64,000 nt of DNA from Elusimicrobiota bacterium (GTDB lineage: Bacteria; Elusimicrobiota; Elusimicrobia; UBA1565; JACRDR01): NCBI GenBank assembly GCA_041694815.1, contig JBGFSC010000018.1, forward strand, positions 1 through 64,000, written 5' to 3'. Positions 1 through 64,000 of the stretch are shown here, in pieces; position 1 is the stretch's first letter; each line of letters begins with the position of its first letter. Position numbers and translations under genes: made by a program. Under the pieces are notes generated by a model. It was not told where the DNA came from. It saw only the letters and a program-made list of their open reading frames with translations, and searched no databases.

Positions 1-29
1 TGGCCGAACAACGTGTTATAATGGGACAT
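1..29 (-). CDS. 5' fragment of a probable IS4-family transposase (partial)
   Basis: ATG TCC CAT TAT AAC ACG TTG TTC GGC after a GGAGG SD; only 9 full codons are visible. Confidence 0.55.
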
Positions 30-117
30 AAGAATCCTCCGTCGGTAAGATGGTTCCTGAACAAAACCATTCTACCAATCAGACGGGGGATTCTCTATTT
101 TTCTTGGGACACTACTG
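1..117 (-). mobile_element. End of a probable IS4-family (DUF4372/DDE-type) insertion sequence; the element continues off the window
   Basis: The minus strand from 117 reads CAGTAGTGTCCCAAGAAA, which resembles IS4/DUF4372 termini as I recall them. It is followed by a GGAGG RBS and ATG at 29 encoding MSHYNTLFG, like DUF4372 transposase N-termini. The flank at 118-124 is CCTTAGG. Confidence 0.6.
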
Positions 118-154
118 CCTTAGGGAACGAAAGAATTGCTAGAATGCCCGCCCT

Positions 155-523
155 ATGGCCGAATGGCGGACCCTGGAGGATCTTAGAGCCGAGAGGCAGG
201 TCGCGGTGGTAATCGCCGATCATTTCGGAGTCATCAGCTACGTCAATCGCGCCTTCGAGGCGCTTTTCGGCTGGCAGGGCCGGGAGGCCGTAGGCCGCCC
301 GCTGACCATCATCATTCCTGAATCGTTCCGCGGGGCTCATCAGGCGGGCTTCTCGCGGCTCTTGGCGACCAATCAGCCCCGGCTCTTGAATCAGTCCATA
401 CGCCTGAAGGCCGTCGACAAACAAGGCAAGGAATTCATGGCCGAGCATTTCATCATCGGCGAAAGGGATGGCAACGGGCTCTGGACCTTCGGGGCGGCCA
501 TCCACCGGGCGATGCCGCGATGA
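155..523 (+). CDS. Stand-alone PAS domain protein
   Basis: PAS signature VVIADHFGVISYVNRAFEALFGW..EAVGRPLTIIIP; no output domain. Confidence 0.85.
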   Translation: MAEWRTLEDLRAERQVAVVIADHFGVISYVNRAFEALFGWQGREAVGRPLTIIIPESFRGAHQAGFSRLLATNQPRLLNQSIRLKAVDKQGKEFMAEHFIIGERDGNGLWTFGAAIHRAMPR

Positions 524-912
524 CGCGCGATCTGACGGATTTAATCGAGGAGCTGCGCGCCTCCTTGGGGATGTTCGAAATGGCCTTAAACGCCGTTCCC
601 CAGGGGATAGTGTCCGTCGATTCGAAAGGCACCATACTCTGGTGCAATGCGGCCTTCGAACGCATCGCGGGCCGCAGGCGTATCGAGCTCATCGGTTCCC
701 CGGTACAACGGACCTTGTCGCTGCGCCGACAAGGGAGAATAGTTGCCTGGCGCGAACATCCGGCAAATCTGGCCAGCAAGGCTTGGGAAGGGAAATCAAT
801 CCCTTACGAATTAATCGCTAAAAACAAGAATTTACCAATCCGAATAAGTCGGAACCGCTTTGGCGCAGGGCAAAAACATACAGGAATTGTTTTGGTCGTT
901 AATCATCCCTAG
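520..912 (+). CDS. PAS domain protein with an N-terminal coiled segment
   Basis: IVSVDSKGTILWCNAAFERIAG..ELIG; ATGA overlap with the upstream PAS gene. Confidence 0.8.
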   Translation: MTRDLTDLIEELRASLGMFEMALNAVPQGIVSVDSKGTILWCNAAFERIAGRRRIELIGSPVQRTLSLRRQGRIVAWREHPANLASKAWEGKSIPYELIAKNKNLPIRISRNRFGAGQKHTGIVLVVNHP

Positions 913-1750
913 GGAATCGGAAACGCTCTTGAGCGCTGTCCCAGTCAATCGCTTTCTCAGATAATTCTTTCCCCGCCGTTTGCAGAATGCGTTCGGCAAA
1001 GTCTTCGCGTTCCTGCGGCGTCAATCCCACTCCTAACACTTCGATCACATTGCGCTTCTTATCGACGACAACGGTTTTCCCGTTCCGAGCATTGCTAGTC
1101 CATGGCCTATGAGGAAAAACTGCGTGCCCTCCGCGCAGAACAAATTTACCATCAGAGGCCTCAGTCATATGCCTCATCATCCATTCCTTCATTTCAGGTC
1201 GGAATGGGTCTCCAAATTCCCGACGCAATGTCCGACGGAGATTTGACGTCCAGTTCTCGCCGTCGGTCTCAAAAAATCGCATGCCGTCTGCGGCATTCCA
1301 AATGACCATCGTTTTACGGCTTTCCGTATGACGGACCGCGAGTAGTTTAAATCCATCTTCACTAAACGTATAGAATCCCGCGTGGCTAAAGAAAAAGTGA
1401 TAATCCGGCAAAGGAGCTGGCAAAAGGTCGTCTATTAGAATCTTCCCGGAATCGGCGTCCAGTAAAAGCAGGCCCTCGCCACCGACCACCAGTATTCGAG
1501 ACCCATCCCGATTCGCTTGAAGCGTATGGAGGAATCCTAAATCTCGGCCAAAATAAAATTCCTTCGTCTGTTTACCATCAATGGCGTCAAATATTCTTAC
1601 TCCATGCGACGATGCTCCTATAATCTTCGAGCCGGCAGAACCCCAAATGGCCAACTGGACCCCGGGATAGTTCCATTGCACAAGGATGCGCGTTTCACTT
1701 TGCCCGGCATGAACGTTAAATCCAAACAACACAAAGACAGCCGCAAGCAT
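899..1750 (-). CDS. Exported hypothetical protein with WD40/beta-propeller-like segments
   Basis: Signal-peptide-like N-terminus (..NVHA). Repeats VRIFDAIDGK, LLLLDADSGK and VIWNAADG resemble propeller blades. GC is lower than in the flanks. Confidence 0.6.
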   Translation of the reverse strand: MLAAVFVLFGFNVHAGQSETRILVQWNYPGVQLAIWGSAGSKIIGASSHGVRIFDAIDGKQTKEFYFGRDLGFLHTLQANRDGSRILVVGGEGLLLLDADSGKILIDDLLPAPLPDYHFFFSHAGFYTFSEDGFKLLAVRHTESRKTMVIWNAADGMRFFETDGENWTSNLRRTLRREFGDPFRPEMKEWMMRHMTEASDGKFVLRGGHAVFPHRPWTSNARNGKTVVVDKKRNVIEVLGVGLTPQEREDFAERILQTAGKELSEKAIDWDSAQERFRFPRDD

Positions 1751-1831
1751 TCTAAAAATCTTTTATACGGTTTATCGGCGCTTCGCCTGAGACTAATGGC
1801 CTATTCGGTGGGTAGGACGAAAGGGAACCAT

Positions 1832-2623
1832 TTAAACGCTCATCCGGACCAATTGCCCGCTGCGCCGGCCCTGCTCGAGCATCCAGCCGGAGAAGGCGGC
1901 CGCCAAGGCCAGGTAAACCAAATTGATGGCCAAGGCCGCCCCGAAATGCCGCCAAGAAAAGACCGAGTTTAAGAGAAGCTCCCTCATCCCCTCCATCACC
2001 CAGGTGCTGGGCAGGAGCAAGGCGATCCGCTTAAGCCAGTCCGGATAGACGGACAACGGGTAGAAAATGGCGGAGAAGGGCTGAACCAGGAAGGGCACCC
2101 CCCAGACCAGGGCCTCGGCCGAATGGCCCCAATGTATGATTAATCCGGTCGTAAATAACCCCAGGGCCCAACCCATCAGCATCAGGTTGAGGAAAAACGG
2201 GACCAAGTAAAACCCCAGGATCGAGGGATCCAAGGCGTAAAAAAGAGCGGCGAAGCCCATCAGGAACACCCCGACGATCCCCGTCTTGATCAACCCGTAT
2301 AGGTAGGCGGAGGTGACCCATTCCCATGTCCTCAGTGGCGAGATGAGCAGGTTGACGATGTTGCGGGTCCAAAGCTCCTCCATAAAGGCGAGGCTGACCG
2401 ATTGCTGGGACCGGTATAAAATGTCCCAAAACACGAGGCCCAAGAGCAGCGCGGGTAGAAGGCGCCCGGTCGAGTCCGGCATGCGCTGCTGCAGGTAGAC
2501 GCTGAAGAATCCCCAGACCAAAAGCTCCATCAACGGCCAGAAGAAGAGCTCCATCACCCGTGCGGCGGAACGGAAATGCATCACCACGTAGCGGCTAAGC
2601 ATGGCCGATATGCGCCGCCTCAC
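1832..2623 (-). CDS. ABC-2 type transporter permease
   Basis: About six hydrophobic segments; FSAIFYPLSVYPDWL..LLP motif typical of ABC-2 permeases. Confidence 0.9.
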   Translation of the reverse strand: MRRRISAMLSRYVVMHFRSAARVMELFFWPLMELLVWGFFSVYLQQRMPDSTGRLLPALLLGLVFWDILYRSQQSVSLAFMEELWTRNIVNLLISPLRTWEWVTSAYLYGLIKTGIVGVFLMGFAALFYALDPSILGFYLVPFFLNLMLMGWALGLFTTGLIIHWGHSAEALVWGVPFLVQPFSAIFYPLSVYPDWLKRIALLLPSTWVMEGMRELLLNSVFSWRHFGAALAINLVYLALAAAFSGWMLEQGRRSGQLVRMSV

Positions 2624-3378
2624 GCGTTTTCCCCCTTCACGTCGCGGAGCTCTCCCTCCCGCGATAGTTTCAAGAACAGCTTTTCCAGGCTATCCTGGCT
2701 GAAACGCCGACGCAATTCCCCCGGCGTCCCCTCGGCTATCTTGCGCCCGCGGTGGAGGAATAAAACCCGGTCGCAGAGCCTTTCCACCTCCGCCATGTTG
2801 TGCGAGGTGTAGATCATCGACACCCGGCGCTCCTCGCGGACGCGCTGCAGCAGCGCGCGCACGCGGTCGGCCATATCCGGGTCGAGGCTCGCGGTGGGCT
2901 CGTCGAGAAATAACAGCTCGGGATCGTTGAGTAGGCTTTTGCAGAGATTAAGCCGCGTTTGTTCGCCGGAGGAAAGAGCCCCGGTGCGTACGGAGGCGAG
3001 ATGGCCTATATCGAGAAGCTCCATGAGCCCCGAAACCTTCCGCCCCGCGTCGGCGACACCGTAGAGCTCCGCGAAGATGCGCAGGTTCCGCCCGACGCTC
3101 AGATTGAAGGGAAGCTGCACGTAGGCGGAGGTGTAATTGATGCGGGGATATATCCGGTAGCGTTCCCGCTGCGGGCAGCGCCCGAGCACCGAGACCTCCC
3201 CCCTCGTCGGACGCAATATCCCCAGCAGTATGTGCAGCGCCGTCGTCTTGCCGGCGCCGTTGGGTCCCAGCAGGCCGAATATCTCCCCCTCCCCGACGGA
3301 AAAGGAAACGTCTTCTAAGGCATGCTTGCCGTCGAACTCCTTATGGAGACCTCGGGCGTCGACTTTAAATGCGCTCAA
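2620..3378 (-). CDS. ABC transporter ATP-binding protein (start probably TTG at 3378)
   Basis: Walker A GPNGAGKTT, signature LSSGE, Walker B LFLDEPT, H-loop TSH. Confidence 0.92.
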   Translation of the reverse strand: MSAFKVDARGLHKEFDGKHALEDVSFSVGEGEIFGLLGPNGAGKTTALHILLGILRPTRGEVSVLGRCPQRERYRIYPRINYTSAYVQLPFNLSVGRNLRIFAELYGVADAGRKVSGLMELLDIGHLASVRTGALSSGEQTRLNLCKSLLNDPELLFLDEPTASLDPDMADRVRALLQRVREERRVSMIYTSHNMAEVERLCDRVLFLHRGRKIAEGTPGELRRRFSQDSLEKLFLKLSREGELRDVKGENA

Positions 3379-4729
3379 AATAGCGCTCCCGCTCCCAGGA
3401 GCTGACCGTCTTCCGGAAGGCGGCCGTCTCCGCCCGGGCGGCGTGGAGGTAATGCTCGACGACATCCTCGCCAAAGGCTTCTCGTGCGGCGGCCGAGCCT
3501 TCGAAAAGCCGCGTCGCTTCCTCTAGGGAGCCGGGCACCTGCTCGGCCTTGGACTCGTACGCGTTGCCTTCCAAAGCCTTGGGCGGCTGTAATCCCTTCT
3601 CGATCCCATAAAGGCCGGCGGCGATGGTGGCCGCGAAGGCCAGGTAAGGATTGGCGTCGGCGCCCGGGATCCGATTCTCGATCCGGTAAGATTCCTCCTC
3701 TCCGACGATGCGGAACCCGCAGGTGCGATTGTCCCGCGCCCAGGCGACCCGGGTAGGAGCGAAGGTCCCGCTCTGGTACCTTTTATAGGAGTTGATCGTG
3801 GGCGCGAAAAATAAGGAGAACTCGCGGCAGAGCCTCATCTGCCCCGCCAGAAAATTGCGAAACAACGAGCTCGGGGCCCCTTTCGCCCGATCCCAGAACA
3901 GCGCCCTGCGGCCGGCCCGATCCCATAGGCTCGAGTGCAAATGGAAGCTGGATCCCGCCAAGGCGCCATCGAATTTGGCCATGAAGGTGAGCGAAGCTCC
4001 CTGGGACATGGCGATCTCCTTGGCGCCGTGCTTGTAAAGCGTATGCCGATCGGCCATTTCGAGCGCCTCGGCATAGCCGAGATTAATCTCATGCTGCGCG
4101 GGGCCCCATTCGCCCTTCGACGCCTCCACCGGGACGCCCGCTCCCTCCATGCCCCGGCGTATCGCGCCGACGACCGGCTCCACCCGGGTTCCTTGGAGCA
4201 TGTGATAATCCTCGATGTACCAGCCGTGATGCTTAAGGCCGCGATAGCCTTTTTCCTTAGCCGATTCGTAGGATTCCGAGAACAGGTAGAATTCCAGTTC
4301 CGAGGCCGTCTTCACCTGAAAGCCCTTTTGCGCTGCGCGAGTGATCTGCCGCTTAAGCACAGCCCTCGGGGAGACCGCGACCGGAGCCCCTTTTTCGTCT
4401 TCGAGATCGCAGATGATAAGGGCGCTTTTCTCGAGCCAGGGCGGCACGCGTATCGTCGAGAAGTCCGGGAGAAGATGAAAGTCCTGGTATCCCTTCTCCC
4501 AGCTCGTCAACTTGAATCCGGGAACCGGGTCCATCTCCATGTCGACAGTCAGGAGATAGGCGCAGGCATGCACGCCGTGGGATGCGGCGCTTTCTAGGAA
4601 AAAACGCCCGGTCAGCCGCTTGCCCATCCATCGGCCCTGCATGTCCGGGAAAACGAGCAATACCGTATCGATCTCGCCCCGCCGGATGGCTGCCTTGAGT
4701 TCATTGAGCGACGGCCTTGTTTTTGCCAT
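3365..4729 (-). CDS. Glutamine synthetase family protein (gamma-glutamyl-amine ligase, PuuA/GlnA2-like)
   Basis: Motifs SELEFYL, EWGPAQHEINL, FMAK..GSSFHLHSSL, DNRT..R and RIENRIPGADANPY; C-terminal SSWERERYFERI. Confidence 0.9.
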   Translation of the reverse strand: MAKTRPSLNELKAAIRRGEIDTVLLVFPDMQGRWMGKRLTGRFFLESAASHGVHACAYLLTVDMEMDPVPGFKLTSWEKGYQDFHLLPDFSTIRVPPWLEKSALIICDLEDEKGAPVAVSPRAVLKRQITRAAQKGFQVKTASELEFYLFSESYESAKEKGYRGLKHHGWYIEDYHMLQGTRVEPVVGAIRRGMEGAGVPVEASKGEWGPAQHEINLGYAEALEMADRHTLYKHGAKEIAMSQGASLTFMAKFDGALAGSSFHLHSSLWDRAGRRALFWDRAKGAPSSLFRNFLAGQMRLCREFSLFFAPTINSYKRYQSGTFAPTRVAWARDNRTCGFRIVGEEESYRIENRIPGADANPYLAFAATIAAGLYGIEKGLQPPKALEGNAYESKAEQVPGSLEEATRLFEGSAAAREAFGEDVVEHYLHAARAETAAFRKTVSSWERERYFERI

Positions 4730-4852
4730 GCGGCGATTATAGACAATCACCTGAGGCGGCGCAAGAAAGTTACTTAATAGCACTTAATAATAATTAACAA
4801 TACTAATAAGTAAAGTATAGTATTATACAACTATATATGGACGATATACGCT

Positions 4853-4868
4853 GTTTTCACGTGAAAAT
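4853..4868. promoter_or_regulatory. parS-like site 1 (GTTTTCACGTGAAAAT)
   Basis: Near-perfect 16-bp palindrome sharing the TTTCACGTGAAA core of canonical parS, upstream of parA. Confidence 0.85.
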
Positions 4869-4871
4869 AGA

Positions 4872-4900
4872 TTGACAAGTTACATATGGCAACTTATAAT
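4872..4900 (+). promoter_or_regulatory. Sigma70 promoter for parAB
   Basis: Exact TTGACA (4872-4877), 17-bp spacer, TATAAT (4895-4900). Confidence 0.85.
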
Positions 4901-4942
4901 CATCCCCATGAACAAGCTTTTACGCGCATCGGCAGCTCGGGG

Positions 4943-4958
4943 GTTTTCACGTGAAAAC
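4943..4958. promoter_or_regulatory. parS-like site 2 (GTTTTCACGTGAAAAC)
   Basis: Perfect 16-bp palindrome with the parS core, just upstream of parA. Confidence 0.88.
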
Positions 4959-4973
4959 TAGGTGGATAATATT

Positions 4974-5792
4974 ATGACAGAAATAATAGCCATAGCCAAT
5001 CAAAAAGGCGGGGTAGGCAAAACAACTACGTCCATTAACTTCGCGGCAGCTCTTGCCTGTCATGGACAAGAAACACTTTTGATAGATATGGACCCTCAAG
5101 GCAACACTACATCTGGCCTAGGATTCGATAAAAAAAATATAGAGCCTTCAATATATCCTGTATTGCTCCAACAAATGCCAATAGAAAAGACAATTAAAGA
5201 GACATCTATTGAATATTTAGACTTAATTTGTGCAAATACTGGTCTTATTGGCGCAGAAGTAGAACTAGTATCTGCAATGGCCAGGGAATCTCGATTAAAA
5301 CAAGCAATTGCTCCTATTGCAAACATTTATAGATTTATTATTATAGATTGTCCTCCTTCACTTGGTCTTTTAACCTTAAATGCACTAACGGCCGCTCATA
5401 GAGCTATTATTCCTATCCAGTGCGAGTATTACGCCTTGGAGGGGTTGGCTCATTTTATGGATACAGTGAATAAGATTCGAGCGGCCGTGAATCCAGGCCT
5501 CAGGATAGAGGGGGGTGTCCTAACTATGTTTGATGCGAGGGTTACCCTAGCCAATCAGGTTAAAACCGAGATTGAACGGCATTTTGGCGATTCATTTTTT
5601 AAAACCACCATTCCCAGGAATATACGTTTAGCGGAAGCTCCTAGCTTCGGCCAGTCGATCTTGCAATACGACCCAAAATCGAAAGGGGGGGAAGCCTATA
5701 TGGGCCTCGCCGAGGAATTCCTTCTGCGCCGCGGCTGGCAGCCCGCACCGCAGCCTCCGGCGGAACCTTCGCCAACGATGATCGCCGCATAG
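4974..5792 (+). CDS. parA: Chromosome partitioning ATPase ParA/Soj (alternative GTG start at 4962)
   Basis: Deviant Walker A NQKGGVGKTT, DMDPQGN, IDCPPSLG, IPRNIRLAEAPSFG. Confidence 0.96.
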   Translation: MTEIIAIANQKGGVGKTTTSINFAAALACHGQETLLIDMDPQGNTTSGLGFDKKNIEPSIYPVLLQQMPIEKTIKETSIEYLDLICANTGLIGAEVELVSAMARESRLKQAIAPIANIYRFIIIDCPPSLGLLTLNALTAAHRAIIPIQCEYYALEGLAHFMDTVNKIRAAVNPGLRIEGGVLTMFDARVTLANQVKTEIERHFGDSFFKTTIPRNIRLAEAPSFGQSILQYDPKSKGGEAYMGLAEEFLLRRGWQPAPQPPAEPSPTMIAA

Positions 5793-5802
5793 GAGAAAAA
5801 CC

Positions 5803-6672
5803 ATGAGACAGGCATTAGGCCGTGGACTCGACGCATTGATCCCTTCCATCGTTGACAACGGCGAATCGGGAAACCTGAAAAAGATCCCTATCGGGTCAAT
5901 CCGCCCCAATCATCTGCAGCCGAGAAAATATTTTGACCCAGAACGCCTAAGCGAGTTGGCTCAGTCGATAAAGGAACACGGCCTGGCGCAGCCTATATTG
6001 GTCTCGCAGATCGCAGGGACCGAACAATACGAGTTGATCGCCGGCGAGCGTCGCTGGCGCGCCTCACAGTTGGCAGGGATAAATGAAATCGAAGCGATTG
6101 TGCGCGCGCCATCTTCCGACAGGGAAAGACTGGCCGTCACCCTGATCGAAAATCTTCAGCGCGAAGACTTGAATCCGATCGAAGAGGCACTCGGCTATCT
6201 GCGGCTCATGAAGGAGTTCTCAGTCAATCAAAGCACTCTATCCGAACTTCTTGGTAAATCGAAATCGGCGATTTCCAATACTCTGCGCTTACTCGATTTG
6301 CCGGAAGAGATACAGAAAGCTTTGCAGTTCGGTCAGCTTACGGAAGGGCATGCCAGAGCCCTGCTCTCGATTGAAAATATAGTTGAAAAAAACAGGCTTT
6401 TTTCTATGATGCTGCAACAAGGTCTTTCCGTTCGCGAGGCGGAAGATTATGCCCGGCAGGTCCAAAATGGAACCCCCGCGGATAAACCCGTTCCACCTCG
6501 ATCCAAGAAGCATGGCATTTCGCCGGATGAAAAAGCGCTTCAGGAAGTATTGCAACAGCATCTCGGTACCAAGGTCGAGATCCGGTCCAAGAACGCGCAG
6601 CGCGGCAGCATCACGCTGCATTACTACAGTCTTGAAGATTTTGATCGTCTTATAGATATCCTTAAAAAATAA
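5803..6672 (+). CDS. parB: Chromosome partitioning protein ParB/Spo0J
   Basis: ALGRGLDALI N-terminus, AGERRWRA box, ENLQREDLNPIEEA, HTH, EGHARALL. Confidence 0.96.
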   Translation: MRQALGRGLDALIPSIVDNGESGNLKKIPIGSIRPNHLQPRKYFDPERLSELAQSIKEHGLAQPILVSQIAGTEQYELIAGERRWRASQLAGINEIEAIVRAPSSDRERLAVTLIENLQREDLNPIEEALGYLRLMKEFSVNQSTLSELLGKSKSAISNTLRLLDLPEEIQKALQFGQLTEGHARALLSIENIVEKNRLFSMMLQQGLSVREAEDYARQVQNGTPADKPVPPRSKKHGISPDEKALQEVLQQHLGTKVEIRSKNAQRGSITLHYYSLEDFDRLIDILKK

Positions 6673-7646
6673 TGGTAATTTTGCATTTGCTCGCGGCATT
6701 CTTCTGCGCCGCGAATTCGCAATCCGTTCCAGATTCTTCTTCAGCGCCGCTTCCGGTCTACGTGTCGCTTTCCTCGAATATCAACGATTTCGGTCGCTTC
6801 GCCGACGGCGGTTCCGATGAAAATTGGTATATTGGATTCAACAACGCCTGGATCGTGCAATTGCCGCCACCATCTAAAGGAGAATACAGCCGCGCCTTCA
6901 TCGGCGCCAAGATAGGGCGCGCCAAGACTCAAATCACTCCCGGGGGAGAGCATTGGGAACGCTCCCCTATACCCGGCAAAATATACATGGCCCTCTCCCC
7001 AACGCCCTCCTTTTCCAACGACAAAAGCTTTTTTCTCACCGACGCCTGGGACATACCCGTGGAGAACGACCCGCGCATCCACCTAACGGGCACGGGCCCC
7101 TCACGCTGGTTTTGGACGGAGGTGCCGCTAAGCTTGGTGAACTTTTCGGGGCCGAATTATTTGATCGTCTGGTCGCCGACCCCTTATTTCGTTTCCTCTA
7201 GCAGCGCCCCGATTTTGGCCGCCTTGGAGGAAAGCTCGTCGGAAGAAGGACCGCGCGCCTGGAACAACCGCTCCCTCGGGGGGGTCGCGCCGCGCAAGCA
7301 GGAAGGCACCTTGGAGACTCCTCTACGCTACCTCAAGCCAGCCCTGGCCCTGAGGCTCTCGCCGAGAAACGACTCGACGGTGATCGTGCGCGGTTGCGCG
7401 GTCGAGCCGAACGGCGACTCTATGATCTTTAAATTCTCCGTGGCCGGAGAGAACATCGAATCAGCCTGGCTCGAGCTCTCCTTGGACAAGCTGGACTGGG
7501 AACGCTATGGCCGCGTGCTCCTGCGTCCTCCCTACCAGGTCACGATACCGCGGGATTCGATCCCAGGCGACGGAGCCTATTTCCGCGCCGTCGCCATCGA
7601 CTCGCTCGGCAACGAAGGCGCCTGCCAAGGCCTGCTGCTGCCGTGA
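6672..7646 (+). CDS. Exported hypothetical protein coupled to parB
   Basis: 324-aa ORF with TAATG overlap with parB and a hydrophobic N-terminus; no family recognised. Confidence 0.75.
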   Translation: MVILHLLAAFFCAANSQSVPDSSSAPLPVYVSLSSNINDFGRFADGGSDENWYIGFNNAWIVQLPPPSKGEYSRAFIGAKIGRAKTQITPGGEHWERSPIPGKIYMALSPTPSFSNDKSFFLTDAWDIPVENDPRIHLTGTGPSRWFWTEVPLSLVNFSGPNYLIVWSPTPYFVSSSSAPILAALEESSSEEGPRAWNNRSLGGVAPRKQEGTLETPLRYLKPALALRLSPRNDSTVIVRGCAVEPNGDSMIFKFSVAGENIESAWLELSLDKLDWERYGRVLLRPPYQVTIPRDSIPGDGAYFRAVAIDSLGNEGACQGLLLP

Positions 7647-8626
7647 GTAAGGGACTCGTCGTCGCGGTGGTCGGGGCGACCGGACTCGTCGGTAGGGAGC
7701 TGCTCGAGACGCTGCGGCGGCGGAAATTTCCAGCCCGAAAAATACTCGCGTTCAACTCGCGGCGGCAGCCTACCCTCGCGGCGCTGCGCGGCGCCGAGCT
7801 CGTCTTTATGGTGTCCAGCGATTCCGTTTCCAAGCGTTTCTCCAAGCCCCTGGCCCGCTCCGGCGTCTGGGTCATAGACGACTCCTCCGCCTTTCGCCTA
7901 GACCCCGAGGTCCCGTTGGTCATTCCCGAGGTCAACGAGGACGCGTTGCGTCGCGATCGGCGCCTGATCGCTGGACCCAATTGCACGCTGACGGGGGCGG
8001 CGGTGGCCGGCCTTCCGTTGATCCGCGCGGCCGGGGCGGCGGCGCTGCGACTGGCCTCCTACCAGGCGGTTTCGGGCGCAGGGCGCGAGGCGATCGAGGA
8101 GTTCAAGTCTCAATGGCGGGCCGTGTCCTTGTCGAACGGCTCGGACCCGGCCGACCGGTTGCGGCGGCTTCAAGCGCGAGCGCTGCCCCAGCCCATCGCA
8201 CTCAATCTATTTCCTCAGGTGGGTTCTTTCGACGGCGCGGGGCATTCCTCCGAGGAGCGCAAGGTCGCCCTCGAGCTGCGCAAAATATGGCGTCTGCCGA
8301 AACTGCCAGTCAGCGCCACCGCCGTCCGTGTGTCCGTGCTCCGCGGACATTCCTTGGCGCTGTGGATCGAGATGAAGAAGGCTCTCTCTCCCGGGGCCGC
8401 GTGCCGTCTGCTGCGCCGCGCCGAGGGAGTCCGCCTATGGGGGGGCAACAGCTACCCGACGCCCTTATCGGCTGCCGGGAGCTGGCCGGTGCATGTCGCC
8501 CGAGTCCGGCAGGGCGCCCACGCCAAGGAGCTTTGCCTGTGGGTGTTCAGCGACAATCTGCTTAAAGGCGCGGCGCTGAACTCCGTGCAGATCGCCGAGG
8601 CGCTGCTGCGCAGGGGTTGGCTCTAA
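7643..8626 (+). CDS. asd: Aspartate-semialdehyde dehydrogenase
   Basis: GATGLVG, VIDDSSAFR, PLVIPEVN, catalytic PNCT, YQAVSGAG, GHS, DNLLKGAALN. Confidence 0.9.
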   Translation: MSKGLVVAVVGATGLVGRELLETLRRRKFPARKILAFNSRRQPTLAALRGAELVFMVSSDSVSKRFSKPLARSGVWVIDDSSAFRLDPEVPLVIPEVNEDALRRDRRLIAGPNCTLTGAAVAGLPLIRAAGAAALRLASYQAVSGAGREAIEEFKSQWRAVSLSNGSDPADRLRRLQARALPQPIALNLFPQVGSFDGAGHSSEERKVALELRKIWRLPKLPVSATAVRVSVLRGHSLALWIEMKKALSPGAACRLLRRAEGVRLWGGNSYPTPLSAAGSWPVHVARVRQGAHAKELCLWVFSDNLLKGAALNSVQIAEALLRRGWL

Positions 8627-8635
8627 AAACCCTTC

Positions 8636-9253
8636 TTACCACTTCTTCAGGGCTTCCTGCCTTTCGATTGGATCCGTGTTCTGTATGAAGCGTCGGATTT
8701 CGTCGCCATCCATCGTCTTCTTCTCAAGAAGAACTAGCGCCAGATGCTTGAGCATGTCCTTTTTGAGGGAAAGAATACCCATGGCCTGGGTCTCGGCGTC
8801 TTTAAGTAACTGCCCGATGGCCGCGTCATCTTTTTTGTCGCCGGCCAGCTGTCGAGCGATCTCCGTTGCCGCGGCCATATCGCTATGGCCGCCGGTGCTG
8901 ATCTCGCCGTAAATCACCATCTCGGCGGCGCGTCCGGCCAAGCTCACCTGCAACTGCCGGCGCAGCATTTCGGGGTCGACATGGAGCTTAGGAACATCCT
9001 GCGTGACGCTTCCAAGGGTTTTCCCGTCCGGAATAATGGTAGCCCGAAGCACCGGATAGGCATGGGCATAGGTCGCAACCATCGCCGCGCCAGCCACGTA
9101 CACCGCGGTCCGTTTCTCCTCGGCGGCCTTTTCTTGCCGGTAGGCGGCCATATCCTCCCGATATTTCGTCATAAGCGCATACCCAACCTGGCTTCGCGCC
9201 GGAACGGCGAAGAAACAAGAGAAAAGTCCTAACACCATTGCCTTTCTATTCAT
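8636..9253 (-). CDS. Signal-peptide-bearing peptidase M41 (FtsH protease)-like domain lacking HEXXH
   Basis: EEKRTAVYVAGAAMVA matches the FtsH TAYHEAGHA region; LAGRAAE, ISTGGHSD..AT.IAR and LA..LLEKKTMDGDEI are FtsH-like. Confidence 0.75.
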   Translation of the reverse strand: MNRKAMVLGLFSCFFAVPARSQVGYALMTKYREDMAAYRQEKAAEEKRTAVYVAGAAMVATYAHAYPVLRATIIPDGKTLGSVTQDVPKLHVDPEMLRRQLQVSLAGRAAEMVIYGEISTGGHSDMAAATEIARQLAGDKKDDAAIGQLLKDAETQAMGILSLKKDMLKHLALVLLEKKTMDGDEIRRFIQNTDPIERQEALKKW

Positions 9254-9392
9254 GTCCTAATCCCCCTTAAATCAAAGCTTATAGGTTGAGCTTCGTTTTC
9301 TACAGGGTCAAAAGACCCATGCTGCCCAAGTCTTTAGGCCTAGAGCAACCAGGTCTTGTGATCCAGGATGCATGCTGCGATCCGACCCACAG

Positions 9393-10160
9393 TCATAGCT
9401 TAAACCGCTTTTCCGCCGTTACGTCATCTTTATTCGTTTCCGACTGTTCGGCGTCGGCCGGTTTGGACATTTCGGGTCTAACGGCAGAACTTTCAAGGTA
9501 TTCCCTAAGCTCCTGTTCCTGATCCTTGGATAACTTAACGTCAGTGATAACGCGATCCTTCAACAAGCCATCGATGGGCTGCCTAAATTTAGAGAAGTTG
9601 AGTCTGAGCCACATCGGAGGTATTAAAAAAAAGAGCAGTCCAAACATGATGCCGCCGAATAATCCGTAAAAAATGGAGTCGATCCTCCCGCCGCCCTGAT
9701 CGCGGAGAGTTCGATAAAAAATAAGCACGGATGGAATGCTTATCGCCCCGCCGACTCCCAGCAGCACTGGCATTGATGCCGCGCCAAGCAATACCCACGG
9801 CACAAGCCCTAGAAGGATAGCGCCCAATACCGATAACTGCATAAATTCAGTGCTCGAGACGAATTTCCGCAACAGGGCTTTTACCTTGCTTTGCTGTATT
9901 TTAGGCTGTGGCATGAAGCTGCGGTTTGGACCGAACAAAGAAGCGGCTGGGGGGCGCCTCTGCTCATTGACGGGAACACCTGCGGAGCTATTAAAAATGG
10001 CAAATAGCTCGGCCGCAGATTCGGTCGCGGCCAAGCGGCTATCCGCCGGCGCCGACACGTTTTCCGAAAACTGGACATCGCTCCGATGTTTCGCGGCTTC
10101 CGGCGTTTCGCAGCGAGCCGGCGCCGCGATAAAAGCGGCGGTAACAAGCACCCTATGCAT
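9393..10160 (-). CDS. Hypothetical membrane/exported protein
   Basis: Signal-like N-terminus and three central hydrophobic segments; lower GC. Confidence 0.6.
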   Translation of the reverse strand: MHRVLVTAAFIAAPARCETPEAAKHRSDVQFSENVSAPADSRLAATESAAELFAIFNSSAGVPVNEQRRPPAASLFGPNRSFMPQPKIQQSKVKALLRKFVSSTEFMQLSVLGAILLGLVPWVLLGAASMPVLLGVGGAISIPSVLIFYRTLRDQGGGRIDSIFYGLFGGIMFGLLFFLIPPMWLRLNFSKFRQPIDGLLKDRVITDVKLSKDQEQELREYLESSAVRPEMSKPADAEQSETNKDDVTAEKRFKL

Positions 10161-10339
10161 TCGCGTTCCAGCATAATTGTATCGTCGCCAGCCGGATTAG
10201 CCAGGGACGCAGGTCCCAAGCCCTGTCTATAGAAAGGGCCTATCCGTCCTAGGCCCTTAGACACGCTTACTTGCGCGCCAGGGCTACAAGGTCACAAATT
10301 GCAACCTTAAACCAAACGCATGGTTGCTACGATGGACGC

Positions 10340-11086
10340 ATGGTCCACGGACAGATCCATATCGGAACCAGCGGCTACATGTACAAACATTGGAGGGGCA
10401 TCCTTTATCCCAACGGCCTGCCAAGCCTTCAATGGATCAACCGCTACGCCGAGGTGTTTCGCACGGTGGAGCTCAACGCTACCTTTTACCGATTACCAGA
10501 GGTCTCCGCGGTCCGGGGTTGGCATGATCGGACTCCGGCGGATTTCCTCATCATCTGCAAGGGCAGCCGCTACCTGACCCATATCAAGCGGCTCAAGGAC
10601 GCCGGCGCCGGGCTGCGCCTTTTCTATTCCCGCATCCGCTGGCTCAAGGAGAAGCTCGGACCGGTTCTATGGCAGCTGCCACCAACGATGAGCAAGGCCG
10701 ATCCCGGCCGGCTCGACGCGTTCTTAAAGGCCCAGCCCAAGGATATCCGCTGCGCGGTGGAATTCCGCCATCCCGCCTGGTATACGCCCGAAATCTGCGA
10801 CGTGCTCGAACGCCATGGAGCCGCCTTCTGCGAGCATGACCATATCCGGCTGCGGCCGCCGCGCCTGACCGGGGGTTGGCGCTATATCCGCTTCCACGGC
10901 GCCACCGCCAAGCACGAGGGGCGCTACGGCCGGCGCGCCCTGGCCCCCTACGCCCGGGACCTGCGCCGCTGGGCCGATTCCGGCCGGGAGGCCTTCGTTT
11001 ATTTCAACAACGACGCCCGGGGCGCGGCGATCTACGATGCCGTGGACCTTTCGTCCATGCTTGGGAAGCCGTTACCGTTTAAATAG
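10340..11086 (+). CDS. DUF72 (YecE/YunF-like) protein
   Basis: IGTSGYMYKHW, TVELNATFY, LGPVLWQLPP, VEFRH..W, YIRFHG, VYFNND. Confidence 0.93.
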   Translation: MVHGQIHIGTSGYMYKHWRGILYPNGLPSLQWINRYAEVFRTVELNATFYRLPEVSAVRGWHDRTPADFLIICKGSRYLTHIKRLKDAGAGLRLFYSRIRWLKEKLGPVLWQLPPTMSKADPGRLDAFLKAQPKDIRCAVEFRHPAWYTPEICDVLERHGAAFCEHDHIRLRPPRLTGGWRYIRFHGATAKHEGRYGRRALAPYARDLRRWADSGREAFVYFNNDARGAAIYDAVDLSSMLGKPLPFK

Positions 11087-11154
11087 CGAAAGATTCGGGA
11101 ACTTTCTGAGCCTTCGATCGTATTTATATTGACGTGCATATGCGAACGCCGGTC

Positions 11155-11183
11155 TTGACAAAGTGTAATCGATAGGATACACT
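11155..11183 (+). promoter_or_regulatory. Putative TA promoter with overlapping operator palindrome
   Basis: TTGACA-17bp-TACACT; AGTGTA (11162) and TACACT (11183) form an inverted repeat over the spacer and -10. Confidence 0.6.
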
Positions 11184-11186
11184 CTC

Positions 11187-11480
11187 GTGCAGACACCGAA
11201 GACGCCTGAATTTGACGAATGGCTCGACGGGTTAAGCGCCTATCGGCAAGGTCTTGTCGAGTCGAGATTAAAACGGATTCAAGACTTTAACCATTTCGGT
11301 TGGGTCGGCATGCTCGGCGACGGGCTCTTTGAGCTAAAGTGGAAAAATGGTCTCAGGGTTTATTTTGGATACGTTGAAATGAATGGGCGCGCGGCGTTGG
11401 TTCTTTTGGGGGGAGAGAAACATGGGCAAAACCGTGATATCGCGAAGGCGCGGGGTATCTTGGCTCGGGAAACCGCGTAA
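11187..11480 (+). CDS. RelE/ParE-superfamily addiction-module toxin
   Basis: TPEFDEWL..RLKRI..GDGLFELKW..GLRVYF..LLGGEK..Q.RDI.KA pattern. Confidence 0.88.
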   Translation: MQTPKTPEFDEWLDGLSAYRQGLVESRLKRIQDFNHFGWVGMLGDGLFELKWKNGLRVYFGYVEMNGRAALVLLGGEKHGQNRDIAKARGILARETA

Positions 11481-11775
11481 GCTGCGGCCAGGGGCAACCG
11501 TTAAAGATCATGATCCCTCTGTTCGGCTTGGAGATCCTGTCTTTATTAGAAAAGCGATCTTCGAAGCGCTCGCTGAAGGAGACTACGAGGCGGTAACGGA
11601 CATTTATCGGGCGCACCTTCGAGTCCTTAATCGCTCTAGAGGGGCTAAGGTGATGGGGGTATCAAGAGGATATTACCATAAGCTGCTCAAGCCATCCGCC
11701 GAACCGTCGCTGCCGACATTTGTGAAATTCATGCATCTACTTAACGTAGAACAGCGTGGCGTAGCGAGGGTATAA
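11422..11775 (+). CDS. Addiction-module antitoxin (HTH)
   Basis: Lies downstream of and overlaps the toxin; C-terminal AKVMGVSRGYYHKLL...PSL.TF HTH pattern. Start is uncertain. Confidence 0.75.
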   Translation: MGKTVISRRRGVSWLGKPRKLRPGATVKDHDPSVRLGDPVFIRKAIFEALAEGDYEAVTDIYRAHLRVLNRSRGAKVMGVSRGYYHKLLKPSAEPSLPTFVKFMHLLNVEQRGVARV

Positions 11776-11776
11776 G

Positions 11777-12943
11777 TTACGGCGGGGAAAGCGCGGTTCC
11801 CAACAAATCCGACTCGATCGCGGCTTTCTTGAGGAACGGCTTGACGAAATCCGCGAATTCCCAAAGGTCCTTCGCCTTGAGGGCCTGCTTGTAAATGGAG
11901 AGGGCTCCCGCGCGATCGCCCATCACATCCTTGACCTGCGCCAGGCGGATCAGCGAGAACAAGGCCCAGCGATTGGGCACCTTGGGCTGCAGTGCCTCGG
12001 CTCCCCGAGCGAAGGCTTCGGCGGCCTTAGGCCAATCCCGGGTCAGGAAATAGGCGGTGCCCAATCCCACGTAGCCGCGGGGCTCGTAGCGCGCGTCGTA
12101 GAACGGCTTGCGCTCGCGTATGGCCTTAAGATACGCCTGGGCGCTCTGGAGCGCCTCCTGTGCCAGGCGGTTCTCGTAGAGATAGATCATCTCGACGAAG
12201 TGGAACAGGGAATTCTTGGGGAATTTCTGGCGGATCTCCCGGATCAGACGCAACCCTTCCTTCGGGTTGTAGACCTTGGCGTTGCGATCGGCGTAGGCCT
12301 CGACCAAGATCAGCTTCGCGGCGGTGGCGGTGTGCTCTCCCTTTTCCGCCGCGATCTTGAGCCGCGCCATGCCGCGGAAAGTGTCGCCGCGGATGGCCAC
12401 GAGCTTCCCTAGGACCTTGATGACCCCGGGCAGCGTATCGGTATAATAATCCCACATGCCCAGGCCCATATTGACGTCGTAGAGTTTGGGATCGAGCTTC
12501 TCCGCCTTCTTAATGAGGCTTAGGGCCTTGGTCCCGTCCCAATAGGCCCTCACCCAGCGATGCATGGTCAGCGCCAGCCGGCTGCGCATGCCGTACATCC
12601 CGCCCAAGCACAAATACCCCTCCGCGTCCGTCGGGTGATCCTTGATCCAACGATGCCCCTGCGGTATGGCCTCGGCGATCAGCTTCTCGAACTCGTCGTG
12701 GGTTTTGATGTCGGAGCCTTCCTGCTGGTATTCGAAGCGGGCCCAGGAGGCGGTGGCCAGCCCGAAGTAGCCGTAGGGGATGCCCGGGTATTCCTGAAGC
12801 AGGGCGCGAAAGGTCTTTTCGCAATCGTCGAAATCCATCAGGTAGATGTCATCGATGCCGCGCTGGATGCGGCGGCTGATCTCCTCCGGCTTCGCGAAGG
12901 CCGGCAGCGACAAGGAGAAGCTTAAGAGAAGGGCCAGTGTCAC
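11777..12943 (-). CDS. Exported TPR-repeat protein
   Basis: Signal peptide (..LPAFA) and multiple TPR-like helices; overlaps the serS stop. Confidence 0.8.
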   Translation of the reverse strand: MTLALLLSFSLSLPAFAKPEEISRRIQRGIDDIYLMDFDDCEKTFRALLQEYPGIPYGYFGLATASWARFEYQQEGSDIKTHDEFEKLIAEAIPQGHRWIKDHPTDAEGYLCLGGMYGMRSRLALTMHRWVRAYWDGTKALSLIKKAEKLDPKLYDVNMGLGMWDYYTDTLPGVIKVLGKLVAIRGDTFRGMARLKIAAEKGEHTATAAKLILVEAYADRNAKVYNPKEGLRLIREIRQKFPKNSLFHFVEMIYLYENRLAQEALQSAQAYLKAIRERKPFYDARYEPRGYVGLGTAYFLTRDWPKAAEAFARGAEALQPKVPNRWALFSLIRLAQVKDVMGDRAGALSIYKQALKAKDLWEFADFVKPFLKKAAIESDLLGTALSPP

Positions 12944-14244
12944 GGAGCGATCGAATCTTGGCCGAAGTATCGCTGGAGCGCCTGGGGGACGGCGACGGAG
13001 CCGTCCGCGCGCTGGAAATTCTCAAGAATGGCGGCCAGGGTGCGGCCCACCGCGACGCCGCTCCCGTTCAAGGTGTGGACGAACTCCGTCGGCGACTTGG
13101 GCCCGCGGCGAAAGCGCGCGTTCATGCGCCGGGCCTGGAAATCCCAGCAATTGGAACATGAGGAAACTTCGCGGTAGCGCTTTTCGCTCGGCATCCAGAC
13201 CTCTAAGTCGTAGGTCCGGCAGGAGGCGAACCCCAGGTCCGCCGTGCATAGCTCCACCACGCGGTACGGGAGCTCCAGGGCCTGCAAGACCGCCTCCGCG
13301 TGTCTGGTCAATTCCTCGAGCGCGCTAAGGGAGTCCTCGGGCTTGGTGACCCATACCAATTCCACCTTGTCGAACTGGTGCACGCGGATCATGCCGCGAG
13401 TATCCTTGCCGTAGGAGCCCGATTCCTGCCGGAAGCAGGGGGTGGCGGCGGTCCAGCGCAACGGCAATTGACCTTCTTCGAATATCCTCTCGCGCGCGAG
13501 ATTCGTCAAAGGAATCTCGGAAGTGGATATCAGGTACATCTCGCTGGAACCGGACTCGGAGGAGGACTGGGTCGCGTACATGTCCTCCTTGAACTTGGGG
13601 AGCTGCCCGGTCCCTTCCAATATCTCGGGACGCACGAGATAAGGGGGGGAAACCTCCGCGTAGGCGTGCTGGATCGTGTGCAGGTCCAGCATGAAGCTGG
13701 TCAAGGCCCGCGAGAGCTTCGAGCCGGCTCCCTTGAGCATGACGAACCGGGATCCCGAGAGCCTGGCGGCCGCCTCCATGTCGAGTATTCCCAGTTTCTC
13801 GCCGAGGCTCTGATGGTCGAGGGGCTTGAACTGGAAATCGGCCGGGGCCGGCCCCCCGCGCCTGCGCTCGACATTATCGGCCTCGCTGTGTCCGACCGGC
13901 GCATCGGCGTGGGGAAGGTTGGGAATCGAGAGCAGGGCCTGGCGGATGGCGGCTTCGGCTTCGCCCAAGGCCTTCTCTTTTTCCTGCATCAGGGCCTTGA
14001 GATGGGACGTCTCTTCCATTACCGCCGCCGCGGCCGCCTCATCCTTGGCCGCCTTTGCCTTGCCGACCTTCTCGGATAAGGCATTGCGGCGGCCTCGAAG
14101 CTGCTCGACCTCCTTGAGCAGCGAACGGTGGGACTCGTCGCGGCTTAAGAAATCTTCTAAGTACGGCAGGTAGCGTCCCGAACGATCGCTCAAACCTTGG
14201 CGCGCGCGCTGCGGCTCGGCGCGCAGCAGCTTGGGATCATTCAT
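12940..14244 (-). CDS. serS: Serine--tRNA ligase
   Basis: N-terminal coiled arm, TGQLPKF, TSE, CFRQE, RVHQFDKVE, YREVSSCS, HTLNGSG. Confidence 0.97.
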   Translation of the reverse strand: MNDPKLLRAEPQRARQGLSDRSGRYLPYLEDFLSRDESHRSLLKEVEQLRGRRNALSEKVGKAKAAKDEAAAAAVMEETSHLKALMQEKEKALGEAEAAIRQALLSIPNLPHADAPVGHSEADNVERRRGGPAPADFQFKPLDHQSLGEKLGILDMEAAARLSGSRFVMLKGAGSKLSRALTSFMLDLHTIQHAYAEVSPPYLVRPEILEGTGQLPKFKEDMYATQSSSESGSSEMYLISTSEIPLTNLARERIFEEGQLPLRWTAATPCFRQESGSYGKDTRGMIRVHQFDKVELVWVTKPEDSLSALEELTRHAEAVLQALELPYRVVELCTADLGFASCRTYDLEVWMPSEKRYREVSSCSNCWDFQARRMNARFRRGPKSPTEFVHTLNGSGVAVGRTLAAILENFQRADGSVAVPQALQRYFGQDSIAP

Positions 14245-14749
14245 GGCGCGGCGATCTGTAGGGTTCTGTCAAGTATCCGCTCGGAGAGGTCCTCTCCGGC
14301 TCTCGGCTCCACCATGACCTCGACCTTGAGCGCGTCCGGCCAATGCCCGGAATGTAAGGCCCTCTTTAAGAAGACCCCGAGCGCAGGGGTATCGAGCGGG
14401 ATATTCCGGACCGAGTTGGCCTTGACCCGTGGGATGCGCCGCTCCTCGGTCCAGAACGGAACAGTCCATATCCCGGCCCTTCCGGCGCCCAACTGGACCA
14501 GGCGCGCGCTCACCGCGTAGCGCAGGACGATGCCGTCGGCCGGCTTCGGGCCGCGATTGACCAAGGATACCAGCACCCGGGGACGGCTTCGGATCGGCAA
14601 CGCCGGGGCCTGGCCCCAACGCTCGGTGGCATGGTAGGCCTTCCCGGGCGGCGCCTGCCGCAATTGCCATTCGACGCGCTTGAGGACCACCTCCGCGGTC
14701 GCCGGGGAGAACTCGGCGGCGGCGAGGAGAAGGGAGCAGACGACGCGCA

Positions 14750-14750
<1 letters not shown>
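14241..14750 (-). CDS. Exported hypothetical protein between gyrA and serS
   Basis: 169-aa ORF overlapping both neighbours; signal-like N-terminus. Confidence 0.65.
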
Positions 14751-17257
<2,507 letters not shown>

Positions 17258-17266
17258 GTCGCCTCC

Positions 17267-19861
<2,595 letters not shown>

Positions 19862-20152
19862 TCACCGCGCCGTCTTAATCGCCTTGATCCAACCCGTCTT
19901 GAAATACTTATTGAGGCCCCGGAGTATTCCCGGGCTTCTCATCTGCAGCTCCTGCGCCGCCGCTGGGGAGCTCGTCGACACGTACAGGACCCCCCGGCGG
20001 ACGCCGCTTAGGCGCCAATGCTTCGAAAAATGACCGACCTCCTTGTCCCAAACGGACGCCAATATCGCCAATCGGTCTGGCTGGGTGCCCGCCTTGAACG
20101 AAAAACTCCGGAGGATATCCTTGGCGCTTGTCCATGTCACTTGGTTTTTCAT
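19862..20152 (-). CDS. dciA: DciA/DUF721 helicase-loader family protein
   Basis: W...VG......GVLYVST.SPAAAQEL motif; position between dnaN and gyrB. Confidence 0.75.
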   Translation of the reverse strand: MKNQVTWTSAKDILRSFSFKAGTQPDRLAILASVWDKEVGHFSKHWRLSGVRRGVLYVSTSSPAAAQELQMRSPGILRGLNKYFKTGWIKAIKTAR

Positions 20153-21258
20153 ACCCTCATTGGCATCACGACATAACGGTAGTCCGCGTCCCCCGCCGAT
20201 TCTATCAGCGTCGGATTGACCGGAGCGGTGAAGCCTAAAATCACCTTGTCGGCGTCGAAGGCCTTAAGCCCTTCTAGGATGAACTGCGGATTGAAGGCGA
20301 TGGCAAACTCCTCTCCCTTATATTCCGCAGGCAACTCGTCGTCAAACTCAAGGTTTTGGCTAGAGGCGTGCACGTGCAAGACACCTGGTCTGAGCGTGTA
20401 CTTTACGGAACCGCCGCGATCCGTGGCGCACAAGGAAGCCCGTTTCGTGATCCCCCAAAGAGCCTTGGCGTCCATAGGCACCTGGATGTCCTTTTTTACC
20501 GGAATAACTTGTTCGTAATTCGGGAAGCTACCCTCAACCAGGCGGGAAAGCAGCGTCGTCGTCTTGAATTGGAAGGTGATTTGGTTCTCGGTCACGGATA
20601 CGGCAACCTTATCTTCTTCGCCCTTCACCTCCTGAGATAGAATGCGCAGTAGTTCCGCCAATATCTTGGTCGGGACGATGACACGGAACTCCTTGTCCTT
20701 CGGGAGGCAGGCCCTGCGTATGACGGCCAGTCGGCGGCCGTCGGTCGCGACAATCTCGAGCACACCACGCGATCCCACCCAAAAGGCGCCATTGAGCACA
20801 TGCCGGGTCTCGTCGGAAGAGGCCGAAAATAAGGTCTTGCGGATCATCTCCTCAAGTGACTTGCCTGGAAGGCTGAACGCATTAGACGGGTTGAGTTCCG
20901 GCAGCACCGGGTATTCGGATTTAGGGGCACCGATGATGCTAAAGCGCGAGCGTCCGCTTTTTAGGTGGACCTTTCCTCCGGGCTCAACGCTTAAGTCGAT
21001 GTCGTGGTCGTCCTGGAGGGTATGGATGATGTCGGAGAATTTCTTGGCGGGTATCGTGATGCTGCCGCCCGATTCGATCTCGGCGGGAATATAATGCTTG
21101 ACTCCCATCTCCAGGTCGGTGGACACCAATTTCAGCCTTGAATTCTCGGTTTCCACAAGAAAATTCAACAGGATCGGCAAAGTGGTCCGGGAGGAAAGGG
21201 CTGATTGGATCGTTTGAACCCCACGAGAAAGATCCGCCTTACTGCAATGTATTTTCAT
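20149..21258 (-). CDS. dnaN: DNA polymerase III beta sliding clamp
   Basis: TLPIL, STDLE, VATDGRRL, SRLVEGSFPNY, C-terminal VVMPMR. Confidence 0.97.
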   Translation of the reverse strand: MKIHCSKADLSRGVQTIQSALSSRTTLPILLNFLVETENSRLKLVSTDLEMGVKHYIPAEIESGGSITIPAKKFSDIIHTLQDDHDIDLSVEPGGKVHLKSGRSRFSIIGAPKSEYPVLPELNPSNAFSLPGKSLEEMIRKTLFSASSDETRHVLNGAFWVGSRGVLEIVATDGRRLAVIRRACLPKDKEFRVIVPTKILAELLRILSQEVKGEEDKVAVSVTENQITFQFKTTTLLSRLVEGSFPNYEQVIPVKKDIQVPMDAKALWGITKRASLCATDRGGSVKYTLRPGVLHVHASSQNLEFDDELPAEYKGEEFAIAFNPQFILEGLKAFDADKVILGFTAPVNPTLIESAGDADYRYVVMPMRV

Positions 21259-21291
21259 AGAGAGTAGTCCTCATCATCAGCCATCAAGTCA

Positions 21292-21421
21292 TGTGGATAA
21301 GGCGATTTCTTCACGGAAATGTCACAGGGGAACCTGTTCATAACTCCGTTTTATTACCCACAATATCCACAGCGTCAAATTTTTTACACATAATTTCCTA
21401 GAAACCTACATATTATCCACA
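21292..21421. promoter_or_regulatory. DnaA-box cluster between dnaA and dnaN (candidate oriC part)
   Basis: TGTGGATAA 21292, TGTTCATAA 21335, TTACCCACA 21354, ATATCCACA 21363, TTTTACACA 21382, TTATCCACA 21413. Confidence 0.85.
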
Positions 21422-22758
21422 GATTTAATTTTTTCGGTTAAATCCGTCACCAACTGAACGAAGAAAGGATCTTTTTCCAGCATTGCCGCTATTTTTTCCC
21501 GTGCATGAATTACCGTCGTGTGGTCCCGGCCGCCGAAGGCGTGGCCGATATCGGTGGTGGATAAGTCGGTCAGGGTACAGGCTAGATACATCGCGAGCTG
21601 GCGCGGCAGCGCGATTTCATTCGTCCGAGACCGAGATTTCATACTCTTGACATCAATCGAGTATTTCTGAGCGACCACCTTTTGGATGGTCTCCACCCTT
21701 ACCGGCGAACCAGAATCCGGGCCGATGGAGTCCTTGAGCACTTCCTTGGCGATGTCGACCGTCAGTTGGCTGGCCGTTAGGGAGGCGAAGGCGCTAAGGC
21801 GGATCAAAGAACCCTCGAGCTCGCGGATATTGGTCTTGATCACCGAGGCAATGTAGAGGATGACATCGTCCGGGACGAAGAGTTGTTCAGCTTCAGCCTT
21901 TTTACGCAGAATAGCGATCCGGGTCTCTAAATCCGGCGGTTTAATATCGACAACCACCCCCCATTCGAAACGGGAAATGAGGCGCTGTTCCGACGGGGCC
22001 ATCTCCTTGGGCGCGCGATCGGAGGAGATAATCACCTGCTTATGGGCGTCGAAAAGGGAATTGAACGTATAGAAAAATTCCTCTTCGCTGCGTCCCTTAG
22101 CGATCAGGAATTGGATATCGTCCATGAGTAAGCAATCGAGGTTGCGGTACTTGCCACGGAAGGCATCCGGCTTGTCATAGCGTAGGGAATCAATGAACTC
22201 GTTAACGAATTGCTCGGAGGTCGTATATAGGACGCGCGCACGCGTGTGCTCCTTGCGGATGGCGTTTCCTATAGCATGCATGAGGTGCGTCTTTCCCAAA
22301 CCGACGCCCCCATAGATGAAAAAGGGATTGTACTGCTTGCCGGGATTCTTGCTAATCGCTTCGGCCGTGGCATGCGCGAAGCGGTTGGAGGCTCCGACGA
22401 CGAATGTCGAGAAGGTGTAGCGAGGGTTGAGTTCGCTAAGCGAAAATTCGGATTGGGCCTGGGCGTGCAAGGTCGGATCGGTCCGCGGCAAGACCCCTTG
22501 AAGATCCTTGGCAACGCTGTAATCGAGAGCGATTTCGGTACCGGTCGCGCTCTTGAGCAGACCTTCGATCTTGCGCTGGTAATGGTCCTTGATCCACTCG
22601 GAGAAAAATTTATTGGGGACGCGAACGCGCATCAAGCGATTCTCCAAAGAGAGCGGTTCGACGGGGCGCAACCAGAGCTCGACGTTGTCATTGCCTATTT
22701 CCGGTCGAAGCTTATCTACGCACTCCTTCCAGAGCTCCGGCAAACTCCAGTTATTCAC
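21406..22758 (-). CDS. dnaA: Chromosomal replication initiator DnaA
   Basis: YTFSTFVVG.SN, YNPFFIYGGVGLGKTHL, DDIQF, SRFEWG, FGGRDHTTVIHA. Confidence 0.98.
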   Translation of the reverse strand: MNNWSLPELWKECVDKLRPEIGNDNVELWLRPVEPLSLENRLMRVRVPNKFFSEWIKDHYQRKIEGLLKSATGTEIALDYSVAKDLQGVLPRTDPTLHAQAQSEFSLSELNPRYTFSTFVVGASNRFAHATAEAISKNPGKQYNPFFIYGGVGLGKTHLMHAIGNAIRKEHTRARVLYTTSEQFVNEFIDSLRYDKPDAFRGKYRNLDCLLMDDIQFLIAKGRSEEEFFYTFNSLFDAHKQVIISSDRAPKEMAPSEQRLISRFEWGVVVDIKPPDLETRIAILRKKAEAEQLFVPDDVILYIASVIKTNIRELEGSLIRLSAFASLTASQLTVDIAKEVLKDSIGPDSGSPVRVETIQKVVAQKYSIDVKSMKSRSRTNEIALPRQLAMYLACTLTDLSTTDIGHAFGGRDHTTVIHAREKIAAMLEKDPFFVQLVTDLTEKIKSVDNM

Positions 22759-22826
22759 AGGTTATCCACAGATGTTTATAACTTGGAATCGCAAAAAATT
22801 AAGTATATTTTATATACGTTTTTATT
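22751..22826. promoter_or_regulatory. DnaA boxes at the dnaA start plus AT-rich tract (candidate oriC part / autoregulation)
   Basis: TTATTCACA 22751, TTATCCACA 22762 and TGTTTATAA 22773, then a nearly pure A/T run at 22793-22826. Gene orientation diverges here. Confidence 0.8.
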
Positions 22827-22902
22827 CGAAGCGAAGGAGAATAACTGCTTCATTTAGTACCGGATAAAACAAAAAAATCAGCGCCGCCAGCGACGATGCG
22901 TC

Positions 22903-22931
22903 ATCATATGTAATTTGCTTCGTCAAGTCAA
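22903..22931 (-). promoter_or_regulatory. Putative dnaA sigma70 promoter
   Basis: Minus strand TTGACT-17bp-TATGAT. Confidence 0.7.
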
Positions 22932-22957
22932 CTCAATCCGCAGCGGATTAGCTTGAA

Positions 22958-22986
22958 TTGACAGTATTACCGCAAAGTGATTAAAT
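22958..22986 (+). promoter_or_regulatory. Putative hpf-operon sigma70 promoter
   Basis: TTGACA-17bp-TTAAAT upstream of hpf. Confidence 0.55.
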
Positions 22987-23007
22987 GGAATAGAAGCCGT
23001 TTATTCC

Positions 23008-23529
23008 ATGCAAATTCATATCACCGGAAGGCGCATTCGTCTGAGCCCGCCGCTTCGCGCGTACGTGGAGCAGAAACTCCAAAAAGCGCAAAAATATTTT
23101 AACCATATCATTTGGGCGCAGGTCATGCTTTCCGTAGAGAAGAAGGCCCAGCAGGCGGAGATCGTCGTCCACGCCGCGAGGCATACCTTCCGCGCCCTCG
23201 CCCGCGGACTTGACCTTTACTCCGCGGTGGACCTGGCCTCCGACAAAATCGACGCCCAGTTGAAAAAATATAAAGAGCGCTTACGCAATCACCATAAGGG
23301 AGCGCACGAGCCGACCCTCGAAACGCCTCCGGCGCCGCCGGTCCGTTTTTCCATCATCAAGCAGCAACTCACGCCTATCACCCGCGAAGAGGCAGCCAAC
23401 GACATGGAACGGCTCGGACAGAAATTCCGCATGTTCTGGGACCGAAGCACGGGCCATGTCTGCGTCGTATACCGTCGAGAAGACGAATCCTACGGCCTGC
23501 TACAGGCCGTCAAGAAGAACGGCCGGTGA
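23008..23529 (+). CDS. hpf: Ribosome hibernation promoting factor (long HPF)
   Basis: MQIHITGR..L..YVEQKL, DLYSAVD..KI..QL.KYK, C-terminal VVYRRED..YGL. Confidence 0.92.
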   Translation: MQIHITGRRIRLSPPLRAYVEQKLQKAQKYFNHIIWAQVMLSVEKKAQQAEIVVHAARHTFRALARGLDLYSAVDLASDKIDAQLKKYKERLRNHHKGAHEPTLETPPAPPVRFSIIKQQLTPITREEAANDMERLGQKFRMFWDRSTGHVCVVYRREDESYGLLQAVKKNGR

Positions 23530-24473
23530 ACGCCCTTAGCGTCGGAGAGCTCCTAAAGGAGCAGCGGGCCCGACTCAAGCTCGAGCTCATCACGGGCGAA
23601 AAGTCCTTGGGTCGCCATATCACGATCGCCGACGTGAACCGGCCGGGATTGTCCCTCGCCGGTCATTTGGAGCACTTTCGGGCCGAACGCATACAGATCA
23701 TCGGCCGCGGGGAGCACGCGTATTGCTCGAAAGCTCCGGCCAAGACCTTGGCGGACAACCTGGGCAAGATGCTTTCCCGGCCGGAGCTCCCGTGTCTGGT
23801 CATCACCCGCAACCTGAGCACCCCGGCCGCGCTCGCGCAGGCCTGCAGGAAATACAACGTCCCGCTTTTGCGCAGCAGCCTCGATACGGCCGCCTTCGTG
23901 GGTGAGCTCGCGGCGTTCCTGGAGCACCGCCTCGCGCCCATGACGCGGCTGCACGGCGTACTCGTCGACGTTTACGGGCTGGGGGTCCTTATCCAGGGAG
24001 ACAGCGGGATCGGAAAGTCGGAATGCGCCCTCGAGCTGCTCAAGCGGGGGCATATCCTCGTCTCCGACGACGTCGTCGAGATCCATAAGCGGCGGGGCGG
24101 GGTCCTTTTGGGCAGCTGCCCGGAACCGCTCAAGCATTACATGGAAGTGAGGGGCTTGGGTATCATCGACGTCAAATTGCTTTTTGGAATCGGATCCATC
24201 CTCAACCAATCCCGCGTCGAGCTCGCGATCTACCTCGACCCGTGGGAGTCGACGACCCAGTACGAGCGGGTCGGCATGGAGCTTAAGACCTCCAAGATAC
24301 TGGGGATCGACGTGCCGACCGTACACATCCCGGTAAGCCCGGGACGGAATCTCGCGGTGCTCATCGAAGTGGCCGCCTTGAACCAGAGGCTCCGCTCGCA
24401 AGGATACGTCAGCGCCCTGACGTTCAACCAGAGCTTGATCGAGCGCATGCGCAAAACGAGCGAGCGGACGTAG
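23526..24473 (+). CDS. hprK: HPr kinase/phosphorylase
   Basis: NRPGL.LAG, HGVLVDVYGLGVLIQGDSGIGKSECALEL, MEVRGLGII, PGRNLAVLIEVAA. Confidence 0.97.
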   Translation: MNALSVGELLKEQRARLKLELITGEKSLGRHITIADVNRPGLSLAGHLEHFRAERIQIIGRGEHAYCSKAPAKTLADNLGKMLSRPELPCLVITRNLSTPAALAQACRKYNVPLLRSSLDTAAFVGELAAFLEHRLAPMTRLHGVLVDVYGLGVLIQGDSGIGKSECALELLKRGHILVSDDVVEIHKRRGGVLLGSCPEPLKHYMEVRGLGIIDVKLLFGIGSILNQSRVELAIYLDPWESTTQYERVGMELKTSKILGIDVPTVHIPVSPGRNLAVLIEVAALNQRLRSQGYVSALTFNQSLIERMRKTSERT

Positions 24474-24479
24474 GCTCCG

Positions 24480-25337
24480 ATGAAGCCGAAGGGCCGCAAG
24501 CTGTTCATTATCACGGGTGTTTCGGGAGCCGGGAAAAGCCAGGCCTTGAAATGCTTCGAGGATTTCGGCTTCTTCTGCGTCGACAACCTGCCGATCGCCC
24601 TGCTGGGACAGTTTTCCCAGCTGCTAGCCAAGCGTCCGGAGCTCTTGCGCGTCGCCCTGGGCATCGACGTGCGCGAGGGCAAATTCTTGAAGGACCTTGG
24701 CTCGTGGCTCAAGGACATCCGTAGCAAGGGCTTGGATTACCGGATTCTCTTTTTGGACGCCTCCGACCGCGTCGTCGTCCAGCGATTCTCGGAGACCCGG
24801 CACCGGCATCCGCTCGGTACCAACGTCGTCGATGCGGTTCGGCGCGAACGGCGCATCCTCATGGACATCAAGGCGATGGCCGACAAGGTCATCGATACGA
24901 CCGGCATGACCTTAGGAGAGCTCAAGGAAACCTTGTCGATGGCGTTGGAATTGAGGGGAACCAAGGAAATGAATCTTTCGCTGGTTTCCTTCGGATACAA
25001 ATTTGGGATCCCGTTGGACGCGGACCTGGTTTTCGACGTCCGCTTTCTCCCCAACCCCAACTACGAGCCCAGGCTGCGCCGCAAGAACGGGTTGGACCGC
25101 GCGGTGCGCCAGTATCTCCTCGCGCAGCCAGCCGCGAACGAGTTCTTGAGGAAATTTTCGGACTTGATCCAGTCGCTGCTGCCGCATTACATCCACGAAG
25201 GCAAGTCCTATCTGACATTGGCCGTCGGCTGCACGGGCGGCCATCACCGTAGCGTCTTCATCACGCACGACCTGGTTCGTACACTCCAGAAGCAGGGCTA
25301 CACGGTGCGCGAATTCCACCGGGATATCCACCGCTGA
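24480..25337 (+). CDS. rapZ: RNase adapter RapZ/YvcJ
   Basis: TGVSGAGKS, CVDNLP, SFGYKFGIP.DADLVFDVRFLPNP, GCTGGHHRSV. Confidence 0.96.
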   Translation: MKPKGRKLFIITGVSGAGKSQALKCFEDFGFFCVDNLPIALLGQFSQLLAKRPELLRVALGIDVREGKFLKDLGSWLKDIRSKGLDYRILFLDASDRVVVQRFSETRHRHPLGTNVVDAVRRERRILMDIKAMADKVIDTTGMTLGELKETLSMALELRGTKEMNLSLVSFGYKFGIPLDADLVFDVRFLPNPNYEPRLRRKNGLDRAVRQYLLAQPAANEFLRKFSDLIQSLLPHYIHEGKSYLTLAVGCTGGHHRSVFITHDLVRTLQKQGYTVREFHRDIHR

Positions 25338-25750
25338 TGGTCAACTTCGTCATCATTACGCACGGGGAGTTCGGCGCGTATCTCGTGGAGGCGGCGGAAA
25401 ACATCGTCGGCAGGCAAAAGGAGGGTGTCGCGGTGGTCTCGATTTCTTCCCGGTTGAGCGTGGAGGAGGCTAGGCACCGCGTCCTGGATGCCGTGACCGC
25501 GCTGCGCCAACCGGAGGGGCTCATCGTCGCCACCGATATCCCCGGAGGGACCCCAAGCAACATCGTGCTCCCGGTGGTCAAGGATTTCCCGTGGGTTAGC
25601 GTAGTCAGCGGGCTCAACCTCTATATGCTCGTGACTGCCTTCAGCCACCGCGCCGACATGCCTTGCCGGGAATTGACCGCCAAGATGATCGCCGACGGAC
25701 AGAAATCGATCCGGGACATCAAAGCGGCCTTGCTGTCGAAGGTGCGCTGA
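25337..25750 (+). CDS. PTS mannose-class EIIA
   Basis: ITHG phospho-His, TDIPGGTPSN, GLNL.ML. Confidence 0.92.
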   Translation: MVNFVIITHGEFGAYLVEAAENIVGRQKEGVAVVSISSRLSVEEARHRVLDAVTALRQPEGLIVATDIPGGTPSNIVLPVVKDFPWVSVVSGLNLYMLVTAFSHRADMPCRELTAKMIADGQKSIRDIKAALLSKVR

Positions 25751-26233
25751 GTGGCCATCGATTTCGTCCGCATCGACGACCGCCTGGTCCACGGCCAAGT
25801 GGTGGAGGGGTGGATCCCGTACTTGAAGGCGGAGAGGGTCGTCGTGGTCTGCGACCAAGCGGCCCAGGACCCGACCCAACAGGCGCTCATGCGCCTGGCA
25901 CTACCGGATTCCGTAGAGCTTGACGTTCTCGCGATATCGGAAGTCGCCCAGTTCCTGCGTTCGGAGCGATGCGCCGACTCGCGCATCCTGGTCCTGGTGC
26001 CGAGCCCGAAGGAGGCGCTCGCCCTAGTGAAGGAGGGGCTCGGGCTCCAGTCGATCAACGTGGGCGGACTGCATTATTCGGCGGGACGGATTCAATTGGG
26101 CAAGGTGATTTTCTTGAGCGAAGAGGACCGACGGACACTCAAGGAGATCGCCGAAAAGGGGGTACTGCTGGAGGGTCGTGCCGTCCCAAGCGACCGAAAA
26201 ATGGACGTGGCGGGACTTCTGGCCGGGGCATAG
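25751..26233 (+). CDS. PTS mannose-class EIIB
   Basis: RIDDRLVHGQV, INVGG, VPSD. Confidence 0.94.
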   Translation: MAIDFVRIDDRLVHGQVVEGWIPYLKAERVVVVCDQAAQDPTQQALMRLALPDSVELDVLAISEVAQFLRSERCADSRILVLVPSPKEALALVKEGLGLQSINVGGLHYSAGRIQLGKVIFLSEEDRRTLKEIAEKGVLLEGRAVPSDRKMDVAGLLAGA

Positions 26234-26236
26234 GCG

Positions 26237-28330
26237 ATGGTCCATCTATTGCTTGGTATCCATAATCATCAACCCGTCGGCAATTTCGACGAGGTGCTTG
26301 AAAAGGCGTTCCAATCGTCCTATCGGCCTTTCCTTGATACCCTGGAACGCCATCCGGGCATCCGCCTTGGCGTTCATTTTTCCGGAGTACTGTACGAATG
26401 GCTGGCGGCGAGGCATCCGGATTTACTCAACCGCCTCGCGGAGTTCGCGCGGCAGGGCCGGGTGGAGCTGCTGGGGGGAGGCTTTTACGAACCCATCATC
26501 GCTTCTCTTCCGGAAAAGGACCAACGTGGACAGATCGAAGCGATGCGGCACTACCTCAAGCAGCGTTTCGGCATCGAGGCCACGGGCTTTTGGCTAGCCG
26601 AAAGGGTCTGGGAGCCGCAGCTGCCAAAGGTCCTCGCCCGCTCGGGCGTCGGCTATACGGTGGTCGACGATACGCATTTCCTCTCCGTCGGCTTTTCCGA
26701 GTCGGAGCTCAAGGGCTATTTCTTAACGGAGGCGGAAGGGAAGGAGTTGAGGGTGTTCCCTATTTCCCAAAGGCTGCGGTACATGATCCCCTACTCGTCA
26801 CCGGAGGAGGTTATTGAATACTTGAGGGAGGCCGACCGGGCCCAACCGGAAGGGTCTCCCGCCTTGGTGATGGCTGACGACGGGGAAAAGTTCGGCCTAT
26901 GGCCGGATACGTTTGAGAGGGTGTATCAGCAGGGATGGTTGGAACGCTTCTTTTCCCTGATCGAGGAAAACGCATCCTGGCTGCGTAGTTCCACGTTCTC
27001 GGAATACCTGCGCCAACACCCGCCGCTTGGATGGGCTTATCTGCCGACGACCTCCTATGCCGAGTTGTCGGAATGGGCCTTGGGTCCGGAATCCAGCGGG
27101 GAATTAAAGAGGGTGCTCCATGACGCTTCGCCCGCCTCGAGGCGATTTTTACGCGGCGGTTATTTCCGTAATTTCTTAACTAAATATCCTGAGGCCAACC
27201 GGCTCTACCGTAAAATGCTACGGGTCAGCGAAAAGGTGCACGCGCTGGAGTCGCCACGCCTGCGGGGGAAAGTGGCCCCAGAGGCCATCCGCCAAGCCTT
27301 GGGGCATCTCTGGCGAGGGCAGTGCAATTGCGCCTATTGGCACGGTGTTTTCGGAGGTCTCTATTTGCCGCACCTGCGCAACGCCGTCTATGAGAACCTT
27401 CTCAAGGCCGAGCGCGTGGTTTCCCGCGCGCAGAATGAGGCCGGACGGAAGCCGCAGGCATTTTCCGTATCATTCGAGGATTGGGACGCCGATGGGGAAC
27501 CGGAGACGCTCGTGGAGGACGAGAATGCGAACTGGTATTTTGCCCCGAACAAGGGGGCCGGTTTGTGGGAGTGGGATTTGAAGGAGGTAGGGGTTAACGC
27601 GTGCGGCGTCGTCAGTCGGAGGCGGGAAGCATACCATGAGCGCATCGGCGAGGCGGTTTCGCATTCGTCGGGTGGCGCCCGCACCATTCACGAGGGAACG
27701 CGGGCCAAGCAGGGCAATTTGGGCGCCGAGCTGTTTTACGACTGGCACGGGCGCATGTCATTGCTCGACCATTTCCTGCATCCCGATACCCGACGCCAGG
27801 ACTTCGCCTCGGCGCGCTACGGCGAGCAGGGCGATTTCGTGCTAGGCCGGTACCGGTCCGAAAAGCCGTCGTGCAAAGATGGCCGTTTCCGGCTGGCTTT
27901 CGAGAGGGACGGGACCGTATGGGCGCACAGCCAGGCCCTGGCCATCCGCGTGCGCAAGGAGGTCGAGCTGAATCCCGACGGGTCCTGGCGCTGCCTCTAT
28001 ACCTTGTATAATCGGGGCTCGAGCGAGGCCCATTTGTGGTTTGGATCGGAATTGGCATTGGCTTTCTCCACGCCGCAGATTTGCCCCGCCGCGGAGGAAT
28101 CCGGGGTCGAGCTCAAGAGCTACCGAGACGCGCCTTTAAAGCTTTCGCTGCGCTTGGCGATCGATTCCCCGTCCGATCTCTGGTCTTTTCCTTTGTATAC
28201 GATCTCGCAATCGGAGGAGGGCTTTGAAAGGACGTATCAAGGCAGCGTCGTGCTGCTCCACCGCCGGTGGGTCCTCGGGCCTGGTCAGTCACAGGACTGG
28301 GGCTTCGGCGTGGAGGCCGGGCCCCTATGA
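26237..28330 (+). CDS. GH57 alpha-amylase / 4-alpha-glucanotransferase
   Basis: HNHQPVGN, GGGFYEPI, WLAERVWEP (nucleophile), DDGEKFGLWP (acid/base), QCNCAYWHGVFGGLYLPHLR. Confidence 0.93.
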   Translation: MVHLLLGIHNHQPVGNFDEVLEKAFQSSYRPFLDTLERHPGIRLGVHFSGVLYEWLAARHPDLLNRLAEFARQGRVELLGGGFYEPIIASLPEKDQRGQIEAMRHYLKQRFGIEATGFWLAERVWEPQLPKVLARSGVGYTVVDDTHFLSVGFSESELKGYFLTEAEGKELRVFPISQRLRYMIPYSSPEEVIEYLREADRAQPEGSPALVMADDGEKFGLWPDTFERVYQQGWLERFFSLIEENASWLRSSTFSEYLRQHPPLGWAYLPTTSYAELSEWALGPESSGELKRVLHDASPASRRFLRGGYFRNFLTKYPEANRLYRKMLRVSEKVHALESPRLRGKVAPEAIRQALGHLWRGQCNCAYWHGVFGGLYLPHLRNAVYENLLKAERVVSRAQNEAGRKPQAFSVSFEDWDADGEPETLVEDENANWYFAPNKGAGLWEWDLKEVGVNACGVVSRRREAYHERIGEAVSHSSGGARTIHEGTRAKQGNLGAELFYDWHGRMSLLDHFLHPDTRRQDFASARYGEQGDFVLGRYRSEKPSCKDGRFRLAFERDGTVWAHSQALAIRVRKEVELNPDGSWRCLYTLYNRGSSEAHLWFGSELALAFSTPQICPAAEESGVELKSYRDAPLKLSLRLAIDSPSDLWSFPLYTISQSEEGFERTYQGSVVLLHRRWVLGPGQSQDWGFGVEAGPL

Positions 28331-28929
28331 ATATGCCGGCACTCTGCGCCGCCGCGGCGATCGTCGAGCTCGACGCGGTCCACGTCGGCCAGTGGATGGT
28401 CTCGCGACCGATCGTGCTTGGTCCGGCCTTCGGGGCTCTCTGCGGAGCGCCGGAGCTTGGGGCGGCGGCCGGGGCCTTATTTGAGCTTTTCTGCGTCGAC
28501 GTGTTGCCGGTCGGAGCCGCCCTGCCGATCAACGGCTCCGTCGCGGTAGTCGCCTTCCTTCTGCTGGCGGCCGGTCCCGCCGAGACGCCTCCGGCTGCGG
28601 CGTTTCCGGCTGCCCTGCTCTTGGGTAGCCTGTTCCGCCGCTTGGACGCTCGCGTGCGCAATCGCCGCGCCCGTCTGACCGCGCTGGCCGAGGACTCCGT
28701 AGAGCGGGGAAAGGATCCGCATTTGGGTCGATTGATCTTGAGCGGCCTGGGTTGGCACGCTGTGGCCACCTTCGCCTTTTTGTACCTAGGCGTCCTCGGC
28801 TTGGGTCCGGGATTGCGCTGGGCATGGGCCGCGGCGCCGGAGACCCTCCAGCGCGGGCTCGTGCTGGCGTTTTCGAACGCGCCATGGCTTGGACTAGCCG
28901 CTCTCCTTTATTCCCTAAAACCCAAATGA
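28327..28929 (+). CDS. PTS mannose-class EIIC (short, divergent)
   Basis: Q.MVSRPIVLG..G, GALFELF..PVGAALP; about 200 aa. Confidence 0.85.
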   Translation: MNMPALCAAAAIVELDAVHVGQWMVSRPIVLGPAFGALCGAPELGAAAGALFELFCVDVLPVGAALPINGSVAVVAFLLLAAGPAETPPAAAFPAALLLGSLFRRLDARVRNRRARLTALAEDSVERGKDPHLGRLILSGLGWHAVATFAFLYLGVLGLGPGLRWAWAAAPETLQRGLVLAFSNAPWLGLAALLYSLKPK

Positions 28930-29720
28930 CGGCCACGACCCTAGAAAAACGGATGGATAAGGGCCTGCAGGCCCAGGTAGCGGCGCGGGGCCTGCTGCTT
29001 CAGAGCTGCTGGAATTACGAGCGGATGCAGAACATCGGCTTCGCCTTCGCGATGGAGCCTTGGCTACGGCGCATCGCTGGCGGAGACGATCCGCGGCTGC
29101 GCAAGGCCTTGTCCCGCCACCTAGAATTTTTCAATACGCAGCCGTACATGGCGTCCTTCGTTTGCGGGGTCGTCGGCCGCCTGGAGGAGGAGCTCGCCGG
29201 ACAGGAGGAGCCCTCGCGGATTCATCGCGTCGCGTCGCTCAAGGGCGCCTTCGGGGCCGCGCTGGCCGGCATCGGCGACGCGTTGTTCTGGGGGGCGTTG
29301 CGCCCCTGCTGCGCCGCCTTGGCCGTTGGGACGTGGCTTTTTCTGTGGGCGTCAGGGCAATCCCATGCCGCGTTATGGGCCGCCCTCGTCTATCTGGCCG
29401 CCTATAACCTGCCGGCCCTCTGGGTGCGATGGCACGGCGTCTCCTTCGGGTACCGTTGGGGGGAAGCGACCTCCTCCGAGCTCAAACGCTTCCAATGGCA
29501 GGCGCGCATCAAGAATATCCGTTGGATCGGCTTCATTCTGGCGTTGGGACTGACCGCTTATTCCTTGGCGGTTCCCGGTTGGGGTCCCGGTCAGTTCTGG
29601 ATCAATGCCTCGATTCTAGCGGCCGCGCTGCTCGCCCGAGCCCTGGGCCTGGCAACGCCGCGCATCTACGCCTATTCGATCGCCGCGTGGACGGTGGTCG
29701 CTTTTATTCTTGGGGAATGA
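28926..29720 (+). CDS. PTS mannose-class EIID
   Basis: LQSCWNYERMQNIGF, RHLEFFNTQP, LAGIGDALFW..LRP. Confidence 0.93.
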   Translation: MTATTLEKRMDKGLQAQVAARGLLLQSCWNYERMQNIGFAFAMEPWLRRIAGGDDPRLRKALSRHLEFFNTQPYMASFVCGVVGRLEEELAGQEEPSRIHRVASLKGAFGAALAGIGDALFWGALRPCCAALAVGTWLFLWASGQSHAALWAALVYLAAYNLPALWVRWHGVSFGYRWGEATSSELKRFQWQARIKNIRWIGFILALGLTAYSLAVPGWGPGQFWINASILAAALLARALGLATPRIYAYSIAAWTVVAFILGE

Positions 29721-29983
29721 TCGTGCAAAAAACGCTGACGGTTAAGAATAAATTGGGATTGCACGCCCGCCCCGCGGCGCTGTTCGTGCAAACGGTGGGG
29801 AAATACCGCTGCAAGGTGCTAGTGGCCAAGGGAGAGGTCGAGGTGAACGGGAAAAGCCTCATGGGGCTCATGATGCTGGCGGCTGAGCAGGGCTCGCAGC
29901 TGCGCATCACGCTCGACGGAGGGGACGCGCAGGAGGCGATGCAGGACTTGGAGAAGTTGTTTAATAGGAACTTCGATGAGTGA
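29717..29983 (+). CDS. ptsH: Phosphocarrier protein HPr
   Basis: GLHARPAA (His15) and NGKSLMGL (Ser46). Confidence 0.96.
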   Translation: MIVQKTLTVKNKLGLHARPAALFVQTVGKYRCKVLVAKGEVEVNGKSLMGLMMLAAEQGSQLRITLDGGDAQEAMQDLEKLFNRNFDE

Positions 29984-30132
29984 ACGAACGGCAATTTTTA
30001 CGCGCTTTGAGCGCGTGGCTCGGCGCAAACGACCGCGCCGAGCTCGGAATACTCGCGAGAAACCTCGAACTTCGTCGCGCGAAGCGCGACGAAGTCACGC
30101 GCCCGAGGCGCGTAAAAGCCGCCGTTTTCCAA
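29981..30132. repeat. Composite REP/REPIN-like element: two inverted ~36-bp units enclosing two hairpins
   Basis: 29987-30020 and 30093-30126 are inverted copies (27/34 identical). Inner hairpins lie at 30018-30043 and 30069-30095. A third unit is at 56559-56594. Confidence 0.75.
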
Positions 30133-30136
30133 AATC

Positions 30137-31855
30137 ATGATCGTTATTAAAGGCGTCGCCGCCAGCCCCGGCATCGCGATGGGAAAGGCCTATGTCCTCG
30201 AGGACGAAGAGATCGTCGTCAACCGTCTGGAGATACCCAAGGAGAAGACCCGCAACGAGACCAAGCGCTTCAAGCAGGCCCTCGAGGCGACCTACCGCGA
30301 TCTCGACCAGGCCGAAGCGAAGGTGCTCCGGACGCTGGGCAAGCAGCACGCCAAACTCATCGACACGCACCGGTTGATCCTGTCGGACCCTCTCATCACC
30401 AAGGAGGTTCCGCGCCGCATCATGGAGGAGCGCGTCAATGCCGAATTCGCGCTATCGGAGGCGCTCGACCGGGTCAACGAGGCCTTCGAGAAGATCGAGG
30501 ACGAGTTTTTCCGAGAGAGGCGGCACGATCTCTTCGACGTCGGCAAGCGGCTGCTCTCGCACCTCCTCAAGCAGGAGAGGCGCGCCCTCACCTCCGTCGA
30601 CGCGCCCGCGATCCTCGTCGCGCGCAACCTCCTGCCTTCCGACACCGTCAACCTCAAGGAGACCAAGATATTGGGCTTCGCCACGGATTTGGGGGGCAAG
30701 ACCAGCCATACCGCCATCCTGGCGCAAGGCATGCAGATCCCGGCCGTTGTGGGACTTTCCGACGGCAGCCATCGGGTCAAGACCGGTGACTTCGTGATCT
30801 TGGACGGCGAGCATGGGTTGCTCATCATCTCGCCGAGCCCCGAGGCAATCGCGCGCTACCAGAAGGTCCAGATCAAGACCGAGCAGGAGGAAAAGGCGCT
30901 CGAGGCCCTGCGCGGGCAGCCCACGCTGACCGTCGATGGCAAGCGCTTTGAGATGTCGGCCAACCTCGACACGCCCGAGGAGCTCAAGTCGATCCTCTCG
31001 CTCAAGACCGACGGCATCGGACTTTTTCGGACGGAGTACCTCTATCTCAACCGCCTCGACCCCCCGACCGAGGAGGAGCAATTCAAGGCGTATTCGCATA
31101 TCGTCAAGGCGATGGCGGGCCAGCCCGTGATCATCCGCACTGCGGATATCGGCGGCGACCGCCTGGCCCAGCTCGGCATCGACGGCCCCAAGAACGAGAC
31201 CAACCCTTTCATGGGCCTGCGGGGAATCCGCCTGTTCCTACGCCACTCGGACCTGTTCAAGACGCAGATGCGTGCCATCCTACGTTCGGCGACGCACGGC
31301 AAGGTGCGGGTCCTGCTGCCGATGGTCTCCTCGATGGCGGAGCTGCGCAGCGCCCGGCGCATATTCTTCACGGCCCAGCAGGAGCTGCTCGCCGAAGGGG
31401 TCGAGGCCGCCAAAAAGGTCGAGCTGGGGATCATGGTCGAGATCCCCTCGGCGGCCCTGCTGTTGGACCACCTCTTTGGCGAGGCGGATTTCATCTCGAT
31501 CGGCACCAACGACCTGATCCAATATGTGCTAGCCGTCGACCGGATCAACGAGCACGTCGCCCATCTCTACGATCCGTTCCACCCGGCCGTGGTGCGCCTG
31601 CTCCATCAAATCGTCGTCACGGCCAAGAGGATGGGTAAGTGGGTGACGGTCTGCGGCGAGATGACCTCCGACCCGAAAGCGGTTCCTCTGCTAGTCGGCA
31701 TGGGCGTCGATACCCTCTCCGTCTCCACGCGGATGTTCCTGCGCGTCAAGCAGATCGTCATGTCCCTCAAGCAGGATGTGGCGGCCAAATTGGTGGAGAA
31801 GGCCGTGACCCTCGCCGATTCCGAGGAGATACAACGCCTTCTCAGCGACTTGTAG
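30137..31855 (+). CDS. ptsI: PTS enzyme I
   Basis: GGKTSHTAI, GIGLFRTE, ETNPFMGLRGIR, SIGTNDLIQY, VCGEM. Confidence 0.97.
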   Translation: MIVIKGVAASPGIAMGKAYVLEDEEIVVNRLEIPKEKTRNETKRFKQALEATYRDLDQAEAKVLRTLGKQHAKLIDTHRLILSDPLITKEVPRRIMEERVNAEFALSEALDRVNEAFEKIEDEFFRERRHDLFDVGKRLLSHLLKQERRALTSVDAPAILVARNLLPSDTVNLKETKILGFATDLGGKTSHTAILAQGMQIPAVVGLSDGSHRVKTGDFVILDGEHGLLIISPSPEAIARYQKVQIKTEQEEKALEALRGQPTLTVDGKRFEMSANLDTPEELKSILSLKTDGIGLFRTEYLYLNRLDPPTEEEQFKAYSHIVKAMAGQPVIIRTADIGGDRLAQLGIDGPKNETNPFMGLRGIRLFLRHSDLFKTQMRAILRSATHGKVRVLLPMVSSMAELRSARRIFFTAQQELLAEGVEAAKKVELGIMVEIPSAALLLDHLFGEADFISIGTNDLIQYVLAVDRINEHVAHLYDPFHPAVVRLLHQIVVTAKRMGKWVTVCGEMTSDPKAVPLLVGMGVDTLSVSTRMFLRVKQIVMSLKQDVAAKLVEKAVTLADSEEIQRLLSDL

Positions 31856-31871
31856 TCCCCGCGCGCTCCTC

Positions 31872-33662
31872 ATGAATATCCGGAATTTCTCGATTATCGC
31901 CCATATCGACCACGGTAAATCGACCTTGGCCGACCGCCTCTTGGAGGCCACTGGCACCGTTTCCCGGCGCCAAATGCGCGACCAGATCATGGATTCCATG
32001 GAGCTTGAGCGAGAGCGAGGCATCACGATCAAGGCCAAGGCCGTGCGCATGCTCTATCGGGCTAAGGACGGGCGAGAGTTTATCTTCAACCTCATTGATA
32101 CGCCGGGCCACGTTGATTTCTCCTACGAGGTTTCGCGGGCCCTGGCGGCCTGCGAGGGGGCCCTGCTCGTCGTCGACGCCACACAAGGAGTCGAGGCCCA
32201 GACGCTGGCCAACGCCGAGCTGGCCTCTAGGCTCAACCTCAAACTGATCCCGGTCGTCAACAAGATAGACTTACCCTCCGCGGACGTGGAGAAAACGGAG
32301 GAGCAGATCCTCGAGGCGCTCAAGATATTCGAGGACCCAGTACGGGTGAGCGCGAAGGAGGGCAAGGGCGTTGAGGAGGTGCTCGAGGCCGTGCTCCGGC
32401 TCCCGCCGCCGCCGGACGATTCGGCCGCGCCGCTGGCCGCGCTTATCTTCGATTCCCAATTCGACCCATACCGCGGCGTTATCCTGTTCGTGCGTGTCGT
32501 CCGGGGGACCTTGCGCAAGGGACTCAAGATACGCTTCTTCTCCACCCGACACGGCGCGACGGTCGAGGAGATCGGTCATTTCACGCCTGCGAAATCGCCG
32601 GCTCCGTCCCTGTCGGCGGGTGAGGTGGGCTATCTCGTCTGCGGGATCAAGGATATCCACCAAGTGCGCGTGGGCGACACCGTCATCGAGATGGACCGCC
32701 CCCTGAGCGAGCCCCTGCCCGGCTACCGCGAGGCCAAGCCCGTGGTCTTCGCCGGAATATTCCCGATCAACGCGGCTGATTATCCATCGCTCAAGGGAGC
32801 TCTCGAGAAGCTCAACCTGGAAGACTCCTCCTTCGTCTACCAGGTCGAGACTTCCCAGGCCCTGGGCTTCGGCTACCGCCTCGGCTTCCTCGGACTGCTG
32901 CACATGGACATCATTAAGGAGCGCCTCGAGAGGGAGTTCGATCTCAACTTGATCGTGACGAGCCCTAACGTCGTCTTCCAGGTGAGGAAAAAGGGCGAGG
33001 AACAGCACCGGCAGATGGATAATCCCGCCAAGTTTCCGCATTACGGCGATATCGAGTCGATCCGGGAGCCTTACGTTTCGGTTACGATCGTGCTGCCCGT
33101 GGGCTATCAGGAATCGGTCATGAATCTCCTCAAAGACCGCCGGGGCGAGCATCAGTCGGTCGAATATATCGCCAACGACCGCATGATTATCCGCTACGAG
33201 CTCCCCCTGGCGGAGATGGTGCTGGATTTCTATGATAAGCTCAAATCGGTGTCCAAGGGTTATGCCTCCTTCGACTACAATCCCTCGGAGTACCGCGAAT
33301 CCGACTTGACGAAGCTCGATATACTTATCCACGGGGAGGTCGTCGACGCCCTCTCCCAGATCGTGCACCGTTCGAAGGCGCAGTCCATGGCCAAGGCGCT
33401 TTGCGAAAAGCTCAAGGAGCTCATCCCCCGACAGAATTTCGAGGTCGCCATCCAGGGGCGCGTGGATGGGCGCATCATCTCGCGCGAGACCATTCCGGCT
33501 GCGCGCAAGGACGTGCTCGCCAAATGCTACGGGGGCGACATCACGCGCAAGCGCAAGCTGCTCGAGAAGCAAAAGGAAGGCAAGAAGCGAGCCAAGCAAT
33601 TGGGGGCCGTCGAAATCCCGCAAGAGGCTTTTTTGGCCGTGCTGAAAATCAACCAGGGGTGA
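31872..33662 (+). CDS. lepA: Translation elongation factor 4
   Basis: NIRNFSIIAHIDHGKSTLADR, DTPGHVDF, GFLGLLH, KCYGGDITRKRKLL. Confidence 0.98.
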   Translation: MNIRNFSIIAHIDHGKSTLADRLLEATGTVSRRQMRDQIMDSMELERERGITIKAKAVRMLYRAKDGREFIFNLIDTPGHVDFSYEVSRALAACEGALLVVDATQGVEAQTLANAELASRLNLKLIPVVNKIDLPSADVEKTEEQILEALKIFEDPVRVSAKEGKGVEEVLEAVLRLPPPPDDSAAPLAALIFDSQFDPYRGVILFVRVVRGTLRKGLKIRFFSTRHGATVEEIGHFTPAKSPAPSLSAGEVGYLVCGIKDIHQVRVGDTVIEMDRPLSEPLPGYREAKPVVFAGIFPINAADYPSLKGALEKLNLEDSSFVYQVETSQALGFGYRLGFLGLLHMDIIKERLEREFDLNLIVTSPNVVFQVRKKGEEQHRQMDNPAKFPHYGDIESIREPYVSVTIVLPVGYQESVMNLLKDRRGEHQSVEYIANDRMIIRYELPLAEMVLDFYDKLKSVSKGYASFDYNPSEYRESDLTKLDILIHGEVVDALSQIVHRSKAQSMAKALCEKLKELIPRQNFEVAIQGRVDGRIISRETIPAARKDVLAKCYGGDITRKRKLLEKQKEGKKRAKQLGAVEIPQEAFLAVLKINQG

Positions 33663-33664
33663 AC

Positions 33665-34660
33665 ATGGAAGAACGCTTATTTTGGATCGGGGCGGCGATG
33701 GGCCTCTACGCCTGGGGCACGCGCTGGGCGGTCGCCAGGGGGCGGCTGGACACGCGCTGGGGTACGACGCTCTGGCACGCGCTTTTCTGCGCCGCGGCTG
33801 GATTCGCCTCCAGTCTTATCGCCGTGATGTCGATCGAGAGCCGTTCGCGATTTTCCTCGATCGTCGTGGGCGCTCTTTCGGCGCGCGAGCTCGGCTATAG
33901 CCTGGCGGGGGCGGCCGCCCTTGGGATTTGGGGGTTGGTAAGCGCCTACCGCAACGGGGCGAGTGCGGAGGGCCGGAAGCACTATCATGACGAGGACTTG
34001 GAATGGGCAGAGACCGTGTTCTCGGCGGTGCTTCTGGCCTCGGTGATGATGTATCTCGTGGTCCAGGCCTTCAAGATCCCCTCCGGTTCGATGCGCAGCA
34101 CGCTGCTCGAGGGGGACCACTTGTTCGTCAATAAGTTCATCTACGGCGTTCGGATTCCGTTCACCCGCGCGCGGGTGCTGCGCTTTAAGCCGATTTCCCG
34201 CGGGGACATCGTCGTGTTCCGTTTCCCGACGGAGGACCCGGAGGATATCCATTGCGGCAGCGTCCAGTACGGCAAGGATTTCATCAAGCGCGCCGTCGGC
34301 ATACCGGGCGACACGATCGAGGTCCGGGAAGGCCGCCTGTTTGTTAACGGCGCCGCCGCCGGGCCGGAGCCCTACGCGCAATACGTCGACGTGATGCGGC
34401 AGCCGGGACCCGACTTCCGGCTGGCCCCGCAGGAGTACCAGCGGGCGTGGCAGGAGCACCAGCTCGACCGGCGCTTGGATGACAGGGTCCGGGACCAGTT
34501 CGGGCCCGTGGTCGTGCCGCAAGGAAGTTATTTCATGATGGGAGACAATCGCGACCGTTCCTGCGATTCGAGATTCTGGGGACCGGTGGAGGATCACTTT
34601 GTTAAAGGCAAGGCTTGGGTTATTTATTGGCCTCTCTCTCGCATGGGCCGCGTCCAGTAA
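33665..34660 (+). CDS. lepB: Signal peptidase I with multi-TM N-terminal extension
   Basis: IPSGSM (Ser), FIKR (Lys), GDNRDRS.DSRFWG; follows lepA. Confidence 0.93.
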   Translation: MEERLFWIGAAMGLYAWGTRWAVARGRLDTRWGTTLWHALFCAAAGFASSLIAVMSIESRSRFSSIVVGALSARELGYSLAGAAALGIWGLVSAYRNGASAEGRKHYHDEDLEWAETVFSAVLLASVMMYLVVQAFKIPSGSMRSTLLEGDHLFVNKFIYGVRIPFTRARVLRFKPISRGDIVVFRFPTEDPEDIHCGSVQYGKDFIKRAVGIPGDTIEVREGRLFVNGAAAGPEPYAQYVDVMRQPGPDFRLAPQEYQRAWQEHQLDRRLDDRVRDQFGPVVVPQGSYFMMGDNRDRSCDSRFWGPVEDHFVKGKAWVIYWPLSRMGRVQ

Positions 34661-35906
34661 GGCGGCCCCGCAGCGGCCAGCGGTGCTGGTGGCCCCGTTT
34701 TCCGGGGTCATCAGCCCGGTGGCCGCGGAGTTTTTGATCGACGCGGTGGCCTCCGCGGCCTCGGGAGGCTACGAGGCGCTCGTCATCGAGCTCGACACGC
34801 CCGGCGGTTTGGACCCCTCGATGCGGCTCATCGTTAAGTCGATTCTCGGTTCGCCGGTGCCGGTTGTCGTCTACGTCGCTCCCTCGGGCGCGCGGGCGGC
34901 CTCGGCAGGGGCGTTCATCACCTTGGCGGCCCACGTCGCCGCCATGGCGCCCGGCACCAACATCGGCGCCGCGCACCCCGTCGCCCTCCCGAGCAGTATC
35001 ATGGATGCCGGACAGAAAAAGCAGGACTCGGTGATGGAGGGCAAGATGGTCAACGACGCCGCGGCCTACTTGCGCTCCATCGCCAAGCAGCGCGGGCGCA
35101 ACGAGGAATGGGCCGCCCAAGCCGTTTCCAAAAGCGTCTCGCTGCCCGCCGAGGAGGCCGTCCGCCAGAACGTGGCGGATCTCGTGTCCCCGTCGCTGGA
35201 GGACCTGCTCAAGGCCTTAGACGGCAGGCGCCTGCCGGGTTGGCAGGACCCGCTGCGCCTGGCTTCGGCGCGCATCGAGCGTTTTCCAATGACGCGTAGG
35301 CAGCGCTGGCTCTCGGCGTTGAGCGATCCCAACGTCGCGATGATACTCATGTCCTTGGGGGCCGCTGGGCTCTTCATCGAGCTCTACAGCCCCGGGCTGA
35401 TCTTTCCGGGAGTCGTGGGGGCCGTATCGTTGGTGCTGGCCTTCTACTCGTTCCAGACCCTCTCGGCCAACTACGCGGGAGTGATTCTCATTCTCTTGGG
35501 CATGCTTTTCTTCGCCTTGGAGGTGAAGCTGGCCAGCGCCGGGCTGATGGCCTTGGCCGGAGCGGTGTCGACGCTTTTAGGAGCCCTGCTGCTTTTTCCC
35601 AACCAGATCGGGGGACTGCGGGTGGCGTGGTCGACGCTGGGCGGCCTGGTGGCCGTCATGGCCGCCGGCGCCCTATTTTCCTCCGTGCTCCTCTACCGGC
35701 TCCAGCGGCGCAAGGGCGAGACCGGCGCCGAGGGGATGTTGGGGCAGAAAGGAGTCGCCGTGACGGTTCTGGGCCCTAAAGGTAAGGTTCAGGTGTCGGG
35801 GGAGTTATGGGATGCCGAGGCGGTTTCGGGGACGATACCTGAGGGAGCCGATATCGTCGTCGAAAAAGTTGAGGGACTGTTGCTCAAGGTTGCCTTGCCT
35901 AAATGA
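34599..35906 (+). CDS. nfeD: NfeD-family membrane serine protease
   Basis: LDTPGG, AASAG..I, MAPGTNIGAAHP, TM block, C-terminal GKVQVSGELWDA. Start approximate. Confidence 0.9.
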   Translation: MLKARLGLFIGLSLAWAASSKAAPQRPAVLVAPFSGVISPVAAEFLIDAVASAASGGYEALVIELDTPGGLDPSMRLIVKSILGSPVPVVVYVAPSGARAASAGAFITLAAHVAAMAPGTNIGAAHPVALPSSIMDAGQKKQDSVMEGKMVNDAAAYLRSIAKQRGRNEEWAAQAVSKSVSLPAEEAVRQNVADLVSPSLEDLLKALDGRRLPGWQDPLRLASARIERFPMTRRQRWLSALSDPNVAMILMSLGAAGLFIELYSPGLIFPGVVGAVSLVLAFYSFQTLSANYAGVILILLGMLFFALEVKLASAGLMALAGAVSTLLGALLLFPNQIGGLRVAWSTLGGLVAVMAAGALFSSVLLYRLQRRKGETGAEGMLGQKGVAVTVLGPKGKVQVSGELWDAEAVSGTIPEGADIVVEKVEGLLLKVALPK

Positions 35907-36946
35907 CATGGATGCATTCAGAGATATTGGAGCAGCCGCATGTCGTTGCCAAGATATTCGATCGAGAATCTTCCCGCGCGGCGGCCATCGGAGAGAGGCT
36001 TAGGAGCAAATCCTTCCGTTCGTGCGTCTTTGTCGCGCGGGGGAGTTCCGATCATGCCGCGATCTTCGGCCGATACCTTGTTGAATCCTTTTGCGGTATC
36101 CCAACCGCTTTAGCCGCGCCCTCCATCGCCACGCTTTATCGCCGCGGAGTCGATCTCTCGGGATCCGTCGCGATCGGGGTCAGCCAATCGGGACGCTCGG
36201 CCGACGTCGTCGAATACCTGCGCCGCGCCCGGCGCTGGGGCGCGTGGGCCTTGGCGGTGACCAACGATCCTCATTCGCCCTTGGCGGAAGCGGCGCAGGA
36301 CGTCCTGTTGTGTCATGCCGGTGTCGAGCGCAGCGTAGCCGCGACCAAGACCTTCACGGCTCAGCTGGCCTGTCTCTATCTATTGGCCTCCGCCTGGGCG
36401 GGAGGCTCGATCCAAAAGCGCCTGCTTCGAGCATTCGCCGATGTCCCTCGGCTTCTCCGCGCGGCCCTACGCTGCGAGCAGCGGATCGCGGAGGCGGCGC
36501 GGCGCATCGGCGACGCCGACCGTTGCGTGGTGCTGGCTCGGGGTTTTTCCTTCCCTATCGCCTTAGAGACAGCGCTCAAGATGCAGGAGGCCGCCGGCAT
36601 GCCGGCGCAGGGAGCCTCCGCAGCGGATTTCCTTCACGGCCCCGTCGCGGGCGTGGGGGAAGGGGATTGCGTGCTCGCATTGGCTCCCGCGGGGCCGGGA
36701 CTGCCCTCGCTGCGCCGCGCGGCCGCGCGCATCCGGCGCGCGGGAGCCGAGCTCGTCGCCTTTGGCTCGGATGCGGCGCTGCTTCGCCTCGCGGACAACC
36801 GTGTGCGCCTGGCCGCTGGCCCGGAGCCCGTTTCGGCCTTGCCGATGGCCGTCTGCGGCCAGTTGGTCGCCTATCATCTGGCGCGCTTTAAGGGTGCTAA
36901 CCCCGACCGTCCCCGCGGCCTGCGCAAAGTCACCAAAACCTGGTAG
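35903..36946 (+). CDS. Double-SIS sugar-phosphate isomerase/deaminase (GlmS C-terminal-like)
   Basis: EILEQP, ARGSS, SQSGRS, SVAATKTF, ETALKMQE, HGP, PRGLRKVT. Confidence 0.9.
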   Translation: MTWMHSEILEQPHVVAKIFDRESSRAAAIGERLRSKSFRSCVFVARGSSDHAAIFGRYLVESFCGIPTALAAPSIATLYRRGVDLSGSVAIGVSQSGRSADVVEYLRRARRWGAWALAVTNDPHSPLAEAAQDVLLCHAGVERSVAATKTFTAQLACLYLLASAWAGGSIQKRLLRAFADVPRLLRAALRCEQRIAEAARRIGDADRCVVLARGFSFPIALETALKMQEAAGMPAQGASAADFLHGPVAGVGEGDCVLALAPAGPGLPSLRRAAARIRRAGAELVAFGSDAALLRLADNRVRLAAGPEPVSALPMAVCGQLVAYHLARFKGANPDRPRGLRKVTKTW

Positions 36947-36955
36947 TTTTTCATT

Positions 36956-36993
36956 GGTGCCAGGCATCCACTTTCTATACTTTGTTGACTTTC
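36956..36993 (+). repeat. Solo arm of the GGTGCCAGGCATCCACTTTCTA repeat family
   Basis: 34/37 identical to the reverse complement of the right arm of the 62831-62916 palindrome. Confidence 0.85.
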
Positions 36994-37003
36994 TCCACAT
37001 CCC

Positions 37004-37093
37004 AGGCCATTTGACCTAGAAAAATTAGGCCCAAAGACTAGAAAAGCTTGGGCCATTGGCCTCTGTGCAAAGAAGGCTTAAGGTACCTACAAT
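37004..37093 (+). promoter_or_regulatory. Three tandem RGGNC-N4-GNCCY boxes plus -10 TACAAT
   Basis: AGGCC-ATTT-GACCT 37004, AGGCC-CAAA-GACTA 37027, TGGGC-CATT-GGCCT 37049, TACAAT 37088. Confidence 0.65.
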
Positions 37094-37114
37094 AGCCCTA
37101 TCAACGGGGGATTT

Positions 37115-37906
37115 ATGAATAGATGGATAGCTATATTCTTCCTGGGAACAGCCATTTCAAGCTACAGCGAATCGCCGTCGAGCGACGAGAGCTTCGCTCG
37201 GTCGGCGCAGGAGCTCAGCGATAAAGCCAAGCGTTCCCGCCGATTAAGCCGCAAGGACATCGAGGAGGTGATCGCCCGGGAGATGCCCGGCGCGCGGATC
37301 GTCGAGCGCTGCCGTGTCCCGGCGAATCTTCGCGAGCATTCCGTTCCCGCCGGGGATATCCAGACAGTCAGAAAGCGCCTTATGAACGGCATCAACAAGG
37401 GAACCTGCAAGTCTATTATCGAGGCGATGGGTGTTCTTAATGATCTTTCAGATCATGAGCAATTAGTGTTCGGCCGTTGCGATAGTTGTGAATTCATCGT
37501 TCGCAAGCCTCTCGGTGAAGCGATCGAAATCCTCCTCAAGGGAGAGGAAGACGCCGTGTTCGAGGCCCGCGCTAAGTTAATGCAGGCGCTGGTCAATCTT
37601 GTCGGTTTTAAAGGCGAGGCCCGGCACGGTCGGTTTAAGGTCGTCGATGGCCGGCTCGTGACGCTGACGCCGGAGCAGGAAAAGGAAGAGTTGGCTCGGC
37701 GCCTGGAAGGCACCGTTCAGTCGCCTCCGATCGAGCACATGCAGGCCAGCTTGCTGATTCGCGAGCGCTATCCGGGCGCGAAAATCTTAGAGTACCACGT
37801 AGAGGGTTATGCCAAGGAATTGTCGGGGACCGTCGTTATCGACGATAGCGGTGTAAAGAGAACCGTATTCATCGAAAAGCAGCGCATCGTTCGTTCCGTT
37901 CCGTAA
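37115..37906 (+). CDS. Exported hypothetical protein
   Basis: GGGGA SD; signal peptide MNRWIAIFFLGTAISSYS; no family recognised. Confidence 0.7.
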   Translation: MNRWIAIFFLGTAISSYSESPSSDESFARSAQELSDKAKRSRRLSRKDIEEVIAREMPGARIVERCRVPANLREHSVPAGDIQTVRKRLMNGINKGTCKSIIEAMGVLNDLSDHEQLVFGRCDSCEFIVRKPLGEAIEILLKGEEDAVFEARAKLMQALVNLVGFKGEARHGRFKVVDGRLVTLTPEQEKEELARRLEGTVQSPPIEHMQASLLIRERYPGAKILEYHVEGYAKELSGTVVIDDSGVKRTVFIEKQRIVRSVP

Positions 37907-37912
37907 TCGGTG

Positions 37913-37941
37913 ATTGGAGGTCACAGATTGTGACCTCCAAT
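37913..37941. repeat. Perfect 13-bp-stem palindrome between convergent genes (possible bidirectional terminator)
   Basis: ATTGGAGGTCACA-GAT-TGTGACCTCCAAT; a related copy is at 10288-10308. Confidence 0.7.
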
Positions 37942-37952
37942 TCCACATCCCG

Positions 37953-38312
37953 CTAAAGGAACTCTTCGATCGTCTCGAGGAGCAGGTCGGTGTCGGTCTG
38001 CTTGTTGAGTATCCTGGCCTTCAGCGAGTCCGGCACGAGCCGGCGGGCCTGGTCCTCGCTGACCGCCGTCAGGAAGATCACGGGAATATTGGCCGTTTTG
38101 GGGTCGGCCTGCAGGGCCTTGCAGGCGGTGGACCCGTAGGCCCCCGGCATCATGAGGTCGGCGACGATGAGGTGGGGCAGCCAGCTTTTAGCCTTCTCGA
38201 CCAATTGCACGCCGTCGGAGACCGAGGCGACCTCGTAGCCGCGGGCCTCGAGAATGTCGGTCAAGGCCGAGAGGATGTTGGGCGAGTCGTCAGCCAGGAG
38301 TATCCGGCTCAT
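37953..38312 (-). CDS. Single-domain response regulator (CheY-like)
   Basis: ILLADD, ADLMMP, PVIFLTA, K. Confidence 0.9.
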   Translation of the reverse strand: MSRILLADDSPNILSALTDILEARGYEVASVSDGVQLVEKAKSWLPHLIVADLMMPGAYGSTACKALQADPKTANIPVIFLTAVSEDQARRLVPDSLKARILNKQTDTDLLLETIEEFL

Positions 38313-38692
38313 GCCGCTTTGGCGGAGGGCGGGGCGAGGAGATCGGAGACGGCCTTAAGCAGCGCCAGCGGCTCCACCGGCTTAAACAGCAATCGGGACC
38401 GGGGCGTCTCCGCCACGACCTTGCGCGCCTGGGCCTCCGGAACGGCCGTCAGGAAGATGACGGGGATCGAGGCGGTGACCGGGTCCTCCTGCAGCGCCTT
38501 GTAGGCGGCAGAGCCGTAGGCCCCGGGCATCATGAGGTCGGCGATGATGAGGTGGGGACGCCAGGTCTTTGATTTCTCGATCATCTCGACTCCGTCGTGC
38601 ACGGAGACCACCTGATGCCCGCGCGACTCGAGGATATCGGTCAAGAGCAATACGATCTCCGGCACGTCGTCGGCGACCATGATCAAGGCCAT
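38309..38692 (-). CDS. Single-domain response regulator (paralogue of its neighbour)
   Basis: IMVADD, ADLMMP, PVIFLTA, FKP; ATG overlaps the upstream stop. Confidence 0.9.
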   Translation of the reverse strand: MALIMVADDVPEIVLLLTDILESRGHQVVSVHDGVEMIEKSKTWRPHLIIADLMMPGAYGSAAYKALQEDPVTASIPVIFLTAVPEAQARKVVAETPRSRLLFKPVEPLALLKAVSDLLAPPSAKAA

Positions 38693-41178
38693 CAGAGCGA
38701 CAGCAGAGCGCTCTGCAGGTGGTAATAGGGGGGGCGGGCGCGGTAGCGCTGGATGGCTTCCTTGAGGATCTCGCCGATGAACTGCTCGTAGCTGAGCCCG
38801 ATCATCTCGGCGCACGCGGGAACGCAGTCGCCCCGATTGATGGACGGATTCGGGTTGATCTCGAGCACGTAGGGGTTTCCCGAGCGGTCGACGCGTACCT
38901 CGATGCGGGCGTAGTCGTGGCAGTCGAAGATGTTGTAGGCGTCGAGGCATATCTCCGAGATGAGCGCCGTAAGCTTCTGCGAATAGCGCGCGGGCCGCTC
39001 GGTGCGGATCTTCTCGTAGACCGGGTCCTCGGACCATTTGGCCTTGAAGGGATAGATGTGCCAGAAGCCCTGCGGCATCTCATCGAAGACGCTTCGCGAC
39101 AAGGGGAGGGCCTTGACCCGCTCCTCGTTGCCCATGATGCTGACGTCGACCTCGTCGCCGTCGATGAACTCCTCGATGAGCACGGGGCGGTGGAACTGGG
39201 TCAGGATGAGGTTCACCTGCTCCTTTAAATCCTTGAGGCTCGTGACCACCGATTTGTTGGAGATGCCGATGGAGTTGTCGGTGTTGGCCGGCTTGACGAT
39301 GAGCGGGTAGCGAAGGTCCTCCCGGATCGGCTCCTCCGCCTGGAAGACGTAATCGAACTTGGGGGTCGGGATTTCGTGGTACTCGAGCACCTTCTTGACC
39401 TTGATCTTGTCGATGCACAGCGCCAGGGTTAGGGGGTTGGAGCCGGTGTAGGGGATGCCGAGGCAGTCGAGCATCGCGGCGGCGTGGGGCTCGAGCAGCG
39501 AGGAGTTGTTGATGCGCTCGCAGACGTTGAAGACGAGGTCCACGTTCGCCTCGGCGATCTTGTCGAAAGGCAGGGGCGTCTCGTTCATGTCGAAGAAAGT
39601 CACCCGGTGGCCCATCGACTCGAGCGCCTTCTGGATATTGAGCCCCACGGAGGTCAGGTCCTGGTGCACCGCCGCCTCGGAGGAGCCGTCCTCGTTCTCG
39701 CCGGCGGTCTCCTCGTAGCGGTTGCAGAGTATGCCGACGTGCAACGATCCCAGGGCCTTGGTGTCGACGCTGCGGATCTTCTCGAGCCTTGCCGATTGCA
39801 CGATCCGCCGGCGGGCGACCTGCGCGGCGTTGAACCGGTTGCGGCGCCTCGTCTTGCCGATGGTGGAGGTCGAGTCAAAGCGGGCGATGGTGACGTGCAC
39901 CTGCCGCATGGCGTCGTCCAAGTTTTGCTCGGCCTCGGCGTAGGTGTTTCCGCGGCCGACCAGCCAGCCGATGGCCTCGAATCCCTCGGGCGGCACGAGC
40001 ACGGGATCGCCGATCTCCTTGAGCAGCGTGATATCGTGGATCGAATCGCTGACCGGGGGGTCCTGCTCGGAGCCGGCCTGCGGCGTCGTCAGGCCGCTGA
40101 TGACGCCCGAGGAGGAGGGAATCAGGTAAGCGCCGACGAGATGGGTCAGCGCCTCCTTAGGCCGCTTGGGCTCGCAGGGCATTCCCATCGCGATCTTGAG
40201 CGATTCCTCGATCATGTCCACGCCCCAGACGTTGCGGACCCAGTCGTAGATGTAGTCGCCGCCCATGCGGGCGTTGAGTTCCACGAGCTTGGGACCCGTG
40301 GGCGATATCTTGGCCTCCACGTGCAGCGCCCCGTTCGTGAGGCCCAGGGCCTTCGTGACCTCGCGTCCCATCGTAAGCACGGCCTCCAGGTCCGAAGCCT
40401 CGTGCCGGGAGGGCATCGCGTCGCCCGTCTCGACGAAAAAGGGCTCCTTCGTTGGGAAGTTGTCCGTGAAGGAGTGGAACTTGATCTTGCCGTCCTGCAC
40501 GAGAAGGTCAAGGTCTACCTCGGCGCCCTGCAGGTAGCCCTCGCAGAGTATCTCCGTCCCGTAGGTGTAAATGGAGTCGAACTTGGGCGTCATGTTCGCC
40601 CGGATGTATTCGAAGGCGTTGACGGCCTCCTCGAGGTTCTCCAGGCGCACGACGAACTGGCTCTTCTCTCCCCAAGCCGGCTTGAGAACGCAGGGAAACC
40701 CGATGCGGGAGGTCTCGCGCTTCAAGTCGCGAAGGCTCTTGATCTCGGCGAAGGGAACGGAGTATTTCGAAAGACCGGCGTCTTCCAGGACCCGGCGGGT
40801 GCGCAGCTTGTTGCGCGCGTTGAGGGCCGCCTCCGGCGAGTGCCCGATCCAGCCGAAGCGCTCGCAGAGCACGGCGGCCAAGGGGATGTCCTCCTCGAAG
40901 AAGGTCAGCACGCCGTCGATCGCGGCCGCCTTGAGGTGCTCCTCCGTCTGGCCGATGCACTCGGCCTGATCCAGGGTGTCGGCGGAAAGCAAGGTGTCGG
41001 CGTAGCGTCCCGCCCAATTGTTCTCCTTGTTGAGAAGGACGATCCGTAGCCCGAGGCTCTTTAACTTCTGGAAGATAAAGCGCTTCTTGGGCGGGCCCGA
41101 ATTGACGACGAGCAGCGACTTGCCCTTGAAAAGGTCGGCCGTCTCGACGGGGGCGTCGCTGGAAGCGGCAGAGAGCAT
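38692..41178 (-). CDS. Double ATP-grasp protein: L-amino-acid-ligase-like N-half fused to D-Ala-D-Ala-ligase-like C-half
   Basis: N-half: RNK, PCVLKP, LVELNARMGG. C-half: VFNVCE, GIPYTGS, IDK, PLIVKP..SIGI, YARIEVR, VLEINPNP. Confidence 0.88.
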   Translation of the reverse strand: MLSAASSDAPVETADLFKGKSLLVVNSGPPKKRFIFQKLKSLGLRIVLLNKENNWAGRYADTLLSADTLDQAECIGQTEEHLKAAAIDGVLTFFEEDIPLAAVLCERFGWIGHSPEAALNARNKLRTRRVLEDAGLSKYSVPFAEIKSLRDLKRETSRIGFPCVLKPAWGEKSQFVVRLENLEEAVNAFEYIRANMTPKFDSIYTYGTEILCEGYLQGAEVDLDLLVQDGKIKFHSFTDNFPTKEPFFVETGDAMPSRHEASDLEAVLTMGREVTKALGLTNGALHVEAKISPTGPKLVELNARMGGDYIYDWVRNVWGVDMIEESLKIAMGMPCEPKRPKEALTHLVGAYLIPSSSGVISGLTTPQAGSEQDPPVSDSIHDITLLKEIGDPVLVPPEGFEAIGWLVGRGNTYAEAEQNLDDAMRQVHVTIARFDSTSTIGKTRRRNRFNAAQVARRRIVQSARLEKIRSVDTKALGSLHVGILCNRYEETAGENEDGSSEAAVHQDLTSVGLNIQKALESMGHRVTFFDMNETPLPFDKIAEANVDLVFNVCERINNSSLLEPHAAAMLDCLGIPYTGSNPLTLALCIDKIKVKKVLEYHEIPTPKFDYVFQAEEPIREDLRYPLIVKPANTDNSIGISNKSVVTSLKDLKEQVNLILTQFHRPVLIEEFIDGDEVDVSIMGNEERVKALPLSRSVFDEMPQGFWHIYPFKAKWSEDPVYEKIRTERPARYSQKLTALISEICLDAYNIFDCHDYARIEVRVDRSGNPYVLEINPNPSINRGDCVPACAEMIGLSYEQFIGEILKEAIQRYRARPPYYHLQSALLSL

Positions 41179-41185
41179 GAACCCA

Positions 41186-42871
41186 TTATATATCAAATGC
41201 GCCTGAGAACGCCGACTCAAGCTTGGCGAGGAATTCGGAGGCGGAGGAGATGCGCCGGTCGGGATCGGGCTGGAGCGCCCCGTCGATGAGCGCGTCGATG
41301 GCGCTTGGCAGGCCGCGCCGGCGCCGCGAGGGGCGTGTGAAATCCATCGCGAGCTTCGCCGAGGAGGTGACCGGAGCCGCGAAGGGACGATCTCCGGTCA
41401 GCATCTCGTAAAGGCAGGCTCCCAGGGAATAGAGGTCGGATTCCTTGCGGACGATTCCCAGCTCGGCCTCCGGCGCCATGTAAAAGGGGGTACCGACGAT
41501 GGTCTGCGTGATGCCCGCCTTCTCTGCGGCCTCCTTGGCGCGGCGGGCGATGCCGAAATCCATCACCTTGATCTCCCCGCCCAGTCCCCACATGATATTG
41601 GAGGGCTTAAGGTCCCTATGGACGATGTGCCGTTGATGGGCGAAATCGAGCGCGTCGCAGACGCCGCGCATAACGTGGAGGGTCTGCGCGGCGCCGAGAG
41701 CCCCGTCCTTGGCCAGGATCTCCTCGAGGGTGCGACCCTCGACGAATTCGAAGACCAGGCAAAGTTCCCGGGCATGTTCGAGCACGGCGTGGATCGAGAC
41801 GATGGAGGGGTGGCGTAACGAACCAACCAAGCGGGCCTCCTGCAGGAAACGCTCGCGCTCCTTGGCGTCAAGACGGATTTCGTCGCGCATGCGCTTGATG
41901 GCGACCCTACGCCCCATGGAGGTGTCGAGAGCCTCGTAGACGATGCCCATTCCACCGCGCCCGATCGTCCGGAGCAATTGAAAGTGGCCTATGGTCTCGA
42001 CGCCGGCCGGAGCCCCGCGGCGGGCGCAGTCGAGCACCCATAGGAGCACCGCTCCCAGGGCTAGTAGCGTGGCGGCCGCCAGCTGGACCCAGTCGCGCCC
42101 GCGCGCCGGCGCCGCGGCGGCCGGAGCGGGTTCCATGGAATTCTCCCGAGGAAGGGCGTGCTTTTCGATCGCCCGCCGATAGGCGGCGTCGAAGCGCGGG
42201 TCGAGGGAGACGGCCCGCTGATAATCCGAGAACATGGCCGGTAGATTGCCTAATTTCTCATGCGTGCGCGCGCGCACGGCGTAGGCGGAGCCGTCGGCGG
42301 CCTGCAGCCGAATCGATCGGGTGGAGTCGTTAAGGGCGTCCCGGTATCGCCCCAATTCCAGCATGGCCTCGGCGCGGGCATCCAAGGCGAGGGAGTTGGT
42401 CGGCTCCAGGTCGAGGGCCCTCTCGGCGTCGAGCACCGCCTTTTCCCATTCCCCCGCCGCGCAATAGGCCAACGCGCGCAGGCCATAGGCTTGGGCGTCC
42501 TTATCATTGGCCGCTATGGCCTTGCTCGTCTCGAGTACGGAGCCCCAAGGATCCTCCAGGTCCACGCGGGCCCCCGAGCGCTTGTTGAAGGCGAGTTGGG
42601 CATAATCGGCCGGAGAGAGCTCGGGGGGGGCCTCCGCCGTTTTCTCGGGCGAGGGCTGCGTCTCGAGCCTGCTCTCGGCTAAGCGCAGCGTGGTCCAGGC
42701 GACCGCATCGTTGCGGTCGACGCCCAAGGCGCGCCGCGCGTCGGCGGCCGCGAGCCGGTAGCGGCCGGATCGGTAATGGGCTACGGCGCTGGCGCTGGGG
42801 TCTGCGAACCTCTCTTGGGAGAACGCGGAGGGGGCCAGCAGAAAAAGGGAAAGCAATATCCGTTCGGGCAT
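41186..42871 (-). CDS. TPR-containing membrane Ser/Thr protein kinase
   Basis: Signal peptide, TPRs and one TM helix, then GRGGMG, VAIK, HRDLKPSN, DFG, GTPFYMAPE. Confidence 0.93.
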   Translation of the reverse strand: MPERILLSLFLLAPSAFSQERFADPSASAVAHYRSGRYRLAAADARRALGVDRNDAVAWTTLRLAESRLETQPSPEKTAEAPPELSPADYAQLAFNKRSGARVDLEDPWGSVLETSKAIAANDKDAQAYGLRALAYCAAGEWEKAVLDAERALDLEPTNSLALDARAEAMLELGRYRDALNDSTRSIRLQAADGSAYAVRARTHEKLGNLPAMFSDYQRAVSLDPRFDAAYRRAIEKHALPRENSMEPAPAAAAPARGRDWVQLAAATLLALGAVLLWVLDCARRGAPAGVETIGHFQLLRTIGRGGMGIVYEALDTSMGRRVAIKRMRDEIRLDAKERERFLQEARLVGSLRHPSIVSIHAVLEHARELCLVFEFVEGRTLEEILAKDGALGAAQTLHVMRGVCDALDFAHQRHIVHRDLKPSNIMWGLGGEIKVMDFGIARRAKEAAEKAGITQTIVGTPFYMAPEAELGIVRKESDLYSLGACLYEMLTGDRPFAAPVTSSAKLAMDFTRPSRRRRGLPSAIDALIDGALQPDPDRRISSASEFLAKLESAFSGAFDI

Positions 42872-43010
42872 GGGGTGTGACACTAGTCTAGGGCCCATCC
42901 TGATTCCTGTCAAGGGGTCGGCGCCGCAGCCATTATTTGCTCATCGGCGCCACCCCGCCCTCATGATATTCCTTGTAAAATGATAGAATAACGACGTTCG
43001 TGTTTTAGGC

Positions 43011-43541
43011 ATGCAACAAGACATAGGGATCGAGTTCCTCAAAGCACTCAACCGTTATTTCACTCCCGTCGCCATCGGAGTCGTCCTTTTGGCGGTGCTT
43101 TGCACCCCTGAGTTGCCGAAGCCGATCTTCGCGGCCTCCATGGCCTTAATCGTGGCCTCCGTCGCGTTCAATACAATCTCGGCCGTCTACATCATTGAGC
43201 ATCCCTCCACCTGGCGCACGGGCGGGTACGTCCGAGTCGCGGTGAACCTGGCCTTCAGCGCGGCATGCTACCTTCTCTTGAGAAGCTATTGGCCGATGAT
43301 TTGGGTGTTGTTTTCGCTCGGGCCCGTGGCCATGGCCTTCTACGGCGATGTGTCGGAGACCTTCGCCACCCTGTTGGCCGTCGCTCTGGTCATGGGAGGG
43401 CGGTTGTGGTGGGAGCAAAACCAGGATCCGCGCGCCTGGGGCGAGGCGGGGCTACAGCTGTTCTACATCCTATTGCTCAGCCTATTCCTCATCCGGGTCG
43501 CGCAGCTCATCCGCAAGGAAAAATCCGCGCGCCGGGTATGA
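43011..43541 (+). CDS. Small polytopic membrane protein
   Basis: 176 aa with about six hydrophobic segments; ATGA overlap with the next gene. Confidence 0.75.
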   Translation: MQQDIGIEFLKALNRYFTPVAIGVVLLAVLCTPELPKPIFAASMALIVASVAFNTISAVYIIEHPSTWRTGGYVRVAVNLAFSAACYLLLRSYWPMIWVLFSLGPVAMAFYGDVSETFATLLAVALVMGGRLWWEQNQDPRAWGEAGLQLFYILLLSLFLIRVAQLIRKEKSARRV

Positions 43542-44680
43542 GGTCCTTCGATGTCGCGGTGGTTGGTGGAGGCATTTTCGGTGCCTGCGCCGCCTACCAT
43601 CTCGCGCGGCGCGGGCGCAAGGTCGTGCTCATCGACCAGTACGAGATCCCCAATTCCTGGGCGGCCTCCAGCGATCACGCGCTCGTGTTCCGTTGCAGCT
43701 ACGGCAAGGACACCTTCTACACCGACCTGGCGATGCGCGCCTTGGGCCTATGGAAGGATTTTCAGAAAGACGCCAAGGAGGAGCTCTACCAGCCCGTCGG
43801 CGCGCTCGACATCGCCGTCAAGGATAAGGGGTACGAAGAAGACTGCTACCAATCGCTTAAGTCCGTCGGATTACCCGTTTTCAAGTGGGATCCGAAAGAG
43901 ACGCATGAACGTTACCGTATTTTCAATCCCCGCTCTCTTCGCTTTTCGGTCTACCACCCTGACGGAGGATTGCTCTGGGCCCAGCGAGCGGTGGCGGCCT
44001 ACGCGGCCGCGGCCGCCCGGCACGGCGTCCGCCGGGTGGAAAAAACAAAGGTGAACGCCGTCCTCAGGCGCAAGGCCGATGGGATCACGGGCTTGAGGGA
44101 TTCCAACGGGAAGGTTTGGGAAGCGGGGGCTTATGTCTTCGCCGCGGGCCCTTGGACTCGTGAGATGCTTTCCGCCTATGGGTTACCGTTGAAGGTGACG
44201 CGTCAGGAGCTCTTATACCTGCGTCCTCCGAACAACCAGGGACGCTACCGCCCCGCCCATTGTCCCCCGTTCTCGGTGCGTGCCAAGGGCTTCTACGGCC
44301 TACCCGTCCACATCCACGGCTTCATGAAAATCGGGGATGCCCGAGCCGGCAAGCCCGGCAAGCCCGGCCCGGGGTCCCAGGGGCTGAGCCCGTCTTTCGA
44401 ACGAGCCTGCCGCGCTTTTCTCAAGAAGACGATCCCTGACCTGGCCTCCTTCAGCGAGACCGAGGGCAAGATCGGCTTCCATGACCGGACGCCGGACGGA
44501 GATTTCATCGTCGACCGGCTTCCGGACGCCAACGGCTTCGTCGCCGCCGGCTTCTCCGACCACGGCTTCAAGTTCGGACCCCTGATAGGCAAGACCCTCG
44601 CCGAGCTCATCATCGACGGCAAGACGGAGATCAACCTACAGCGCTTCCGCCTCGGCCGTTTCCGCCTTAAAATCCGTTGA
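43538..44680 (+). CDS. FAD-dependent amine oxidase (monomeric sarcosine oxidase/SolA-like)
   Basis: VVGGGIFG, AAGPW, TPDGDFIVD, GFSDHGFKFGPLIG. Confidence 0.88.
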   Translation: MRSFDVAVVGGGIFGACAAYHLARRGRKVVLIDQYEIPNSWAASSDHALVFRCSYGKDTFYTDLAMRALGLWKDFQKDAKEELYQPVGALDIAVKDKGYEEDCYQSLKSVGLPVFKWDPKETHERYRIFNPRSLRFSVYHPDGGLLWAQRAVAAYAAAAARHGVRRVEKTKVNAVLRRKADGITGLRDSNGKVWEAGAYVFAAGPWTREMLSAYGLPLKVTRQELLYLRPPNNQGRYRPAHCPPFSVRAKGFYGLPVHIHGFMKIGDARAGKPGKPGPGSQGLSPSFERACRAFLKKTIPDLASFSETEGKIGFHDRTPDGDFIVDRLPDANGFVAAGFSDHGFKFGPLIGKTLAELIIDGKTEINLQRFRLGRFRLKIR

Positions 44681-44702
44681 AGGCGGCCGTCGCGCCGCTT
44701 GG

Positions 44703-45167
44703 TTAAGCTCCCTTTAAAAAGGACTGGGCCTGGCGCAGGTAATTCAAAGCGACGGCCAAGTCCTTATAAGGGATACGCACCCCTTTTTTGGACCATCCCT
44801 TATAGCTGCCGTCGTCGATCCACTCACGTAGGTCTATCCCGGTCGCGTCCTTGAAGATCGTGACGCGCACAACGAACTCACAGCCCGCCTTTTTGGGAAA
44901 TCGGGCGAGCTCTGTCTCCTCGAGCGCCTGGGGCTCGGGGGGGAGCTTGGCGAGGGCTCCCAGCACCTCCGACAAGAGATTCGCGTTTAGGGTCACCCCA
45001 GCCTTGGTCGGCCCGCTGTAGCCTTCCCGACGGAGGAAGGTGCGTATCGAGGCGTACTTGTAGCCGCGGTATTCGTCCACATAGAACTTGATTTCTGATT
45101 CCGGCGAGCTGCTGAGCGATCCGAACTCCTTAAGCGGCTTGAACGGCGCGGATTCCATAGCGTTCAT
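44703..45167 (-). CDS. Tandem PC4/YdbC-like ssDNA-binding protein
   Basis: Two PC4-like motifs: DEYRGYKYASIRTF..PTKAGVTL and TIFKDATGIDLREW..SKKGVRI. Confidence 0.75.
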   Translation of the reverse strand: MNAMESAPFKPLKEFGSLSSSPESEIKFYVDEYRGYKYASIRTFLRREGYSGPTKAGVTLNANLLSEVLGALAKLPPEPQALEETELARFPKKAGCEFVVRVTIFKDATGIDLREWIDDGSYKGWSKKGVRIPYKDLAVALNYLRQAQSFLKGA

Positions 45168-45232
45168 GAGTTCCTCCTACCACAAGTACGAACGAGGGCC
45201 GGATTAGTTCCAAGCATACCATAAACATTTGT

Positions 45233-46777
45233 ATGATGGCCCTCCCCGTGGAGTCCTTGGCGCTACAGCTGTCGATCACCGCCGCCCTTATAGCCCTCAA
45301 CGCCTGCTTTGTGCTCGCCGAGATATCGATCGTGCGGGTTCGTTCCTCGAGTATCGAGCTTTTGGCGCGAAAGGGAGCCAGGGGCGCGGCGCGCGTCCAA
45401 AACATGCTTGAGAATCTCGACGTTTACCTTTCCGCCGTGCAGATGGGAATCACTATGACGAGCCTGGGGCTAGGATGGGTGGGGGAGCCCGCGGTGGCGC
45501 GACTGCTCGAGGGTTTCTTGCAGGACCTACCCATGCCGGCAGGCAAGGTCTTCACTCACGGCCTTTCGTTGGCATTGGCTTTTGGCGTCATCACCTTCCT
45601 ACACATCGTCTTGGGCGAGCTGATGCCTCGCTCGATCGCAATCCAATACGCGGAACTTATCAGCCTCTGGACCTCGTTTCCCTTAAGGGTCTTCTACCTC
45701 ATATTCAAGATCCCTACGAACTTCATGGCCAATGTTTCGATGTGGCTGCTCAGCCTGATGCGCATCAAGCCTGCCTCGGAGGCCGAAACGCGGCTTTCGG
45801 AAGAGGAGATGCGATTTTTGCTCGGGAGCGCGGAGGATAAGGGAGGGGTCTCGCTCGAAAGGTTGATGTTGTTAGAAAACGTTTTCGACTTCGGCGAGGC
45901 CAAGGTTTCGGAAGCGATGACCCCGCAATTCAAGATTGCCTACCTCTCATTGGCTAAATCCTGGAGCGAGAATCTCGCCGTCATACGCGAAAGGCGCTAT
46001 TCCCGCTACCCGCTTTGCGAGAAGGATCTCGAGTCCCCGATCGGGCTCCTCCATATCAAGGACCTAGCCTTGAGCGCCATGGATGGCCGGGGAAAGGAAC
46101 CGGACCTCAAAAAGCTCAGGCGCGACATCGTGGAGGTCTCGCCCGGGGAATCCCTGCACAAACTGCTTAAGATATTCCCCGATCGCGGCATACAGATGGC
46201 GCTGGTGCGCAACCCATCCGGAGGCGTCGCGGGGCTCCTTACCCTGGAGGACATACTCGAGGAGATCGTCGGCGAGATCCACGACGAGTTCGACCTGCCG
46301 CACGCATGGTCGCTCATGGACGTCGTCGTCCCCTCGGCGGTGGATGTCTCGCTCGACGCGCACGACCGGGAGGGGGCCATCCGGCGCCTGACTGAAAAAT
46401 TAGGAGCCGCCGAGCCCTCGCTCGATGTCGAAGAGGCGGTGCGCCTCGCCTGGGAACGGGAAACGAAATTCTCCAGCGCGGTGGGGCATGGGGTGGCCGT
46501 GCCGCATGCCAGAATCTTTCGCCTTCCGCGGCCCTTGGTGGCGATCGGACGCTCGACCAAGGCCCTGCCCTTCCCCGCGCCGGACAAAGCCCCCGTGCGC
46601 CTCGTGTTCTTGATCCTGACCCCCGCCTCCGCCCCCGTATCGCAGCTCAAGATACTGGCCCGCGTGGCCTCGCTCATGTCGAACGAGAACGTGCGTCGGC
46701 GCCTGCTGCGCGCTAAAACCGAGGAGCACTTGCTCGATATGTTGCGCACGGCCGACACCGTTTTGGCGTCGCCGTAA
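45233..46777 (+). CDS. CNNM (DUF21)-CBS hemolysin-family protein fused to a PTS EIIA type-2 domain
   Basis: NACFVLAE, QMGIT..LGWVGEP, GELMPR, YSRYP, TLEDILEEIVGEIHDEFD; C-terminal WERE..S.AVGHGVAVPHAR. Confidence 0.9.
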   Translation: MMALPVESLALQLSITAALIALNACFVLAEISIVRVRSSSIELLARKGARGAARVQNMLENLDVYLSAVQMGITMTSLGLGWVGEPAVARLLEGFLQDLPMPAGKVFTHGLSLALAFGVITFLHIVLGELMPRSIAIQYAELISLWTSFPLRVFYLIFKIPTNFMANVSMWLLSLMRIKPASEAETRLSEEEMRFLLGSAEDKGGVSLERLMLLENVFDFGEAKVSEAMTPQFKIAYLSLAKSWSENLAVIRERRYSRYPLCEKDLESPIGLLHIKDLALSAMDGRGKEPDLKKLRRDIVEVSPGESLHKLLKIFPDRGIQMALVRNPSGGVAGLLTLEDILEEIVGEIHDEFDLPHAWSLMDVVVPSAVDVSLDAHDREGAIRRLTEKLGAAEPSLDVEEAVRLAWERETKFSSAVGHGVAVPHARIFRLPRPLVAIGRSTKALPFPAPDKAPVRLVFLILTPASAPVSQLKILARVASLMSNENVRRRLLRAKTEEHLLDMLRTADTVLASP

Positions 46778-46791
46778 GGTAAAATAAAATA

Positions 46792-47736
46792 GTGGCCGGC
46801 CAAAAATCCGATGGGACCCACCTGCCTCCCTGCATCCTGGTCGCCGACGACGACCCGGGGATACGCGACGTGCTGCGCGACATGCTAGAGCGCGCCGGCT
46901 TTCGGGTGGCCATGGCCAAGGACGGTGAGGAGGCCCTCAAGGGCGTCGCCGACGAGAAACCGGATTTGATGCTGCTCGACGTGGACATGCCCAGGAAAAA
47001 TGGTTGGCAGGTGGTGCAGGAGCTCAAGGGCGATCCCATCCGCCAGCACCTGCCGGTGCTGCTCTTGACCTCCATGGCGCAGACGCAGAACAAGGTCCAC
47101 GGCCTGGAACTGGGGGCCAACGATTACATCACCAAGCCGTTTAATCCCCGCGAGCTGTTGGCCCGCGTGCAGGGCGTGCTCAAGCAGACGCGGCTGGAGC
47201 TGGAGGCCAACCCGCTCAGCCGCCTACCGGGGAACCCCTCCATCGACCGCGAGATAGACGCGCGCATACGCTCGGGGGCCAAATTCGCGGTGCTCTATTG
47301 CGACTTGAACAATTTCAAGGCGTACAACGACTATTATGGCTTCAAGCGCGGCGACGAAATCATCCAGAAAGCGGCCCAGGTGCTGCTGGCCGTCCGTGCC
47401 CCCGGGGATTTCGTGGGCCATGTGGGCGGCGACGATTTCATCCTGGTCACCAAGCCTCAATTGGCCGAATCGATGTGCCGCAGGATCATCGCCGAGTTCG
47501 CCAAGGCCGCCCCGAGCTTTTACGACCCGATCGCGCGCAAGAAGGGCTACATAGAAGTAGCCGATCGGCAGGGCCATATGATGCGTTTTCCTCTGGTGGG
47601 ATTTTCGGTCGGCGCCGTCAGCAACGCGACCCGCCCGCTCAAGTCCTTGGGCCAGGTCGCGGCCCTCGGTACCGAGATGAAGAAATACGCCAAGAAAGCC
47701 GCCTCCTCCTACGTGTTCGACCGCCGGACGAATTGA
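46792..47736 (+). CDS. Response regulator with GGDEF-type domain (GGDDF)
   Basis: REC (DD, LLDVDMP, KPF), then NPLSRLPGN, DLNNFKAYND.YG..GD, HVGGDDF. Confidence 0.9.
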   Translation: MAGQKSDGTHLPPCILVADDDPGIRDVLRDMLERAGFRVAMAKDGEEALKGVADEKPDLMLLDVDMPRKNGWQVVQELKGDPIRQHLPVLLLTSMAQTQNKVHGLELGANDYITKPFNPRELLARVQGVLKQTRLELEANPLSRLPGNPSIDREIDARIRSGAKFAVLYCDLNNFKAYNDYYGFKRGDEIIQKAAQVLLAVRAPGDFVGHVGGDDFILVTKPQLAESMCRRIIAEFAKAAPSFYDPIARKKGYIEVADRQGHMMRFPLVGFSVGAVSNATRPLKSLGQVAALGTEMKKYAKKAASSYVFDRRTN

Positions 47737-48650
47737 TGGGATATATCCTCGTCACCGACGACGACCCACACATACGCTCGCTCCTGCGCGATGTGCTCGA
47801 GGCCGCCGGCTACCGCGTGGAGACCGCCGCCGACGGCGCCGAGGCATTGGAGAGGGTCGCCCGCGAGGCGCCGGAGCTGATGCTGCTCGACGTGGAGATG
47901 CCGCAGATGAACGGTTGGGAGGTGGTCGGGCGCATGAAGGCCGACACGCTCCTGCAGCACGTGCCGGTGCTGCTGTTGACCTCGCTTTCGCGCGCGCAGG
48001 ACAAGGTCCAGGGCTTGGACCTCGGCGCCGATGATTACCTGACCAAACCTTTCAACTCGGCCGAGCTCTTGGCCAGGGTGCGCGGCGCGCTCAAGCGCCG
48101 CACGATTGGTTTAGACGCCAATCCCCTGAGCCATCTTCCGGGCAACGCCGCCATCGAGCGCGAGATCAACGCGCGCATCCAATCGGGCGCCAAGTTCGCC
48201 GTACTCTACTGCGACCTGAACAATTTCAAGGCCTTCAACGATTATTACGGGTTCAAGCGGGGAGACGAGGTGATCCAGAAGACCGCCCGGATGCTTCTCG
48301 CCGCGCGGCTGCCGGGCGATTTCGTGGGGCACGTGGGAGGCGACGACTTCATCTTCGTCACCGAACTCGCGCGTGCCGAACCGGCATGCAGGAAGATAGT
48401 ATCCGATTTCGAGAATGCGGCCCCCGGGCTCTATGACGCGAAGGATCGCGAGAAGGGGTATATCGAGGTAGCGGATCGACAGGGCAATCTAGGGCGCTTC
48501 CCGTTGGTAGGCATCGCGATCGGTGGCGTGAGCAACGAGCATCGGCCGCTCTCCTCGGTCGGCCAGATCAGCGAACTGGGCGCCGAGATGAAAAAATTCG
48601 TCAAACGCAACCCGCGATCCTCGTACGGCTTCGACCGCCGCGTCGATTAG
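47736..48650 (+). CDS. Response regulator with GGDEF-type domain (tandem paralogue)
   Basis: Same architecture; TGATG coupling; HVGGDDF. Confidence 0.9.
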   Translation: MGYILVTDDDPHIRSLLRDVLEAAGYRVETAADGAEALERVAREAPELMLLDVEMPQMNGWEVVGRMKADTLLQHVPVLLLTSLSRAQDKVQGLDLGADDYLTKPFNSAELLARVRGALKRRTIGLDANPLSHLPGNAAIEREINARIQSGAKFAVLYCDLNNFKAFNDYYGFKRGDEVIQKTARMLLAARLPGDFVGHVGGDDFIFVTELARAEPACRKIVSDFENAAPGLYDAKDREKGYIEVADRQGNLGRFPLVGIAIGGVSNEHRPLSSVGQISELGAEMKKFVKRNPRSSYGFDRRVD

Positions 48651-48651
48651 C

Positions 48652-50298
48652 TTAGTGGACAAGGTTGACGGCAGGCGCCGTTTTGTAGTCCGGCCGCAAA
48701 CGGATCGCCTCGAGCAGATGGCGGCGAGCTTCTTTTTTCTTGCCGCGCGTCATGTGCAAAATGCCGAGATTGAAATGAGCGGGGGCGAAATCCGGGCGAT
48801 CGGCCAGCACGGATTCCAGAAGGCTTTGCGCCTCGCGCCAGCGTTTTTGTCTGGCGAAGGCTATCGCCTGATTGGTGAGGGCCTCCGGGTCGCGGGGATC
48901 CATTCGTAAGATCGCTTGGTACTGCGCGTTCGCGCAGTTAAAATCCCCTTGATGCTCGCAGATCACTCCGAGATTCAGGCGGGCCTGCCTATCCGATGGC
49001 ATCAAGCGCAGCGCCGCCTCATAATGCGGCCGGGCGGCCGATTCGTTCCCGCGATTAAAAAGCTCGGTGGCCAGATTGGACCGGGCCAGATAGCAGTCCG
49101 GATCGAGCGACAAGACATGCTCCCAGAGCGCCGTCGAATCGCGCCAGACGGGAAGCTGCCGGCGCGTGAGAAGCCCGAGTCCCATGAGCAGGGCCGCGCC
49201 GATGACAAAGAATTTCCTCATGGCGATTGCCGCGCCGGCCAAAAGGGCGAATGGCAGACAGGCTAAATACGTATAGCGATCAGCCGCGATCTGAGGGCCG
49301 TTTTGGAAAAGGCCCGATACCGGCACCAGCGTCAGGAGGTAGACGGTCCATAGCAATGGCGGCCAGACGAGACGCCTGAAGCGAAAGCAGAGCGCCCAAA
49401 CAGCGCCCGCAAGGGCCGCTAAGAGCATGATGGGGGGAGTCCAGGGATCGGGCGGCAAAGGATAGAGGGGCGACAGGCGAAACGGGAGCAGGGTTTTGAT
49501 CGCGTAGAAGGACGCGTCGAAAAGAAAGACGACGATACGTTCCGCTGCGCCGTAGTCGCTGCCCGCGAGTTCCGATCCGAAACCCATCAGGTTCACGGAG
49601 GCGAACGCCGCGGCCAGGCCGGCGAAAGGAATCTTCTCAAGCCATACAGAACGGTATCCCCGGCGCGCCCAGAGCCGCGGGTCCAAAGGGAGGCGCTTGA
49701 GCGGGAATATATCCAGAGCGATGATGAACCAAAGAAGAGCCAGGCTATTTCCCTTGGAGAGCAAAGCCAGCAGGAAAGCAAACAGGGAGAGCCGCACTTG
49801 CTTGCGGAGATACGCCGATAAGGCCCAAAGGAAGAAGAAGCCGGAGAGCACATCGCGGCGCTCGGTGACCCAGGCCACCGATTCAACCCGCAGCGGGTGC
49901 AGCGAAAAAAACAGGGATGCGAAGAACGCTCCGGCAGCCGTCTGCTTATACCCGAGCGTCAAGAAAAAGGAACGCGCGAAGAAGAACAATAGTGCGGCGT
50001 TGCAGGAATGAAGGATGATGTTGAGCAGATGGTACCCAAAGGGGTCCAACCCGCCGATCGAATAATTGAGGGCGTAGGAAAGCCAGCTCAACGGCTGATA
50101 AGGCCCTTGGAAATGCGTGGAGAACATCCAGAGGATGTTTTCGAGGCCGAATCCCCGGTAATGGGCGTTGGCGACCAAGGTATCGCGATCGTCCCAGCCC
50201 AGGAAGGGATAGTGGACAGCCGGCAGAAAAATAAGAAGGGTCAGGACGCCCGCCGCGGCGGCGAGCAGTCGCCAATCGGGGATTCGCCGGATTTCGAT
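48652..50298 (-). CDS. TMTC-like membrane glycosyltransferase with C-terminal TPRs (start codon non-canonical or uncertain)
   Basis: FLGWDD, YQPLSWLS, YHLLNIILH, HPLRVESVAWVTERRDVL, ADRYTYL, TPRs. The frame is open back to a stop at 50308-50310. Confidence 0.85.
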   Translation of the reverse strand: MEIRRIPDWRLLAAAAGVLTLLIFLPAVHYPFLGWDDRDTLVANAHYRGFGLENILWMFSTHFQGPYQPLSWLSYALNYSIGGLDPFGYHLLNIILHSCNAALLFFFARSFFLTLGYKQTAAGAFFASLFFSLHPLRVESVAWVTERRDVLSGFFFLWALSAYLRKQVRLSLFAFLLALLSKGNSLALLWFIIALDIFPLKRLPLDPRLWARRGYRSVWLEKIPFAGLAAAFASVNLMGFGSELAGSDYGAAERIVVFLFDASFYAIKTLLPFRLSPLYPLPPDPWTPPIMLLAALAGAVWALCFRFRRLVWPPLLWTVYLLTLVPVSGLFQNGPQIAADRYTYLACLPFALLAGAAIAMRKFFVIGAALLMGLGLLTRRQLPVWRDSTALWEHVLSLDPDCYLARSNLATELFNRGNESAARPHYEAALRLMPSDRQARLNLGVICEHQGDFNCANAQYQAILRMDPRDPEALTNQAIAFARQKRWREAQSLLESVLADRPDFAPAHFNLGILHMTRGKKKEARRHLLEAIRLRPDYKTAPAVNLVH

Positions 50299-50330
50299 GC
50301 CGTTACGTTAACAAATAAGCCGGATGCAGC

Positions 50331-50365
50331 GGAACGCGGTGTCGGCGGGTCCGGCACCGCGTTCC
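50331..50365. terminator. GC-rich hairpin downstream of the 50373-51074 gene
   Basis: GGAACGCGGTGTCGG / CCGGCACCGCGTTCC (14/15 pairs); no U-tract. Confidence 0.5.
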
Positions 50366-50372
50366 ATGGCCG

Positions 50373-51074
50373 TCAGTACCCAGGCGCGTCCGGAAAGTCC
50401 TCGTCGCGGTGCGGGCGCTTGTCCCGCTCGGAGAGGCGCAGCACCCGCTCGTCCGGATCCGCCGTCCTCAGGAACGGGATCCGGAAGCGCAGGCGCTGGA
50501 GGTACTCCGACTGCTTGCCGGCCATCATCGAGGCGATCGTGTCGGCGTAGAAGCGGCGCGCGTCGGCCACGGTGCGCTTGCCGTCGATGATGTCCTTGGC
50601 GAGGTTCAATGCCAGGAAGTTAGCGGCTTCCTTGTCGCATTTAGCGGAGATCTCCCCGCGGGTGCGGTCGGGATAGACGCTGCCGTCGAACTTCGCCAGG
50701 TCGTCGTAAAACTCCAATGGAACGCGCATCTTCACGAACTGCTCGATGGAGTCCTCATGCGGCATGGGGAAGTTGTGCTTGACGCCCTCGCGGAAGGCGA
50801 TGGTGCGCCGCCAGGGGCCGTTATCCCTCCAGAGGAGGAAGTCGCGGGTGACGATGTCCGGCTGCCCGTACTTGTTGATGATGAGCTCCGCCGCCCGGCG
50901 CTGCTTCTCGGGCCAGGAGTCGATGACGTCCCTCGCCCGGCGCTGCTCGGTGACCTCGGCGCGCCCGACGGCGTCCCTACGTTCGAGGCCTATCGGCTCC
51001 GCGGCGCGGCCGGGCTGGCTTACGAGCGCTAATGCCGCGGCCAATGCCCCGAAGCCCCAACGCATCGTGTTCAT
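50373..51074 (-). CDS. Exported hypothetical protein
   Basis: GGAGG SD, signal peptide, conserved-looking HNFPMPH.D..FDGSV..RT.GE.SA.CD.E.ANFLALNL. Confidence 0.8.
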   Translation of the reverse strand: MNTMRWGFGALAAALALVSQPGRAAEPIGLERRDAVGRAEVTEQRRARDVIDSWPEKQRRAAELIINKYGQPDIVTRDFLLWRDNGPWRRTIAFREGVKHNFPMPHEDSIEQFVKMRVPLEFYDDLAKFDGSVYPDRTRGEISAKCDKEAANFLALNLAKDIIDGKRTVADARRFYADTIASMMAGKQSEYLQRLRFRIPFLRTADPDERVLRLSERDKRPHRDEDFPDAPGY

Positions 51075-51699
51075 AATCCACCTCCGAATGTCGACTTATT
51101 GTATCGTCCGTCGATGGATTTCCGATGACGTCGGTGTAAGGACCGATTGAAAGCTGCAGGCAGGTGCGGGCCGCTTCGCCCGGCACCTGGATCGAAACGA
51201 GCCCGGGGCCGCAGTCGCGCCGGGTAAAGACCCATTGCAGCGAGCCCGCCACGACGAAGCCGAGGAGGCGCGGATCAAGCATGCGCTCGGTGATGGTCCG
51301 ATGGGCCTCCAGGGAGGGAAGCTCGTCGGAGACGAAGGCGTCCCAGCCGGAGGGATAGCGGACGCGCTTGTAGGCATCGGCCTTGACCACCGCGCCGGTC
51401 TCCAAGCGCTGCAGCCAATTGCGGCTGGAGGGGTCGAAGGCCGCGTATCGATCGGAGCGATATAGGCCCAGCTCCTGCGTGTGGTAGAGGATGGCTCGCG
51501 GCCGCCCCCCAGGCTCAAAGAGCAAATGCCCATGGTCGAAGTCCTGGGGATCGCCCAGGTACCGGAATCCCTTGCGATGGGCCGTGTCGGTGAAGCGCTG
51601 CAGCAAAAACTGAATCCGGGTGCGGCTTAAGGGGAACTCCCAGGGTGAATCGGCCCCCACGGCGGCCTTGAGGAGCAACAACAGCAGCGCCAGACGCAC
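50977..51699 (-). CDS. Exported hypothetical protein (3' end overlaps the next gene)
   Basis: GTG start giving signal-like MRLALLLLLLKAAVGA; TACATT lies 6 nt upstream. Confidence 0.6.
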   Translation of the reverse strand: MRLALLLLLLKAAVGADSPWEFPLSRTRIQFLLQRFTDTAHRKGFRYLGDPQDFDHGHLLFEPGGRPRAILYHTQELGLYRSDRYAAFDPSSRNWLQRLETGAVVKADAYKRVRYPSGWDAFVSDELPSLEAHRTITERMLDPRLLGFVVAGSLQWVFTRRDCGPGLVSIQVPGEAARTCLQLSIGPYTDVIGNPSTDDTISRHSEVDYEHDALGLRGIGRGISARKPARPRRGADRPRT

Positions 51700-51739
51700 C
51701 TCCCCAATGTATCTAGCTTCTCGGGGAAAATCTAGAGCG

Positions 51740-52957
51740 TTAGGGTTGGGGTAATTCCACGAGCCACGGTGTTCCCAGCCGCCCGGGCGCCAAGCGCAGC
51801 ACCAGCTTAGTCGCGGGCTGAACATTGTCATAGACAGTGGCGGATACGGGAACCCACCGCCGCCCCGTTCCGGAAGGATGATAGATGAGCAGTTCCATAG
51901 AGCGCTGGTCCTGCCTGAGCCGTTTGGATTCGACGACAGCGACCGCGGAAAAGGCGTCATGGGCAGTTCCGATTCCGTTAAGAGTTGTCAGGAGGCCGAC
52001 GAAAAACATCGGATACCCAATCAGCGCGAAGAGAAGGTAGCTTCCGAGGGCCCGGTGGGAGCCGCTTTTGCCGCGCAGGGAGAAAAACAGCGCTGCCCCG
52101 TAAGCCGCAAATAGCGAGGCCGCCATTCTCAGGCCAAGGCGGTTTAAGCTCGAGTCGATCGGAGGGTAACGCCCTCCCCAGTAAAACAGGCCGAACCCCA
52201 GCAGCATCGAAACCGCGCTCGCGGCGACCCAGGCTTTGAGGAAAGGATTCGGAATCAGCGCGATAGAGAGATAGACGTCCTGCGCCAGAACGGGACGCAA
52301 GGACGCGGACTCGGGTGGAGGAGGAGGTTCCGATTGCCTGGAGCCTTTTAACGGCGCCAATACGGCGGCCATTCGGCCCAGCAACATCTCCATTTCCGCC
52401 GGCTCGAAGTAACGACTCCAGTCCCGTTGCTCCGGAATACGGAGGGCCAGTCCGTCTGCGTTCACGGTCAGCGACGCGCCGCGGATCTCGAGCAACGAGA
52501 GGATATGCTCGCGCAGCGACGCGTCCGAGAGCAAAAGGCCTATTTTCGCGTCGTCTCCCGACTCGACGTACACCGACTCATCGAAAAGCGGATCGCCGCT
52601 CTGCGCTTCGCGGCTTAAACCAGAGAGCTTGGCCAGGCGATGCAGGGCTCCTTCTTTGGAAAAAGTGGTCTCGGGCAGGTTGGCTCGTAAAGGCTGCTGG
52701 ATACCCAGTACGAGCGCATCACTTTCAGCGTCGCCGCCGACATCATAATCTATGGAAATCAAGTGTTCCTTCCAGCGCCCGTTCAAGGCCCAGCGTCGCG
52801 AGTCCCACGCCAGGGCCAGCCGCTCGCCTAAAGCCTTCATCCGTTTTTCTGGAGTCTTGGTCGCGCAGAAGAAATAAACCAGCGCAGCGCCTAATCCTCC
52901 CGTCAAAACGAGGAGGGGGATAAGGAGATCGGGCTCGAGCCAATACGAGGGGATCAT
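51740..52957 (-). CDS. Hypothetical membrane protein
   Basis: N-terminal TM, soluble domain with SGDPLFD..VYV, three C-terminal TMs. Confidence 0.7.
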   Translation of the reverse strand: MIPSYWLEPDLLIPLLVLTGGLGAALVYFFCATKTPEKRMKALGERLALAWDSRRWALNGRWKEHLISIDYDVGGDAESDALVLGIQQPLRANLPETTFSKEGALHRLAKLSGLSREAQSGDPLFDESVYVESGDDAKIGLLLSDASLREHILSLLEIRGASLTVNADGLALRIPEQRDWSRYFEPAEMEMLLGRMAAVLAPLKGSRQSEPPPPPESASLRPVLAQDVYLSIALIPNPFLKAWVAASAVSMLLGFGLFYWGGRYPPIDSSLNRLGLRMAASLFAAYGAALFFSLRGKSGSHRALGSYLLFALIGYPMFFVGLLTTLNGIGTAHDAFSAVAVVESKRLRQDQRSMELLIYHPSGTGRRWVPVSATVYDNVQPATKLVLRLAPGRLGTPWLVELPQP

Positions 52958-53031
52958 CCGGGAGATATCTCGTTTATAGCAGCCGGGAGGATTTGGCGCC
53001 AGGCGTTTATAAATAATGCATAATCGAGCAG

Positions 53032-54075
53032 GTGAACCAGCATCGTTCAGGCGCGCGGTTTTTGGCGGCCTGCCGGCGCGAACGCGTCGACGCGACGCCG
53101 GTATGGTTCATGCGCCAGGCGGGGCGTTACCTGCCCGAGTACCGCCGCATCCGCGAGAAGAACACGCTGCTCGAGATGTGCGAGCGCCCCGAGCTTGCCG
53201 CCGAGGTGACGTTGCAGCCGCTGAGGCGCTTCGATCTCGACGCGGCGATACTCTTCGCCGACATACTGCTACCCGCTCGGGCGATGGGCGTCAAGCTGGA
53301 GTTCAAGAAGGGCGAGGGCCCCGTGCTTACCCCGCCGGTGCGCGGCGCCGCGGCGATAGGGCGCCTGCGCGAGTTCGAGCCGCGCGAGGAACTCTCCTTC
53401 GTTCTCGAGGCGCTGCGGCTCATCCGCCGCGAATTGGACAAGCCGGGGGCCCCGGCGCTCATCGGCTTCGCCGGAGCACCCTTTACCGTGGCCTCCTACC
53501 TCGTCGAGGGAGGCCCCTCCGACCATTACCTGCGCACCAAGGGCCTGATGCACGGCGAGCCCAGGCTTTGGGGAAAACTCATGGGAAAGCTCTCGCGCGT
53601 CACGATCGCCTACCTCTCGGCCCAGGTCGAGGCGGGAGCCCAGGCCGTGCAGCTCTTCGACAGTTGGGCTGGGGCGCTTTCCCCCGAGGATTACCGGCGG
53701 TTCGTCCTGCCGCATTCGAGGGCGGTGATATCCGCCTTGAAAAGGAAAGGGATTCCCGTGATCCATTTCGGAACGGGCAACTCCGGGTTCATCGAGGATT
53801 TCTCCGCCGGCGCGGACGTAGTCGGGATCGATTGGCGCCTGCCGCTGGATGCAGCCTGGAGACGGCTGGGACCTGTCGCCGTACAGGGCAACCTGGACCC
53901 CGCGCTGCTATTTGCCCCCAAGGACGAGCTCAAGGCGGCGGTGCGGGGCGTTTTGCGCCGCGCGAGAGGAAGGCGAGGCCATATCTTCAACCTCGGGCAT
54001 GGGATATTGCCCGGCACTCCTCCGGAAAGCGTCCGCGCCGTGGCGGATTGGGTGCACGGGATGGACGAACGATGA
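53032..54075 (+). CDS. hemE: Uroporphyrinogen decarboxylase
   Basis: PVWFMRQAGRYLPEY, AAILFADIL, QLFDSW, QGNLDP, IFNLGHGI. Confidence 0.97.
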   Translation: MNQHRSGARFLAACRRERVDATPVWFMRQAGRYLPEYRRIREKNTLLEMCERPELAAEVTLQPLRRFDLDAAILFADILLPARAMGVKLEFKKGEGPVLTPPVRGAAAIGRLREFEPREELSFVLEALRLIRRELDKPGAPALIGFAGAPFTVASYLVEGGPSDHYLRTKGLMHGEPRLWGKLMGKLSRVTIAYLSAQVEAGAQAVQLFDSWAGALSPEDYRRFVLPHSRAVISALKRKGIPVIHFGTGNSGFIEDFSAGADVVGIDWRLPLDAAWRRLGPVAVQGNLDPALLFAPKDELKAAVRGVLRRARGRRGHIFNLGHGILPGTPPESVRAVADWVHGMDER

Positions 54076-55001
54076 ACGCGGACACCGCGGTGCTGCTCAT
54101 GGCCTACGGGGCGGCCTCTAGCCTCGAGGACATCCCCGCCTACCTGGAGGATATACGGGGAGGAAGGCCTGCGGACGACAAGCTCGTCGCGGAGGTGCGC
54201 GAGCGCTACCGCAGGATCGGGGGCTCGCCTCTTCTAGACATCACGCGCGCGCAGGCCTCCGCCCTGCAGCGCAAGCTAGGCTGCAGGGTGTACGTCGGCA
54301 TGCGGCACTCCCCGCCCACCATACTCGAGGCGGCGCGCAAGATGAAGCAGGAGGGAGTCCGGCAAGTCGTGGCCATGCCGTTGACGCCCTATTTCTCGGC
54401 GTTAAGCTCGGGAGCCTATTTCGCCTCGCTCGATCGCGCCGCGCGCGAGCTCGGCGCGGGGTGGAGGACGGCCAAGGTCGAGTCCTGGCATCTGCAGCCC
54501 TCGCTGATCGAGGCCTTCGGCCTGAAGATCCAGGAGGCGCTTCGCCGCATCCCGCAGTCGGAACGGGCCAACGTGGCGGTGCTATTTACGGCGCACAGCT
54601 TGCCCAGGCGCATACTCAAGGACAACGACCCCTATCCGCGGCAGCTTTCCGAGACGGTTGCCGCCGTCGCCCGTCGCGCGGGGCTTTCCGATTGGAGATT
54701 CGCCTACCAAAGCCAGGGTCGGACTCCCGAGCCGTGGCTCGGGCCAGAAGCCGGCGAGATCCTCGAACAGATTGCCTCCGAGGGGCGAAAAGGCGTGGTC
54801 TTGGCTCCTATCGGCTTCATCAGCGACCATATGGAAACGCTTTACGACGACGATATCCTCTACCGCGGCAAGGCCGAGGAGCTGGGCCTGCGCTACGTGC
54901 GAGCGGCCTCGCTCAACGACGATCCGGGCCTTGTCGCGGCAATGGCGGCGGCTATTTTGGAGAAGATGAAGGGAACTTTCGCGCGGGCTCGATCGTACTA
55001 G
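54072..55001 (+). CDS. hemH: Ferrochelatase (probably coproporphyrin-type)
   Basis: LLMAYG, RYRRIGGSPL, FTAHSLP, YQSQG..PWLGP, GFISDHMETLYD. Confidence 0.95.
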   Translation: MNADTAVLLMAYGAASSLEDIPAYLEDIRGGRPADDKLVAEVRERYRRIGGSPLLDITRAQASALQRKLGCRVYVGMRHSPPTILEAARKMKQEGVRQVVAMPLTPYFSALSSGAYFASLDRAARELGAGWRTAKVESWHLQPSLIEAFGLKIQEALRRIPQSERANVAVLFTAHSLPRRILKDNDPYPRQLSETVAAVARRAGLSDWRFAYQSQGRTPEPWLGPEAGEILEQIASEGRKGVVLAPIGFISDHMETLYDDDILYRGKAEELGLRYVRAASLNDDPGLVAAMAAAILEKMKGTFARARSY

Positions 55002-55028
55002 TGGCGGCCCCAAGGGCCGGGAGGTACG

Positions 55029-55145
55029 ATGATCACCCGCTGCGATATCTGTAATGAGAGAAGGATCGTTCGAGCTTCGGACCAATACCGTTTCTGCCTC
55101 TACTGCAAGAGGCGTTCCTCGGAGCGGTCCATCCGCTGGCGTTAA
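55029..55145 (+). CDS. 38-aa CxxC-x14-CxxC small protein (not in ORF track)
   Basis: GGGAGGT SD; MITRCDICNERRIVRASDQYRFCLYCKRRSSERSIRWR*; stop lies 3 nt before the hemY ATG. Confidence 0.6.
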   Translation: MITRCDICNERRIVRASDQYRFCLYCKRRSSERSIRWR

Positions 55146-55148
55146 CTC

Positions 55149-56528
55149 ATGAGGCGCGTCGTCGTGGTCGGGGGAGGCGTCGCTGGGCTTTCCGCCGGCT
55201 ACCGCCTGCTCCGGCTGCGCGAGGAGAGGCGCCTTGATTTGGAGGTCGTCGTCTTGGAGGCCCTGGGTCGCGCCGGAGGCAAGATACTCAGCGAGCGCGC
55301 CGGCGGCGTCCTATTCGAGGGAGGCCCGGACTCCTTCGTCACAGCGAAGCCCGAGGCCCTGACGCTCATCCGGGAGCTTGGCTTGGGGCCGCGGCTGCTG
55401 ACCGCCGACCGTAAGCATCCGGACGTATACGTATTCGCGCGTGGGAAGCTCCGAAGGCTTCCCGAGGGCCTTATGCTGATGGCGCCCAGTCGCTGGCTGC
55501 CGTTTTTGGCGTCGGATATACTGACCTGGCGGGGAAAATTGAGGGTGGCGATCGAGCCATGGATTCCTCGCGGGCAGGCGCGCGACGAGTCTCTGGCGGA
55601 TTTCACCCGGCGCCGCCTGGGCGCCGAGGCCCTGGAAATACTGGTCGATCCCGTCATGGCCGGCATCTACGCCGGCGACCCGGAGCGGCTGAGCCTGCGC
55701 AGCAGCTTCCCCCAAATCGCCGAGATGGAGGCAAAATCCGGCAGCGTCACCCTCGCCATGCGCCGAGCCGCCCCCAAGCTTCCGATGCCTAAGGGACAGA
55801 CGATGTTCATGAGCTTGGCCGGCGGGCTCGAGGAGTTGTCTTGCGCCCTCGCGGAAAAGATAGGCCCAGCCCTCCGGCTGAATTCGCCGGTATCGTCGAT
55901 CATGATGTCGGGCGGGCGCTACCGCATCGTTTGCGGCCAGCAGCAGCCCGTCGAGGCCGACGCCATGATCCTCGCCTCCCCGGCGGACAAGACGGCCTCC
56001 TTCGTGGAGGGGTTCGACGCGGAGTTGGCCTGCGAGCTCCGGCGGATCCCCTTCGCCTCCTCGGCCACTCTCTCGCTGCTCTACGATGCCGAGGCGGCGA
56101 AAGGCCTGCCTCCGGGGTTCGGCTTCGTCGTCGCGCGCGGCGAGGGCAAGAGCATCAGCGCCGCGACCTTCACCTCATGGAAATTCCCGGCGAGGACTCC
56201 TCCCGATCGCTTCCTGATCCGTTGCTTTTTGGGAGGAGCCGGGAGAGAGGAGGCGGCGTTGCGCGCGGACGCCGAACTGGTTAAGGCCGCCAAGGCCGAC
56301 CTTCGGGAGATCATCGGCCTTCGCGCCGAAGCGCTTTCGCATCGGCTCTACCGCTGGACTCGCGCCAATCCCCAGTACAACGTCGGACACGCCGACTTGA
56401 TCGGCCGCATCGAGCGGCGGCTCGAGCGATACCCGCAAGCGGTGCTCGCTGGAGCGTCCTATTACGGCGTGGGCATCCCGGATTGCATCCGCTCCGGATT
56501 TTCGGCGGCTGAAAAAGTCCTTTCTTAA
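55149..56528 (+). CDS. hemY: HemY-type proto/coproporphyrinogen oxidase
   Basis: VVGGGVAGL, GGKI, EGGPDSF, GIYAGDP..LS, SWKFP.R, PQYNVGH, GVGIPDCI. Confidence 0.94.
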   Translation: MRRVVVVGGGVAGLSAGYRLLRLREERRLDLEVVVLEALGRAGGKILSERAGGVLFEGGPDSFVTAKPEALTLIRELGLGPRLLTADRKHPDVYVFARGKLRRLPEGLMLMAPSRWLPFLASDILTWRGKLRVAIEPWIPRGQARDESLADFTRRRLGAEALEILVDPVMAGIYAGDPERLSLRSSFPQIAEMEAKSGSVTLAMRRAAPKLPMPKGQTMFMSLAGGLEELSCALAEKIGPALRLNSPVSSIMMSGGRYRIVCGQQQPVEADAMILASPADKTASFVEGFDAELACELRRIPFASSATLSLLYDAEAAKGLPPGFGFVVARGEGKSISAATFTSWKFPARTPPDRFLIRCFLGGAGREEAALRADAELVKAAKADLREIIGLRAEALSHRLYRWTRANPQYNVGHADLIGRIERRLERYPQAVLAGASYYGVGIPDCIRSGFSAAEKVLS

Positions 56529-56558
56529 CGAACAGCGCTAGCTTGGGAATAGACATTT

Positions 56559-56594
56559 ACGCGCCCGAGGCGCGTAAAAACTGTCGTTTATTCA
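56559..56594 (-). repeat. Third copy of the ACGCGC-hairpin REP-like unit
   Basis: Reverse complement TGAATAAACGACAGTTTTTACGCGCCTCGGGCGCGT, 29/36 identical to 29981-30016. Confidence 0.8.
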
Positions 56595-56685
56595 GATTAC
56601 TACAGAACCCAGGTCCAAGGGCCCAGCAATACTTAGGCCCCGCGGGCCTGTTTCTATTTACGACACCCGAATTACAATAACGCCC

Positions 56686-59187
56686 ATGAACAAAAACGCT
56701 CTCGCCGCTTTGCTTTCCATCGCGCTGGCCACCTCCGCGAGGTCCGGCGAGTGGACCGTCGATCCCTTCGGCCCGCTCGAGGAAGGGATAGAGCAGGTCA
56801 AGAACGATCTCTCCCTCCAATTCAACGAGGAGGAGCTTTTCGCGATCACGAGCAGTAGCGGGAGAAAACCCTTGCTGTGGCTGCGCCCGAACCAGCTTGA
56901 GAAGGCCTATCTATTCAGCGCCACCATGGAGAAGGGCCTTGGAGAAAGGGGATTCTACTCGGCCGGAATGATGGACACCTTCGTCTTCTATTTCCATTGG
57001 AACGGACAGAGAGTGCAGATGATCCGCAAGGGCACCGCCTTCCGCGCGGAGCCCGGAAGCCCGGAGTCCAGGGCCATCGACAACTCCTTCCCGGATTCGA
57101 TACTCGCGAGCCTGCCGGTCGTATCCAGCGACGCCGCGCGCGGAGCCTTCGCGATCCCGGTTGAGCCTCTCTTTATGCAGGACCTGCTCGGCCTCGGCGC
57201 TTATTTGAAGGAAGGCCCGCTGCCCGCCGGCGTTTCCCCGGAGCACAGCTCCGTACGGAGGATCAGGTCCTTCGAGAAGAACACCGAGGTGCAGGTGCAG
57301 CTGGTTTTCGCTAGCGCCCAACCGGCCGGCTCGGCGGTCTTAGAGGACGCGCGCCTATTGCCCGTGACGCTCCATTACAGCATCACCGAGCTCCCGCAGA
57401 ACCCGTCCTACGAGCCTCGCGCCGCCGACGCGCGCGTCGGCTATTTCGTTACCTCTTACAAGGACTACAGCAGCAAAAAACTTAGGGAGAAGGTGAATCC
57501 CGTCGTCCATCTCATCAATCGCTGGCATTTGGAGAAGAAGGACCCTTCGAAGAAAATCTCGGACGTGAAGAATCCGGTGGTGTTCTGGATGGAGGGCACC
57601 ATCCCGAAGCAGTACCGTCCGGCGATACGCAAGGGAATACTCGCCTGGAATGCCGCCTTCCGCGCGCTGGGTTTTCGAAACGCGATCGTGGTCAAGGAGG
57701 TCGACAAGGATATGCCAGCGCAGGAGAGGGCCTCCTTCGACCCCGCCAATGCGGCCTACAATGTCGTGCGCTGGTTCATGGGGACCGATGCGGGGTTCGC
57801 TCAAGGCCCCTCCCGTGCCAATCCCTTCACCGGTGAGATATTCAACGCTACGGTCCGTATCGCCGACGTGATAGGCCGCTTCATGGGCGAGGAGCGGCTG
57901 GCGGCGGTATATCCGCGTTCAAAGTCAAAGCCGCGCTCCGAGGATGAGTATTTGTCGCGGGCCGTTGAGCAGGCCGCCGCGAGCCTGGCCGCCTTAAAGG
58001 CGCAGGGAAGGCTTAACGCGAAAGAGAAGAAGCGTTTTATGGATCAGTTCGTGGCCCATGTGATGGCGCATGAGATCGGTCACAATCTCGGCCTGCGCCA
58101 TAATTTCAAGGCCAGCCTCGTCTTCGACCCTAAGGATCCAGACGGGCGCTCGGGCTCGGTGATGGATTATCTGCCGGCCAATATCGCCGCTAAAGGGGAA
58201 AAACAGGGAGCCTATTACCAGACCAAGCTCGGTCCTTACGATTATTGGGCCATCGAGTACGGCTACAAGCCAGCATCACGCCGCCAATTAGAAAGAATTG
58301 CCCGCAGGTCAGAGAAGGATTCTCGGCTGGCCTATGGGACGGATGAGGATACCGACTTAGATTTGGATCCGGATTCCCAACGCTGGGGCCTCGGATCGGA
58401 CCACGTCGACTTCGCTGCCCAAAGGATCGCCTTGGTCAAAGACCTTTGGAAAAACCTCGAGCAGCGCGCTGAGTTGGGTAAGGATAAGCCGGAGGAGCTG
58501 AGGCATAGCTTCCTGGTCGGCTTCAGCAGTTATTACAACGCCGTCGAGCAGCTTTTGCCTCTCATCGGCGGGGTGCGCAATTCGCGCGGCCGTCTGACCC
58601 CGGAAAAAAAATCGTTTGAGCCCGTTCCGGCTTCCGAACAATACCGTGCCCTCGAACTCATCGACGAACAAGTTTTTTCCGCTCGACCCTTTCAGCTCTC
58701 GCCGGTGCTTTTAAGAAGCATGGGGATCGACAGGACCGGATTTGAATGGAAACCGAACAGGCCGTTGCCGCTGGGTGAAATGGCCCTGGACCTGCGCCGC
58801 ATGGTGCTCGCGGAGCTCTACGATCCGGAGCGGCTGGTCCGTCTCTCCGAGAACGCATCTTTGAGCGCGAAGCCTTCCGAGTCCCTGTCGATCGCGGAAC
58901 TTTTCTCCAAGGTGCGCGGTTCGATTTGGAAGGAGCTCTCCGGCTCCCGAGCGATCGACCCTTCCCGCCGCGAGCTGCAGCGCGAACATCTCGCCGTCTT
59001 GATCGAGACGCTGGAAGCTCCGGAGCCGGGAGACGCGGGCGCTGCCGCCCGTGCCGATCTGCTCAAGCTTTCTTCCAAGATCGCCCGCCGCCTGGCGGCC
59101 GGTGGGCTGGACGCGGCGAGCCGTTCGCATTTGAAGGACGTCCAGGAGCGCATCCGGAGCGCCCTGAAGCCTTCCGTCGGCGCCTAA
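56686..59187 (+). CDS. Exported zinc metalloprotease (DUF5117/DUF4953, EcxA-like)
   Basis: Signal peptide, D.RVGYF, INRWHL, HEIGHNLGLRHNFKAS, Met-turn SVMDY, GPYDYWAIEYGY. Confidence 0.92.
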   Translation: MNKNALAALLSIALATSARSGEWTVDPFGPLEEGIEQVKNDLSLQFNEEELFAITSSSGRKPLLWLRPNQLEKAYLFSATMEKGLGERGFYSAGMMDTFVFYFHWNGQRVQMIRKGTAFRAEPGSPESRAIDNSFPDSILASLPVVSSDAARGAFAIPVEPLFMQDLLGLGAYLKEGPLPAGVSPEHSSVRRIRSFEKNTEVQVQLVFASAQPAGSAVLEDARLLPVTLHYSITELPQNPSYEPRAADARVGYFVTSYKDYSSKKLREKVNPVVHLINRWHLEKKDPSKKISDVKNPVVFWMEGTIPKQYRPAIRKGILAWNAAFRALGFRNAIVVKEVDKDMPAQERASFDPANAAYNVVRWFMGTDAGFAQGPSRANPFTGEIFNATVRIADVIGRFMGEERLAAVYPRSKSKPRSEDEYLSRAVEQAAASLAALKAQGRLNAKEKKRFMDQFVAHVMAHEIGHNLGLRHNFKASLVFDPKDPDGRSGSVMDYLPANIAAKGEKQGAYYQTKLGPYDYWAIEYGYKPASRRQLERIARRSEKDSRLAYGTDEDTDLDLDPDSQRWGLGSDHVDFAAQRIALVKDLWKNLEQRAELGKDKPEELRHSFLVGFSSYYNAVEQLLPLIGGVRNSRGRLTPEKKSFEPVPASEQYRALELIDEQVFSARPFQLSPVLLRSMGIDRTGFEWKPNRPLPLGEMALDLRRMVLAELYDPERLVRLSENASLSAKPSESLSIAELFSKVRGSIWKELSGSRAIDPSRRELQREHLAVLIETLEAPEPGDAGAAARADLLKLSSKIARRLAAGGLDAASRSHLKDVQERIRSALKPSVGA

Positions 59188-59214
59188 CTCTCGCAATTAG
59201 AGTATAATACGCGC

Positions 59215-59481
59215 ATGGCTTCGGCGCGCTGGAGCGTGTACATGCTCTATTGCGGCGACGGCAGCCTCTACACCGGCGTTACGACCGACGTGGAGTCCAG
59301 GCTGCGGGTGCACAACAACGGCAAGGGCGGAGCCTACACCCGCTCCCATCGGCCGGTCCGGCTTTTATACCAGGAGAACGGCTACTCCCGGCGGCAGGCC
59401 CTGCGGCGCGAGGCCGAGATCAAGCGGCTGAGCCGCCCGGAAAAGGAAAAATTTCTTCTCAGCGTCGCGCCGGGCTCATGA
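59215..59481 (+). CDS. GIY-YIG nuclease (YhbQ/UPF0213-like)
   Basis: VYML.C.DGSLYTG.T.D..RL..HN.GKG.AYTR, A..RE..IK. Confidence 0.92.
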   Translation: MASARWSVYMLYCGDGSLYTGVTTDVESRLRVHNNGKGGAYTRSHRPVRLLYQENGYSRRQALRREAEIKRLSRPEKEKFLLSVAPGS

Positions 59482-59488
59482 GCCCATT

Positions 59489-59677
59489 ATGGAACTTAGA
59501 GAAGTCGAGATCGACTGCCCCTATTGCGGTGAGACCATCTGCGTCATGGTGGATCCGATCTCCGGAGAGGAGTCTTATACCGAAGACTGCTCCGTCTGCT
59601 GCCGCCCTATGCTTCTGTCCGTAGAGGCGACCGAGGACGGCGAGCCCGCCGTCTCGGCGCGGCGCGAGGAGGATTGA
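59489..59677 (+). CDS. CPXCG-motif cysteine-rich protein
   Basis: CPYCGE..Y.EDCSVCCRP. Confidence 0.88.
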   Translation: MELREVEIDCPYCGETICVMVDPISGEESYTEDCSVCCRPMLLSVEATEDGEPAVSARREED

Positions 59678-60315
59678 TGGATATCTCCAGTGATTTTGCC
59701 AAGCTCCTCGTCGCCTTCTGCCTGGGCACGGCGATCGGCTTGGAGCGCGAGATCAGCGACAAGCCGGCGGGCCTAAGGACCAACGTGCTCATCTGCCTCG
59801 GCTCGACCTTGTTCACGCTCTTGTCGACCAAATGGGAGGCGATGGGCGGCGTTCGGGACGCGCATGTCGCGGCCCAGATCGTCACCGGCATCGGCTTCAT
59901 CGGCGCCGGCTCCATCATGCGCGAGGGCGAGCATGTCACGGGGCTGACCACCGCGGCGACCATTTGGATGGTGGCGGCCATCGGCATGGCGGTGGGAATG
60001 GGCTACGGCCACCTGGCGGCGGCGGCGACGATCACGGCGCTGGTCGTCCAAGTGGGGCTTACCCGGATGGACATGCTCGTCGACCTCATGCGCCGCCGGC
60101 ACACCTTCCGCATCATCTCCGACCCGGACGAGCACGCCATCGACACGATCGCGCGGATACTCAAGACCAACGAGATCCGCGTCATGCACCACAAGGTGAT
60201 GAAGAAGAACAACCTCTATCACAGCGAATGGTGGACCAGCGGCACCCAGGCCGGGCAGGCGCACGCGGCCAAGCAGCTGCTCAAGTCCGACAAGGTGATG
60301 GAGGTCACGTATTAA
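59677..60315 (+). CDS. MgtC/SapB family membrane protein
   Basis: IGLERE..KPAGLRT, AAQIVTGIGFIGAG, GLTTAATIW. Confidence 0.93.
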   Translation: MDISSDFAKLLVAFCLGTAIGLEREISDKPAGLRTNVLICLGSTLFTLLSTKWEAMGGVRDAHVAAQIVTGIGFIGAGSIMREGEHVTGLTTAATIWMVAAIGMAVGMGYGHLAAAATITALVVQVGLTRMDMLVDLMRRRHTFRIISDPDEHAIDTIARILKTNEIRVMHHKVMKKNNLYHSEWWTSGTQAGQAHAAKQLLKSDKVMEVTY

Positions 60316-61336
60316 CCCGGGCAAGCTCCGCGAGATCCTCCAAGCCCGGCGAGAGCCTCCCTTCCGCTTCGACCAGATATTAAAGGCCGTCTATCGGGAT
60401 GGGGCCTCCTCCTACGAAGAGATCAGCACGCTGCCCGTGTCCCTGCGCCGGGCCCTGGAGCCCGAGGCTCCCATCCTGTCCCTGACGGAGAGGAGGGTAC
60501 TGGTTTCTCCGGACGGCCGCGCGCACAAGGCCGCTCTGGAACTCTCCGACTCCCTGGCGATAGAATCCGTGCTGCTCAAGACGAAACCGGGCGAGGTTTG
60601 GACCGCCTGCATCTCCAGCCAGGCCGGATGCGCCATCGGCTGCGGCTTCTGCGCCACGGGGCTCATGGGACTCAAGCGGGACTTGACCCCCGAGGAAATC
60701 GCCGATCAGGCCGTTTATTGGAGGCAGTACTTGCGCCGCAAGGGCCTGACGGGGACGCTCGGGCGCGTTGTCTACATGGGCATGGGAGAGCCCTTCCATT
60801 GCTACGAGTCGATGGCCGAGAGCATCCGGATATTGACGGATCCGGCGCGGCTGGGGCTCGCCCAGCGGCATATCTCCGTTTCGACTTCGGGCATCGCGCC
60901 GGCAATCGAGCGCTTCGCGGAGGATTTCCCGCAGGTCAACCTGGCGCTCTCGCTGCACGCCGCCGAAGACGAGCTCCGTAGCCGTCTCGTCCCGGTCAAC
61001 AAGGCTTATCCGCTGGTCAAGCTCGCCCGTAGCCTCAAGGCTTATTTCGAGCGGACCCGCCGCAAGGTGTTCTTGGAATACGTGCTGCTTCGCGGCGAGA
61101 ACGACGGGCCGGAGCGCGCGCGGCAGCTCAAGGAGTTCGTGCGTTCCGCCGGCGGCCCTAAGCTCCTGCACGTCAATCTGATCGTGTTCAATCCCACCCG
61201 CACCGCCCACGCCCCGACGAGCCCCGCGGCCGCCCGGGCCTTCTTGGCGGAGTTGCGGCGCGCCGGAGTGCACGCCACTATCCGCAAGAACCTGGGCCAG
61301 GAGATCGAGGGGGCTTGCGGGCAGCTTATCGCATGA
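60311..61336 (+). CDS. rlmN: rRNA/tRNA m2A methyltransferase RlmN (probable ATT start)
   Basis: CISSQAGCAIGCGFCATG, MGMGEP, SLHA, EYVLL, NLI.FNP, GACGQL. The frame extends upstream to ATT at 60311. Confidence 0.92.
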   Translation: MNPGKLREILQARREPPFRFDQILKAVYRDGASSYEEISTLPVSLRRALEPEAPILSLTERRVLVSPDGRAHKAALELSDSLAIESVLLKTKPGEVWTACISSQAGCAIGCGFCATGLMGLKRDLTPEEIADQAVYWRQYLRRKGLTGTLGRVVYMGMGEPFHCYESMAESIRILTDPARLGLAQRHISVSTSGIAPAIERFAEDFPQVNLALSLHAAEDELRSRLVPVNKAYPLVKLARSLKAYFERTRRKVFLEYVLLRGENDGPERARQLKEFVRSAGGPKLLHVNLIVFNPTRTAHAPTSPAAARAFLAELRRAGVHATIRKNLGQEIEGACGQLIA

Positions 61337-61836
61337 GCGAAGCGAACGAGCCCGCCAAGCCGCGCCGGCACGGGTATGAAAAGGTGCTTCGAGCGCTCGA
61401 GGGGCGCTGGAAGCGGCGCGAGATTGAGCGCGGCAAGCTCATGCAGCATATCGTCGACAGGCTGTGGGAAGAATTCGCGGGCGTATACTCTTGGTGCGGC
61501 TTCTACCTGCTCGACGCGGAGGGCGGCAAGCTCGAGCTTGGTCCCTGCCGGGACAAGGCGGCCTGCACCCCGATTGGGATGCAAGGAGTCTGCGGCAAGG
61601 CGGTCTCGGTGGCAGCCACGCAGATCGTTGGCGACGTAAAGGCGTTGGGAGAGGCGCATATCGAATGCGATCCCAAGAACCTTTCCGAGATCGCGGTTCC
61701 GGTCTTCGGCCCGGACGGCCGCCCCTTCGCCGTGCTCGACATCGATTCGTACGCGCCGGCCGCTTTCGACGATCAGGACCGTCGCTGGCTGGAACGAATC
61801 GTCCGCATGCTCGAGCAGGTGCCGGCGCCTCGATAA
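61333..61836 (+). CDS. GAF-domain protein, free Met-(R)-sulfoxide reductase-like
   Basis: WCGFYL, LGP, AC..I..GVCG, HIECD..SEIAVP, VLDIDS..FD. Confidence 0.88.
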   Translation: MSEANEPAKPRRHGYEKVLRALEGRWKRREIERGKLMQHIVDRLWEEFAGVYSWCGFYLLDAEGGKLELGPCRDKAACTPIGMQGVCGKAVSVAATQIVGDVKALGEAHIECDPKNLSEIAVPVFGPDGRPFAVLDIDSYAPAAFDDQDRRWLERIVRMLEQVPAPR

Positions 61837-61838
61837 GG

Positions 61839-61897
61839 CGGGGCCCGCCCTGTCCAGCACCCCACGCCGAGAGAGATGCTGGGCAGGACGGGCCCCG
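61839..61897. terminator. Long GC hairpin after the rlmN-GAF operon
   Basis: 21-bp arms with 19 matches, directly after the stop. Confidence 0.5.
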
Positions 61898-61985
61898 AAA
61901 CGCGCTGTTGCCGTACGCGAACGCCTAAGCCGTTGTCGAACGGTTCCAGTCTAGTTCCGGGCCGTCAACGAATTATTGCGTTCCT

Positions 61986-64000
61986 ATGAAAAGATTGTTA
62001 ACGGAACCCAAGAGGATGGCCGATCTCGGCCTGCTTTACTGCGCTTTCGTCTGGGGCTCGACCTTCATCGTGGTCAAGCAAGCGCTGGTCGGGGTGCATC
62101 CTATAAGCCTCGTGGCGCATCGATTCCTGATCTCGGCCCTACTGCTAGTCCCATGGGTCGGTCCCCGGCTCAGGACGGGGGCGACTTTGCGCGAGGGAGC
62201 CATCCTGTCGATCCCGTTGGCGCTGCTCTATTGGACCCAAACGGCCGGGCTCCGCTGGACCAGCGCGTCGAACTCCGGCTTCATTACGGGCCTTTTCGTC
62301 GTCTTCGTCCCGGTGCTGCTTTGGCTGTTCCGCGGACAGCCACCCAGCCGAGCCCAGGGCGCCGCCGTACTGTTGGCGGCGGCGGGATTATGGCTGCTCA
62401 GCGGGGGCCCGGGCCGTTTCAATCGCGGCGACGCCCTGACGCTCGTCTCCGCGATATGCTACGCGGCGCACCTGCTTTTGACCGATCGTTTCGTGAGGCG
62501 GGATTCGGATCCTATCCTTTTGGCCTTCCATCAATTCTGGATCACCGCGGCCTTGTCCTTGCTTTTGTCGGCGCTAATGGATTATCCTTTGGCCGTAGCG
62601 CCTAGTTCGGCGGCGGCCGTCGCGTTCTTGGCCGCGATCCCGACCCTTTCCGCCTTTTATATCCAGATGATCGCCCAACGCCACGCAGACCCGACGAGGA
62701 CCGCGTTGATCTTCACGCTGGAGCCCGTGTTCGCGGCCCTATTCGCCCTGGGGTGGGGCGGGGAATCGCTGGCTCTTTCGGCGGCGGCCGGCGGGGCGCT
62801 GATCCTAGCGGCAATGGTGACCGCCGAAATCGGTGCCAGGCATCCACTTTCTACACTTTCTCAACTTTCCTCTTGGACTAAGTCAATAAAGTGTAGAAAG
62901 TGGATGCCTGGCACCGGTATGGTGGCGTTGGCGTTTCTGTGCTTACCGGCCGGCCGCGCGGCGGAGCTCGTGCTGGCCCCCCAGCCGGGCGATCCGATGC
63001 AAGCGAGCGTGCATCGCCTGGAGAACGGCTTAACCGTCTACCTGAGCCCGTTCCATCAGCAGCCCCGCGTGTTCGCCGCGATTGCCGTCCGCGCGGGCGC
63101 CAAGCACGATCCCGAGGACAGCACCGGCATGGCGCATTACCTCGAGCACATGCTGTTTAAGGGCTCGCGACGCATGGGGACCTTGGACTACGAGAAGGAG
63201 TCTGCTCACCTGCGCCGAATCGAGGAGCTCTATGAGAAGCTCTTCACGGCCCGGGATCCGGAAGAGCGTCGGGCGATCTACCGAAGCATCGACGAGGAGA
63301 ATATCCGGGCCTCCGAGTACGCCGTGCCTAACGAGGTCGACAAGGTCTACCACGCGTTGGGCTTTTCGGGCGTCAACGCGTACACCACGGACGAGGGGAC
63401 GGTCTACGTTTGCAATTTCCCCGCCAATCGCGCCGAGGCGTGGGCCATGGTGGAGTCCGACCGGTTCCGTCATCCGGTATTCCGCCTTTTCCAGAGCGAG
63501 ATCGAAGCCGTCTACGAGGAAAAGAACAGGTCCCTCGACAATGCCGAGGTCGTGCTCCACGATACGGTCGAGAAGATGCTGCACAAAGGGCACCCGTACG
63601 GGGAGCGCACCGTGCTCGGTAGCATCGAGCATCTCAAAAACCCCTCGCTCGCCAAAATGCTCGCTTATTACGACGCCCATTACCGGCCATCGAATATGGC
63701 CATCATCCTGGCGGGCGATTTCGAGCGTGGGCCGATGCTCGAGCTCATTGAGAAATACTTCGGCGCCTGGCAGTCCCGTCCCGCTCCCCCGCAGCCGAGC
63801 TGGAGCCCCGACCGCCCGAAAGGAGAGGAGCGCGCCGAGATCCACTTTGAGGCGGAGGAGCGCGTCGTCATCGCCTGGCCCGCCGTCGCCAACAGCGATC
63901 CCGACCGCGACGCCCTTTCGGTAATGGACATGATCGTCGACAATGCCGAAGCCGGCCTCATCAACCTTAAGCTCAACCAGGCCCAGCGGGTCAAGGCCGC
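61986..64000 (+). CDS. Continuous ORF: EamA/DMT transporter (61986-~62830) fused in frame to an M16 zinc peptidase (~62904 onward); runs off the window
   Basis: Manual translation shows no stop from 61986 to 64000. EamA motifs: WGSTF, RF, GL..TSASNSGFI, LIFTLEPVFA. M16 motifs: LENGLTVYL, TGMAHYLEHMLFKG (HXXEH), NAYT. Confidence 0.88.
   Translation, partial: MKRLLTEPKRMADLGLLYCAFVWGSTFIVVKQALVGVHPISLVAHRFLISALLLVPWVGPRLRTGATLREGAILSIPLALLYWTQTAGLRWTSASNSGFITGLFVVFVPVLLWLFRGQPPSRAQGAAVLLAAAGLWLLSGGPGRFNRGDALTLVSAICYAAHLLLTDRFVRRDSDPILLAFHQFWITAALSLLLSALMDYPLAVAPSSAAAVAFLAAIPTLSAFYIQMIAQRHADPTRTALIFTLEPVFAALFALGWGGESLALSAAAGGALILAAMVTAEIGARHPLSTLSQLSSWTKSIKCRKWMPGTGMVALAFLCLPAGRAAELVLAPQPGDPMQASVHRLENGLTVYLSPFHQQPRVFAAIAVRAGAKHDPEDSTGMAHYLEHMLFKGSRRMGTLDYEKESAHLRRIEELYEKLFTARDPEERRAIYRSIDEENIRASEYAVPNEVDKVYHALGFSGVNAYTTDEGTVYVCNFPANRAEAWAMVESDRFRHPVFRLFQSEIEAVYEEKNRSLDNAEVVLHDTVEKMLHKGHPYGERTVLGSIEHLKNPSLAKMLAYYDAHYRPSNMAIILAGDFERGPMLELIEKYFGAWQSRPAPPQPSWSPDRPKGEERAEIHFEAEERVVIAWPAVANSDPDRDALSVMDMIVDNAEAGLINLKLNQAQRVKA
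62831..62916. repeat. 86-bp palindromic MITE/REPIN-like element with perfect 29-bp arms
   Basis: CGGTGCCAGGCATCCACTTTCTACACTTT (62831-62859) and its exact reverse complement (62888-62916). Confidence 0.92.

Follow-up and report, generated by a model that had tools for sequence, protein, structure and literature searches.

The window, by which we mean the whole 64,000-nucleotide stretch of DNA that was analyzed, comes from the Elusimicrobiota MAG under study (G000). It contains five promoters that carry copies of a palindromic box, and each precedes a gene assigned to an exported protein, in agreement with an earlier note on this DNA. The first gene (899..1750, minus strand) encodes a degenerate WD40-like protein of 283 aa that had no Pfam or NCBIfam match, aligned with a WD40 paralogue at C38:19429 (E=4e-6), and ended in the A[QE]ERF[KR]x tail of this genome. 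Its proximal box (1789..1802, score 15.5) is 21 bp from the least canonical of the five -10-like hexamers (TATAAA, 1762..1767, minus strand); a second box was unsupported, the half-site claimed at 1814 scoring 0.4. The second gene (8636..9253, minus strand) encodes an exported stand-alone FtsH-type M41 domain (PF01434, E=2e-22). When aligned to the FtsH-like protein of the genome, it had YVAGA where FtsH has YHEAGH and thus lacked the HExxH zinc motif; judged from this alignment, the product is probably a non-catalytic protein with a protease fold. Upstream of it are a TAAGCT hexamer (9276..9281, minus strand), 23 bp from the nearest box, and three boxes with a 23-bp period (9305..9364; 9305, 9328, and 9351, scoring 15.5, 15.2, and 7.3). 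The third gene (9393..10160, minus strand) encodes an exported orphan that has three hydrophobic, Gly-rich helices and ends in an AEKRFKL tail; searches of Pfam, NCBIfam, and Atlas gave no usable match for it. Its TACAAT hexamer (10176..10181, minus strand) is 22 bp from a box region (10204..10264) with a proximal box at 10204 (10.0), a third-position box at 10251 (10.9), 47 bp away, and a degenerate middle. The fourth promoter has three boxes with a 23-bp period (37004..37063; 37004, 37027, and 37050, scoring 13.6, 10.0, and 12.4) and a TACAAT hexamer (37088..37093, plus strand) 24 bp from the nearest, followed by the gene for an exported orphan of 263 aa (37115..37906, plus strand) that had no Pfam, NCBIfam, or usable Atlas match and, among 2133 candidates, found only itself. 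The fifth combines a strong distal box at 56611 (15.0) and a weak proximal box at 56635 (7.0; together 56611..56649) with a TACAAT hexamer (56673..56678, plus strand) that is 23 bp from the box and 7 bp before the ATG, predicting a leaderless transcript. Its gene (56686..59187, plus strand) encodes an exported met-zincin metalloprotease (DUF5117 and PF16313), the orthologue of which in genome G028 was 54% identical and had the same box-plus-(-10) promoter. The description of two products as protease related stood for the met-zincin, whose HExxHxxGxxH motif is intact, and needed qualification for the M41 domain without HExxH.

All of the 14-mers listed in the earlier note were found where it had placed them. 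Its palindrome, RGGNC-N4-GNCCY, was matched exactly at 9305, 10204, 37004, and 56611 and inexactly at the other listed sites, and 7 of the 12 exact matches in the window lie inside genes, which had gone unmentioned. A shift of register improved two sites: 37050 in place of 37049, which changes the gap to the -10 hexamer from 25 to 24 bp (the gaps of 21, 23, 22, and 23 bp at the other four promoters were confirmed), and 56635 in place of 56636, which scored 3.3. The restriction of the box to the five named promoters was upheld, since among the 22 non-coding stretches of at least 60 bp in the window these alone reached a matrix score of at least 10 (10.9 to 15.5), the next best scoring 5.8.

Across the genome the box had the consensus RGGHCYWWRGDCCY. 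Exact matches to it in intergenic stretches of at least 30 bp numbered 112, compared to 21.9±5.7 (maximum, 36) in 30 dinucleotide shuffles, an excess over chance. Non-coding DNA makes up 6.6% of the genome yet holds 117 of the 547 exact matches. Only the 4-bp spacer was enriched, with 112 matches versus 16 to 49 for other spacers of 0 to 10 bp, and 1 of 174 strong non-coding sites lay between convergent genes, though such DNA represents 10% of the non-coding total. The scoring matrix was built by EM on the same intergenic DNA that was later counted, and matrix counts are therefore partly circular; the exact-consensus counts are not. It is extremely improbable that the box is an artefact of GC-rich composition or a REP or MITE repeat. 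GGNCC words are common at 61 to 63% GC (the window has 169 one-mismatch matches), REP-like repeats occur in the genome, and a REP element of genome G043 holds a matching 14-mer, but such an origin is opposed by a fivefold excess over shuffles that is specific for spacer and direction, by the constant distance to the -10 element, by varied flanks, and by the recurrence of this design in small genomes with AT-rich promoters. The repeated AGGGCTAAAGCCCT of G043 was considered as a box and rejected, 6 of 7 examined copies being a REP-like element.

Among the 205 sites that scored at least 11, a -10 hexamer started 29 to 31 bp from the box centre in 42 (approximately 1 expected per offset), at 52 to 55 bp in 30, and at 76 to 77 bp in 14. 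The boxes repeat with a period of 23 to 24 bp, confirming the tandem arrangement proposed earlier, and the centre of the proximal box is near -42.5, with a sigma70-type -10 element 30±1 bp downstream of it, so that the constant spacing seen at five promoters holds genome-wide. The proximal box spans approximately -49 to -36; it was rightly placed near -35, and it abuts that slot rather than replacing it. The -35 element itself is weak, with TTGA present in 3 of 82 box promoters versus 113 of 744 others (p=0.002). Activator-dependent sigma70 promoters of class II have the activator site centred at about -41.5 to -42.5, beside a weak -35 and a good -10, and the same layout was computed here. We consider it highly probable that the targets are activated rather than repressed through the box. 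A second box was present 21 to 25 or 44 to 48 bp upstream at 75 of 102 targets, and 43 of 102 targets, compared to 184 of 976 other genes, were leaderless; ATGs 5 to 9 bp after the -10 element are consistent with leaderless transcripts. The secA gene has two strong boxes upstream and no -10 at 30 bp and was therefore excluded from the targets.

In G000, where our own dicodon gene caller gave 2695 genes, the box leads approximately 102 genes. Signal-like N-termini were found in 80 of these 102 targets versus 251 of 976 other first genes (p=1e-25) with our own heuristic, which flags 27% of all genes and overcalls; this agrees with the proposed enrichment upstream of exported genes, and elsewhere the fractions were 24/28 (G104), 22/30 (G028), and 19/29 (G121). 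Approximately one-fifth of the 102 genes encode cytoplasmic proteins, and chance or divergent-partner calls probably account for some of the set. No Pfam family was found for 51 of 97 scanned targets versus 18 of 81 neighbouring controls (p=5e-5) or for 23 of 25 G104 targets; these tallies were made by eye, and of the 102 G000 targets 97 were scanned together, 3 window genes separately, and 2 left out. The annotatable targets are mainly proteases, murein, nucleic-acid, and glucan hydrolases, WD40 proteins, and exported ATPases; those of G000 include exported FtsH, Lon, and an AAA_5 ATPase, and those of G028 an adenylate kinase with a signal peptide. The promoter was kept at orthologous targets encoding the met-zincin, an SLT transglycosylase (G028 and G121), an amylase, a HIT protein, and a subtilase. 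Genes with the C-terminal tail were concentrated in box-led units (33/46 versus 549/2649), a count used for the tail only because it includes divergent partners and long runs and so overstates the regulon. Two candidate protein tags were rejected: the AEERF[KR]L tail does not extend through the class (39 DNA-pattern matches in G000 and 0 to 2 in each of 40 relatives), and an N-terminal F[DG]x tag that follows the signal peptide was not enriched as a general sorting signal (12/80 versus 47/560).

The candidate regulator is a NarL-family response regulator of 226 aa encoded outside the window at G000 C27:50865-51545. It has a receiver domain (PF00072, E=2e-29) and a GerE/LuxR helix-turn-helix (PF00196, E=6e-19), the sole PF00196 match and thus the only LuxR-type helix-turn-helix of the genome, and it reached no named NCBIfam equivalog cut-off. 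Some of its homologues are called DegU in some sources, these names being automatic. The base-contacting residues of DevR are K179, K182, and N183 (PMC4082495), and the KTVKN helix of the regulator (K186, K189, and N190) aligns with DevR K179-T-V-K182-N183; KT[VI]KNHLN was present in all 30 orthologues read. The OsdR consensus, AGGGCCGATCGGCCCT (PMC5069765), scored 12.8 bits on our box matrix, above the 99.9th percentile of intergenic 16-mers (8.4), which bears out the likeness to DosR boxes drawn in the earlier note. From these residues and this palindrome we predict that the NarL-family protein probably binds the box. That the box is occupied instead by another activator, or by a repressor or silencer of lower-GC island genes, with the NarL protein merely co-occurring in the clade, is unlikely. 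GC3 is lower in the targets (0.72 versus 0.80), the regulator was missing from two incomplete genomes that have the motif, and the survey of G000 transcription factors covered LuxR-type helix-turn-helix domains; against this, the box resembles the OsdR/DevR site and the sole LuxR-type protein has the DevR contact residues, while a second LuxR protein (family f4) has a different helix (LNTVHVHRN) and is absent from G000. Against silencing in particular, the constant -42.5 position and weak -35 are those expected of activation.

The relatives of the regulator bring in a dormancy or hypoxia regulon of the DosR type or an envelope-stress regulon of the LiaR/VraR type, which we regard as very improbable. 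Among proteins of solved structure, those most similar to the regulator were VraR/LiaR (E=1e-39) and DevR (E=3e-29), and box and tandem layout resemble the Dev boxes, which are described as closely packed multiples whose proximal member lies at the -35 element (PMC3029386). Yet both USP genes lack a box upstream, the 97 scanned targets include no member of a USP, HSP20, or nitrate-reductase family, a PF07730 search found no HisKA_3 kinase in G000, and no autoregulatory box scoring above 9.5 was present upstream of any of 30 regulator genes.

The box-plus-(-10) pattern was compared to a reversed control in other genomes. In 63 class genomes with the regulator there were 1205 matches versus 218 in the control, and 61 of the 63 were above control, a co-occurrence that counts as one evolutionary observation and not 63 because these genomes are essentially one clade. 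All 40 order-level relatives exceeded the control (1092 versus 154). Five class genomes without the regulator had 9 matches versus 15, and 83 genomes of other classes had 132 versus 349 with the strict pattern, by which the enrichment did not extend to the whole phylum. The motif was present in G004 (88% complete; 35 versus 4) and G001 (79% complete; 12 versus 1), where searches matched neither the regulator nor the kinase beside it, an absence that incomplete assembly would explain. Conversely, G151 (0 versus 1) and G098 (5 versus 6) have the regulator and no strict-pattern excess; in these two, the strong boxes are displaced upstream by one more period, and 12 of 13 sites picked by hand and judged by eye precede signal-peptide genes. 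Two genomes of other classes, G043 and G071, have regulator homologues approximately 50% identical and no pattern, and the helix in G043 is also KTVKNHLN. The genome-wide and cross-genome comparisons together support the proposal of a NarL/LuxR-type activator outside the window, as far as sequence can, and the scattered regulon of exported orphans proved approximately 20 times larger than five genes and common to most of class Elusimicrobia.

In 54 of 65 genomes the regulator gene was within 20 kb of that for the TadZ-TadA ATPase, and in 8 the two were on different contigs. The locus has a Tad core of Flp, TadE, RcpC, secretin, TadZ/TadA, TadB, and TadC, in which a ParA/MinD-like TadZ is fused to the TadA ATPase (775 aa), and beside the regulator are a Cache/HAMP kinase (dCache-HAMP-HisKA), a receiver-HisKA hybrid, and two other receivers, the two HisKA kinases being encoded at C27:47738 and C27:49663. 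Because the regulator and kinases are encoded inside a class-conserved Tad cluster, surface or cell contact through the Tad machine is the most likely input, and a signal relayed from that machine is, on balance, slightly favored. Linkage does not prove signalling, since no site of at least 7 bits was found before the flp genes in G000 and Tad homologues also occur in classes without the regulator.

We propose, as a somewhat better than even account, that one Tad-linked NarL/LuxR-family regulator activates approximately 100 units for exported proteins. The Tad machine would sense surface or cell contact and relay this to the regulator, whose phosphorylated dimers would bind two or three boxes 23 to 24 bp apart, the proximal one (centre, approximately -42.5) touching the -35 slot and recruiting sigma70 RNA polymerase where the -10 is good and the -35 poor. 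Approximately 100 transcription units, dispersed in the genome and often leaderless, would thereby be turned on, and their Sec-exported products would form a secretome that may be directed at other cells or at what is left of them. It would comprise hydrolases of murein, protein, lipid, nucleic acids, and glucan, along with Gly-rich membrane proteins and many fast-evolving orphans.

What this secretome acts on can be read in two ways. With the same regulator and activation, starvation or cell density might induce exoenzymes for dead biomass and polymers in the manner of DegU, Tad serving for adhesion or reflecting gene order. This scavenging is rather unlikely in our estimation, though the annotatable targets are mostly hydrolases, some homologues bear the automatic DegU label, no injection system was found (the FHIPEP export gate, or T3SS gate, in five genomes tested), and a cultured member of the class grows axenically, without prey. 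It is opposed by the lack of any enzyme family in half of the G000 targets and 23 of 25 of those of G104, by exported FtsH, Lon, AAA_5 ATPase, and the G028 adenylate kinase, which need nucleotides that open water does not offer, by the M41 domain without a zinc motif and the Gly-rich membrane proteins, which are not digestive enzymes, and by Tad synteny kept in 54 of 65 genomes. The Tad-locus linkage, murein hydrolases, and exported cytoplasm-type ATPases may indirectly support the alternative "host- or prey-directed" reading, and living bacterial prey or hosts as the target are a serious possibility, if short of an even chance. More tentatively still, the class, small gut-type genomes included, might consist of facultative contact predators or parasites in which a TadZA pilus senses the target, adjacent kinases phosphorylate the NarL activator, and approximately 100 exported attack proteins are induced, some acting inside the target. 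If so, the promoter box would be a sequence tag listing the effector set of each genome, and FtsH, Lon, AAA ATPase, adenylate kinase, and membrane-inserting Gly-rich proteins would act inside the target. Energy parasitism through NTT/TLC carriers gained no support, as these do not track the regulator (20/151 genomes, strong only in another class), and with such carriers weak and patchy and FHIPEP not found in five genomes, the searches pointed to no route of injection.

Members of the Elusimicrobia occur widely in groundwater, sludge, and animal guts; nearly all are uncultured, and they encode many unexplained exported orphans. A promoter tag shared across the class, together with a named candidate regulator, would provide a global regulon for them: the tag would pick co-induced exported proteins from any such genome, half of them without a known family, tie this set to a contact pilus, and bring exported FtsH, exported Lon, and tailed WD40 proteins under one switch. 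Our literature searches, the scope of which left out subscription papers on Elusimicrobiaceae, found no publication on the motif or regulator.

Single response regulators that control many scattered genes for secreted proteins include DegU of Bacillus subtilis and PmrA and CpxR of Legionella, and the box described here likewise marks many such genes. To our knowledge, DegU has no comparable fixed palindrome; the Legionella regulators are OmpR type, and their effectors lack Sec signals. The closest likeness at the DNA level is to DevR/DosR of Mycobacterium tuberculosis and OsdR of Streptomyces coelicolor, NarL-family proteins with a K-x-x-K-N recognition helix, a nearly identical palindrome, and tandem boxes with the proximal one near -35. 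The regulator matches DevR less well than VraR/LiaR; unlike the DosR system, with its GAF-haem HisKA_3 kinases (DosS, DosT, and OsdK), G000 lacks PF07730, there are no USP, small heat-shock, or nitrate-respiration targets and no autoregulatory box, the targets are exported proteins, and the regulator is encoded in a Tad locus. Read from sequence, its predicted action at DNA is like that of DosR and OsdR, yet this is not a dormancy regulon. The Tad system of Bdellovibrio is described as including an atypical TadZA fusion, required for prey invasion (bioRxiv 10.64898/2026.07.08.737194), and the Kil system of Myxococcus, likewise a Tad pilus, serves killing on contact (PMC12075869). Our locus is like the former in the shared TadZ-TadA fusion, a likeness of architecture and description; FHIPEP was not found in the five genomes here, and the portions of these two accounts that we drew on contain nothing on a NarL-type activator that is encoded in a Tad locus and controls a secretome, nor do the Bdellovibrio preprint and the Kil paper mention Elusimicrobia. 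In Pseudomonas aeruginosa, the NarL/LuxR regulator PprB is tied to flp-rcp-tad and exported proteins, directly activates tad and cupE genes, and has a 35-gene regulon (PMC3510237). The present system resembles PprA-PprB in linking a NarL-type regulator to a tad system and differs from it in an flp promoter without a box in G000, in approximately 100 scattered orphan and hydrolase genes, and in its conservation across a class.

The window, part of a 2.77-Mb genome (97.8% complete), carried mainly housekeeping genes (parAB, gyrAB, dnaAN, PTS, and lepA) with five interspersed exported-protein genes (899-1750, 8636-9253, 9393-10160, 37115-37906, and 56686-59187). The closest matches to its DnaA (65% or lower) came from Elusimicrobia MAGs. 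A GH57 4-alpha-glucanotransferase gene lay midway in the mannose-type PTS operon (26237-28330). An earlier note had placed a usually tandem box, RGGNC-N4-GNCCY, and a -10 hexamer upstream of each of the five, and these positions were confirmed with small register corrections only; no other strong site was present in the window's 22 noncoding stretches. All of its listed sites were present; 7 exact matches inside genes had gone unmentioned. High matrix scores (15.5, 12.1, and 14.4 bits) were also seen within a TPR gene and dnaN (12515-12535 and 20259-20272). Genome-wide, the note's consensus had 112 intergenic matches, compared to 21.9±5.7 in 30 shuffles, and the intergenic excess over shuffles was seen with a 4-bp spacer only. 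The refined matrix consensus was T-R-G-G-H-C-Y-W-W-R-G-D-C-C-Y-A. Sites avoided convergent spacers, and paired boxes were most often 22-25 bp (95 pairs) or 46-47 bp (32 pairs) apart, with a lesser class overlapping by 7-8 bp because each half-site is itself near-palindromic. Other dyads in this genome were a REP-like palindrome, ACGCG-N7-CGCGT (78 matches, often inverted pairs; window 30000-30126 and 56559-56575), and TGACT-N14-AGTCA (approximately 24 intergenic copies).

The claimed fixed spacing to the -10 was borne out genome-wide: among 205 strong sites, 42 had a hexamer starting 29-31 bp from the box center, and secondary peaks lay one and two repeat periods beyond this distance. The proximal box spanned approximately -49 to -36 (center, -42.5) and was directly followed by the -35 slot, usually AGG, ATG, or TTG; TTGA occupied this slot in 3/82 box promoters versus 113/744 others. 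Class II activator-dependent promoters have this arrangement, with a proximal box at -42.5 beside the -35. Requiring a box score of at least 7 bits and a -10 at 29-31 bp defined 102 target genes, 75 of which had a second upstream box and 43 of which appeared leaderless. The box-led promoter set is real. Upstream of secA (C51:14010-14200), two strong boxes (14.9 and 18.3 bits) stood at an off-standard -10 distance; by eye, DnaA-box-like words lay beside them, and the approximately 45-bp stretch preceding them resembled window 36955-37000, before the boxes at 37004.

The proposed link to exported proteins also held, with signal-like N termini (custom heuristic) in 80/102 targets versus 251/976 controls. 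No Pfam family was assigned to 51 of the 97 targets scanned, versus 18/81 neighbors. Those assigned included WD40 propellers, four FGE-like proteins, HEAT/TPR/Kelch proteins, peptidases (M13, M16, S8, S9, trypsin-like, and met-zincin), an SLT transglycosylase, endonuclease I, an amylase, and FtsH, Lon, and an AAA_5 ATPase with signal peptides. Some cytoplasmic targets (metK, a ferritin-like protein, and antitoxins) may be chance calls or divergent partners. Approximately 12 small targets, including window 9393-10160, combined by eye a signal peptide, a flexible linker, a basic patch, and Gly-rich hydrophobic helices (glycine-motif count, 17/51 versus 50/327). The product of window 8636-9253 was an exported M41 domain standing alone and lacking HExxH; it could serve FtsH-type proteases as a decoy or partner. 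Toxin-antitoxin-like small gene pairs (one Phd antitoxin by Pfam, the rest by eye) adjoined many box-led genes (window 11187-11775; C34:37312, C52:48435, C8:6112, and C11:6481), which suggests that the targets sit in variable islands. In addition, 46 proteins of approximately 11 unrelated families ended in [AS][EDQV][EKQ][RV]F[KR][LIFV] (0.05 expected); 33 of the 46 genes were in box-led units, and two (899-1750 and 9393-10160) were among the window's five. This AEERF[KR]L-type tail was not above background in 40 relatives and is private to this genome. Eleven tailed WD40 genes stood in tandem at C38:140775-154345.

In other genomes, we counted GGNCNWWNGNCYY-N22-24-TAHNMT against its reversed control. 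The pattern exceeded the control in 40/40 order-level relatives (1092 versus 154) and in most of the class Elusimicrobia, including 46 genomes (1.2-2.6 Mb) of family f4; no excess was found in families f6, f9, and f10 or in 83 genomes of other classes. Signal-peptide genes followed 24/28 matches in the closed genome G104, where 23/25 ORFs had no Pfam family in the first 500 residues, and 22/30 and 19/29 in G028 and G121, for which 30 of 47 and 30 of 41 matches were fetched. Targets in the latter two included SLT, amidase, subtilase, papain, clostripain, M48, phospholipase D, nucleases, and an adenylate kinase with a signal peptide; the gene for this kinase (L313, G028:C14) was box led and leaderless, and its product had a long Pro/Ala linker. 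The promoter was kept in orthologues of five genes of the window's genome, including the window's met-zincin.

The sole LuxR-type HTH protein in the genome was a 226-residue NarL-family response regulator (C27:50865-51545), our candidate regulator, whose K186, K189, and N190 align to K179, K182, and N183 of DevR, its base-contact residues (PMC4082495). It occurred in 39/41 genomes of the order (70-96% identity) and, at E<=1e-45, in 63/68 class genomes and 2/83 of other classes. Within the class, the pattern excess tracked it (1205 versus 218 control with the regulator; 9 versus 15 without); because the genomes are related, this co-occurrence is a single clade-level coincidence. In G004 (88% complete) and G001 (79%), the motif was present and neither the regulator nor its neighboring kinase was found; G151 and G098 had the regulator with strong boxes at the distal position only, and G043 and G071 had 50% homologues and no pattern. 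In G043, a REP-like element, GTAGGGCAGGGCTTTAGCCCTG...GCCCTAC, occurred in dozens of places (L226-L231), and one true-looking box preceded a pilin-like gene (L232). In most f2 and f3 genomes (G006-G040), the regulator was present as two or three close paralogues; the Tad locus carried one of them, and another stood elsewhere.

The regulator is encoded in a Tad pilus locus along with two Flp pilins, TadE, RcpC, a short secretin, a TadZ-TadA fusion ATPase, TadB, and TadC; a HAMP protein, two receivers, a dCache-HAMP kinase, and a receiver-kinase hybrid; and, after these, TadE-like genes and an FtsH-like gene. This order was kept in G104, G006, G088, and G151, and the regulator was within 20 kb of the ATPase in 54/65 genomes. 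Of the class families without the regulator, f6 and f9 also had no ATPase, and f10 had a partial match only; diverged Tad ATPases were present in other classes. Two PorV/PorQ-family barrels and a 1140-residue FlgD-Ig protein lay directly upstream of the flp genes (C27:28388-36417), an arrangement largely kept in G104, G006, and G151. No HisKA_3 kinase was found in the genome, so the adjacent kinases would be the natural phosphate donors. We propose that an input, most likely a surface or contact signal, would be relayed by the phosphorelay encoded in this locus, that phosphorylated NarL dimers would bind cooperatively at -42.5, -65.5, and -89 and recruit sigma70, and that a burst of exported hydrolases and orphans would follow. 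The main rival is a DegU-like role in scavenging; our analysis revealed no means of delivery into another cell.

A literature search, incomplete for Elusimicrobia papers, found no published account of this regulon, and Elusimicrobiota are mentioned only in passing in the available parts of PMC11495043 and bioRxiv 10.1101/2023.11.21.568195. Myxococcus uses a Tad pilus for killing (PMC12075869), and a Bdellovibrio TadZA fusion, termed atypical, is required for prey invasion (bioRxiv 10.64898/2026.07.08.737194). PprB stands upstream of its pilus (PMC3510237); in contrast, no box was found at the flp promoter, which would place our regulator downstream. The set is not a DosR/OsdR regulon, differing in having no HisKA_3 kinase, no USP targets, and no autoregulation. 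At the DNA level, however, the regulator would act similarly: at DevR targets, binding sites are tightly clustered and the proximal site overlaps the -35 (PMC3029386), and the consensus of OsdR, which binds Dev boxes, scored 12.8 bits on our box matrix (PMC5069765).
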